Program-made: the position numbers and the translations under genes
DNA from: Auanema rhodensis
Taxonomy: Eukaryota; Animalia; Nematoda
Assembly (NCBI GenBank): GCA_964057225.1
Contig: OZ059896.1
Coordinates: 4,836,001-4,900,000 of the forward strand
Direction of reading: 5' to 3'
Length of the DNA: 64,000 nucleotides
The notes under the pieces: generated by a model
What the model was told of the DNA's origin: nothing
Database searches by the model: none
Seen by the model: the letters and a program-made list of their open reading frames with translations, nothing else
In this document: in pieces, positions 1-64,000 of the stretch
Position numbering within the stretch: the stretch's first letter is position 1
Layout of the letters: each line of letters begins with the position of its first letter

Positions 1-3000
1 TGACTTTCAAATTTAAGTGAACTTTAATGTATGCTAATTAAATGTACACGTGATGTGCACTTGGTATGTAACTCGCTTCACGTGAAAGATAAAGAGATGC
101 GGTTTTGAAAATTAGATTCCCCATGTCCATATTAGTCTAAAAACAACATTTTATTGATATTGGTGCATGGTAACCATGACTTTGAAATTTACGTGAACTT
201 TAATTTAAGCTAATTAAATGTACACGTGATGTGCACTTGGTATGTAACTCGCTTCACGTGAAAGATAAAGAGATGCGGTTTTTAAAAATAGATTCTCCAT
301 GTCCATATTACTCTAAAAACAAATTTTTATTGATATTGGTGCATGGTAACCATGAGTTTGAAATTTACGTGAACTTTAATTTATGCTAATTAAATGTACA
401 CGTGATGTGCACTTGGTATGTAACTCGCTTCACGTGAAAGATAAAGAGATGCGGTTTTCAAAATTAGATTCTCCATGTCCATATTAGTCTAAAAACAAAT
501 TTTTATTGATATTGGTGCATGGTAACCATGAGTTTGAAATTTACGTGAACTTTAATTTATGCTAATTAAATGTACACGTGATGTGCACTTGGTATGTAAC
601 TCGCTTCACGTGAAAGATAAAGAGATGCGGTTTTCAAAATTAGATTCCCCATGTCCATATTAGTCTAAAAACAAAATTTTATTGATATTGGTGCATGGTA
701 ACCATGACTTTGAAATTTACGTGAACTTTAATTTATGCTAATTAAATGTACACGTGATGTGCACTTGGTATGTAACTCGCTTCACGTGAAAGATAAAGAG
801 ATGCGGTTTTTAAAATTAGATTCTCCATGTCCATATTAGTCTAAAAACAAATTTTTATTGATATTGGTGTATGGTAACCATGAGTTTGAAATTTACGTGA
901 ACTTTAATTTATGCTAATTAAATGTACACGTGATGTGCACTTGGTATGTAACTCGCTTCACGTGAAAAATAAAGAGATGCGGTTTTCAAAATTAGATTCC
1001 CCATGTCCATATTAGTCTAAAAACAAAATTTTATTGATATTGGTGCATGGTAACCATGACTTTGAAATTTACGTGAACTTTAATTTATGCTAATTAAATG
1101 TACACGTGATGTGCACTTGGTATGTAACTCGCTTCACGTGAAAGATAAAGAGATGCGGTTTTCATAATTAGATTCCCCATGTCCATATTAGTCTAAAAAC
1201 AAAATTTTATTGATATTGGTGCATGGTAACCATGACTTTGAAATTTACGTGAACTTTGATTTATGCTAATTAAATGTACACGTGATGTGCACTTGGTATG
1301 TAACTCGCTTCACGTGAAAGATAAAGAGATGCGTTTTTCAAATATAGATTCCCCATGTCCATATTAGTCTAAAAACAAATTTTTATTGATATTGGTGCAT
1401 GGTAACCATGAGTTTGAAATTTACGTGAACTTTAATTTATGCTAATTAAATGTACACGGGATGTGCACTTGGTATGTAACTCGCTTCACGTGAAAGATAA
1501 AGAGATGCGGTTTTCAAAATTAGATTCCCCATGTCCATATTAGTCTAAAAACAAAATTTTATTGATATTGCTGCATGGTAACCATGACTTTCAAATTTAA
1601 GTGAACTTTAATTTATGCTAATTAAATGTACACGTGATGTGCACTTGGTATGTAACTCGCTTCACGTGAAAGATAAAGAGATGCGGTTTTGAAAATTAGA
1701 TTCCCCATGTCCATATTAGTCTAAAAACAAATTTTTATTGATATTGGTGCATGGTAACCATGACTTTGAAATTTAAGTGAACTTTAATTTATGCTAATTA
1801 AATGTACACGTGATGTGCACTTGGTATGTAACTCGCACGTGAAAGATAAAGAGATGCGGTTTTCAAAATTAGATTCCCCATGTCCATATTAGTCTAAAAA
1901 CAAAATTGTATTGATATTGGTGCATGGTAACCATGAGTTTGAAATTTACGTGAACTTTAATTTATGCTAATTAAATGTACACGTGATGTGCACTTGGTAT
2001 GTAACTCGCTTCACGTGAAAGATAAAGAGATGCGGTTTTCAAAATTAGATTCTCCATGTCCATATTAGTCTAAAAACAAATTTTTATTGATATTGGTGCA
2101 TGGTAACCATGAGTTTGAAATTTACGTGAACTTTAATTTATGCTAATTAAATGTACACGTGATGTGCACTTGGTATGTAACTCGATTCACGTGAAAGATA
2201 AAGAGATGCGGTTTTTAAAAATAGATTCTCCATGTCCATATTACTCTAAAAACAAATTTTTATTGATATTGGTGTATGGTAACCATGAGTTTGAAGTTTA
2301 CGTGAACTTTAATTTATGCTAATTAAATGTACACGTGATGTGCACTTGGTATGTAACTCGCTTCACGTGAAAGATAAAGAGATGCGGTTTTCAAAATTAG
2401 ATTCCCCATGTCCATATTAGTCTAAAAACAAAATTTCATTGATATTGGTGCATGGTAACCATGACTTTGAAATTTACGTGAACTTTAATTTATGCTAATT
2501 AAATGTACACGTGATGTGCACTTGGTATGTAACTCGCTTCACGTGAAAAATAAAGAGATGCGGTTTTCAAAATTAGATTCCCCATGTCCATATTAGTCTA
2601 AAAACAAAATTTTATTGATATTGGTGCATGGTAACCATGACTTTGAAATTTACGTGAACTTTAATTTATGCTAATTAAATGTACACGTGATGTGCACTTG
2701 GTATGTAACTCGCTTCACGTGAAAGATAAAGAGATGCGGTTTTCATAATTAGATTCTCCATGTCCATATTAGTCTAAAAACAAATTTTTATTGATATTGG
2801 TTCATGGTAACCATGAGTTTGAAATTTACGTGAACTTTAATTTATGCTAATTAAATGTACACGTGATGTGCACTTGGTATGTAACTCGCTTCACGTGAAA
2901 GATAAAGAGATGCGGTTTTCAAAATTAGATTCCCCATGTCCATATTAGTCTAAAAACAAAATTTTATTGATATTGGTGCATGGTAACCATGACTTTGAAA

Positions 3001-6000
3001 TTTACGTGAACTTTAATTTATGCTAATTAAATGTGCACGTGATGTGCACTTGGTATGTAACTCGCTTCACGTGAAAGATAAAGAGATGCGTTTTTCAAAA
3101 TTAGATTCCCCATGTCCATATTAGTCTAAAAACAAATTTTTATTGATATTGGTGCATGGTAACCATGAGTTTGAAATTTATGTGAACTTTAATTTATGCT
3201 AATTAAATGTACACGTGATGTGCACTTGGTATGTAACTCGCTTCACGTGAAAGATAAAGAGATGCGGTTTTCAAAATTAGATTCCCCATGTCCATATTAG
3301 TCTAAAAACAAAATTTTATTGATATTGATGCATGGTAACCATGACTTTGAAATTTAAGTGAACTTTAATTTATGCTAATTAAATGTACACGTGATGTGCA
3401 CTTGGTATGTAACTCGCTTCACGTGAAAGATAAAGAGATGCGGTTTTCAAAATTAGATTCCCCATGTCCATATTAGTCTAAAAACAAATTTTTATTGATA
3501 TTGGTGCATGGTAACCATGAGTTTGAAATTTACGTGAACTTTAATTTATGCTAATTAAATGTACACGGGATGTGCACTTGGTATGTAACTCGCTTCACGT
3601 GAAAGATAAAGAGATGCGGTTTTCAAAATTAGATTCCCCATGTCCATATTAGTCTAAAAACAAAATTTTATTGATATTGGTGCATGGTAACCATGAGTTT
3701 GAAATTTACGTGAACTTTAATTTATGCTAATTAAATGTACACGTGATGTGCACTTGGTATGTAACTCGCTTCACGTGAAAGATAAAGAGATGCGGTTTTT
3801 AAAAATAGATTCTCCATGTCCATATTACTCTAAAAACAAATTTTTATTGATATTGGTGCATGGTAACCATGAGTTTGAAATTTACGTGAACTTTAATTTA
3901 TGCTAATTAAATGTACACGTGATGTGCACTTGGTATGTAACTCGCTTCACGTGAAAGATAAAGAGATGCGGTTTTCAAAATTAGATTCTCCATGTCCATA
4001 TTAGTCTAAAAACAAATTTTTATTGATATTGGTGCATGGTAACCATGAGTTTGAAATTTACGTGAACTTTAATTTATGCTAATTAAATGTACACGTGATG
4101 TGCACTTGGTATGTAACTCGCTTCACGTGAAAGATAAAGAGATGCGGTTTTCAAAATTAGATTCCCCATGTCCATATTAGTCTAAAAACAAAATTTTATT
4201 GATATTGGTGCATGGTAACCATGACTTTGAAATTTACGTGAACTTTAATTTATGCTAATTAAATGTACACGTGATGTGCACTTGGTATGTAACTCGCTTC
4301 ACGTGAAAGATAAAGAGATGCGTTTTTCAAATATAGATTCCCCATGTCCATATTAGTCTAAAAACAAATTTTTATTGATATTGCTGCATGGTAACCATGA
4401 CTTTCAAATTTAAGTGAACTTTAATGTATGCTAATTAAATGTACACGTGATGTGCACTTGGTATGTAACTCGCTTCACGTGAAAGATAAAGAGATGCGGT
4501 TTTGAAAATTAGATTCCCCATGTCCATATTAGTCTAAAAACAAAATTTTATTGATATTGGTGCATGGTAACCATGACTTTGAAATTTACGTGAACTTTAA
4601 TTTATGCTAATTAAATGTACACGTGATGTGCACTTGGTATGTAACTCGCTTCACGTGAAAGATAAAGAGATGCGGTTTTTAAAAATAGATTCTCCATGTC
4701 CATATTACTCTAAAAACAAATTTTTATTGATATTGGTGCATGGTAACCATGAGTTTGAAATTTACGTGAACTTTAATTTATGCTAATTAAATGTACACGT
4801 GATGTGCACTTGGTATGTAACTCGCTTCACGTGAAAGATAAAGAGATGCGGTTTTCAAAATTAGATTCTCCATGTCCATATTAGTCTAAAAACAAATTTT
4901 TATTGATATTGGTGCATGGTAACCATGAGTTTGAAATTTACGTGAACTTTAATTTATGCTAATTAAATGTACACGTGATGTGCACTTGGTATGTAACTCG
5001 CTTCACGTGAAAGATAAAGAGATGCGGTTTTCAAAATTAGATTCCCCATGTCCATATTAGTCTAAAAACAAAATTTTATTGATATTGGTGCATGGTAACC
5101 ATGACTTTGAAATTTACGTGAACTTTAATTTATGCTAATTAAATGTACACGTGATGTGCACTTGGTATGTAACTCGCTTCACGTGAAAGATAAAGAGATG
5201 CGGTTTTTAAAATTAGATTCTCCATGTCCATATTAGTCTAAAAACAAATTTTTATTGATATTGGTGTATGGTAACCATGAGTTTGAAATTTACGTGAACT
5301 TTAATTTATGCTAATTAAATGTACACGTGATGTGCACTTGGTATGTAACTCGCTTCACGTGAAAAATAAAGAGATGCGGTTTTCAAAATTAGATTCCCCA
5401 TGTCCATATTAGTCTAAAAACAAAATTTTATTGATATTGGTGCATGGTAACCATGACTTTGAAATTTACGTGAACTTTAATTTATGCTAATTAAATGTAC
5501 ACGTGATGTGCACTTGGTATGTAACTCGCTTCACGTGAAAGATAAAGAGATGCGGTTTTCATAATTAGATTCCCCATGTCCATATTAGTCTAAAAACAAA
5601 ATTTTATTGATATTGGTGCATGGTAACCATGACTTTGAAATTTACGTGAACTTTGATTTATGCTAATTAAATGTACACGTGATGTGCACTTGGTATGTAA
5701 CTCGCTTCACGTGAAAGATAAAGAGATGCGTTTTTCAAATATAGATTCCCCATGTCCATATTAGTCTAAAAACAAATTTTTATTGATATTGGTGCATGGT
5801 AACCATGAGTTTGAAATTTACGTGAACTTTAATTTATGCTAATTAAATGTACACGGGATGTGCACTTGGTATGTAACTCGCTTCACGTGAAAGATAAAGA
5901 GATGCGGTTTTCAAAATTAGATTCCCCATGTCCATATTAGTCTAAAAACAAAATTTTATTGATATTGGTGCATGGTAACCATGACTTTGAAATTTAAGTG

Positions 6001-9000
6001 AACTTTAATTTATGCTAATTAAATGTACACGTGATGTGCACTTGGTATGTAACTCGCACGTGAAAGATAAAGAGATGCGGTTTTCAAAATTAGATTCCCC
6101 ATGTCCATATTAGTCTAAAAACAAAATTGTATTGATATTGGTGCATGGTAACCATGAGTTTGAAATTTACGTGAACTTTAATTTATGCTAATTAAATGTA
6201 CACGTGATGTGCACTTGGTATGTAACTCGCTTCACGTGAAAGATAAAGAGATGCGGTTTTCAAAATTAGATTCTCCATGTCCATATTAGTCTAAAAACAA
6301 ATTTTTATTGATATTGGTGCATGGTAACCATGAGTTTGAAATTTACGTGAACTTTAATTTATGCTAATTAAATGTACACGTGATGTGCACTTGGTATGTA
6401 ACTCGATTCACGTGAAAGATAAAGAGATGCGGTTTTTAAAAATAGATTCTCCATGTCCATATTACTCTAAAAACAAATTTTTATTGATATTGGTGTATGG
6501 TAACCATGAGTTTGAAGTTTACGTGAACTTTAATTTATGCTAATTAAATGTACACGTGATGTGCACTTGGTATTTAACTCGCTTCACGTGAAAGATAAAG
6601 AGATGCGGTTTTCAAAATTAGATTCCCCATGTCCATATTAGTCTAAAAACAAAATTTCATTGATATTGGTGCATGGTAACCATGACTTTGAAATTTACGT
6701 GAACTTTAATTTATGCTAATTAAATGTACACGTGATGTGCACTTGGTATGTAACTCGCTTCACGTGAAAAATAAAGAGATGCGGTTTTCAAAATTAGATT
6801 CCCCATGTCCATATTAGTCTAAAAACAAAATTTTATTGATATTGGTGCATGGTAACCATGACTTTGAAATTTACGTGAACTTTAATTTATGCTAATTAAA
6901 TGTACACGTGATGTGCACTTGGTATGTAACTCGCTTCACGTGAAAGATAAAGAGATGCGGTTTTCATAATTAGATTCTCCATGTCCATATTAGTCTAAAA
7001 ACAAATTTTTATTGATATTGGTTCATGGTAACCATGAGTTTGAAATTTACGTGAACTTTAATTTATGCTAATTAAATGTACACGTGATGTGCACTTGGTA
7101 TGTAACTCGCTTCACGTGAAAGATAAAGAGATGCGGTTTTCAAAATTAGATTCCCCATGTCCATATTAGTCTAAAAACAAAATTTTATTGATATTGGTGC
7201 ATGGTAACCATGACTTTGAAATTTACGTGAACTTTAATTTATGCTAATTAAATGTACACGTGATGTGCACTTGGTATGTAACTCGCTTCACGTGAAAGAT
7301 AAAGAGATGCGTTTTTCAAAATTAGATTCCCCATGTCCATATTAGTCTAAAAACAAATTTTTATTGATATTGGTGCATGGTAACCATGAGTTTGAAATTT
7401 ATGTGAACTTTAATTTATGCTAATTAAATGTACACGTGATGTGCACTTGGTATGTAACTCGCTTCACGTGAAAGATAAAGAGATGCGGTTTTCAAAATTA
7501 GATTCCCCATGTCCATATTAGTCTAAAAACAAAATTTTATTGATATTGATGCATGGTAACCATGACTTTGAAATTTAAGTGAACTTTAATTTATGCTAAT
7601 TAAATGTACACGTGATGTGCACTTGGTATGTAACTCGCTTCACGTGAAAGATAAAGAGATGCGGTTTTCAAAATTAGATTCCCCATGTCCATATTAGTCT
7701 AAAAACAAATTTTTATTGATATTGGTGCATGGTAACCATGAGTTTGAAATTTACGTGAACTTTAATTTATGCTAATTAAATGTACACGGGATGTGCACTT
7801 GGTATGTAACTCGCTTCACGTGAAAGATAAAGAGATGCGGTTTTCAAAATTAGATTCCCCATGTCCATATTAGTCTAAAAACAAAATTTTATTGATATTG
7901 GTGCATGGTAACCATGAGTTTGAAATTTACGTGAACTTTAATTTATGCTAATTAAATGTACACGTGATGTGCACTTGGTATGTAACTCGCTTCACGTGAA
8001 AGATAAAGAGATGCGGTTTTTAAAAATAGATTCTCCATGTCCATATTACTCTAAAAACAAATTTTTATTGATATTGGTGCATGGTAACCATGAGTTTGAA
8101 ATTTACGTGAACTTTAATTTATGCTAATTAAATGTACACGTGATGTGCACTTGGTATGTAACTCGCTTCACGTGAAAGATAAAGAGATGCGGTTTTCAAA
8201 ATTAGATTCTCCATGTCCATATTAGTCTAAAAACAAATTTTTATTGATATTGGTGTATGGTAACCATGAGTTTGAAGTTTACGTGAACTTTAATTTATGC
8301 TAATTAAATGTACACGTGATGTGCACTTGGTATGTAACTCGCTTCACGTGAAAGATAAAGAGATGCGGTTTCCAAAATTAGATTCCCCATGTCCATATTA
8401 GTCTAAAAACAAAATTTTATTGATATTGGTGCATGGTAACCATGACTTTGAAATTTACGTGAACTTTAATTTATGCTAATTAAATGTACACGTGATGTGC
8501 ACTTGGTATGTAACTCGCTTCACGTGAAAGATAAAGAGATGCGGTTTTCATAATTAGATTCTCCATGTCCATATTAGTCTAAAAACAAATTTTTATTGAT
8601 ATTGGTTCATGGTAACCATGAGTTTGAAATTTACGTGAACTTTAATTTATGCTAATTAAATGTACACGTGATGTGCACTTGGTATGTAACTCGCTTCACG
8701 TGAAAGATAAAGAGATGACGTTTTCAAAATTAGATTCCCCATGTCCATATTAGTCTAAAAACAAAATTTTATTGATATTGGTGCATGGTAACCATGACTT
8801 TGAAATTTACGTGAACTTTAATTTATGCTAATTAAATGTACACGTGATGTGCACTTGGTATGTAACTCGCTTCACGTGAAAGATAAAGAGATGCGTTTTT
8901 CAAAATTAGATTCCCCATGTCCATATTAGTCTAAAAACAAATTTTTATTGATATTGGTGCATGGTAACCATGAGTTTGAAATTTATGTGAACTTTAATTT

Positions 9001-12000
9001 ATGCTAATTAAATGTACACGTGATGTGCACTTGGTATGTAACTCGCTTCACGTGAAAGATAAAGAGATGCGGTTTTCAAAATTAGATTCCCCATGTCCAT
9101 ATTAGTCTAAAAACAAAATTTTATTGATATTGATGCATGGTAACCATGACTTTGAAATTTAAGTGAACTTTAATTTATGCTAATTAAATGTACACGTGAT
9201 GTGCACTTGGTATGTAACTCGCTTCACGTGAAAGATAAAGAGATGCGGTTTTCAAAATTAGATTCCCCATGTCCATATTAGTCTAAAAACAAATTTTTAT
9301 TGATATTGGTTCATGGTAACCATGAGTTTGAAATTTACGTGAACTTTAATTTATGCTAATTAAATGTACACGTGATGTGCACTTGGTATGTAACTCGCTT
9401 CACGTGAAAGATAAAGAGATGCGGTTTTCAAAATTAGATTCCCCATGTCCATATTAGTCTAAAAACAAAATTTTATTGATATTGGTGCATGGTAACCATG
9501 ACTTTGAAATTTACGTGAACTTTAATTTATGCTAATTAAATGTACACGTGATGTGCACTTGGTATGTAACTCGCTTCACGTGAAAGATAAAGAGATGCGG
9601 TTTTTAAAATTAGATTCTCCATGTCCATATTAGTCTAAAAACAAATTTTTATTGATATTGGTGTATGGTAACCATGAGTTTGAAATTTACGTGAACTTTA
9701 ATTTATGCTAATTAAATGTACACGTGATGTGCACTTGGTATGTAACTCGCTTCACGTGAAAAATAAAGAGATGCGGTTTTCAAAATTAGATTCCCCATGT
9801 CCATATTAGTCTAAAAACAAAATTTTATTGATATTGGTGCATGGTAACCATGACTTTGAAATTTACGTGAACTTTGATTTATGCTAATTAAATGTACACG
9901 TGATGTGCACTTGGTATGTAACTCGCTTCACGTGAAAGATAAAGAGATGCGTTTTTCAAATATAGATTCCCCATGTCCATATTAGTCTAAAAACAAATTT
10001 TTATTGATATTGGTGCATGGTAACCATGAGTTTGAAATTTACGTGAACTTTAATTTATGCTAATTAAATGTACACGTGATGTGCACTTGGTATGTAACTC
10101 GCTTCACGTGAAAGATAAAGAGATGCGGTTTTCAAAATTAGATTCCCCATGTCCATATTAGTCTAAAAACAAAATTTTATTGATATTGCTGCATGGTAAC
10201 CATGACTTTCAAATTTAAGTGAACTTTAATTTATGCTAATTAAATGTACACGTGATGTGCACTTGGTATGTAACTCGCTTCACGTGAAAGATAAAGAGAT
10301 GCGGTTTTGAAAATTAGATTCCCCATGTCCATATTAGTCTAAAAACAAATTTTTATTGATATTGGTGCATGGTAACCATGACTTTGAAATTTACGTGAAC
10401 TTTAATTTATGCTAATTAAATGTACACGTGATGTGCACTTGGTATGTAACTCGCTTCACGTGAAAGATAAAGAGATGACGTTTTCAAAATTAGATTCCCC
10501 ATGTCCATATTAGTCTAAAAACAAATTTTTATTGATATTGGTGCATGGTAACCATGACTTTGAAATTTACGTGAACTTTAATTTATGCTAATTAAATGTA
10601 CACGTGATGTGCACTTGGTATGTAACTCGCTTCACGTGAAAGATAAAGAGATGCGGTTTTCAAAATTAGATTCCCCATGTCCATATTAGTCTAAAAACAA
10701 ATTTTTATTGATATTGGTTCATGGTAACCATGACTTTGAAATTTACGTGAACTTTAATTTATGCTAATTAAATGTACACGTGATGTGCACTTGGTATGTA
10801 ACTCGCTTCACGTGAAAGATAAAGAGATGACGTTTTCAAAATTAGATTCCCCATGTCCATATTAGTCTAAAAACAAATTTTTATTGATATTGGTTCATGC
10901 TAACCATGACTTTGAAATTTACGTGAACTTTAATTTATGCTAATTAAATGTACACGTGATGTGCACTTGGTATGTAACTCGCTTCACGTGAAAGATAAAG
11001 AGATGCGGTATTCAAAATTAGATTCCCCATGTCCATATTAGTCTAAAAACAAAATTTTATTGATATTGATGCATGGTAACCATGACTTTGAAATTTACGT
11101 GAACTTTAATTTATGCTAATTAAATGTACACGTGATGTGCACTTGGTATGTAACTCGCTTCACGTGAAAGATAAAGAGATGCGGTTTTCAAAATTAGATT
11201 CCCCATGTCCATATTAGTCTAAAAACAAATTTTTATTGATATTGGTTCATGGTAACCATGACTTTGAAATTTACGTGAACTTTAATTTATGCTAATTAAA
11301 TGTACACGTGATGTGCACTTGGTATGTAACTCGCTTCACGTGAAAGATAAAGAGATGCGGTTTTCAAAATTAGATTCTCCATGTCCATATTAGTCTAAAA
11401 ACAAATTTTTATTGATATTGGTGCATGGTAACCATGACTTTGAAATTTACGTGAACTTTAATTTATGCTAATTAAATGTACACGTGATGTGCACTTGGTA
11501 TGTAACTCGCTTCACGTGAAAGATAAAGAGATGCGGTTTTCAAAATTAGATTCCCCATGTCCATATTAGTCTAAAAACAAAATTGTATTGATATTGGTGC
11601 ATGGTAACCATGAGTTTGAAATTTACGTGAACTTTAATTTATGCTAATTAAATGTACACGTGATGTGCACTTGGTATGTAACTCGATTCACGTGAAAGAT
11701 AAAGAGATGCGGTTTTTAAAATAGATTCTCCATGTCCATATTACTCTAAAAACAAATTTTTATTGATATTGGTGCATGGTAACCATGAGTTTGAAATTTA
11801 CGTGAACTTTAATTTATGCTAATTAAATGTACACGTGATGTGCACTTGGTATGTAACTCGCTTCACGTGAAAGATAAAGAGATGCGGTTTTCAAAATTAG
11901 ATTCTCCATGTCCATATTAGTCTAAAAACAAATTTTTATTGATATTGGTGCATGGTAACCATGAGTTTGAAATTTACGTGAACTTTAATTTATGCTAATT

Positions 12001-13399
12001 AAATGTACACGTGATGTGCACTTGGTATGTAACTCGATTCACGTGAAAGATAAAGAGATGCGGTTTTTAAAAATAGATTCTCCATGTCCATATTACTCTA
12101 AAAACAAATTTTTATTGATATTGGTGTATGGTAACCATGAGTTTGAAGTTTACGTGAACTTTAATTTATGCTAATTAAATGTACACGTGATGTGCACTTG
12201 GTATGTAACTCGCTTCACGTGAAAGATAAAGAGATGCGGTTTTCAAAATTAGATTCCCCATGTCCATATTAGTCTAAAAACAAAATTTCATTGATATTGG
12301 TGCATGGTAACCATGACTTTGAAATTTACGTGAACTTTAATTTATGCTAATTAAATGTACACGTGATGTGCACTTGGTATGTAACTCGCTTCACGTGAAA
12401 AATAAAGAGATGCGGTTTTCAAAATTAGATTCCCCATGTCCATATTAGTCTAAAAACAAAATTTTATTGATATTGGTGCATGGTAACCATGACTTTGAAA
12501 TTTACGTGAACTTTAATTTATGCTAATTAAATGTACACGTGATGTGCACTTGGTATGTAACTCGCTTCACGTGAAAGATAAAGAGATGCGGTTTTCATAA
12601 TTAGATTCTCCATGTCCATATTAGTCTAAAAACAAATTTTTATTGATATTGGTTCATGGTAACCATGAGTTTGAAATTTACGTGAACTTTAATTTATGCT
12701 AATTAAATGTACACGTGATGTGCACTTGGTATGTAACTCGCTTCACGTGAAAGATAAAGAGATGCGGTTTTCAAAATTAGATTCCCCATGTCCATATTAG
12801 TCTAAAAACAAAATTTTATTGATATTGGTGCATGGTAACCATGACTTTGAAATTTACGTGAACTTTAATTTATGCTAATTAAATGTACACGTGATGTGCA
12901 CTTGGTATGTAACTCGCTTCACGTGAAAGATAAAGAGATGCGTTTTTCAAAATTAGATTCCCCATGTCCATATTAGTCTAAAAACAAATTTTTATTGATA
13001 TTGGTGCATGGTAACCATGAGTTTGAAATTTATGTGAACTTTAATTTATGCTAATTAAATGTACACGTGATGTGCACTTGGTATGTAACTCGCTTCACGT
13101 GAAAGATAAAGAGATGCGGTTTTCAAAATTAGATTCCCCATGTCCATATTAGTCTAAAAACAAAATTTGATTGATATTGATGCATGGTAACCATGACTTT
13201 GAGATTTAAGTGAACTTTAATTTATGCTAATTAAATGTACACGTGATGTGCACTTGGTATGTAACTCGCTTCACGTGAAAGATAAAGAGATGCGGTTTTC
13301 AAAATTAGATTCCCCATGTCCATATTAGTCTAAAAACAAATTTTTATTGATATTGGTGCATGGTAACCATGACTTTGAAATTTACGTGAACTTTAACTT
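1..13399 (+). repeat. Outer variant domain (subfamily A), left
   Basis: Variants CATGAGTTTG, GATTCTCC, TTACTCT, CAAAATTTT, GTGAAAAAT, ACACGGGA, and 173-bp monomers with a 3-bp deletion at ~1836 and ~6057. Confidence 0.85.
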
Positions 13400-15599
13400 A
13401 TGCTAATTAAATGTACACGTGATGTGCACTTGGTATGTAACTCGCCTCACGTGAAAGATAACGAGATGCGGTTTTCAAAATTAGATTCCCCATGTCCATA
13501 TGAGTCTAAAAACAAATTTTTATTGATATTGGTTCATGGTAACCATGATTTTGAAATTTACGTGAACTTTACTTTATGCTAATTAAATGTACACGTGATG
13601 TGCACTTGGTATGTAACTCGCTTCGCGTGAAAGATAAATAGATGCGGTTTTCAAAATTAGATTCCCCATGTCCATATTAGTCTAAAAACAAATTTTTATT
13701 GATATTGGTTCATGGTAACCATGACTTTGAAAATTACGTGAACTTTAATTTATGCTAATTAAATGTACACGTGATGTGCACTTGGTATGTAACTCGCTTC
13801 ACGTGGAAGATAAAGAGATGCGGTTTTCAAAATTAGATTCCCCATGTTCATATTAGTCTAAAAACAAATTTTTATTGATATTGGTGCATGGTAACCATGA
13901 CTTTGAAATTTACGTGAACTTTAATTTATGCTAATTGAATGTACACGTGATGTGCACTTGGTATGTGACTCGCTTCACGTGAAAGATAAAGAGATGCGGT
14001 TTGCAAAATTAGATTCCCCATGTCCATATTAGTCTAAAAACAAATTTTTATTGATATTGGTTCATGGTAACCATGACTTTGAAATTTACGTGAACTTTAA
14101 TTTATGCTAAATAAATGTACACGTGATGTGCACCTGGAATGTAACTCGCTTCACGTGAAAGATAAAGAGATGCGGTTTTCAAAATTAGATTCCCCATGTC
14201 CATATTAGTCTAAAAACAAATTTTTATTGATATTGGTTCATGCTAACCATGACTTTGAAATTTACGTGAACTTTAATTTATGCTAATTGAATGTACACGT
14301 GATGTGCACTTGGTATGTAACTCGCTTCACGTGAAAGATAAAGAGATGCGGTTTTCGAAATTAGATTCCCCATGTCCATATTAGTCTAAAAACAAATTTT
14401 TATTGATATTGGTGCATGGTAACCATGACTTTGAAATTTACGTGAACTTTAATTTATGCTAATTAAATGTACACGTGATGTGCACTTGGTATGTAACTCG
14501 CTTCACGTGAAAGATAAAGAGATGCGGTTTTCAAAATTAGATTCCCCATGTCCATATTAGTCTAAAAACAAATTTTTATTGATATTGGTTCATGGTAACC
14601 ATGACTTTGAAATTTACGTGAACTTTAATTTATGCTAATTAAATGTACACGTGATGTGCACTTGGTATGTAACTCGCTTCACGTGAAAGATAAAGAGATG
14701 CGGTTTTCATAATTAGATTCCCCATGTCCATATTAGTCTAAAAACAAAATTTTATTGATATTGGTGCATGGTAACCATGACTTTGAAATTTACGTGAACT
14801 TTAATTTATGCTAATTAAATGTACACGTGATGTGCACTTGGTATGTAACTCGCTTCACGTGAAAGATAAAGAGATGACGTTTTCAAAATTAGATTCCCCA
14901 TGTCCATATTAGTCTAAAAACAAATTTTTATTGATATTGGTGCATGGTAACCATGACTTTGAAATTTACGTGAACTTTAATTTATGCTAATTAAATGTAC
15001 ACGTGATGTGCACTTGGTATGTAACTCGCTTCACGTGAAAGATAAAGAGATGCGGTTTTCAAAATTAGATTCCCCATGTCCATATTAGTCTAAAAACAAA
15101 TTTTTATTGATATTGGTTCATGGTAATCATGACTTTGAAATTTACGTGAACTTTAATTTATTCTAATTAAATGTACACGTGATGTGCACTTGGTATGTAA
15201 CTCGCTTCACGTGAAAGATAAAGAGATGCGGTTTTCAAAATTAGATTCACCATGTCCATATTAGTCTAAAAACAAATTTTTATTGATATTGGTGCATGGT
15301 AACCATGACTTTGAAATTTACGTGAACTTTAATTTATGCTAATTAAATGTACACGTGATGTGCACTTGGTATGTAACTCGCTTCACGTGAAATATAAAGA
15401 GATGCGGTTTTCAAAATTAGATTCCCCATGTCCATATTAGTCTAAAAACAAATTTTTATTGATATTGGTTCATGGTAACCATGACTTTGAAATTTACGTG
15501 AACTTTAATTTATGCTAATTAAATGTACACGTGATGTGCACTTGGTATGTATTTCGCTTCACGTGAAAGATAAAGAGATGCGGTTTTCAAAATTAGATT

Positions 15600-18500
15600 C
15601 CCCATGTCCATATTAGTCTAAAAACAAATTTTTATTGATATTGGTTCATGGTAACCATGACTTTGAAATTTACGTGAACTTTAATTTATGCTAATTAAAT
15701 GTACACGTGATGTGCACTTGGTATGTAACTCGCCTCACGTGAAAGATAAAGAGATGCGGTTTGCAAAATTAGATTCCCCATGTCCATATTAGTCTAAAAA
15801 CAAATTTTTATTGATATTGGTTCATGGTAACCATGACTTTGAAATTTACGTGAACTTTAATTTATGCTAAATAAATGTACACGTGATGTGCACCTGGAAT
15901 GTAACTCGCTTCACATGAAAGATAAAGAGATGCGGTTTTCAAAATTAGATTCCCCATGTCCATATTAGTCTAAAAACAAATTTTTATTGATATTGGTGTA
16001 TGGTAATCATGACTTTGAAATTTACGTGAACTTTAATTTATGCTAATTGAATGTACACGTGATGTGCACTTGGTATGTAACTCGCTTCACGTGAAAGATA
16101 AAGAGATGCGGTTTTCGAAATTAGATTCCCCATGTCCATATTAGTCGAAAAACGAATTTTTATTGATATTGGTGCATGGTAACCATGACTTTGAAATTTA
16201 CGTGAACTTTAATTTATGCTAATTAAATGTACACGTGATGTGCACTTGGTATGTAACTCGCTTCACGTGAAAGATAAAGAGATGCGGTTTTCAAAATTAG
16301 ATTCCCCATGTCCATATTAGTCTAAAAACAAATTTTTATTGATATTGGTTCATGGTAACCATGACTTTGAAATTTACGTGAACTTTAATTTATGCTAATT
16401 AAATGTACACGTGATGTGCACTTGGTATGTAACTCGCTTCACGTGAAAGATAAAGAGATGACGTTTTCAAAATTAGATTCCCCATGTCCATATTAGTCTA
16501 AAAACAAATTTTTATTGATATTGGTGCATGGTAACCATGACTTTGAAATTTACGTGAACTTTAATTTATGCTAATTAAATGTACACGTGATGTGCACTTG
16601 GTATGTAACTCGCTTCACGTGAAAGATAAAGAGATGCGGTTTTCAAAATTAGATTCCCCATGTCCATATTAGTCTAAAAACAAATTTTTATTGATATTGG
16701 TTCATGGTAACCATGACTTTGAAATTTACGTGAACTTTAATTTATGCTAATTAAATGTACACGTGATGTGCACTTGGTATGTAACTCGCTTCACGTGAAA
16801 GATAAAGAGATGACGTTTTCAAAATTAGATTCCCCATGTCCATATTAGTCTAAAAACAAATTTTTATTGATATTGGTTCATGCTAACCATGACTTTGAAA
16901 TTTACGTGAACTTTAATTTATGCTAATTAAATGTACACGTGATGTGCACTTGGTATGTAACTCGCTTCACGTGAAAGATAAAGAGATGCGGTTTTCAAAA
17001 TTAGATTCCCCATGTCCATATTAGTCTAAAAACAAAATTTTATTGATATTGATGCATGGTAACCATGACTTTGAAATTTAAGTGAACTTTAATTTATGCT
17101 AATTAAATGTACACGTGATGTGCACTTGGTATGTAACTCGCTTCACGTGAAAGATAAAGAGATGCGGTATTCAAAATTAGATTCCCCATGTCCATATTAG
17201 TCTAAAAACAAATTTTTATTGATATTGGTGCATGGTAACCATGACTTTGAAAATTACGTGAACTTTAATTTATGCTAATTGAATGTACACGTGATGTGCA
17301 CTTGGTATGTAACTCGCTTCACGTGAAAGATAAAGAGATGCGGTTTTCGAAATTAGATTCCCCATGTCCATATTAGTCTAAAAACAAATTTTTATTGATA
17401 TTGGTTCATGGTAACCATGATTTTGAAATTTACGTGAACTTTACTTTATGCTAATTAAATGTACACGTGATGTGCACTTGGTATGTAACTCGCTTCGCGT
17501 GAAAGATAAATAGATGCGGTTTTCAAAATTAGATTCCCCATGTCCATATTAGTCTAAAAACAAATTTTTATTGATATTGGTTCATGGTAACCATGACTTT
17601 GAAATTTACGTGAACTTTAATTTATGCTAATTAAATGTACACGTGATGTGCACTTGGTATATAACTCGCCTCACGTGAAAGATAAAGAGATGCGGTTTGC
17701 AAAATTAGATTCCCCATGTCCATATTAGTCTAAAAACAAATTTTTATTGATATTGGTTCATGGTAACCATGACTTTGAAATTTACGTGAACTTTAATTTA
17801 TGCTAAATAAATGTACACGTGATGTGCACCTGGAATGTAACTCGCTTCACATGAAAGATAAAGAGATGCGGTTTTCAAAATTAGATTCCCCATGTCCATA
17901 TTAGTCTAAAAACAAATTTTTATTGATATTGGTGTATGGTAATCATGACTTTGAAATTTACGTGAACTTTAATTTATGCTAATTGAATGTACACGTGATG
18001 TGCACTTGGTATGTAACTCGCTTCACGTGAAAGATAAAGAGATGCGGTTTTCGAAATTAGATTCCCCATGTCCATATTAGTCGAAAAACGAATTTTTATT
18101 GATATTGGTGCATGGTAACCATGACTTTGAAATTTACGTGAACTTTAATTTATGCTAATTAAATGTACACGTGATGTGCACTTGGTATGTAACTCGCTTC
18201 ACGTGAAAGATAAAGAGATGCGGTTTTCAAAATTAGATTCCCCATGTCCATATTAGTCTAAAAACAAATTTTTATTGATATTGGTTCATGGTAACCATGA
18301 CTTTGAAATTTACGTGAACTTTAATTTATGCTAATTAAATGTACACGTGATGTGCACTTGGTATGTAACTCGCTTCACGTGAAAGATAAAGAGATGACGT
18401 TTTCAAAATTAGATTCCCCATGTCCATATTAGTCTAAAAACAAATTTTTATTGATATTGGTGCATGGTAACCATGACTTTGAAATTTACGTGAACTTTAA

Positions 18501-19480
18501 TTTATGCTAATTAAATGTACACGTGATGTGCACTTGGTATGTAACTCGCTTCACGTGAAAGATAAAGAGATGCGGTTTTCAAAATTAGATTCCCCATGTC
18601 CATATTAGTCTAAAAACAAATTTTTATTGATATTGGTTCATGGTAACCATGACTTTGAAATTTACGTGAACTTTAATTTATGCTAATTAAATGTACACGT
18701 GATGTGCACTTGGTATGTAACTCGCTTCACGTGAAAGATAAAGAGATGACGTTTTCAAAATTAGATTCCCCATGTCCATATTAGTCTAAAAACAAATTTT
18801 TATTGATATTGGTTCATGCTAACCATGACTTTGAAATTTACGTGAACTTTAATTTATGCTAATTAAATGTACACGTGATGTGCACTTGGTATGTAACTCG
18901 CTTCACGTGAAAGATAAAGAGATGCGGTTTTCAAAATTAGATTCCCCATGTCCATATTAGTCTAAAAACAAAATTTTATTGATATTGATGCATGGTAACC
19001 ATGACTTTGAAATTTAAGTGAACTTTAATTTATGCTAATTAAATGTACACGTGATGTGCACTTGGTATGTAACTCGCTTCACGTGAAAGATAAAGAGATG
19101 CGGTATTCAAAATTAGATTCCCCATGTCCATATTAGTCTAAAAACAAATTTTTATTGATATTGGTGCATGGTAACCATGACTTTGAAAATTACGTGAACT
19201 TTAATTTATGCTAATTGAATGTACACGTGATGTGCACTTGGTATGTAACTCGCTTCACGTGAAAGATAAAGAGATGCGGTTTTCGAACTTAGATTCCCCA
19301 TGTCCATATTAGTCTAAAAACAAATTTTTATTGATATTGGTTCATGGTAACCATGATTTTGAAATTTACGTGAACTTTACTTTATGCTAATTAAATGTAC
19401 ACGTGATGTGCACTTGGTATGTAACTCGCTTCGCGTGAAAGATAAATAGATGCGGTTTTCAAAATTAGATTCCCCATGTC
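15600..19480 (+). repeat. Left-arm-specific tandem duplication of 11 monomers (1936 bp)
   Basis: TCACATGAAA at ~15914 and ~17850, GTCGAAAAACG at ~16145 and ~18081, GCGGTATTC at ~17165 and ~19101; each pair is 1936 bp apart. Ends approximate. Confidence 0.85.
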
Positions 19481-22400
19481 CATATTAGTCTAAAAACAAA
19501 TTTTTATTGATATTGGTTCATGGTAACCATGACTTTGAAAATTACGTGAACTTTAATTTATGCTAATTAAATGTACACGTGATGTGCACTTGGTATGTAA
19601 CTCGCTTCACGTGGAAGATAAAGAGATGCGGTTTTCAAAATTAGATTCCCCATGTTCATATTAGTCTAAAAACAAATTTTTATTGATATTGGTGCATGGT
19701 AACCATGACTTTGAAATTTACGTGAACTTTAATTTATGCTAATTGAATGTACACGTGATGTGCACTTGGTATGTGACTCGCTTCACGTGAAAGATAAAGA
19801 GATGCGGTTTGCAAAATTAGATTCCCCATGTCCATATTAGTCTAAAAACAAATTTTTATTGATATTGGTTCATGGTAACCATGACTTTGAAATTTACGTG
19901 AACTTTAATTTATGCTAAATAAATGTACACGTGATGTGCACCTGGAATGTAACTCGCTTCACGTGAAAGATAAAGAGATGCGGTTTTCAAAATTAGATTC
20001 CCCATGTCCATATTAGTCTAAAAACAAATTTTTATTGATATTGGTTCATGCTAACCATGACTTTGAAATTTACGTGAACTATAATTTATGCTAATTGAAT
20101 GTACACGTGATGTGCACTTGGTATGTAACTCGCTTCACGTGAAAGATAAAGAGATGCGGTTTTCGAAATTAGATTCCCCATGTCCATATTAGTCTAAAAA
20201 CAAATTTTTATTGATATTGGTGCATGGTAACCATGACTTTGAAATTTACGTGAACTTTAATTTATGCTAATTAAATGTACACGTGATGTGCACTTGGTAT
20301 GTAACTCGCTTCACGTGAAAGATGAAGAGATGCGGTTTTCAAAATTAGATTCCTCATGTCCATATTAGTCTAAAAACAAATTTTTATTGATATTGGTTCA
20401 TGGTAACCATGACTTTGAAATTTACGTGAACTTTAATTTATGCTAATTAAATGTACACGTGATGTGCACTTGGTATGTAACTCGCTTCACGTGAAAGATA
20501 AAGAGATGTGGTTTTCAAAATTAGATTCCCCATGTCCATATTAGGCTAAAAACAAATTTTTATTGATATTGGTGCATGGTAACCATGACTTTGAAATTTA
20601 CGTGAACTTTAATTTATGCTAATTAAATGTACACGTGATGTGCACTTGGTATGTAACTCGCTTCACGTGAAAGATAAAGAGATGCGGTTTTCAAAATTAG
20701 ATTCCCCATGTCCATATTAGTCTAAAAACAAATTTTTATTGATATTGGTTCATGGTAATCATGACTTTGAAATTTACGTGAACTTTAATTTATTCTAATT
20801 AAATGTACACGTGATGTGCACTTGGTATGTAACTCGCTTCACGTGAAAGATAAAGAGATGCGGTTTTCAAAATTAGATTCACCATGTCCATATTAGTCTA
20901 AAAACAAATTTTTATTGATATTGGTGCATGGTAACCATGACTTTGAAATTTACGTTAACTTTAATTTATGCTAATTAAATGTACACGTGATGTGCACTTG
21001 GTATGTAACTCGCTTCACGTGAAATATAAAAAGATGCGGTTTTCAAAATTAGATTCCCCATGTCCATATTAGTTCAAAAACAAATTTTTATTGATATTGG
21101 TTCATGGTAACCATGACTTTGAAATTTACGTGAACTTTAATTTATGCTAATTAAATGTACACGTGATGTGCACTTGGTATGTAACTTGCTTCACGTGAAA
21201 GATAAAGAGATGCGGTTTTCAAAATTAGATTCCCCATGTCCATATTAGTCTAAAAACAAATTTTTATTGATATTGGTTCATGGTAACCATGACTTTGAAA
21301 TTTACGTGAACTTTAATTTATGCTAATTAAATGTACACGTGATGTGCACTTGGTATGTAACTCGCCTCACGTGAAAGATAAAGAGATGCGGTTTGCAAAA
21401 TTAGATTCCCCATGTCCATATTAGTCTAAAAACAAATTTTTATTGATAATGGTTCATGGTAACCATGACTTTGAAATTTACGTGAACTTTAATTTATGCT
21501 AAATAAATGTACACGTGATGTGCACCTGGAATGTAACTCGCTTCACGTGAAAGATAAAGAGATGCGGTTTTCAAAATTAGATTCCCCATGTCCATATTAG
21601 TCTAAAAACAAATTTTTATTGATATTGGTTCATGGTAACCATGACTTTGAAATTTACGTGAACTTTAATTTATGCTAATTAAATGTACACGTGATGTGCA
21701 CTTGGTATGTAACTCGCTTCACGTGAAAGATAAAGAGATGACGTTTTCAAAATTAGATTCCCCATGTCCATATTAGTCTAAAAACAAATTTTTATTGATA
21801 TTGGTGCATGGTAACCATGACTTTGAAATTTACGTTAACTTTAATTTATGCTAATTAAATGTACACGTGATGTGCACTTGGTATGTAACTCGCTTCACGT
21901 GAAAGATAAAGAGATGCGGTTTTCAAAATTAGATTCCCCATGTCCATATTAGTCTAAAAACAAATTTTTATTGATATTGGTTCATGGTAACCATGACTTT
22001 GAAATTTACGTGAACTTTAATTTATGCTAATTAAATGTACACGTGATGTGCACTTCTTATGTAACTCGCTTCACGTGAAAGAAAAAGAGATGACGTTTTC
22101 AAAATTAGATTCCCCATGTCCATATTAGTCTAAAAACAAATTTTTATTGATATTGGTGCATGGTAACCATGACTTTGAAATTTACGTGAACTTTAATTTA
22201 TGCTAATTAAATGTACACGTGATGTGCACTTGGTATGTAACTCGCTTCACGTGAAAGATAAAGAGATGCGGTTTTCAAAATTAGATTCCCCATGTCCATA
22301 TTAGTCTAAAAACAAATTTTTATTGATATTGGTTCATGGTAACCATGACTTTGAAATTTACGTGAACTTTAATTTATGCTAATTAAATGTACACGTGATG

Positions 22401-25368
22401 TGCACTTGGTATGTAACTCGCTTCACGTGAAAGATAAAGAGATGACGTTTTCAAAATTGGATTCCCCATGTCCATATTAGTCTAAAAACAAATTTTTATT
22501 GATATTGGTTCATGCTAACCATGACTTTGAAATTTACGTGAACTTTAATTTATGCTAATTAAATGTACACGTGATGTGCACTTGGTATGTAACTCGCTTC
22601 ACGTGAAAGATAAAGAGATGCGGTTTTCAAAATTAGATTCCCCATGTCCATATTAGTCTAAAAACAAATTTTTATTGATATTGGTGCATGGTAACCATGA
22701 CTTTGAAATTTACGTGAACTTTAACTTATGCTAATTAAATGTACACGTGATGTGCACTTGGTATGTAACTCGCCTCACGTGAAAGATAAAGAGATGCGGT
22801 TTTCAAAATTAGATTCCCCATGTCCATATGAGTCTAAAAACAAATTTTTATTGATATTGGTTCATGGTAACCATGATTTTGAAATTTACGTGAACTTTAC
22901 TTTATGCTAATTAAATGTACACGTGATGTGCACTTGGTATGTAACTCGCTTCGCGTGAAAGATAAATAGATGCGGTTTTCAAAATTAGATTCCCCATGTC
23001 CATATTAGTCTAAAAACAAATTTTTATTGATATTGGTTCATGGTAACCATGACTTTGAAAATTACGTGAACTTTAATTTATGCTAATTAAATGTACACGT
23101 GATGTGCACTTGGTATGTAACTCGCTTCACGTGGAAGATAAAGAGATGCGGTTTTCAAAATTAGATTCCCCATGTTCATATTAGTCTAAAAACAAATTTT
23201 TATTGATATTGGTGCATGGTAACCATGACTTTGAAATTTACGTGAACTTTAATTTATGCTAATTGAATGTACACGTGATGTGCACTTGGTATGTGACTCG
23301 CTTCACGTGAAAGATAAAGAGATGCGGTTTGCAAAATTAGATTCCCCATGTCCATATTAGTCTAAAAACAAATTTTTATTGATATTGGTTAATGGTAACC
23401 ATGACTTTGAAATTTACGTGAACTTTAATTTATGCTAAATAAATGTACACGTGATGTGCACCTGGAATGTAACTCGCTTCACGTGAAAGATAAAGAGATG
23501 CGGTTTTCAAAATTAGATTCCCCATGTCCATATTAGTCTAAAAACAAATTTTTATTGATATTGGTTCATGTTAACCATGACTTTGAAATTTACGTGAACT
23601 TTAATTTATGCTAATTGAATGTACACGTGATGTGCACTTGGTATGTAACTCGCTTCACGTGAAAGATAAAGAGATGCGGTTTTCGAAATTAGATTCCCCA
23701 TGTCCATATTAGTCTAAAAACAAATTTTTATTGATATTGGTGCATGGTAACCATGACTTTGAAATTTACGTGAACTTTAATTTATGCTAATTAAATGTAC
23801 ACGTGATGTGCACTTGGTATGTAACTCGCTTCACGTGAAAGATAAAGAGATGCGGTTTTCAAAATTAGATTCCCCATGTCCATATTAGTCTAAAAACAAA
23901 TTTTTATTGATATTGGTTCATGGTAACCATGACTTTGAAATTTACGTGAACTTTAATTTATGCTAATTAAATGTACACGTGATGTGCACTTGGTATGTAA
24001 CTCGCTTCACGTGAAAGATAAAGAGATGCGGTTTTCAAAATTAGATTCCCCATGTCCATATTAGTCTAAAAACAAATTGTTATTGATATTGGTGCATGGT
24101 AACCATGACTTTGAAATTTACGTGAACTTTAATTTATGCTAATTAAATGTACACGTGATGTGCACTTGGTATGTAACTCGCTTCACGTGAAAGATAAAGA
24201 GATGCGGTTTTCAAAATTAGATTCCCCATGTCCATATTAGTCTAAAAACAAATTTTTATTGATATTGGTTCATGGTAATCATGACTTTGAAATTTACTTG
24301 AACTTTAATTTATTCTAATTAAATGTACACGTGATGTGCACTTGGTATGTAACTCGCTTCACGTGAAAGATAAAGAGATGCGGTTTTCAAAATTAGATTC
24401 ACCATGTCCATATTAGTCTAAAAACAAATTTTTATTGATATTGGTGCATGGTAACCATGACTTTGAAATTTACGTGAACTTTAATTTATGCTAATTAAAT
24501 GTACACGTGATGTGCACTTGGTATGTAACTCGCTTCACGTGAAATATAAAGAGATGCGGTTTTCAAAATTAGATTCCCCATGTCCATATTAGTCTAAAAA
24601 CAAATTTTTATTGATATTGGTTCATGGTAACCATGACTTTGAAATTTACGTGAACTTTAATTTATGCTAATTAAATGTACACGTGATGTGCACTTGGTAT
24701 GTAACTCGCTTCACGTGAAAGATAAAGAGATGCGGTTTTCAAAATTAGATTCCCCATGTCCATATTAGTCTAAAAACAAATTTTTATTGATATTGGTTCA
24801 TGGTAACCATGACTTTGAAATTTACGTGAACTTTAATTTATGCTAATTAAATGTACACGTGATGTGCACTTGGTATGTAACTCGCCTCACGTGAAAGATA
24901 AAGAGATGCGGTTTGCAAAATTAGATTCCCCATGTCCATATTAGTCTAAAAACAAATTTTTATTGATATTGGTTCATGGTAACCATGACTTTGAAATTTA
25001 CGTGAACTTTAATTTATGCTAAATAAATGTACACGTGATGTGCACCTGGAATGTAACTCGCTTCACGTGAAAGATAAAGAGATGCGGTTTTCAAAATTAG
25101 ATTCCCCATGTCCATATTAGTCTAAAAACAAATTTTTATTGATATTGGTTCATGCTAACCATGACTTTGAAATTTACGTGAACTTTACTTTATGCTAATT
25201 AAATGTACACGTGATGTGCACTTGGTATGTAACTCGCTTCGCGTGAAAGATAAATAGATGCGGTTTTCAAAATTAGATTCCCCATGTCCATATTAGTCTA
25301 AAAACAAATTTTTATTGATATTGGTTCATGGTAACCATGACTTTGAAATTTACGTGAACTTTAATTTA

Positions 25369-25374
25369 CGTACG
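25369..25374. other. 6-bp insertion CGTACG next to the junction
   Basis: Consensus TTAATTTA-TGCTAA reads TTAATTTA-CGTACG-TGCTAA here. I saw it in no other monomer. Confidence 0.93.
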
Positions 25375-25410
25375 TGCTAATTAAATGTACACGTGTACAT
25401 TTAATTAGCA
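25375..25410. repeat. Perfect 36-bp palindrome at the inversion junction (TGCTAATTAAATGTACAC|GTGTACATTTAATTAGCA)
   Basis: Read directly from lines 25321-25440. It is centred on the monomer's first CACGTG (25390-25395) and has no spacer. Confidence 0.97.
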
Positions 25411-25411
25411 T

Positions 25412-25587
25412 AAATTAAAGTTCACGTAAATTTCAAAGTCATGGTTACCATGAACCAATATCAATAAAAATTTGTTTTTAGACTAATATGGACATGGGGA
25501 ATCTAATTTTGAAAACCGCATCTCTTTATCTTTCACGTGAAGCGAGTTACATACCAAGTGCACATCACGTGTACATTTAATTAGCAT
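25412..25587 (-). repeat. Unpaired central monomer (present in the right arm only)
   Basis: The last full left monomer (start 25192; variants CTTCGCGTG and ATAAATAG) mirrors the second right monomer (25763->25588), not the first. The mirror sum 50955 exceeds the axis sum 50785 by 170 = 176-6. Confidence 0.88.
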
Positions 25588-28500
25588 AAATTAAAGTTCA
25601 CGTAAATTTCAAAGTCATGGTTACCATGAACCAATATCAATAAAAATTTGTTTTTAGACTAATATGGACATGGGGAATCTAATTTTGAAAACCGCATCTA
25701 TTTATCTTTCACGCGAAGCGAGTTACATACCAAGTGCACATCACGTGTACATTTAATTAGCATAAAGTAAAGTTCACGTAAATTTCAAAGTCATGGTTAG
25801 CATGAACCAATATCAATAAAAATTTGTTTTTAGACTAATATGGACATGGGGAATCTAATTTTGAAAACCGCATCTCTTTATCTTTCACGTGAAGCGAGTT
25901 ACATTCCAGGTGCACATCACGTGTACATTTATTTAGCATAAATTAAAGTTCACGTAAATTTCAAAGTCATGGTTACCATGAACCAATATCAATAAAAATT
26001 TGTTTTTAGACTAATATGGACATGGGGAATCTAATTTTGCAAACCGCATCTCTTTATCTTTCACGTGAGGCGAGTTACATACCAAGTGCACATCACGTGT
26101 ACATTTAATTAGCATAAATTAAAGTTCACGTAAATTTCAAAGTCATGGTTACCATGAACCAATATCAATAAAAATTTGTTTTTAGACTAATATGGACATG
26201 GGGAATCTAATTTTGAAAACCGCATCTCTTTATCTTTCACGTGAAGCGAGTTACATACCAAGTGCACATCACGTGTACATTTAATTAGCATAAATTAAAG
26301 TTCACGTAAATTTCAAAGTCATGGTTACCATGAACCAATATCAATAAAAATTTGTTTTTAGACTAATATGGACATGGGGAATCTAATTTTGAAAACCGCA
26401 TCTCTTTATATTTCACGTGAAGCGAGTTACATACCAAGTGCACATCACGTGTACATTTAATTAGCATAAATTAAAGTTCACGTAAATTTCAAAGTCATGG
26501 TTACCATGCACCAATATCAATAAAAATTTGTTTTTAGACTAATATGGACATGGTGAATCTAATTTTGAAAACCGCATCTCTTTATCTTTCACGTGAAGCG
26601 AGTTACATACCAAGTGCACATCACGTGTACATTTAATTAGAATAAATTAAAGTTCAAGTAAATTTCAAAGTCATGATTACCATGAACCAATATCAATAAA
26701 AATTTGTTTTTAGACTAATATGGACATGGGGAATCTAATTTTGAAAACCGCATCTCTTTATCTTTCACGTGAAGCGAGTTACATACCAAGTGCACATCAC
26801 GTGTACATTTAATTAGCATAAATTAAAGTTCACGTAAATTTCAAAGTCATGGTTACCATGCACCAATATCAATAACAATTTGTTTTTAGACTAATATGGA
26901 CATGGGGAATCTAATTTTGAAAACCGCATCTCTTTATCTTTCACGTGAAGCGAGTTACATACCAAGTGCACATCACGTGTACATTTAATTAGCATAAATT
27001 AAAGTTCACGTAAATTTCAAAGTCATGGTTACCATGAACCAATATCAATAAAAATTTGTTTTTAGACTAATATGGACATGGGGAATCTAATTTTGAAAAC
27101 CGCATCTCTTTATCTTTCACGTGAAGCGAGTTACATACCAAGTGCACATCACGTGTACATTTAATTAGCATAAATTAAAGTTCACGTAAATTTCAAAGTC
27201 ATGGTTACCATGCACCAATATCAATAAAAATTTGTTTTTAGACTAATATGGACATGGGGAATCTAATTTCGAAAACCGCATCTCTTTATCTTTCACGTGA
27301 AGCGAGTTACATACCAAGTGCACATCACGTGTACATTCAATTAGCATAAATTAAAGTTCACGTAAATTTCAAAGTCATGGTTAGCATGAACCAATATCAA
27401 TAAAAATTTGTTTTTAGACTAATATGGACATGGGGAATCTAATTTTGAAAACCGCATCTCTTTATCTTTCACGTGAAGCGAGTTACATTCCAGGTGCACA
27501 TCACGTGTACATTTATTTAGCATAAATTAAAGTTCACGTAAATTTCAAAGTCATGGTTACCATTAACCAATATCAATAAAAATTTGTTTTTAGACTAATA
27601 TGGACATGGGGAATCTAATTTTGCAAACCGCATCTCTTTATCTTTCACGTGAAGCGAGTCACATACCAAGTGCACATCACGTGTACATTCAATTAGCATA
27701 AATTAAAGTTCACGTAAATTTCAAAGTCATGGTTACCATGCACCAATATCAATAAAAATTTGTTTTTAGACTAATATGAACATGGGGAATCTAATTTTGA
27801 AAACCGCATCTCTTTATCTTCCACGTGAAGCGAGTTACATACCAAGTGCACATCACGTGTACATTTAATTAGCATAAATTAAAGTTCACGTAATTTTCAA
27901 AGTCATGGTTACCATGAACCAATATCAATAAAAATTTGTTTTTAGACTAATATGGACATGGGGAATCTAATTTTGAAAACCGCATCTATTTATCTTTCAC
28001 GCGAAGCGAGTTACATACCAAGTGCACATCACGTGTACATTTAATTAGCATAAAGTAAAGTTCACGTAAATTTCAAAATCATGGTTACCATGAACCAATA
28101 TCAATAAAAATTTGTTTTTAGACTCATATGGACATGGGGAATCTAATTTTGAAAACCGCATCTCTTTATCTTTCACGTGAGGCGAGTTACATACCAAGTG
28201 CACATCACGTGTACATTTAATTAGCATAAGTTAAAGTTCACGTAAATTTCAAAGTCATGGTTACCATGCACCAATATCAATAAAAATTTGTTTTTAGACT
28301 AATATGGACATGGGGAATCTAATTTTGAAAACCGCATCTCTTTATCTTTCACGTGAAGCGAGTTACATACCAAGTGCACATCACGTGTACATTTAATTAG
28401 CATAAATTAAAGTTCACGTAAATTTCAAAGTCATGGTTAGCATGAACCAATATCAATAAAAATTTGTTTTTAGACTAATATGGACATGGGGAATCCAATT

Positions 28501-30699
28501 TTGAAAACGTCATCTCTTTATCTTTCACGTGAAGCGAGTTACATACCAAGTGCACATCACGTGTACATTTAATTAGCATAAATTAAAGTTCACGTAAATT
28601 TCAAAGTCATGGTTACCATGAACCAATATCAATAAAAATTTGTTTTTAGACTAATATGGACATGGGGAATCTAATTTTGAAAACCGCATCTCTTTATCTT
28701 TCACGTGAAGCGAGTTACATACCAAGTGCACATCACGTGTACATTTAATTAGCATAAATTAAAGTTCACGTAAATTTCAAAGTCATGGTTACCATGCACC
28801 AATATCAATAAAAATTTGTTTTTAGACTAATATGGACATGGGGAATCTAATTTTGAAAACGTCATCTCTTTTTCTTTCACGTGAAGCGAGTTACATAAGA
28901 AGTGCACATCACGTGTACATTTAATTAGCATAAATTAAAGTTCACGTAAATTTCAAAGTCATGGTTACCATGAACCAATATCAATAAAAATTTGTTTTTA
29001 GACTAATATGGACATGGGGAATCTAATTTTGAAAACCGCATCTCTTTATCTTTCACGTGAAGCGAGTTACATACCAAGTGCACATCACGTGTACATTTAA
29101 TTAGCATAAATTAAAGTTAACGTAAATTTCAAAGTCATGGTTACCATGCACCAATATCAATAAAAATTTGTTTTTAGACTAATATGGACATGGGGAATCT
29201 AATTTTGAAAACGTCATCTCTTTATCTTTCACGTGAAGCGAGTTACATACCAAGTGCACATCACGTGTACATTTAATTAGCATAAATTAAAGTTCACGTA
29301 AATTTCAAAGTCATGGTTACCATGAACCAATATCAATAAAAATTTGTTTTTAGACTAATATGGACATGGGGAATCTAATTTTGAAAACCGCATCTCTTTA
29401 TCTTTCACGTGAAGCGAGTTACATTCCAGGTGCACATCACGTGTACATTTATTTAGCATAAATTAAAGTTCACGTAAATTTCAAAGTCATGGTTACCATG
29501 AACCAATATCAATAAAAATTTGTTTTTAGACTAATATGGACATGGGGAATCTAATTTTGCAAACCGCATCTCTTTATCTTTCACGTGAGGCGAGTTACAT
29601 ACCAACTGCACATCACGTGTACATTTAATTAGCATAAATTAAAGTTCACGTAAATTTCAAAGTCATGGTTACCATGAACCAATATCAATAAAAATTTGTT
29701 TTTAGACTAATATGGACATGGGGAATCTAATTTTGAAAACCGCATCTCTTTATCTTTCACGTGAAGCAAGTTACATACCAAGTGCACATCACGTGTACAT
29801 TTAATTAGCATAAATTAAAGTTCACGTAAATTTCAAAGTCATGGTTACCATGAACCAATATCAATAAAAATTTGTTTTTAGACTAATATGGACATGGGGA
29901 ATCTAATTTTGAAAACCGCATCTTTTTATATTTCACGTGAAGCGAGTTACATACCAAGTGCACATCACGTGTACATTTAATTAGCATAAATTAAAGTTAA
30001 CGTAAATTTCAAAGTCATGGTTACCATGCACCAATATCAATAAAAATTTGTTTTTAGACTAATATGGACATGGTGAATCTAATTTTGAAAACCGCATCTC
30101 TTTATCTTTCACGTGAAGCGAGTTACATACCAAGTGCACATCACGTGTACATTTAATTAGAATAAATTAAAGTTCACGTAAATTTCAAAGTCATGATTAC
30201 CATGAACCAATATCAATAAAAATTTGTTTTTAGACTAATATGGACATGGGGAATCTAATTTTGAAAACCGCATCTCTTTATCTTTCACGTGAAGCGAGTT
30301 ACATACCAAGTGCACATCACGTGTACATTTAATTAGCATAAATTAAAGTTCACGTAAATTTCAAAGTCATGGTTACCATGCACCAATATCAATAAAAATT
30401 TGTTTTTAGCCTAATATGGACATGGGGAATCTAATTTTGAAAACCACATCTCTTTATCTTTCACGTGAAGCGAGTTACATACCAAGTGCACATCACGTGT
30501 ACATTTAATTAGCATAAATTAAAGTTCACGTAAATTTCAAAGTCATGGTTACCATGAACCAATATCAATAAAAATTTGTTTTTAGACTAATATGGACATG
30601 AGGAATCTAATTTTGAAAACCGCATCTCTTCATCTTTCACGTGAAGCGAGTTACATACCAAGTGCACATCACGTGTACATTTAATTAGCATAAATTAAA

Positions 30700-33600
30700 G
30701 TTCACGTAAATTTCAAAGTCATGGTTACCATGCACCAATATCAATAAAAATTTGTTTTTAGACTAATATGGACATGGGGAATCTAATTTCGAAAACCGCA
30801 TCTCTTTATCTTTCACGTGAAGCGAGTTACATACCAAGTGCACATCACGTGTACATTCAATTAGCATAAATTATAGTTCACGTAAATTTCAAAGTCATGG
30901 TTAGCATGAACCAATATCAATAAAAATTTGTTTTTAGACTAATATGGACATGGGGAATCTAATTTTGAAAACCGCATCTCTTTATCTTTCACGTGAAGCG
31001 AGTTACATTCCAGGTGCACATCACGTGTACATTTATTTAGCATAAATTAAAGTTCACGTAAATTTCAAAGTCATGGTTACCATGAACCAATATCAATAAA
31101 AATTTGTTTTTAGACTAATATGGACATGGGGAATCTAATTTTGCAAACCGCATCTCTTTATCTTTCACGTGAAGCGAGTCACATACCAAGTGCACATCAC
31201 GTGTACATTCAATTAGCATAAATTAAAGTTCACGTAAATTTCAAAGTCATGGTTACCATGCACCAATATCAATAAAAATTTGTTTTTAGACTAATATGAA
31301 CATGGGGAATCTAATTTTGAAAACCGCATCTCTTTATCTTCCACGTGAAGCGAGTTACATACCAAGTGCACATCACGTGTACATTTAATTAGCATAAATT
31401 AAAGTTCACGTAATTTTCAAAGTCATGGTTACCATGAACCAATATCAATAAAAATTTGTTTTTAGACTAATATGGACATGGGGAATCTAATTTTGAAAAC
31501 CGCATCTATTTATCTTTCACGCGAAGCGAGTTACATACCAAGTGCACATCACGTGTACATTTAATTAACATAAAGTAAAGTTCACGTAAATTTCAAAATC
31601 ATGGTTACCATGAACCAATATCAATAAAAATTTGTTTTTAGACTAATATGGACATGGGGAATCTAATTTCGAAAACCGCATCTCTTTATCTTTCACGTGA
31701 AGCGAGTTACATACCAAGTGCACATCACGTGTACATTCAATTAGCATAAATTAAAGTTCACGTAATTTTCAAAGTCATGGTTACCATGCACCAATATCAA
31801 TAAAAATTTGTTTTTAGACTAATATGGACATGGGGAATCTAATTTTGAATACCGCATCTCTTTATCTTTCACGTGAAGCGAGTTACATACCAAGTGCACA
31901 TCACGTGTACATTTAATTAGCATAAATTAAAGTTCACTTAAATTTCAAAGTCATGGTTACCATGCATCAATATCAATAAAATTTTGTTTTTAGACTAATA
32001 TGGACATGGGGAATCTAATTTTGAAAACCGCATCTCTTTATCTTTCACGTGAAGCGAGTTACATACCAAGTGCACATCACGTGTACATTTAATTAGCATA
32101 AATTAAAGTTCACGTAAATTTCAAAGTCATGGTTAGCATGAACCAATATCAATAAAAATTTGTTTTTAGACTAATATGGACATGGGGAATCTAATTTTGA
32201 AAACGTCATCTCTTTATCTTTCACGTGAAGCGAGTTACATACCAAGTGCACATCACGTGTACATTTAATTAGCATAAATTAAAGTTCACGTAAATTTCAA
32301 AGTCATGGTTACCATGAACCAATATCAATAAAAATTTGTTTTTAGACTAATATGGACATGGGGAATCTAATTTTGAAAACCGCATCTCTTTATCTTTCAC
32401 GTGAAGCGAGTTACATACCAAGTGCACATCACGTGTACATTTAATTAGCATAAATTAAAGTTCACGTAAATTTCAAAGTCATGGTTACCATGCACCAATA
32501 TCAATAAAAATTTGTTTTTAGACTAATATGGACATGGGGAATCTAATTTTGAAAACGTCATCTCTTTATCTTTCACGTGAAGCGAGTTACATACCAAGTG
32601 CACATCACGTGTACATTTAATTAGCATAAATTAAAGTTCACGTAAATTTCAAAGTCATGGTTACCATGAACCAATATCAATAAAAATTTGTTTTTAGACT
32701 AATATGGACATGGGGAATCTAATTTTGAAAACCGCATCTCTTTATCTTTCACGTGAAGCGAGTTACATACCAAGTGCACATCACGTGTACATTTAATTAG
32801 CATAAATTAAAGTTCACGTAAATTTCAAAGTCATGGTTACCATGCACCAATATCAATAAAAATTCGTTTTTCGACTAATATGGACATGGGGAATCTAATT
32901 TCGAAAACCGCATCTCTTTATCTTTCACGTGAAGCGAGTTACATACCAAGTGCACATCACGTGTACATTCAATTAGCATAAATTAAAGTTCACGTAAATT
33001 TCAAAGTCATGATTACCATACACCAATATCAATAAAAATTTGTTTTTAGACTAATATGGACATGGGGAATCTAATTTTGAAAACCGCATCTCTTTATCTT
33101 TCATGTGAAGCGAGTTACATTCCAGGTGCACATCACGTGTACATTTATTTAGCATAAATTAAAGTTCACGTAAATTTCAAAGTCATGGTTACCATGAACC
33201 AATATCAATAAAAATTTGTTTTTAGACTAATATGGACATGGGGAATCTAATTTTGCAAACCGCATCTCTTTATCTTTCACGTGAGGCGAGTTACATACCA
33301 AGTGCACATCACGTGTACATTTAATTAGCATAAATTAAAGTTCACGTAAATTTCAAAGTCATGGTTACCATGAACCAATATCAATAAAAATTTGTTTTTA
33401 GACTAATATGGACATGGGGAATCTAATTTTGAAAACCGCATCTCTTTATCTTTCACGTGAAGCGAAATACATACCAAGTGCACATCACGTGTACATTTAA
33501 TTAGCATAAATTAAAGTTCACGTAAATTTCAAAGTCATGGTTACCATGCACCAATATCAATAAAAATTTGTTTTTAGACTAATATGGACATGGGGAATCT

Positions 33601-36600
33601 AATTTCGAAAACCGCATCTCTTTATCTTTCACGTGAAGCGAGTTACATACCAAGTGCACATCACGTGTACATTCAATTAGCATAAATTATAGTTCACGTA
33701 AATTTCAAAGTCATGGTTAGCATGAACCAATATCAATAAAAATTTGTTTTTAGACTAATATGGACATGGGGAATCTAATTTTGAAAACCGCATCTCTTTA
33801 TCTTTCACGTGAAGCGAGTTACATTCCAGGTGCACATCACGTGTACATTTATTTAGCATAAATTAAAGTTCACGTAAATTTCAAAGTCATGGTTACCATG
33901 AACCAATATCAATAAAAATTTGTTTTTAGACTAATATGGACATGGGGAATCTAATTTTGCAAACCGCATCTCTTTATCTTTCACGTGAAGCGAGTCACAT
34001 ACCAAGTGCACATCACGTGTACATTCAATTAGCATAAATTAAAGTTCACGTAAATTTCAAAGTCATGGTTACCATGCACCAATATCAATAAAAATTTGTT
34101 TTTAGACTAATATGAACATGGGGAATCTAATTTTGAAAACCGCATCTCTTTATCTTCCACGTGAAGCGAGTTACATACCAAGTGCACATCACGTGTACAT
34201 TTAATTAGCATAAATTAAAGTTCACGTAATTTTCAAAGTCATGGTTACCATGAACCAATATCAATAAAAATTTGTTTTTAGACTAATATGGACATGGGGA
34301 ATCTAATTTTGAAAACCGCATCTATTTATCTTTCACGCGAAGCGAGTTACATACCAAGTGCACATCACGTGTACATTTAATTAGCATAAAGTAAAGTTCA
34401 CGTAAATTTCAAAATCATGGTTACCATGAACCAATATCAATAAAAATTTGTTTTTAGACTAATATGGACATGGGGAATCTAATTTCGAAAACCGCATCTC
34501 TTTATCTTTCACGTGAAGCGAGTTACATACCAAGTGCACATCACGTGTACATTCAATTAGCATAAATTAAAGTTCACGTAATTTTCAAAGTCATGGTTAC
34601 CATGCACCAATATCAATAAAAATTTGTTTTTAGACTAATATGGACATGGGGAATCTAATTTTGAATACCGCATCTCTTTATCTTTCACGTGAAGCGAGTT
34701 ACATACCAAGTGCACATCACGTGTACATTTAATTAGCATAAATTAAAGTTCACTTAAATTTCAAAGTCATGGTTACCATGCATCAATATCAATAAAATTT
34801 TGTTTTTAGACTAATATGGACATGGGGAATCTAATTTTGAAAACCGCATCTCTTTATCTTTCACGTGAAGCGAGTTACATACCAAGTGCACATCACGTGT
34901 ACATTTAATTAGCATAAATTAAAGTTCACGTAAATTTCAAAGTCATGGTTAGCATGAACCAATATCAATAAAAATTTGTTTTTAGACTAATATGGACATG
35001 GGGAATCTAATTTTGAAAACGTCATCTCTTTATCTTTCACGTGAAGCGAGTTACATACCAAGTGCACATCACGTGTACATTTAATTAGCATAAATTAAAG
35101 TTCACGTAAATTTCAAAGTCATGGTTACCATGAACCAATATCAATAAAAATTTGTTTTTAGACTAATATGGACATGGGGAATCTAATTTTGCAAACCGCA
35201 TCTCTTTATCTTTCACGTGAGGCGAGTTACATACCAAGTGCACATCACGTGTACATTTAATTAGCATAAATTAAAGTTCACGTAAATTTCAAAGTCATGG
35301 TTACCATGAACCAATATCAATAAAAATTTGTTTTTAGACTAATATGGACATGGGGAATCTAATTTTGAAAACCGCATCTCTTTATCTTTCACGTGAAGCG
35401 AAATACATACCAAGTGCACATCACGTGTACATTTAATTAGCATAAATTAAAGTTCACGTAAATTTCAAAGTCATGGTTACCATGCACCAATATCAATAAA
35501 AATTTGTTTTTAGACTAATATGGACATGGGGAATCTAATTTCGAAAACCGCATCTCTTTATCTTTCACGTGAAGCGAGTTACATACCAAGTGCACATCAC
35601 GTGTACATTCAATTAGCATAAATTATAGTTCACGTAAATTTCAAAGTCATGGTTAGCATGAACCAATATCAATAAAAATTTGTTTTTAGACTAATATGGA
35701 CATGGGGAATCTAATTTTGAAAACCGCATCTCTTTATCTTTCACGTGAAGCGAGTTACATTCCAGGTGCACATCACGTGTACATTTATTTAGCATAAATT
35801 AAAGTTCACGTAAATTTCAAAGTCATGGTTACCATGAACCAATATCAATAAAAATTTGTTTTTAGACTAATATGGACATGGGGAATCTAATTTTGCAAAC
35901 CGCATCTCTTTATCTTTCACGTGAAGCGAGTCACATACCAAGTGCACATCACGTGTACATTCAATTAGCATAAATTAAAGTTCACGTAAATTTCAAAGTC
36001 ATGGTTACCATGCACCAATATCAATAAAAATTTGTTTTTAGACTAATATGAACATGGGGAATCTAATTTTGAAAACCGCATCTCTTTATCTTCCACGTGA
36101 AGCGAGTTACATACCAAGTGCACATCACGTGTACATTTAATTAGCATAAATTAAAGTTCACGTAATTTTCAAAGTCATGGTTACCATGAACCAATATCAA
36201 TAAAAATTTGTTTTTAGACTAATATGGACATGGGGAATCTAATTTTGAAAACCGCATCTATTTATCTTTCACGCGAAGCGAGTTACATACCAAGTGCACA
36301 TCACGTGTACATTTAATTAGCATAAAGTAAAGTTCACGTAAATTTCAAAATCATGGTTACCATGAACCAATATCAATAAAAATTTGTTTTTAGACTAATA
36401 TGGACATGGGGAATCTAATTTCGAAAACCGCATCTCTTTATCTTTCACGTGAAGCGAGTTACATACCAAGTGCACATCACGTGTACATTCAATTAGCATA
36501 AATTAAAGTTCACGTAATTTTCAAAGTCATGGTTACCATGCACCAATATCAATAAAAATTTGTTTTTAGACTAATATGGACATGGGGAATCTAATTTTGA

Positions 36601-38270
36601 ATACCGCATCTCTTTATCTTTCACGTGAAGCGAGTTACATACCAAGTGCACATCACGTGTACATTTAATTAGCATAAATTAAAGTTCACTTAAATTTCAA
36701 AGTCATGGTTACCATGCATCAATATCAATAAAATTTTGTTTTTAGACTAATATGGACATGGGGAATCTAATTTTGAAAACCGCATCTCTTTATCTTTCAC
36801 GTGAAGCGAGTTACATACCAAGTGCACATCACGTGTACATTTAATTAGCATAAATTAAAGTTCACGTAAATTTCAAAGTCATGGTTAGCATGAACCAATA
36901 TCAATAAAAATTTGTTTTTAGACTAATATGGACATGGGGAATCTAATTTTGAAAACGTCATCTCTTTATCTTTCACGTGAAGCGAGTTACATACCAAGTG
37001 CACATCACGTGTACATTTAATTAGCATAAATTAAAGTTCACGTAAATTTCAAAGTCATGGTTACCATGAACCAATATCAATAAAAATTTGTTTTTAGACT
37101 AATATGGACATGGGGAATCTAATTTTGAAAACCGCATCTCTTTATCTTTCACGTGAAGCGAGTTACATACCAAGTGCACATCACGTGTACATTTAATTAG
37201 CATAAATTAAAGTTCACGTAAATTTCAAAGTCATGGTTACCATGCACCAATATCAATAAAAATTTGTTTTTAGACTAATATGGACATGGGGAATCTAATT
37301 TTGAAAACGTCATCTCTTTATCTTTCACGTGAAGCGAGTTACATACCAAGTGCACATCACGTGTACATTTAATTAGCATAAATTAAAGTTCACGTAAATT
37401 TCAAAGTCATGGTTACCATGAACCAATATCAATAAAAATTTGTTTTTAGACTAATATGGACATGGGGAATCTAATTTTGAAAACCGCATCTCTTTATCTT
37501 TCACGTGAAGCGAGTTACATACCAAGTGCACATCACGTGTACATTTAATTAGCATAAATTAAAGTTCACGTAAATTTCAAAGTCATGGTTACCATGCACC
37601 AATATCAATAAAAATTCGTTTTTCGACTAATATGGACATGGGGAATCTAATTTCGAAAACCGCATCTCTTTATCTTTCACGTGAAGCGAGTTACATACCA
37701 AGTGCACATCACGTGTACATTCAATTAGCATAAATTAAAGTTCACGTAAATTTCAAAGTCATGATTACCATACACCAATATCAATAAAAATTTGTTTTTA
37801 GACTAATATGGACATGGGGAATCTAATTTTGAAAACCGCATCTCTTTATCTTTCATGTGAAGCGAGTTACATTCCAGGTGCACATCACGTGTACATTTAT
37901 TTAGCATAAATTAAAGTTCACGTAAATTTCAAAGTCATGGTTACCATGAACCAATATCAATAAAAATTTGTTTTTAGACTAATATGGACATGGGGAATCT
38001 AATTTTGCAAACCGCATCTCTTTATCTTTCACGTGAGGCGAGTTACATACCAAGTGCACATCACGTGTACATTTAATTAGCATAAATTAAAGTTCACGTA
38101 AATTTCAAAGTCATGGTTACCATGAACCAATATCAATAAAAATTTGTTTTTAGACTAATATGGACATGGGGAATCTAATTTTGAAAACCGCATCTCTTTA
38201 TCTTTCACGTGAAGCGAAATACATACCAAGTGCACATCACGTGTACATTTAATTAGCATAAATTAAAGTT
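30700..38270 (-). repeat. Right-arm-specific 16-mer/11-mer/16-mer amplification
   Basis: TTATAGTTC at ~30873, 33689 and 35625 (single left copy ~20081). GCGAAATAC at ~33465, 35401 and 38217 (single left copy ~15551). Spacings are 2816 bp (16x176) and 1936 bp (11x176). Ends approximate. Confidence 0.82.
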
Positions 38271-40371
38271 CACGTAAATTTCAAAGTCATGGTTACCATG
38301 AACCAATATCAATAAAAATTTGTTTTTAGACTAATATGGACATGGGGAATCTAATTTTGAAAACCGCATCTCTTTATATTTCACGTGAAGCGAGTTACAT
38401 ACCAAGTGCACATCACGTGTACATTTAATTAGCATAAATTAAAGTTCACGTAAATTTCAAAGTCATGGTTACCATGCACCAATATCAATAAAAATTTGTT
38501 TTTAGACTAATATGGACATGGTGAATCTAATTTTGAAAACCGCATCTCTTTATCTTTCACGTGAAGCGAGTTACATACCAAGTGCACATCACGTGTACAT
38601 TTAATTAGAATAAATTAAAGTTCACGTAAATTTCAAAGTCATGATTACCATGAACCAATATCAATAAAAATTTGTTTTTAGACTAATATGGACATGGGGA
38701 ATCTAATTTTGAAAACCGCATCTCTTTATCTTTCACGTGAAGCGAGTTACATACCAAGTGCACATCACGTGTACATTTAATTAGCATAAATTAAAGTTCA
38801 CGTAAATTTCAAAGTCATGGTTACCATGCACCAATATCAATAAAAATTTGTTTTTAGACTAATATGGACATGGGGAATCTAATTTTGAAAACGTCATCTC
38901 TTTATCTTTCACGTGAAGCGAGTTACATACCAAGTGCACATCACGTGTACATTTAATTAGCATAAATTAAAGTTCACGTAAATTTCAAAGTCATGGTTAC
39001 CATGCACCAATATCAATAAAATTTTGTTTTTAGACTAATATGGACATGGGGAATCTAATTATGAAAACCGCATCTCTTTATCTTTCACGTGAAGCGAGTT
39101 ACATACCAAGTGCACATCACGTGTACATTTAATTAGCATAAATTAAAGTTCACGTAAATTTCAAAGTCATGGTTACCATGAACCAATATCAATAAAAATT
39201 TGTTTTTAGACTAATATGGACATGGGGAATCTAATTTTGAAAACCGCATCTCTTTATCTTTCACGTGAAGCGAGTTACATACCAAGTGCACATCACGTGT
39301 ACATTTAATTAGCATAAATTAAAGTTCACGTAAATTTCAAAGTCATGGTTACCATGCACCAATATCAATAAAAATTTGTTTTTAGACTAATATGGACATG
39401 GGGAATCTAATTTCGAAAACCGCATCTCTTTATCTTTCACGTGAAGCGAGTTACATACCAAGTGCACATCACGTGTACATTCAATTAGCATAAATTAAAG
39501 TTCACGTAAATTTCAAAGTCATGGTTAGCATGAACCAATATCAATAAAAATTTGTTTTTAGACTAATATGGACATGGGGAATCTAATTTTGAAAACCGCA
39601 TCTCTTTATCTTTCACGTGAAGCGAGTTACATTCCAGGTGCACATCACGTGTACATTTATTTAGCATAAATTAAAGTTCACGTAAATTTCAAAGTCATGG
39701 TTACCATGAACCAATATCAATAAAAATTTGTTTTTAGACTAATATGGACATGGGGAATCTAATTTTGCAAACCGCATCTCTTTATCTTTCACGTGAAGCG
39801 AGTCACATACCAAGTGCACATCACGTGTACATTCAATTAGCATAAATTAAAGTTCACGTAAATTTCAAAGTCATGGTTACCATGCACCAATATCAATAAA
39901 AATTTGTTTTTAGACTAATATGAACATGGGGAATCTAATTTTGAAAACCGCATCTCTTTATCTTCCACGTGAAGCGAGTTACATACCAAGTGCACATCAC
40001 GTGTACATTTAATTAGCATAAATTAAAGTTCACGTAATTTTCAAAGTCATGGTTACCATGAACCAATATCAATAAAAATTTGTTTTTAGACTAATATGGA
40101 CATGGGGAATCTAATTTTGAAAACCGCATCTATTTATCTTTCACGCGAAGCGAGTTACATACCAAGTGCACATCACGTGTACATTTAATTAGCATAAAGT
40201 AAAGTTCACGTAAATTTCAAAATCATGGTTACCATGAACCAATATCAATAAAAATTTGTTTTTAGACTCATATGGACATGGGGAATCTAATTTTGAAAAC
40301 CGCATCTCGTTATCTTTCACGTGAGGCGAGTTACATACCAAGTGCACATCACGTGTACATTTAATTAGCAT

Positions 40372-43300
40372 AAGTTAAAGTTCACGTAAATTTCAAAGTC
40401 ATGGTTACCATGCACCAATATCAATAAAAATTTGTTTTTAGACTAATATGGACATGGGGAATCTAATTTTGAAAACCGCATCTCTTTATCTTTCACGTGA
40501 AGCGAGTTACATACCAAGTGCACATCACGTGTACATTTAATTAGCATAAATTAAAGTTCACTTAAATCTCAAAGTCATGGTTACCATGCATCAATATCAA
40601 TCAAATTTTGTTTTTAGACTAATATGGACATGGGGAATCTAATTTTGAAAACCGCATCTCTTTATCTTTCACGTGAAGCGAGTTACATACCAAGTGCACA
40701 TCACGTGTACATTTAATTAGCATAAATTAAAGTTCACATAAATTTCAAACTCATGGTTACCATGCACCAATATCAATAAAAATTTGTTTTTAGACTAATA
40801 TGGACATGGGGAATCTAATTTTGAAAAACGCATCTCTTTATCTTTCACGTGAAGCGAGTTACATACCAAGTGCACATCACGTGTACATTTAATTAGCATA
40901 AATTAAAGTTCACGTAAATTTCAAAGTCATGGTTACCATGCACCAATATCAATAAAATTTTGTTTTTAGACTAATATGGACATGGGGAATCTAATTTTGA
41001 AAACCGCATCTCTTTATCTTTCACGTGAAGCGAGTTACATACCAAGTGCACATCACGTGTACATTTAATTAGCATAAATTAAAGTTCACGTAAATTTCAA
41101 ACTCATGGTTACCATGAACCAATATCAATAAAAATTTGTTTTTAGACTAATATGGACATGGAGAATCTAATTATGAAAACCGCATCTCTTTATCTTTCAC
41201 GTGAAGCGAGTTACATACCAAGTGCACATCACGTGTACATTTAATTAGCATAAATTAAAGTTCACGTAAATTTCAAAGTCATGGTTACCATGCACCAATA
41301 TCAATAAAATTTTGTTTTTAGACTAATATGGACATGGGGAATCTAATTTTGAAAACCGCATCTCTTTATTTTTCACGTGAAGCGAGTTACATACCAAGTG
41401 CACATCACGTGTACATTTAATTAGCATAAATTAAAGTTCACGTAAATTTCAAAGTCATGGTTACCATGCACCAATATCAATGAAATTTTGTTTTTAGACT
41501 AATATGGACATGGGGAATCTAATTTTGAAAACCGCATCTCTTTATCTTTCACGTGAAGCGAGTTACATACCAAGTGCACATCACGTGTACATTTAATTAG
41601 CATAAATTAAAGTTCACGTAAACTTCAAACTCATGGTTACCATACACCAATATCAATAAAAATTTGTTTTTAGAGTAATATGGACATGGAGAATCTATTT
41701 TTAAAAACCGCATCTCTTTATCTTTCACGTGAATCGAGTTACATACCAAGTGCACATCACGTGTACATTTAATTAGCATAAATTAAAGTTCACGTAAATT
41801 TCAAACTCATGGTTACCATGCACCAATATCAATAAAAATTTGTTTTTAGACTAATATGGACATGGAGAATCTAATTTTGAAAACCGCATCTCTTTATCTT
41901 TCACGTGAAGCGAGTTACATACCAAGTGCACATCACGTGTACATTTAATTAGCATAAATTAAAGTTCACGTAAATTTCAAACTCATGGTTACCATGCACC
42001 AATATCAATAAAAATTTGTTTTTAGAGTAATATGGACATGGAGAATCTATTTTTAAAAACCGCATCTCTTTATCTTTCACGTGAATCGAGTTACATACCA
42101 AGTGCACATCACGTGTACATTTAATTAGCATAAATTAAAGTTCACGTAAATTTCAAACTCATGGTTACCATGCACCAATATCAATACAATTTTGTTTTTA
42201 GACTAATATGGACATGGGGAATCTAATTTTGAAAACCGCATCTCTTTATCTTTCACGTGAAGCGAGTTACATACCAAGTGCACATCACGTGTACATTTAA
42301 TTAGCATAAATTAAAGTTCACTTAAATTTCAAAGTCATGGTTACCATGCACCAATATCAATAAAAATTTGTTTTTAGACTAATATGGACATGGGGAATCT
42401 AATTTTCAAAACCGCATCTCTTTATCTTTCACGTGAAGCGAGTTACATACCAAGTGCACATCACGTGTACATTTAATTAGCATAAATTAAAGTTCACTTA
42501 AATTTCAAAGTCATGGTTACCATGCATCAATATCAATAAAATTTTGTTTTTAGACTAATATGGACATGGGGAATCTAATTTTGAATACCGCATCTCTTTA
42601 TCTTTCACGTGAAGCGAGTTACATACCAAGTGCACATCACGTGTACATTTAATTAGCATAAATTAAAGTTCACGTAAATTTCAAAGTCATGGTTAGCATG
42701 AACCAATATCAATAAAAATTTGTTTTTAGACTAATATGGACATGGGGAATCTAATTTTGAAAACGTCATCTCTTTATCTTTCACGTGAAGCGAGTTACAT
42801 ACCAAGTGCACATCACGTGTACATTTAATTAGCATAAATTAAAGTTCACGTAAATTTCAAAGTCATGGTTACCATGAACCAATATCAATAAAAATTTGTT
42901 TTTAGACTAATATGGACATGGGGAATCTAATTTTGAAAACCGCATCTCTTTATCTTTCACGTGAAGCGAGTTACATACCAAGTGCACATCACGTGTACAT
43001 TTAATTAGCATAAATTAAAGTTCACGTAAATTTCAAAGTCATGGTTACCATGCACCAATATCAATAAAAATTTGTTTTTAGACTAATATGGACATGGGGA
43101 ATCTAATTTTGAAAACGTCATCTCTTTATCTTTCACGTGAAGCGAGTTACATACCAAGTGCACATCACGTGTACATTTAATTAGCATAAATTAAAGTTCA
43201 CGTAAATTTCAAAGTCATGGTTACCATGCACCAATATCAATAAAAATTTGTTTTTAGACTAATATGGACATGGGGAATCTAATTTTCAAAACCGCATCTC

Positions 43301-46300
43301 TTTATCTTTCACGTGAAGCGAGTTACATACCAAGTGCACATCACGTGTACATTTAATTAGCATAAATTAAAGTTCACTTAAATTTGAAAGTCATGGTTAC
43401 CATGCAGCAATATCAATAAAATTTTGTTTTTAGACTAATATGGACATGGGGAATCTAATTTTGAAAACCGCATCTCTTTATCTTTCACGTGAAGCGAGTT
43501 ACATACCAAGTGCACATCACGTGTACATTTAATTAGCATAAATTAAAGTTCACGTAAATTTCAAACTCATGGTTACCATGCACCAATATCAATAAAAATT
43601 TGTTTTTAGACTAATATGGACATGGGGAATCTATATTTGAAAAACGCATCTCTTTATCTTTCACGTGAAGCGAGTTACATACCAAGTGCACATCACGTGT
43701 ACATTTAATTAGCATAAATCAAAGTTCACGTAAATTTCAAAGTCATGGTTACCATGCACCAATATCAATAAAATTTTGTTTTTAGACTAATATGGACATG
43801 GGGAATCTAATTTTGAAAACCGCATCTCTTTATTTTTCACGTGAAGCGAGTTACATACCAAGTGCACATCACGTGTACATTTAATTAGCATAAATTAAAG
43901 TTCACGTAAATTTCAAACTCATGGTTACCATACACCAATATCAATAAAAATTTGTTTTTAGACTAATATGGACATGGAGAATCTAATTTTAAAAACCGCA
44001 TCTCTTTATCTTTCACGTGAAGCGAGTTACATACCAAGTGCACATCACGTGTACATTTAATTAGCATAAATTAAAGTTCACGTAAATTTCAAAGTCATGG
44101 TTACCATGCACCAATATCAATAAAATTTTGTTTTTAGACTAATATGGACATGGGGAATCTAATTTTGAAAACCGCATCTCTTTATCTTTCACGTGAAGCG
44201 AGTTACATACCAAGTGCACATCACGTGTACATTTAATTAGCATAAATTAAAGTTCACGTAAATTTCAAACTCATGGTTACCATGAACCAATATCAATAAA
44301 AATTTGTTTTTAGACTAATATGGACATGGGGAATCTAATTTTGAAAACCGCATCTCTTTATCTTTCACGTGAAGCGAGTTACATACCAAGTGCACATCAC
44401 GTGTACATTTAATTAGCATAAATTAAAGTTCACTTAAATTTCAAAGTCATGGTTACCATGCATCAATATCAATAAAATTTTGTTTTTAGACTAATATGGA
44501 CATGGGGAATCTAATTTTGAAAACCGCATCTCTTTATCTTTCACGTGAAGCGAGTTACATACCAAGTGCACATCACGTGTACATTTAATTAGCATAAATT
44601 AAAGTTCACATAAATTTCAAACTCATGGTTACCATGCACCAATATCAATAAAAATTTGTTTTTAGACTAATATGGACATGGGGAATCTAATTTTGAAAAA
44701 CGCATCTCTTTATCTTTCACGTGAAGCGAGTTACATACCAAGTGCACATCACGTGTACATTTAATTAGCATAAATTAAAGTTCACGTAAATTTCAAAGTC
44801 ATGGTTACCATGCACCAATATCAATAAAATTTTGTTTTTAGACTAATATGGACATGGGGAATCTAATTTTGAAAACCGCATCTCTTTATCTTTCACGTGA
44901 AGCGAGTTACATACCAAGTGCACATCACGTGTACATTTTATTAGCATAAATTAAAGTTCACGTAAATTTCAAACTCATGGTTACCATGAACCAATATCAA
45001 TAAAAATTTGTTTTTAGACTAATATGGACATGGAGAATCTAATTATGAAAACCGCATCTCTTTATCTTTCACGTGAAGCGAGTTACATACCAAGTGCACA
45101 TCACGTGTACATTTAATTAGCATAAATTAAAGTTCACGTAAATTTCAAAGTCATGGTTACCATGCACCAATATCAATAAAATTTTGTTTTTAGACTAATA
45201 TGGACATGGGGAATCTAATTTTGGAAACCGCATCTCTTTATCTTTCACGTGAAGCGAGTTACATACCAAGTGCACATCACGTGTACATTTAATTAGCATA
45301 AATTAAAGTTCACGTAAACTTCAAACTCATGGTTACCATACACCAATATCAATAAAAATTTGTTTTTAGACTAATATGGACATGGAGAATCTAATTTTGA
45401 AAACCGCATCTCTTTATCTTTCACGTGAAGCGAGTTACATACCAAGTGCACATCACGTGTACATTTAATTAGCATAAATTAAAGTTCACGTAAATTTCAA
45501 ACTCATGGTTACCATGCACCAATATCAATAAAAATTTGTTTTTAGAGTAATATGGACATGGAGAATCTATTTTTAAAAACCGCATCTCTTTATCTTTCAC
45601 GTGAAGCGAGTTACATACCAAGTGCACATCACGTGTACATTTAATTAGCATAAATTAAAGTTCACGTAAATTTCAAACTCATGGTTACCATGCACCAATA
45701 TCAATAAAATTTTGTTTTTAGACTAATATGGACATGGGGAATCTAATTTTGAAAACCGCATCTCTTTATCTTTCACGTGAAGCGAGTTACATACCAAGTG
45801 CACATCCCGTGTACATTTAATTAGCATAAATTAAAGTTCACGTAAATTTCAAACTCATGGTTACCATGCACCAATATCAATAAAAATTTGTTTTTAGACT
45901 AATATGGACATGGGGAATCTAATTTTGAAAACCGCATCTCTTTATCTTTCACGTGAAGCGAGTTACATACCAAGTGCACATCACGTGTACATTTAATTAG
46001 CATAAATTAAAGTTCACTTAAATTTCAAAGTCATGGTTACCATGCATCAATATCAATAAAATTTTGTTTTTAGACTAATATGGACATGGGGAATCTAATT
46101 TTGAAAACCGCATCTCTTTATCTTTCACGTGAAGCGAGTTACATACCAAGTGCACATCACGTGTACATTTAATTAGCATAAATTAAAGTTCACATAAATT
46201 TCAAACTCATGGTTACCATGCACCAATATCAATAAAAATTTGTTTTTAGACTAATATGGACATGGGGAATCTAATTTTGAAAACCGCATCTCTTTATCTT

Positions 46301-49300
46301 TCACGTGAAGCGAGTTACATACCAAGTGCACATCACGTGTACATTTAATTAGCATAAATTAAAGTTCACGTAAATTTCAAACTCATGGTTACCATGAACC
46401 AATATCAATAAAAATTTGTTTTTAGACTAATATGGACATGGAGAATCTAATTATGAAAACCGCATCTCTTTATCTTTCACGTGAAGCGAGTTACATACCA
46501 AGTGCACATCACGTGTACATTTAATTAGCATAAATTAAAGTTCACGTAAATTTCAAAGTCATGGTTACCATGCACCAATATCAATAAAATTTTGTTTTTA
46601 GACTAATATGGACATGGGGAATCTAATTTTGGAAACCGCATCTCTTTATCTTTCACGTGAAGCGAGTTACATACCAAGTGCACATCACGTGTACATTTAA
46701 TTAGCATAAATTAAAGTTCACGTAAACTTCAAACTCATGGTTACCATACACCAATATCAATAAAAATTTGTTTTTAGACTAATATGGACATGGAGAATCT
46801 AATTTTGAAAACCGCATCTCTTTATCTTTCACGTGAAGCGAGTTACATACCAAGTGCACATCACGTGTACATTTAATTAGCATAAATTAAAGTTCACGTA
46901 AATTTCAAACTCATGGTTACCATGCACCAATATCAATAAAAATTTGTTTTTAGAGTAATATGGACATGGAGAATCTATTTTTAAAAACCGCATCTCTTTA
47001 TCTTTCACGTGAAGCGAGTTACATACCAAGTGCACATCACGTGTACATTTAATTAGCATAAATTAAAGTTCACGTAAATTTCAAACTCATGGTTACCATG
47101 CACCAATATCAATAAAATTTTGTTTTTAGACTAATATGGACATGGGGAATCTAATTTTGAAAACCGCATCTCTTTATCTTTCACGTGAAGCGAGTTACAT
47201 ACCAAGTGCACATCCCGTGTACATTTAATTAGCATAAATTAAAGTTCACGTAAATTTCAAACTCATGGTTACCATGCACCAATATCAATAAAAATTTGTT
47301 TTTAGACTAATATGGACATGGGGAATCTAATTTTGAAAACCGCATCTCTTTATCTTTCACGTGAAGCGAGTTACATACCAAGTGCACATCACGTGTACAT
47401 TTAATTAGCATAAATTAAAGTTCACTTAAATTTCAAAGTCATGGTTACCATGCATCAATATCAATAAAATTTTGTTTTTAGACTAATATGGACATGGGGA
47501 ATCTAATTTTGAAAACCGCATCTCTTTATCTTTCACGTGAAGCGAGTTACATACCAAGTGCACATCACGTGTACATTTAATTAGCATAAATTAAAGTTCA
47601 CATAAATTTCAAACTCATGGTTACCATGCACCAATATCAATAAAAATTTGTTTTTAGACTAATATGGACATGGGGAATCTAATTTTGAAAAACGCATCTC
47701 TTTATCTTTCACGTGAAGCGAGTTACATACCAAGTGCACATCACGTGTACATTTAATTAGCATAAATTAAAGTTCACGTAAATTTCAAAGTCATGGTTAC
47801 CATGCACCAATATCAATAAAATTTTGTTTTTAGACTAATATGGACATGGGGAATCTAATTTTGAAAACCGCATCTCTTTATCTTTCACGTGAAGCGAGTT
47901 ACATACCAAGTGCACATCACGTGTACATTTAATTAGCATAAATTAAAGTTCACGTAAATTTCAAACTCATGGTTACCATGAACCAATATCAATAAAAATT
48001 TGTTTTTAGACTAATATGGACATGGAGAATCTAATTATGAAAACCGCATCTCTTTATCTTTCACGTGAAGCGAGTTACATACCAAGTGCACATCACGTGT
48101 ACATTTAATTAGCATAAATTAAAGTTCACGTAAATTTCAAAGTCATGGTTACCATGCACCAATATCAATAAAATTTTGTTTTTAGACTAATATGGACATG
48201 GGGAATCTAATTTTGAAAACCGCATCTCTTTATTTTTCACGTGAAGCGAGTTACATACCAAGTGCACATCACGTGTACATTTAATTAGCATAAATTAAAG
48301 TTCACGTAAATTTCAAAGTCATGGTTACCATGCACCAATATCAATGAAATTTTGTTTTTAGACTAATATGGACATGGGGAATCTAATTTTGAAAACCGCA
48401 TCTCTTTATCTTTCACGTGAAGCGAGTTACATACCAAGTGCACATCACGTGTACATTTAATTAGCATAAATTAAAGTTCACGTAAACTTCAAACTCATGG
48501 TTACCATACACCAATATCAATAAAAATTTGTTTTTAGAGTAATATGGACATGGAGAATCTATTTTTAAAAACCGCATCTCTTTATCTTTCACGTGAATCG
48601 AGTTACATACCAAGTGCACATCACGTGTACATTTAATTAGCATAAATTAAAGTTCACGTAAATTTCAAACTCATGGTTACCATGCACCAATATCAATAAA
48701 AATTTGTTTTTAGACTAATATGGACATGGAGAATCTAATTTTGAAAACCGCATCTCTTTATCTTTCACGTGAAGCGAGTTACATACCAAGTGCACATCAC
48801 GTGTACATTTAATTAGCATAAATTAAAGTTCACGTAAATTTCAAACTCATGGTTACCATGCACCAATATCAATACAATTTTGTTTTTAGACTAATATGGA
48901 CATGGGGAATCTAATTTTGAAAACCGCATCTCTTTATCTTTCACGTGCGAGTTACATACCAAGTGCACATCACGTGTACATTTAATTAGCATAAATTAAA
49001 GTTCACTTAAATTTCAAAGTCATGGTTACCATGCACCAATATCAATAAAATTTTGTTTTTAGACTAATATGGACATGGGGAATCTATATTTGAAAAACGC
49101 ATCTCTTTATCTTTCACGTGAAGCGAGTTACATACCAAGTGCACATCACGTGTACATTTAATTAGCATAAATCAAAGTTCACGTAAATTTCAAAGTCATG
49201 GTTACCATGCACCAATATCAATAAAATTTTGTTTTTAGACTAATATGGACATGGGGAATCTAATTATGAAAACCGCATCTCTTTATCTTTCACGTGAAGC

Positions 49301-52300
49301 GAGTTACATACCAAGTGCACATCACGTGTACATTTAATTAGCATAAATTAAAGTTCACGTAAATTTCAAAGTCATGGTTACCATGCACCAATATCAATAA
49401 AATTTTGTTTTTAGACTAATATGGACATGGGGAATCTAATTTTGAAAACCGCATCTCTTTATTTTTCACGTGAAGCGAGTTACATACCAAGTGCACATCA
49501 CGTGTACATTTAATTAGCATAAATTAAAGTTCACGTAAATTTCAAACTCATGGTTACCATACACCAATATCAATAAAAATTTGTTTTTAGACTAATATGG
49601 ACATGGAGAATCTAATTTTAAAAACCGCATCTCTTTATCTTTCACGTGAAGCGAGTTACATACCAAGTGCACATCACGTGTACATTTAATTAGCATAAAT
49701 TAAAGTTCACGTAAATTTCAAAGTCATGGTTACCATGCACCAATATCAATAAAATTTTGTTTTTAGACTAATATGGACATGGGGAATCTAATTTTGAAAA
49801 CCGCATCTCTTTATCTTTCACGTGAAGCGAGTTACATACCAAGTGCACATCACGTGTACATTTAATTAGCATAAATTAAAGTTCACGTAAATTTCAAACT
49901 CATGGTTACCATGCACCAATATCAATAAAAATTTGTTTTTAGACTAATATGGACATGGAGAATCTAATTTTGAAAACCGCATCTCTTTATCTTTCACGTG
50001 AAGCGAGTTACATACCAAGTGCACATCACGTGTACATTTAATTAGCATAAATTAAAGTTCACGTAAATTTCAAACTCATGGTTACCATGCACCAATATCA
50101 ATAAAAATTTGTTTTTAGAGTAATATGGACATGGAGAATCTATTTTTAAAAACCGCATCTCTTTATCTTTCACGTGAAGCGAGTTACATACCAAGTGCAC
50201 ATCACGTGTACATTTAATTAGCATAAATTAAAGTTCACGTAAATTTCAAAGTCATGGTTACCATGCACCAATATCAATAAAATTTTGTTTTTAGACTAAT
50301 ATGGACATGGGGAATCTAATTTTCAAAACCGCATCTCTTTATCTTTCACGTGAAGCGAGTTACATACCAAGTGCACATCACGTGTACATTTAATTAGCAT
50401 ACATTAAAGTTCACTTAAATTTGAAAGTCATGGTTACCATGCAGCAATATCAATAAAAATTTGTTTTTAGACTAATATGGACATGGGGAATCTATATTTG
50501 AAAAACGCATCTCTTTATCTTTCACGTGAAGCGAGTTACATACCAAGTGCACATCACGTGTACATTTAATTAGCATAAATTAAAGTTCACGTAAATTTCA
50601 AAGTCATGGTTACCATGCACCAATATCAATAAAATTTTGTTTTTAGACTAATATGGACATGGGGAATCTAATTTTGAAAACCGCATCTCTTTATCTTTCA
50701 CGTGAAGCGAGTTACATACCAAGTGCACATCACGTGTACATTTAATTAGCATAAATTAAAGTTCACGTAAATTTCAAACTCATGGTTACCATGCACCAAT
50801 ATCAATAAAAATTTGTTTTTAGACTAATATGGACATGGAGAATCTAATTTTGAAAACCGCATCTCTTTATCTTTCACGTGAAGCGAGTTACATACCAAGT
50901 GCACATCACGTGTACATTTAATTAGCATAAATTAAAGTTCACGTAAATTTCAAACTCATGGTTACCATGCACCAATATCAATAAAAATTTGTTTTTAGAG
51001 TAATATGGACATGGAGAATCTATTTTTAAAAACCGCATCTCTTTATCTTTCACGTGAAGCGAGTTACATACCAAGTGCACATCACGTGTACATTTAATTA
51101 GCATAAATTAAAGTTCACGTAAATTTCAAACTCATGGTTACCATGCACCAATATCAATAAAATTTTGTTTTTAGACTAATATGGACATGGGGAATCTAAT
51201 TTTGAAAACCGCATCTCTTTATCTTTCACGTGAAGCGAGTTACATACCAAGTGCACATCCCGTGTACATTTAATTAGCATAAATTAAAGTTCACGTAAAT
51301 TTCAAACTCATGGTTACCATGCACCAATATCAATAAAAATTTGTTTTTAGACTAATATGGACATGGGGAATCTAATTTTGAAAACCGCATCTCTTTATCT
51401 TTCACGTGAAGCGAGTTACATACCAAGTGCACATCACGTGTACATTTAATTAGCATAAATTAAAGTTCACTTAAATTTCAAAGTCATGGTTACCATGCAT
51501 CAATATCAATAAAATTTTGTTTTTAGACTAATATGGACATGGGGAATCTAATTTTGAAAACCGCATCTCTTTATCTTTCACGTGAAGCGAGTTACATACC
51601 AAGTGCACATCACGTGTACATTTAATTAGCATAAATTAAAGTTCACATAAATTTCAAACTCATGGTTACCATGCACCAATATCAATAAAAATTTGTTTTT
51701 AGACTAATATGGACATGGGGAATCTAATTTTGAAAAACGCATCTCTTTATCTTTCACGTGAAGCGAGTTACATACCAAGTGCACATCACGTGCACATTTA
51801 ATTAGCATAAATTAAAGTTCACGTAAATTTCAAAGTCATGGTTACCATGCACCAATATCAATAAAATTTTGTTTTTAGACTAATATGGACATGGGGAATC
51901 TAATTTTGAAAACCGCATCTCTTTATCTTTCACGTGAAGCGAGTTACATACCAAGTGCACATCACGTGTACATTTAATTAGCATAAATTAAAGTTCACGT
52001 AAATTTCAAACTCATGGTTACCATGAACCAATATCAATAAAAATTTGTTTTTAGACTAATATGGACATGGAGAATCTAATTATGAAAACCGCATCTCTTT
52101 ATCTTTCACGTGAAGCGAGTTACATACCAAGTGCACATCACGTGTACATTTAATTAGCATAAATTAAAGTTCACGTAAATTTCAAAGTCATGGTTACCAT
52201 GCACCAATATCAATAAAATTTTGTTTTTAGACTAATATGGACATGGGGAATCTAATTTTGAAAACCGCATCTCTTTATTTTTCACGTGAAGCGAGTTACA

Positions 52301-55300
52301 TACCAAGTGCACATCACGTGTACATTTAATTAGCATAAATTAAAGTTCACGTAAATTTCAAAGTCATGGTTACCATGCACCAATATCAATGAAATTTTGT
52401 TTTTAGACTAATATGGACATGGGGAATCTAATTTTGAAAACCGCATCTCTTTATCTTTCACGTGAAGCGAGTTACATACCAAGTGCACATCACGTGTACA
52501 TTTAATTAGCATAAATTAAAGTTCACGTAAACTTCAAACTCATGGTTACCATACACCAATATCAATAAAAATTTGTTTTTAGAGTAATATGGACATGGAG
52601 AATCTATTTTTAAAAACCGCATCTCTTTATCTTTCACGTGAATCGAGTTACATACCAAGTGCACATCACGTGTACATTTAATTAGCATAAATTAAAGTTC
52701 ACGTAAATTTCAAACTCATGGTTACCATGCACCAATATCAATAAAAATTTGTTTTTAGACTAATATGGACATGGAGAATCTAATTTTGAAAACCGCATCT
52801 CTTTATCTTTCACGTGAAGCGAGTTACATACCAAGTGCACATCACGTGTACATTTAATTAGCATAAATTAAAGTTCACGTAAATTTCAAACTCATGGTTA
52901 CCATGCACCAATATCAATACAATTTTGTTTTTAGACTAATATGGACATGGGGAATCTAATTTTGAAAACCGCATCTCTTTATCTTTCACGTGCGAGTTAC
53001 ATACCAAGTGCACATCACGTGTACATTTAATTAGCATAAATTAAAGTTCACTTAAATTTCAAAGTCATGGTTACCATGCACCAATATCAATAAAAATTTG
53101 TTTTTAGACTAATATGGACATGGGGAATCTAATTTTCAAAACCGCATCTCTTTATCTTTCACGTGAAGCGAGTTACATACCAAGTGCACATCACGTGTAC
53201 ATTTAATTAGCATAAATTAAAGTTCACTTAAATTTGAAAGTCATGGTTACCATGCAGCAATATCAATAAAATTTTGTTTTTAGACTAATATGGACATGGG
53301 GAATCTAATTTTGAAAACCGCATCTCTTTATCTTTCACGTGAAGCGAGTTACATACCAAGTGCACATCCCGTGTACATTTAATTAGCATAAATTAAAGTT
53401 CACGTAAATTTCAAACTCATGGTTACCATGCACCAATATCAATAAAAATTTGTTTTTAGACTAATATGGACATGGGGAATCTATATTTGAAAAACGCATC
53501 TCTTTATCTTTCACGTGAAGCGAGTTACATACCAAGTGCACATCACGTGTACATTTAATTAGCATAAATCAAAGTTCACGTAAATTTCAAAGTCATGGTT
53601 ACCATGCACCAATATCAATAAAATTTTGTTTTTAGACTAATATGGACATGGGGAATCTAATTATGAAAACCGCATCTCTTTATCTTTCACGTGAAGCGAG
53701 TTACATACCAAGTGCACATCACGTGTACATTTAATTAGCATAAATTAAAGTTCACGTAAATTTCAAAGTCATGGTTACCATGCACCAATATCAATAAAAT
53801 TTTGTTTTTAGACTAATATGGACATGGGGAATCTAATTTTGAAAACCGCATCTCTTTATTTTTCACGTGAAGCGAGTTACATACCAAGTGCACATCACGT
53901 GTACATTTAATTAGCATAAATTAAAGTTCACGTAAATTTCAAACTCATGGTTACCATACACCAATATCAATAAAAATTTGTTTTTAGACTAATATGGACA
54001 TGGAGAATCTAATTTTAAAAACCGCATCTCTTTATCTTTCACGTGAAGCGAGTTACATACCAAGTGCACATCACGTGTACATTTAATTAGCATAAATTAA
54101 AGTTCACGTAAATTTCAAAGTCATGGTTACCATGCACCAATATCAATAAAATTTTGTTTTTAGACTAATATGGACATGGGGAATCTAATTTTGAAAACCG
54201 CATCTCTTTATCTTTCACGTGAAGCGAGTTACATACCAAGTGCACATCACGTGTACATTTAATTAGCATAAATTAAAGTTCACGTAAATTTCAAACTCAT
54301 GGTTACCATGCACCAATATCAATAAAAATTTGTTTTTAGACTAATATGGACATGGAGAATCTAATTTTGAAAACCGCATCTCTTTATCTTTCACGTGAAG
54401 CGAGTTACATACCAAGTGCACATCACGTGTACATTTAATTAGCATAAATTAAAGTTCACGTAAATTTCAAACTCATGGTTACCATGCACCAATATCAATA
54501 AAAATTTGTTTTTAGAGTAATATGGACATGGAGAATCTATTTTTAAAAACCGCATCTCTTTATCTTTCACGTGAAGCGAGTTACATACCAAGTGCACATC
54601 ACGTGTACATTTAATTAGCATAAATTAAAGTTCACGTAAATTTCAAAGTCATGGTTACCATGCACCAATATCAATAAAATTTTGTTTTTAGACTAATATG
54701 GACATGGGGAATCTAATTTTCAAAACCGCATCTCTTTATCTTTCACGTGAAGCGAGTTACATACCAAGTGCACATCACGTGTACATTTAATTAGCATACA
54801 TTAAAGTTCACTTAAATTTGAAAGTCATGGTTACCATGCAGCAATATCAATAAAAATTTGTTTTTAGACTAATATGGACATGGGGAATCTATATTTGAAA
54901 AACGCATCTCTTTATCTTTCACGTGAAGCGAGTTACATACCAAGTGCACATCACGTGTACATTTAATTAGCATAAATTAAAGTTCACGTAAATTTCAAAG
55001 TCATGGTTACCATGCACCAATATCAATAAAATTTTGTTTTTAGACTAATATGGACATGGGGAATCTAATTTTGAAAACCGCATCTCTTTATCTTTCACGT
55101 GAAGCGAGTTACATACCAAGTGCACATCACGTGTACATTTAATTAGCATAAATTAAAGTTCACGTAAATTTCAAACTCATGGTTACCATGCACCAATATC
55201 AATAAAAATTTGTTTTTAGACTAATATGGACATGGAGAATCTAATTTTGAAAACCGCATCTCTTTATCTTTCACGTGAAGCGAGTTACATACCAAGTGCA

Positions 55301-58300
55301 CATCACGTGTACATTTAATTAGCATAAATTAAAGTTCACGTAAATTTCAAACTCATGGTTACCATGCACCAATATCAATAAAAATTTGTTTTTAGAGTAA
55401 TATGGACATGGAGAATCTATTTTTAAAAACCGCATCTCTTTATCTTTCACGTGAAGCGAGTTACATACCAAGTGCACATCACGTGTACATTTAATTAGCA
55501 TAAATTAAAGTTCACGTAAATTTCAAACTCATGGTTACCATGCACCAATATCAATAAAATTTTGTTTTTAGACTAATATGGACATGGGGAATCTAATTTT
55601 GAAAACCGCATCTCTTTATCTTTCACGTGAAGCGAGTTACATACCAAGTGCACATCCCGTGTACATTTAATTAGCATAAATTAAAGTTCACGTAAATTTC
55701 AAACTCATGGTTACCATGCACCAATATCAATAAAAATTTGTTTTTAGACTAATATGGACATGGGGAATCTAATTTTGAAAACCGCATCTCTTTATCTTTC
55801 ACGTGAAGCGAGTTACATACCAAGTGCACATCACGTGTACATTTAATTAGCATAAATTAAAGTTCACTTAAATTTCAAAGTCATGGTTACCATGCATCAA
55901 TATCAATAAAATTTTGTTTTTAGACTAATATGGACATGGGGAATCTAATTTTGAAAACCGCATCTCTTTATCTTTCACGTGAAGCGAGTTACATACCAAG
56001 TGCACATCACGTGTACATTTAATTAGCATAAATTAAAGTTCACATAAATTTCAAACTCATGGTTACCATGCACCAATATCAATAAAAATTTGTTTTTAGA
56101 CTAATATGGACATGGGGAATCTAATTTTGAAAAACGCATCTCTTTATCTTTCACGTGAAGCGAGTTACATACCAAGTGCACATCACGTGTACATTTAATT
56201 AGCATAAATTAAAGTTCACGTAAATTTCAAAGTCATGGTTACCATGCACCAATATCAATAAAATTTTGTTTTTAGACTAATATGGACATGGGGAATCTAA
56301 TTTTGAAAACCGCATCTCTTTATCTTTCACGTGAAGCGAGTTACATACCAAGTGCACATCACGTGTACATTTAATTAGCATAAATTAAAGTTCACGTAAA
56401 TTTCAAACTCATGGTTACCATGAACCAATATCAATAAAAATTTGTTTTTAGACTAATATGGACATGGAGAATCTAATTATGAAAACCGCATCTCTTTATC
56501 TTTCACGTGAAGCGAGTTACATACCAAGTGCACATCACGTGTACATTTAATTAGCATAAATTAAAGTTCACGTAAATTTCAAAGTCATGGTTACCATGCA
56601 CCAATATCAATAAAATTTTGTTTTTAGACTAATATGGACATGGGGAATCTAATTTTGAAAACCGCATCTCTTTATTTTTCACGTGAAGCGAGTTACATAC
56701 CAAGTGCACATCACGTGTACATTTAATTAGCATAAATTAAAGTTCACGTAAATTTCAAAGTCATGGTTACCATGCACCAATATCAATGAAATTTTGTTTT
56801 TAGACTAATATGGACATGGGGAATCTAATTTTGAAAACCGCATCTCTTTATCTTTCACGTGAAGCGAGTTACATACCAAGTGCACATCACGTGTACATTT
56901 AATTAGCATAAATTAAAGTTCACGTAAACTTCAAACTCATGGTTACCATACACCAATATCAATAAAAATTTGTTTTTAGAGTAATATGGACATGGAGAAT
57001 CTATTTTTAAAAACCGCATCTCTTTATCTTTCACGTGAATCGAGTTACATACCAAGTGCACATCACGTGTACATTTAATTAGCATAAATTAAAGTTCACG
57101 TAAATTTCAAACTCATGGTTACCATGCACCAATATCAATAAAAATTTGTTTTTAGACTAATATGGACATGGAGAATCTAATTTTGAAAACCGCATCTCTT
57201 TATCTTTCACGTGAAGCGAGTTACATACCAAGTGCACATCACGTGTACATTTAATTAGCATAAATTAAAGTTCACGTAAATTTCAAACTCATGGTTACCA
57301 TGCACCAATATCAATACAATTTTGTTTTTAGACTAATATGGACATGGGGAATCTAATTTTGAAAACCGCATCTCTTTATCTTTCACGTGCGAGTTACATA
57401 CCAAGTGCACATCACGTGTACATTTAATTAGCATAAATTAAAGTTCACTTAAATTTCAAAGTCATGGTTACCATGCACCAATATCAATAAAAATTTGTTT
57501 TTAGACTAATATGGACATGGGGAATCTAATTTTCAAAACCGCATCTCTTTATCTTTCACGTGAAGCGAGTTACATACCAAGTGCACATCACGTGTACATT
57601 TAATTAGCATAAATTAAAGTTCACTTAAATTTGAAAGTCATGGTTACCATGCAGCAATATCAATAAAATTTTGTTTTTAGACTAATATGGACATGGGGAA
57701 TCTAATTTTGAAAACCGCATCTCTTTATCTTTCACGTGAAGCGAGTTACATACCAAGTGCACATCCCGTGTACATTTAATTAGCATAAATTAAAGTTCAC
57801 GTAAATTTCAAACTCATGGTTACCATGCACCAATATCAATAAAAATTTGTTTTTAGACTAATATGGACATGGGGAATCTATATTTGAAAAACGCATCTCT
57901 TTATCTTTCACGTGAAGCGAGTTACATACCAAGTGCACATCACGTGTACATTTAATTAGCATAAATCAAAGTTCACGTAAATTTCAAAGTCATGGTTACC
58001 ATGCACCAATATCAATAAAATTTTGTTTTTAGACTAATATGGACATGGGGAATCTAATTATGAAAACCGCATCTCTTTATCTTTCACGTGAAGCGAGTTA
58101 CATACCAAGTGCACATCACGTGTACATTTAATTAGCATAAATTAAAGTTCACGTAAATTTCAAAGTCATGGTTACCATGCACCAATATCAATAAAATTTT
58201 GTTTTTAGACTAATATGGACATGGGGAATCTAATTTTGAAAACCGCATCTCTTTATTTTTCACGTGAAGCGAGTTACATACCAAGTGCACATCACGTGTA

Positions 58301-61300
58301 CATTTAATTAGCATAAATTAAAGTTCACGTAAATTTCAAACTCATGGTTACCATACACCAATATCAATAAAAATTTGTTTTTAGACTAATATGGACATGG
58401 AGAATCTAATTTTAAAAACCGCATCTCTTTATCTTTCACGTGAAGCGAGTTACATACCAAGTGCACATCACGTGTACATTTAATTAGCATAAATTAAAGT
58501 TCACGTAAATTTCAAAGTCATGGTTACCATGCACCAATATCAATAAAATTTTGTTTTTAGACTAATATGGACATGGGGAATCTAATTTTGAAAACCGCAT
58601 CTCTTTATCTTTCACGTGAAGCGAGTTACATACCAAGTGCACATCACGTGTACATTTAATTAGCATAAATTAAAGTTCACGTAAATTTCAAACTCATGGT
58701 TACCATGCACCAATATCAATAAAAATTTGTTTTTAGACTAATATGGACATGGAGAATCTAATTTTGAAAACCGCATCTCTTTATCTTTCACGTGAAGCGA
58801 GTTACATACCAAGTGCACATCACGTGTACATTTAATTAGCATAAATTAAAGTTCACGTAAATTTCAAACTCATGGTTACCATGCACCAATATCAATAAAA
58901 ATTTGTTTTTAGAGTAATATGGACATGGAGAATCTATTTTTAAAAACCGCATCTCTTTATCTTTCACGTGAAGCGAGTTACATACCAAGTGCACATCACG
59001 TGTACATTTAATTAGCATAAATTAAAGTTCACGTAAATTTCAAAGTCATGGTTACCATGCACCAATATCAATAAAAATTTGTTTTTAGACTAATATGGAC
59101 ATGGGGAATCTAATTTTCAAAACCGCATCTCTTTATCTTTCACGTGAAGCGAGTTACATACCAAGTGCACATCACGTGTACATTTAATTAGCATACATTA
59201 AAGTTCACTTAAATTTGAAAGTCATGGTTACCATGCAGCAATATCAATAAAAATTTGTTTTTAGACTAATATGGACATGGGGAATCTATATTTGAAAAAC
59301 GCATCTCTTTATCTTTCACGTGAAGCGAGTTACATACCAAGTGCACATCACGTGTACATTTAATTAGCATAAATTAAAGTTCACGTAAATTTCAAAGTCA
59401 TGGTTACCATGCACCAATATCAATAAAATTTTGTTTTTAGACTAATATGGACATGGGGAATCTAATTTTCAAAACCGCATCTCTTTATCTTTCACGTGAA
59501 GCGAGTTACATACCAAGTGCACATCACGTGTACATTTAATTAGCATAAATTAAAGTTCACGTAAATTTCAAACTCATGGTTACCATGCACCAATATCAAT
59601 AAAAATTTGTTTTTAGACTAATATGGACATGGAGAATCTAATTTTGAAAACCGCATCTCTTTATCTTTCACGTGAAGCGAGTTACATACCAAGTGCACAT
59701 CACGTGTACATTTAATTAGCATAAATTAAAGTTCACGTAAATTTCAAACTCATGGTTACCATGCACCAATATCAATAAAAATTTGTTTTTAGAGTAATAT
59801 GGACATGGAGAATCTATTTTTAAAAACCGCATCTCTTTATCTTTCACGTGAAGCGAGTTACATACCAAGTGCACATCACGTGTACATTTAATTAGCATAA
59901 ATTAAAGTTCACGTAAATTTCAAACTCATGGTTACCATGCACCAATATCAATAAAATTTTGTTTTTAGACTAATATGGACATGGGGAATCTAATTTTGAA
60001 AACCGCATCTCTTTATCTTTCACGTGAAGCGAGTTACATACCAAGTGCACATCCCGTGTACATTTAATTAGCATAAATTAAAGTTCACGTAAATTTCAAA
60101 GTCATGGTTACCATGCACCAATATCAATAAAAATTTGTTTTTAGACTAATATGGACATGGGGAATCTAATTTTCAAAACCGCATCTCTTTATCTTCCACG
60201 TGAAGCGAGTTACATACCAAGTGCACATCACGTGTACATTTAATTAGCATAAATTAAAGTTCACTTAAATTTGAAAGTCATGGTTACCATGCAGCAATAT
60301 CAATAAAATTTTGTTTTTAGACTAATATGGACATGGGGAATCTAATTTTGAAAACCGCATCTCTTTATCTTTCACGTGAAGCGAGTTACATACCAAGTGC
60401 ACATCCCGTGTACATTTAATTAGCATAAATTAAAGTTCACGTAAATTTCAAACTCATGGTTACCATGCACCAATATCAATAAAAATTTGTTTTTAGACTA
60501 ATATGGACATGGGGAATCTATATTTGAAAAACGCATCTCTTTATCTTTCACGTGAAGCGAGTTACATACCAAGTGCACATCACGTGTACATTTAATTAGC
60601 ATAAATCAAAGTTCACGTAAATTTCAAAGTCATGGTTACCATGCACCAATATCAATAAAATTTTGTTTTTAGACTAATATGGACATGGGGAATCTAATTA
60701 TGAAAACCGCATCTCTTTATCTTTCACGTGAAGCGAGTTACATACCAAGTGCACATCACGTGTACATTTAATTAGCATAAATTAAAGTTCACGTAAATTT
60801 CAAAGTCATGGTTACCATGCACCAATATCAATAAAATTTTGTTTTTAGACTAATATGGACATGGGGAATCTAATTTTGAAAACCGCATCTCTTTATTTTT
60901 CACGTGAAGCGAGTTACATACCAAGTGCACATCACGTGTACATTTAATTAGCATAAATTAAAGTTCACGTAAATTTCAAACTCATGGTTACCATATACCA
61001 ATATCAATAAAAATTTGTTTTTAGACTAATATGGACATGGAGAATCTAATTTTAAAAACCGCATCTCTTTATCTTTCACGTGAAGCGAGTTACATACCAA
61101 GTGCACATCACGTGTACATTTAATTAGCATAAATTAAAGTTCACGTAAATTTCAAAGTCATGGTTACCATGCACCAATATCAATAAAATTTTGTTTTTAG
61201 ACTAATATGGACATGGGGAATCTAATTTTGAAAACCGCATCTCTTTATCTTTCACGTGAAGCGAGTTACATACCAAGTGCACATCACGTGTACATTTAAT

Positions 61301-64000
61301 TAGCATAAATTAAAGTTCACGTAAATTTCAAACTCATGGTTACCATGAACCAATATCAATAAAAATTTGTTTTTAGACTAATATGGACATGGGGAATCTA
61401 ATTTTGAAAACCGCATCTCTTTATCTTTCACGTGAAGCGAGTTACATACCAAGTGCACATCACGTGTACATTTAATTAGCATAAATTAAAGTTCACTTAA
61501 ATTTCAAAGTCATGGTTACCATGCATCAATATCAATAAAATTTTGTTTTTAGACTAATATGGACATGGGGAATCTAATTTTGAAAACCGCATCTCTTTAT
61601 CTTTCACGTGAAGCGAGTTACATACCAAGTGCACATCACGTGTACATTTAATTAGCATAAATTAAAGTTCACATAAATTTCAAACTCATGGTTACCATGC
61701 ACCAATATCAATAAAAATTTGTTTTTAGACTAATATGGACATGGGGAATCTAATTTTGAAAAACGCATCTCTTTATCTTTCACGTGAAGCGAGTTACATA
61801 CCAAGTGCACATCACGTGTACATTTAATTAGCATAAATTAAAGTTCACGTAAATTTCAAAGTCATGGTTACCATGCACCAATATCAATAAAATTTTGTTT
61901 TTAGACTAATATGGACATGGGGAATCTAATTTTGAAAACCGCATCTCTTTATCTTTCACGTGAAGCGAGTTACATACCAAGTGCACATCACGTGTACATT
62001 TAATTAGCATAAATTAAAGTTCACGTAAATTTCAAACTCATGGTTACCATGAACCAATATCAATAAAAATTTGTTTTTAGACTAATATGGACATGGAGAA
62101 TCTAATTATGAAAACCGCATCTCTTTATCTTTCACGTGAAGCGAGTTACATACCAAGTGCACATCACGTGTACATTTAATTAGCATAAATTAAAGTTCAC
62201 GTAAATTTCAAAGTCATGGTTACCATGCACCAATATCAATAAAATTTTGTTTTTAGACTAATATGGACATGGGGAATCTAATTTTGAAAACCGCATCTCT
62301 TTATTCTTCACGTGAAGCGAGTTACATACCAAGTGCACATCACGTGTACATTTAATTAGCATAAATTAAAGTTCACGTAAATTTCAAAGTCATGGTTACC
62401 ATGCACCAATATCAATGAAATTTTGTTTTTAGACTAATATGGACATGGGGAATCTAATTTTGAAAACCGCATCTCTTTATCTTTCACGTGAAGCGAGTTA
62501 CATACCAAGTGCACATCACGTGTACATTTAATTAGCATAAATTAAAGTTCACGTAAACTTCAAACTCATGGTTACCATACACCAATATCAATAAAAATTT
62601 GTTTTTAGAGTAATATGGACATGGAGAATCTATTTTTAAAAACCGCATCTCTTTATCTTTCACGTGAATCGAGTTACATACCAAGTGCACATCACGTGTA
62701 CATTTAATTAGCATAAATTAAAGTTCACGTAAATTTCAAACTCATGGTTACCATGCACCAATATCAATAAAAATTTGTTTTTAGACTAATATGGACATGG
62801 AGAATCTAATTTTGAAAACCGCATCTCTTTATCTTTCACGTGAAGCGAGTTACATACCAAGTGCACATCACGTGTACATTTAATTAGCATAAATTAAAGT
62901 TCACGTAAATTTCAAACTCATGGTTACCATGCACCAATATCAATACAATTTTGTTTTTAGACTAATATGGACATGGGGAATCTAATTTTGAAAACCGCAT
63001 CTCTTTATCTTTCACGTGCGAGTTACATACCAAGTGCACATCACGTGTACATTTAATTAGCATAAATTAAAGTTCACTTAAATTTCAAAGTCATGGTTAC
63101 CATGCACCAATATCAATAAAAATTTGTTTTTAGACTAATATGGACATGGGGAATCTAATTTTCAAAACCGCATCTCTTTATCTTTCACGTGAAGCGAGTT
63201 ACATACCAAGTGCACATCACGTGTACATTTAATTAGCATAAATTAAAGTTCACTTAAATTTGAAAGTCATGGTTACCATGCAGCAATATCAATAAAATTT
63301 TGTTTTTAGACTAATATGGACATGGGGAATCTAATTTTGAAAACCGCATCTCTTTATCTTTCACGTGAAGCGAGTTACATACCAAGTGCACATCCCGTGT
63401 ACATTTAATTAGCATAAATTAAAGTTCACGTAAATTTCAAACTCATGGTTACCATGCACCAATATCAATAAAAATTTGTTTTTAGACTAATATGGACATG
63501 GGGAATCTATATTTGAAAAACGCATCTCTTTATCTTTCACGTGAAGCGAGTTACATACCAAGTGCACATCACGTGTACATTTAATTAGCATAAATCAAAG
63601 TTCACGTAAATTTCAAAGTCATGGTTACCATGCACCAATATCAATAAAATTTTGTTTTTAGACTAATATGGACATGGGGAATCTAATTATGAAAACCGCA
63701 TCTCTTTATCTTTCACGTGAAGCGAGTTACATACCAAGTGCACATCACGTGTACATTTAATTAGCATAAATTAAAGTTCACGTAAATTTCAAAGTCATGG
63801 TTACCATGCACCAATATCAATAAAATTTTGTTTTTAGACTAATATGGACATGGGGAATCTAATTTTGAAAACCGCATCTCTTTATTTTTCACGTGAAGCG
63901 AGTTACATACCAAGTGCACATCACGTGTACATTTAATTAGCATAAATTAAAGTTCACGTAAATTTCAAACTCATGGTTACCATACACCAATATCAATAAA
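40372..64000 (-). repeat. Outer variant domain (subfamily A), right, with a 25-mer higher-order repeat (4397 bp) and 23- and 32-mer variants
   Basis: ORF-marked monomers recur every 4397 bp = 25x176-3 (50224/54621/59018; 51104/55501/59898; 52688/57085). The 3-bp-deletion monomers at ~48947, 52992, 57389 and 63018 are spaced 4045, 4397 and 5629 bp. Confidence 0.9.
44900..47700 (-). repeat. Right-arm-specific tandem duplication of 8 monomers (1408 bp)
   Basis: TTGGAAACCG at ~45223 and ~46631 (single left copy GGTTTCCAAA at ~8372). ORFs starting at 45651 and 47059 both mirror 7945. Ends approximate. Confidence 0.85.

Follow-up and report, generated by a model that had tools for sequence, protein, structure and literature searches.

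A strand switch in a satellite matching AT-1 of Auanema rhodense is an inverted duplication with a probable fold-back origin

Introduction

Fold-back inverted duplications at hairpin-capped breaks are known from the sae2/mre11 rearrangements of yeast and from human inverted duplications with terminal deletion, in which two inverted arms flank a short single-copy spacer, corresponding to the hairpin loop, with inverted microhomology of a few base pairs at the spacer edge (PMC10622511; PMC3907307). The inverted repeats at yeast fold-back junctions are 3-15 bp long (PMC10622511); human junctions have 2-8 bp of inverted microhomology, and a single-copy spacer is present in 21 of 21 sequenced (PMC3907307). 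Replicative template switching, whether by fork U-turn, MMBIR/FoSTeS or origin-dependent inverted-repeat amplification, is described as giving the same junction anatomy of short inverted repeat, spacer and inverted copy, with no need for a chromosome break (PMC11790251; PMC3907307, fission-yeast stalled-fork model). These template-switch models also predict a second switch back to the direct orientation, resulting in an inverted triplication.

Inverted duplicated fragments are also found at damaged chromosome ends in the holocentric nematode C. elegans with telomere dysfunction; these cases come from telomerase-deficient laboratory survivor lines, and involve kb-scale fragments of unique subtelomeric DNA at fusion sites (PMC8034613). 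In human beta-satellite and HSat3, hundreds of orientation switches within otherwise homogeneous arrays have been catalogued and suggested to be by-products of array expansion; they are listed there as strand switches or inversions, in passages that name no junction mechanism (10.64898/2026.07.22.740206). Satellite strand switches are being catalogued by the hundreds in complete genomes, and their origin is mostly guesswork.

Here, we describe a strand switch in a 64-kb window (the whole stretch of DNA analysed) from Auanema rhodense, which is likewise a holocentric nematode. The window has the same parts as the yeast and human fold-backs. It differs from them in its setting within a homogeneous satellite, in a loop that spans exactly one repeat unit, in having as microhomology a self-complementary hexamer that each unit carries twice, and in its apparent fixation in a natural germline. 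Unlike the C. elegans cases, it is natural and probably lies within a multi-megabase terminal satellite; unlike the human satellite switches, it can be recognised from unique variants as a duplication, in an array that is not centromeric. With respect to the second switch expected from template switching, the window ends within the + block. Sex-chromosome palindromes such as human Y P1-P8 also have arms of tens of kilobases and up with >99.9% arm-to-arm identity, but they have kb-scale spacers, contain genes, and have undergone gene conversion over millions of years, whereas the palindrome described here is pure satellite with a 170-bp spacer.

Results

A single 176-bp repeat makes up 100% of the window, as a + array at 1-25395 and a - array at 25390-64000 (TRF). 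The strand changes at 25392|25393, and the sign of the GC skew reverses at the same point. The published 28-nt FISH probe AT-1_Cy3 has 327 exact matches in the window (198 + 129), compared with 363 whole monomers typed, and the unit length falls inside the published AT-1 range of 167-504 nt. By probe and unit length, the repeat matches AT-1, a germline-restricted satellite located at the autosome ends of Auanema rhodense. AT-1 forms terminal, multi-megabase blocks that are discarded from the body cells of this species, and germline-restricted DNA lost from somatic cells amounts to ~61% of its genome; the genome paper does not describe inversions or palindromes within repeat blocks. Since Auanema rhodense is holocentric, the array is not a centromere, and the centromeric-array framing of an earlier, preliminary description of this DNA is not directly applicable to a satellite of autosome ends. 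Higher-order repeats of 25 monomers (4,397 bp) are present in the array. The features of the window are listed in Table 1.

The two arms are mirror copies of each other. A chained mirror alignment spans the entire left arm (1-25392 against 25393-54827) with 99.92% identity (25,016 bases aligned, 19 of them substituted); for left/right monomer pairs drawn at random, identity is 97.0%. The preliminary description had proposed that the mirror reading should be dropped if monomers at mirror positions were no more similar than random pairs; 128 of 141 mirror pairs are identical, compared with 2.2% of random pairs. Monomer order is mirrored as well, with an alignment score of 215 for the mirror order, a mean of -80 and a maximum of -65 for 30 shuffles, and -94 or -107 for the non-mirrored order. 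There are 1,231 window-unique 24-mers, 784 of which form 392 mirror pairs that fall on just four anti-diagonals. Twenty-one monomer types are found once per arm and nowhere else in the 64 kb, 20 of them in mirror order. The eight rare motifs reported earlier as mirrored are likewise single in each arm, forward in the left and reverse-complemented in the right, and their order is mirrored too. Because window-unique monomer variants have a single, mirror-ordered counterpart in the opposite arm, the strand switch is not a plain inversion; the preliminary claim that it is an inverted duplication of the same array is confirmed.

At left-arm positions 8800-17600 and 20241-25392, only the mirror partner matches at 99.8-100%; in these inner blocks, other registers, direct or inverted, reach at most 98.6% in most, and 99.2-99.8% in two. 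For positions 1-7900, diagonals displaced outwards by one or two higher-order repeats of 4,397 bp match as well as the mirror diagonal. The symmetry extends to the window edge as proposed, with the mirror chain reaching position 1, and the register of this outer part is fixed only by a unique variant at 3031/51788. The sequence at 54828-64000 could mirror sequence upstream of the window.

At the junction, the - array is joined via one CACGTG-bounded monomer to a + mirror copy of at least 25 kb. The window thus has adjacent inverted copies, a single-copy spacer (a 170-bp loop, if the loop is not a later monomer gain, as considered below) and inverted microhomology at the spacer boundary (CACGTG at both ends), which are the marks of a fold-back inverted duplication. 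The exact palindrome at the axis is just 18+18 bp, centred in CACGTG. When the arms are compared with the loop left unpaired, the five innermost monomers have 0 mismatches; in the spacerless register, they have 2, 7, 7, 2 and 1 (19 in total). We rejected the spacerless register (i+j = 50779) as the register of the duplication, since identity over 17662-25368 is 96.9%, compared with 99.91% for the loop register, and single-strand DNA fold prediction also picks the loop register. The palindrome, described previously as nearly spacerless, is so only in its literal sequence; the true duplication register is offset by one monomer. Because the loop monomer shares the orientation of the right arm, the right arm and loop would form one contiguous original array. 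CACGTG is centred at only 2 of the 176 positions of the monomer. As a structure, a 6-bp stem with a ~170-nt loop is a weak fold-back.

On the left-arm side of the axis, the CGTACG insertion generates an 8-bp palindrome, ACGTACGT, 15 nt past the putative priming site. A templated source for these 6 bp may lie in a ACGTAAATT stretch ~17 nt away in the unit, but no donor is unambiguously assignable. Short-read contigs over 25218-25567 have huge satellite depth under three organism labels, with a steep dip just left of the axis (2744, 3.8, 1797 and 909 in the bin 25374-25385, compared with 1e6-1e7 in the flanks). Among the short-read contigs listed over this interval, the only kind of contig covered, none bridges 25392.

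Three blocks that interrupt the mirror chain are right-only (880, 1,936 and 1,408 bp) and two are left-only (176 bp each); the arms also differ by a 1-bp indel that sits in a homopolymer. The boundaries of the first two right-only blocks are ambiguous inside the repeated units, and neighbouring right-arm sequence is 100% identical to this region directly, at a shift of 4,752. Twelve of the 19 substitutions have a minor base that occurs nowhere else in the window, the closest to the axis being 1.8 kb away; arm-specific base differences include 23571/27384, 21449/29506, 21349/29606 and 21074-5/29880-1. Six of the 19 are variants common to other monomers, and these cluster near block boundaries.

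Table 1. Features of the 64-kb window, with strand and the evidence for each
Position	Strand	Feature	Evidence
1-25389	+	Left arm, 176-bp monomers; runs past the left edge of the window	TRF, mirror chain, monomer typing
5742-5917	+	Left-arm-only single monomer	Mirror chain
11275-11450	+	Left-arm-only single monomer	Mirror chain
25369-25374	+	CGTACG, 6-bp insertion in the left arm only, unique in the window	Motif counts, sequence
25390-25395	.	CACGTG hexamer at the apparent axis (25392|25393), putative 3'-terminal inverted microhomology	Sequence, palindrome search
25396-25565	-	Single-copy loop/spacer, 170 bp (one monomer minus the hexamer), commonest monomer type, orientation of the right arm	Register test, type map, single-strand DNA fold
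25566-25571	.	Second CACGTG hexamer, 176 bp from the first, putative internal partner of fold-back annealing	Sequence
25572-54827	-	Right arm, mirrors the left arm as far as window position 1	Unique 24-mers, mirror chain, type map
33294-37127	-	Right-arm-only blocks, local tandem duplications: 33294-34173 (5 monomers), 35192-37127 (11 monomers)	Mirror chain, type map
46284-47691	-	Right-arm-only block, 8 monomers, local tandem duplication	Mirror chain, type map
54828-64000	-	Continuation of the - array, 25-monomer (4,397-bp) higher-order repeats	Monomer type map, register comparison

Discussion

We propose that the strand switch is a real, germline-fixed fold-back (hairpin-type) inverted duplication within the AT-1 terminal satellite, a reading to which we assign a probability of roughly 70% on the sequence evidence. 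The right array would be the original, and the left arm a newly made inverted copy. In such an event, the array would have broken, or a replication fork collapsed, and a 3' single strand with a terminal CACGTG would have paired with the copy of this hexamer one unit further back, either on its own strand or on the sister. Synthesis from there would have copied the array in reverse, making the 6-bp insertion error early on, such that duplication and strand switch arose together. The copy lies on the side that may face the telomere, as would be expected had the distal piece been lost. Afterwards, whole monomers would have been gained or lost through unequal exchange in each arm, and point mutations would have built up. 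The earlier suggestion that one step both doubled the array and switched the strand is the simplest reading, since the junction bears the marks of a fold-back, with a single-copy loop of one monomer framed by CACGTG. The sequence is compatible with a start from either a hairpin-capped double-strand break or a fork U-turn (MMBIR/ODIRA-like).

The switch is unlikely to be an artefact of sequencing or assembly, caused by a fold-back chimeric read or an end-repair-filled hairpin, or by an assembler turning back along the same or an allelic array. Satellite arrays at ~29x with 15-kb reads are difficult to assemble, block copy-number differences are also expected from assembly noise in higher-order repeats, and the 1-bp difference between the arms falls in a homopolymer. 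An artefact would, however, give exact symmetry with identical arms; in the window, the centre is offset by one monomer and has an insertion on one side only, and the arms differ by 19 substitutions and by whole-monomer blocks. The 12 differences with a window-unique minor base begin close enough to the axis to be reached by junction-spanning reads. Moreover, traversal from + to - requires reads that truly contain the strand switch, and the likely source assembly is based on PacBio HiFi, with HiFi genomic DNA being virtually without fold-back artefact reads (PMC12870357). The sequenced line is inbred, making the joining of two haplotypes less plausible. Slightly less probable than an artefact is a two-step origin, in which a U-type sister-chromatid fusion with no spacer, or a template switch precisely at CACGTG, came first, and unequal exchange later added the monomer beside the axis. 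The perfect palindrome at the axis is consistent with such an origin, as is the occurrence of single-monomer indels in the arms, two of them in the left arm. Nonetheless, fold-back annealing directly predicts a microhomology-bounded loop, and 21/21 sequenced human junctions had a spacer (PMC3907307). With about three single-monomer events among ~144 monomers, the chance of one at the first monomer by the axis would be ~2%.

The near-identity of the arms could also reflect an old palindrome whose arms are kept alike by gene conversion between them, as happens in palindromes of sex chromosomes, rather than a recent event. Identity of 99.92% across tens of kilobases recalls converted palindromes, and the six differences that are shared variants near block boundaries could mark conversion or exchange tracts. 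We nevertheless regard this as improbable, given that five whole-monomer block differences remain unhomogenised between the arms, and that the arms have diverged no more than neighbouring direct copies of the higher-order repeat, such that general recent amplification suffices to explain their identity. Least credible, to the point of being nearly negligible, is a plain inversion within a higher-order repeat array that already existed, involving no duplication and leaving periodicity as the sole source of the mirror symmetry. The ties between the mirror diagonal and diagonals shifted by 4,397 bp in the outermost 7,900 bp are what periodicity would produce, but a plain inversion of a periodic array is contradicted for the inner ~17 kb of the arms, where mirror partners are unique matches, and by the 21 monomer types that are confined to one occurrence per arm, 20 of them in mirror order.

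The fold-back mechanism is well known, and the window is an unusually clean natural example of its outcome: unique monomer variants identify the switch as an inverted duplication, and the junction retains the microhomology together with a loop of one unit and a putative early insertion error. A fold-back origin would provide a concrete route by which a single event both lengthens a satellite array and flips its orientation. A palindrome with ~25-29-kb arms and a 170-bp spacer is a type of structure expected to be unstable, and its survival bears on how eliminated DNA grows and on the structural damage that such DNA tolerates. No function is evident for the palindrome, and its tolerance probably reflects its setting in gene-poor DNA that somatic cells discard, on holocentric chromosomes. 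More speculatively, fold-backs at the short palindromes of the unit, followed by breakage and re-fusion or by break-induced copying, might be a main engine that expands the multi-megabase, germline-restricted terminal satellites of Auanema and scrambles their orientation. Breaks might be seeded at CACGTG, and giant palindromes might persist because the DNA is discarded somatically and the chromosomes are holocentric. We consider this broader scenario doubtful.

The preliminary description had also called the event recent. This holds in relative terms only. About 13 private changes (point or small-indel) have accumulated in the arms after the event, along with five block differences of whole monomers, and the divergence between the arms (0.08%) equals that between neighbouring copies of the higher-order repeat. 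An age of roughly 1e5 generations can be calculated from the 12 private substitutions over 2 x 25 kb at a C. elegans-like mutation rate of ~2e-9 per site per generation, and we rejected this figure as a result, since it hinges on assumptions about assembly errors, error-prone copying and gene conversion. The private changes are distributed unevenly, with 10 in the left arm and three in the right arm (one-sided binomial ~0.05), and the left-arm surplus fits error-prone copying.

A satellite array with one strand switch

The 64 kb consist throughout of a single AT-rich tandem repeat (32% GC) with a 176-bp unit. Monomers run in the + orientation over 1-25392 and in the - orientation from 25393 to the window end; GC skew and AT skew both flip sign at 25392|25393, and this is the only strand switch within the 64-kb window. 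We split the array into 363 monomers, which represent 88 distinct sequences. The outer parts of the arms (46000-64000 and 1-5741) carry a higher-order repeat of 25 monomers (4,397 bp, one monomer being 173 bp), copies of which are 99.9-100% identical; the inner 20 kb of either arm have merely a loose periodicity of 9, 11 and 20 monomers.

A full-text search with a 17-mer of the repeat returned one matching preprint, on Auanema rhodense, and the 28-nt FISH probe AT-1_Cy3 from that preprint has 327 exact matches in the window, compared to 363 whole monomers typed. AT-1, together with a second repeat, makes up multi-megabase blocks found at each end of all six autosomes; the terminal blocks are germline-restricted, with somatic elimination from the 12-cell stage, and ~61% of the genome is lost by such elimination (Auanema rhodense preprint). 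The text of the preprint contains no description of inversions or palindromes inside the repeat blocks. The match to AT-1 indicates that the palindrome is probably located in germline-only DNA that the soma loses. Rhabditid nematodes are holocentric, so an AT-1-matching array is not a centromere, and the link drawn in the preliminary description to orientation switches of centromeric arrays does not apply directly.

The arms are mirror copies

The preliminary description noted rare variants present once per arm in mirror order, and each of the eight named motifs is indeed found in mirror order, as a single forward copy on the left and a single reverse-complemented copy on the right. There are 1,231 window-unique 24-mers, 784 of which form 392 mirror pairs, all on four anti-diagonals. 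In a chained mirror alignment, the entire left arm matches 25393-54827; the 25,016 aligned bases include 19 substitutions (99.92% identity), whereas left and right monomers paired at random have 5.3 differences in 176 positions (97.0% identity). The check named in the preliminary description gave the same answer: mirror-position monomers are more alike than random pairs, with 128 of 141 pairs identical versus 2.2% at random. Alignment of monomer types scored 215 in mirror order, as compared to -94 or -107 in non-mirrored order and a mean of -80 (maximum -65) for 30 shuffles, and 20 of the 21 types present once in each arm are in mirror order.

For left-arm blocks 8800-17600 and 20241-25392, the sole match at 99.8-100% is the mirror partner; other registers of the same blocks, direct or inverted, reach at most 98.6% in most cases and 99.2-99.8% in two. 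Because the mirror partner is the sole top match in these inner blocks, and unique variants occur once per arm, we agree with the initial reading of an inverted duplication; plain inversion of a periodic array is hardly credible. Symmetry had also been said to hold to the window edge. The alignment does span the whole left arm, but positions 1-7900 lie in the 4,397-bp higher-order repeat, where the mirror diagonal is tied with diagonals one and two repeats farther out, such that the register is fixed only by the unique variant at 3031/51788.

Anatomy of the junction

The axis is the midpoint of a CACGTG hexamer (25390-25395). The unit consensus has two such hexamers, 32 bp apart, and there are 699 copies in ~363 monomers, indicating that both are nearly always retained. 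At the point of the unit where the axis falls, three 6-bp palindromes that overlap (TGTACA, CACGTG and GTGCAC) cluster inside 18 nt around the first hexamer, and the second is inside a 10-bp palindrome, TTCACGTGAA; both palindrome stretches rank among the least variable parts of the unit. CACGTG centres account for only 2/176 unit positions, so a random junction would seldom fall at one.

The perfect palindrome at the axis is just 18+18 bp, and is broken on the left side by CGTACG (25369-25374), a string unique in the window. In the spacerless register (sum of paired positions 50779), the five innermost monomers have 2, 7, 7, 2 and 1 mismatches, with 96.9% identity out to 17662. By contrast, a one-monomer shift of the register (50955; 50961 within the insertion) leaves no mismatches in any of the five and gives 99.91% identity over 17662-25368, and we rejected 50779 as the duplication register. 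The fit of the shifted register means that the duplication has a single-copy spacer; "nearly spacerless" thus describes the literal palindrome at the axis and not the true register, in which the spacer is 170 bp. Since the spacer monomer is oriented like the right arm, right arm and spacer form one unbroken array with CACGTG at its bottom-strand 3' end. Same-strand priming from this end predicts pairing of 25389 with 25572, exactly the register observed, and in silico folding of the central 776 nt as single-stranded DNA also predicted the loop register. A spacerless fusion with later gain of one monomer would suit the literal palindrome at the axis; given the exact agreement with the priming prediction, we consider it quite unlikely.

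Coordinates of features of the repeat unit, junction and arms
Feature	Position	Orientation	Basis or remark
Palindrome stretches of unit	consensus positions 4-21 and 38-47, numbered from AAATGTACACGTG		every monomer
Single-copy spacer	25396-25565 (170 bp)	right-arm orientation	CACGTG at both bounds: 25390-25395, 25566-25571
Right-arm-only block, 5 monomers	33294-34173	-	mirror alignment
Right-arm-only block, 11 monomers	35192-37127	-	mirror alignment
Right-arm-only block, 8 monomers	46284-47691	-	mirror alignment
Left-arm-only single monomer	11275-11450	+	mirror alignment
Left-arm-only single monomer	5742-5917	+	mirror alignment
1-bp homopolymer difference	11711 left, 42054 right

Judged by its sequence, the junction bears the defining marks of a fold-back inverted duplication: short inverted microhomology and, matching a hairpin loop, a single-copy spacer. 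Fold-back junctions have inverted repeats of 3-15 bp in yeast (PMC10622511), and inverted microhomology of 2-8 bp in humans, where 21/21 sequenced junctions have a spacer (PMC3907307). We propose that the right array was broken or switched at the bottom-strand 3' CACGTG, and that same-strand priming one monomer back would have led to synthesis of the left arm. The event could have started with a hairpin-capped break or with a U-turn of the replication fork at these hexamers; the two starts predict identical local sequence.

The fold-back mechanism is already known, and catalogues of satellite strand switches are extensive: human beta-satellite and HSat3 have hundreds, described as by-products when arrays expand (10.64898/2026.07.22.740206). 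In C. elegans, which is also holocentric, inverted duplications have been documented at damaged chromosome ends (PMC8034613). The new element is a naturally occurring case whose arms span ~25-29 kb, with duplication proven by unique variants and fold-back marks kept at the junction. Such events would carry greater weight if, genome-wide, they are what makes the terminal blocks grow and turns them into a mosaic of orientations.

Evidence for a real structure

The presumed source assembly used PacBio HiFi reads (~15-kb inserts) from inbred line APS4 and hifiasm, with a depth of ~29x over eliminated DNA (Auanema rhodense preprint). Fold-back reads that arise as artefacts are symmetric, but the centre here is offset by one monomer and carries an insertion on one side only; moreover, fold-back reads were virtually absent from HiFi genomic DNA in a dedicated survey (PMC12870357). 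Window-unique base differences between the arms begin 1.8 kb out, reachable by junction-spanning reads, and overlap-graph traversal from + to - requires reads with a genuine strand switch. A join of two haplotypes is weakened as an explanation by inbreeding of the presumed source line. Short-read contigs over 25218-25567 show huge satellite depth in runs bearing three organism labels, suggesting that the satellite is common to several strains or species. In four short-read contig sets, the 12-bp bin between insertion and axis has depths of 2744, 3.8, 1797 and 909, versus 1e6-1e7 in the flanks, and none of the contigs listed in these small sets for 25218-25567 bridges the axis. The bin-to-flank ratio is about 1e-6 to 1e-3 among short-read runs X1, X6, X4 and X7, which could reflect many similar junctions genome-wide, library chimeras, or insertion-bearing monomers. 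The indirect evidence from read type, inbreeding, asymmetric centre and arm differences favours a real structure, and a sequencing or assembly artefact seems unlikely.

Relative age of the arms

The arms have diverged by 0.08%, to the same degree as neighbouring direct higher-order repeat copies (0-0.1%), suggesting that the palindrome dates roughly from the latest round in which the array was amplified. The event is therefore "recent", as originally proposed, in the sense of being roughly contemporary with that round, but the arms have already acquired private changes and block differences. An older palindrome with arms held alike by arm-to-arm conversion is very unlikely in our view. Of the 19 substitutions, 12 are a window-unique base in one arm (nine left, three right) and the consensus or a shared variant in the other. 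Counting the adjacent pair 21074-5 as one event, and including the insertion and the homopolymer deletion, there are 10 private events on the left and three on the right (one-sided binomial about 0.05, borderline), which is suggestive, though not proof, of error-prone copying having made the left arm. The right-arm-only blocks are local tandem duplications. One of them is 100% identical to its neighbour, 4,752 bp away (31600-33359 and 36352-38111, a direct duplication confined to the right arm); this identity indicates that the block is younger than the palindrome, and shows that unequal exchange went on after the palindrome formed.

Follow-up and report, generated by a model that had tools for sequence, protein, structure and literature searches.

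Fold-back inversion junctions in other systems carry 2-8 bp of inverted microhomology together with a spacer, and 4-6 bp are enough in yeast (Hermetz et al., 2014, PMC3907307). The junction analyzed here, a change of strand within a satellite array of the nematode A. rhodense, resembles them in having mirror arms, a single-copy spacer that is contiguous with one arm, and inverted microhomology (6 bp, against 2-8 bp in that study). It differs in the spacer, which is 176 bp long and consists of one tandem-repeat unit, whereas the spacers described by Hermetz et al. range from 766 bp to 70 kb. Because the spacer is a unit of the same repeat as the arms, the turn resembles a near-perfect palindrome. 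Two further differences are that the microhomology is a self-complementary word recurring once per unit, and that a terminal deletion is not visible, since the event lies inside a satellite.

Two other described systems produce related layouts. In terms of layout alone, the blocks R2, F3 and R4 of the array (see below) form the direct-inverted-direct arrangement of ODIRA products (Brewer et al., 2024, PMC10766186), with which the locus also shares turns at short inverted repeats. Microhomology-mediated secondary deletions that alter the spacer have a counterpart in one of the alternative histories considered below. Here, however, there are at least four alternating blocks rather than three, and the spacers measure 46-1,028 bp, compared with 40-80 bp in that system. 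Breakage-fusion-bridge cycles combined with homology-mediated end-capping (Marotta et al., 2013, PMC3834830) likewise yield serial head-to-head and tail-to-tail mirror blocks, and short inverted repeats mediate the capping of the broken end. In contrast to that system, the blocks described here have nearly equal spans and turn at almost identical array coordinates each time, and all copies are equally young, with star-like divergence.

In A. rhodense strain APS4, for which a 180.9-Mb PacBio HiFi assembly has been described, the multi-megabase terminal tandem-repeat blocks are germline-restricted, with ~29-fold coverage in these repeats compared with 236-fold in retained DNA (bioRxiv 10.64898/2026.08.27.747507). 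Strand switches in satellites are usually uninterpretable, because all repeat units look alike. The present switch is resolved to the base level with read support, and rare variants in the surrounding array make it possible to determine the register and the spacer and to compare the ages of four copies. The junction is a well-resolved instance of the known class of fold-back or palindromic junctions with inverted microhomology, the mechanism of which is already known; the setting is unusual, in that the satellite is confined to the germline and the nematode undergoes programmed DNA elimination.

Geometry of the strand switch and its read support

The window, by which we mean the whole stretch of 64,000 nt that was analyzed (C4:4836001-4900000 of the 180,911,798-base genome), consists entirely of one 176-bp satellite, with a single change of strand. 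The axis is located between positions 25392 and 25393, inside the self-complementary hexamer CACGTG, and forms the center of a perfect 36-bp palindrome, as an earlier note on this DNA had described. Coordinates of the features are summarized in Table 1.

When the left arm is aligned with the right arm shifted by one monomer, there are 0 mismatches in 369 nt beyond a 6-nt bulge, whereas alignment with the unshifted right arm gives mismatches at 25524, 25538, 25591 and 25624 (two per unit). An ungapped mirror comparison over 5 kb gives an identity of 0.996 at an offset of 170 (176 minus the 6-bp insertion described below) versus 0.968 at an offset of 346. Monomer by monomer, L0-L43 are the partners of R1-R44, and 43 monomers near the axis contain 8 differences. 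A single 176-bp unit in the right arm has no mirror partner in the left arm. The partnerless monomer reported in the earlier note is thus real, and the position given for it there, 25412-25587, is one valid placement among several: the unit differs from its neighbor only at 25524 and 25538, and its start can therefore be drawn anywhere from 25393 to 25524 (an ambiguity of 132 bp).

The arms meet in the 6 bp of CACGTG with 0 mismatches and 0 bases inserted at the join itself. Only seven even self-complementary words of at least 6 bp occur in the 176-bp consensus, and the chance that a random symmetric axis would land in such a word is ~4%. Both arms present the 3' end of the 'F' strand at the join. 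As read directly from the sequence, a self-complementary hexamer joins two strands of like polarity, with the register offset by one unit.

The left arm is interrupted 18 bp to the left of the axis by the hexamer CGTACG, which occurs once in 264 kb of array and is missing from the three sister blocks. Its sequence context, TTTACGTACGTGC, has a single occurrence in the window. We read CGTACG as a putative scar of junction-associated synthesis or repair.

Table 1. Junction features and strand changes of the array, in window coordinates.
Feature	Position	Strand	Remarks
Left arm, block F1, 'F' orientation	1..25392, on to about -10,890 beyond the window	+	36-kb mirror of the right arm, with unit-multiple indels
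CGTACG insertion	25369..25374	+	18 bp from the axis, left arm
Perfect palindrome, 36 bp	25375..25410	.	18 + 18 nt
CACGTG with the axis, 6-bp microhomology of the join	25390..25395	.	
Partnerless 176-bp unit, loop or spacer including the hexamer	25393..25568	+	placement ambiguous
Paired right arm, block R2, 'R' orientation	25569..64000, to the turn at 71899 outside the window	+	
R2-private insertions	33186-35121; 44802-46209		11 units; 8 units
Junction	-10894		spacer 46 nt, left side
Junction	25392		spacer 176 bp, right side
Junction	71899		spacer 448 bp, right side
Junction	115920		spacer 1,028 bp, right side

The junction is real and is present in DNA beyond the assembly. A 67-nt junction-specific contig of the public sequencing run X1 (25341-25407) covers both the CGTACG insertion and the axis, with 0 differences and a depth of 32, in agreement with the published ~29-fold coverage of germline-only DNA. 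With 99.9% identity between the arms and ~29-fold HiFi coverage behind the assembly in this compartment, one could suspect a chimeric fold-back read or a mis-join between near-identical satellite copies. The depth in X1 corresponds to the full single-copy germline level rather than to one or two reads, which argues that the junction is neither, and every block carries private variants; an assembly or library artefact is largely refuted, and we give it hardly any credence. Run X4 belongs to a 2019 study and has short contigs; its depth over the insertion bin is 52, which as independent support is suggestive only. In run X11, which carries another organism label, that depth is 0. Generic words of the satellite are found in runs X5 and X8-X15, which carry five other organism labels. 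Related taxa may have this satellite too, or samples may have been mixed.

An array of four mirror blocks

With 200 kb of flanks examined, the array extends from about -12,500 to beyond 184,000 (window coordinates). The four strand changes in it, at -10894, 25392, 71899 and 115920, delimit alternating mirror blocks, F1 (36 kb), R2 (46 kb), F3 (44 kb) and R4 (>68 kb), which span -10,890 to beyond 184,000 (C4:4825110 to beyond 5020000) and represent the same original stretch of array. A unit-level dot plot and alignments show adjacent blocks to be mirror copies along their entire length, so that direct-orientation resemblance is seen between F1 and F3 and between R2 and R4. In array coordinates, the turns fall at ~720-728 on the left and ~940-991 on the right.

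At 71899/71900 (C4:4907899), GGTTACC is joined to TCGCTT with ~1 bp of microhomology, and at 115920/115921 (C4:4951920), GCGGTTTT is joined to TAAAGCGAG; both lie outside the self-complementary words (dyads) of the monomer, and their arms are 0.998-0.999 identical over 2.5 kb. The R-to-F junction at -10894 (C4:4825107) joins two different AAATTT words, with 6 bp of self-complementary microhomology.

In the 180 units that could be aligned four ways (31.7 kb), all 37 substitutions are private to one block (16 in F1, 10 in F3, 7 in R4 and 4 in R2), and so are all of the ~13 unit-multiple indels. Neither class contains a shared variant that would group any of the blocks. Since every variant is block-private, the four copies appear to have been born in a burst, and the order of the blocks is not readable from the mutations. 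The mirror layout and the star-like divergence point to a burst of inverted 'accordion' amplification as the origin of the four blocks. They indicate that rapid inverted amplification, and not only unequal crossing-over, enlarged at least some of the germline-restricted satellite.

Each block holds an internal tandem duplication of 25 units (4.4 kb; window 49023-60104 and equivalents), which therefore predates the burst. Later, private duplications in the same region comprise 13 units in F1 and ~18-20 units in R4; an extra segment that seemed common to F1 and R4 resolves into these two events. The apparent excess of private substitutions in F1 (16 versus 4-10 in the other blocks) falls to ~9 without the sites beside F1 indel boundaries, and is no evidence for error-prone synthesis. 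Direct tandem duplication of an F-R unit was rejected: both ends of the segment would have to coincide within ~2.5 units, and the F-to-R junctions are not the same at the two places.

Origin of the junction at 25392

We tentatively favor fold-back priming, or a replicative U-turn, as the event that made the junction (rough probability 0.45). The 3' end of the right arm's minus strand, finishing in ...TGTACACGTG, would anneal via CACGTG to the copy of this hexamer that lies one unit, or 176 bp, further back, and extension from the annealed end would copy the right arm backwards. In the predicted product, the 36-bp palindrome marks the turn, the loop of ~170 nt remains as one unit without a partner on the parental right side, and early slippage would leave CGTACG after the first 18 nt of the new left arm. 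The turn at 25392 would be the last leftward turn of the burst, with the blocks made in the order R4 > F3 > R2 > F1. It would have occurred ~230 bp or less from the template block's own end at an older turn, and this proximity suggests a break or stall at the older palindrome center. The intramolecular topology, the identity of the copy arm and the enzymes are parts of the model that we infer. The earlier note had proposed this event, and the geometry that it predicts is reproduced exactly, but a deletion, a sister fusion and a fork U-turn fit that geometry too.

The polarity of the junctions bears on the direction of copying. Successive formation of R4, F3, R2 and F1 at an end that faces left would be expected to place the spacer on the same, right, side each time, and it is right-sided at three consecutive junctions (176, 448 and 1,028 bp). 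Together with the location of CGTACG in the presumed copy arm, the spacer side mildly favors the assignment made in the earlier note, in which the right arm is parental and the left arm the copy. The polarity of spacer and scar favors a one-ended origin with one newly synthesized arm by only about 4:1, and a deletion also fits. On the other side, no variant among the 37 substitutions and the unit indels links F1 with R2, and the alternative routes have no copy arm. The spacer at -10894 is on the opposite side, so the array was not built by leftward turns alone.

Two further points weigh against fold-back priming. DNA folding indicates that, rather than a loop of 170 nt, a single-stranded 3' end prefers a local hairpin of 38 nt formed by its terminal CACGT and the ACGTG lying 33 nt upstream. 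Furthermore, the same sequence would result from fusion of unequally resected sister ends or from a deletion of 1,672 bp.

The deletion emerges from comparison with the F3-R4 junction at 115920. Positions 25393-27392 match 117183-119182 at 2000 of 2000 nucleotides, and 23369-25368 match the stretch ending at 115492 at 1998 of 2000. With flanks this similar, the 25392 junction equals the F3-R4 junction minus 1,672 bp (115511-117182), a segment that includes the old turn and the whole spacer and is bounded on both sides by CACGTG. The unit that is unpaired at 25392 has a mirror partner in block F3. These observations are consistent with rejoining of a broken center, in which the F1-R2 junction began as a mirror copy of F3-R4 with the 1,028-bp spacer. 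Tails of a broken palindrome share polarity and can therefore anneal only at self-complementary words; the resected tails would have met at CACGTG one unit off register, with loss of the 1,672 bp. The unpaired unit would then be the remnant of an asymmetric deletion rather than a loop, and neither arm would be a fresh copy.

Palindromic junctions are documented to undergo secondary rearrangement mediated by microhomology (Brewer et al., 2024, PMC10766186), and F3-R4 is a sister copy in which the center exists in its intact form. That this sister junction, with its 1,028-bp spacer, is still intact also counts against the rejoining history. Under center rejoining, moreover, the side of the spacer and the side of the insertion would be coin tosses, yet both match serial fold-back. 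The rejoining history is as simple as fold-back priming and would fit the sequence equally well; we regard it as a serious candidate, if a somewhat less likely one.

Fusion of sister chromatids, or a U-turn at a replication fork, could have used CACGTG in the same way. Pairing one unit off register would have involved two sister ends in the first case, and the nascent and opposite template strands in the second, and both arms would be parental. The end sequence would be identical, and the alternating blocks with their like-positioned turns recall the products of breakage-fusion-bridge cycles or of ODIRA-type events. Nothing specific speaks against these routes, but they do not predict the polarity of spacer and scar, and we consider them improbable.

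Finally, the center may have been symmetric at first (zero offset), with one unit later gained or lost by slippage or unequal exchange. Unit-multiple indels between the arms do exist (6 events in 188 aligned units), but here the indel would have to be exactly one unit and to fall within the first ~0.75 unit, which has a probability of ~0.01-0.025. No alternative form of the center is listed in the run contigs that were checked, a check of low power. We hold such a later change to be very improbable.

Strand switches at the dyads of the monomer

The earlier note had further suggested that the internal dyads of the satellite are built-in inversion hotspots, at which strand switches should be enriched. 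A catalogue of strand switches, compiled with anchored sequence patterns across the 181-Mb genome, contains 22 F-to-R and 27 R-to-F places. It is a lower bound, since a mutated anchor kept the 71899 junction out of it. Fourteen F-to-R junctions were analyzed by script, and the R-to-F junctions and seven more F-to-R junctions were read from 80-nt stretches. Besides the switch at 25392, at least 50 are catalogued, and the ~31 readable ones lie off the named dyads, with the exception of one at AAATTT (-10894).

The symmetric CACGTG junction word occurs at a single F-to-R place genome-wide, the 25392 junction, and the corresponding word of opposite polarity (R-to-F) occurs 0 times in the genome. 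A genome-wide search for symmetric TTCACGTGAA junctions found none in either polarity. For CATGGTWACCATG, there are one F-to-R and four R-to-F symmetric junctions, counted as places and not as independent events; among CACGTG, TTCACGTGAA and CATGGTWACCATG, it is the only word that recurs. The CATGGTAACCATG dyad is thereby in use at 5 places genome-wide, and GTGCAC has no anchored match of the length that a symmetric junction there requires. Self-complementary words are thus sometimes used, the longest repeatedly, and most switches lie elsewhere. CACGTG is not a recurrent inversion site, a concrete negative result for the hotspot idea, which for the dyads as a group is mostly unsupported.

Among the 14 scripted F-to-R junctions, the one at 25392 alone is symmetric with 6 bp of microhomology; the others have 0-4 bp, several with insertions. 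Microhomology of at least 3 bp appears over-represented relative to a hand-worked expectation of ~5% for random joins. Every unit contains an imperfect hairpin of 38 nt at monomer phases 13-50, ACGTGAACTTTAATT / AATTAAATGTACACGT (for example at 25569-25606, minus strand), the 3' stem of which ends in CACGTG. Breakpoints on the F strand show a weak, non-significant excess there, at phases 42-65 (hand tally; chi-square ~10, 7 df).

We speculate that the germline-only, multi-megabase satellite blocks of A. rhodense grow by palindromic 'accordion' bursts, with turns that recur at the fragile centers of earlier ones and are seeded, where available, by the self-complementary words of the monomer; as a general rule we think this doubtful. 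Such a burst would take one stretch of ~46 kb through several rounds of copying in alternating directions over a small number of cell cycles. If the proposal were true, the dyads and the intrinsic hairpin of the monomer would shape the expansion of DNA that is eliminated.

The catalogue also contains identical junctions at fixed spacings: 3,034 bp at C99:86510/89544 and again at 87739/90773, 5,084 bp at C84:44445/49529, and 15,305 bp at C5:5160283/5175588. At these loci, the junction-containing units are themselves tandemly amplified. In addition, within the 80-nt stretches read, the same junction sequences are present at the two ends of one scaffold (C3:147647 and C3:23575303, with the strand displays swapped), and one junction sequence is shared by two chromosomes (C4:929004 and C6:20659530). 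These matches suggest exchange between terminal satellite blocks, or their shared ancestry.
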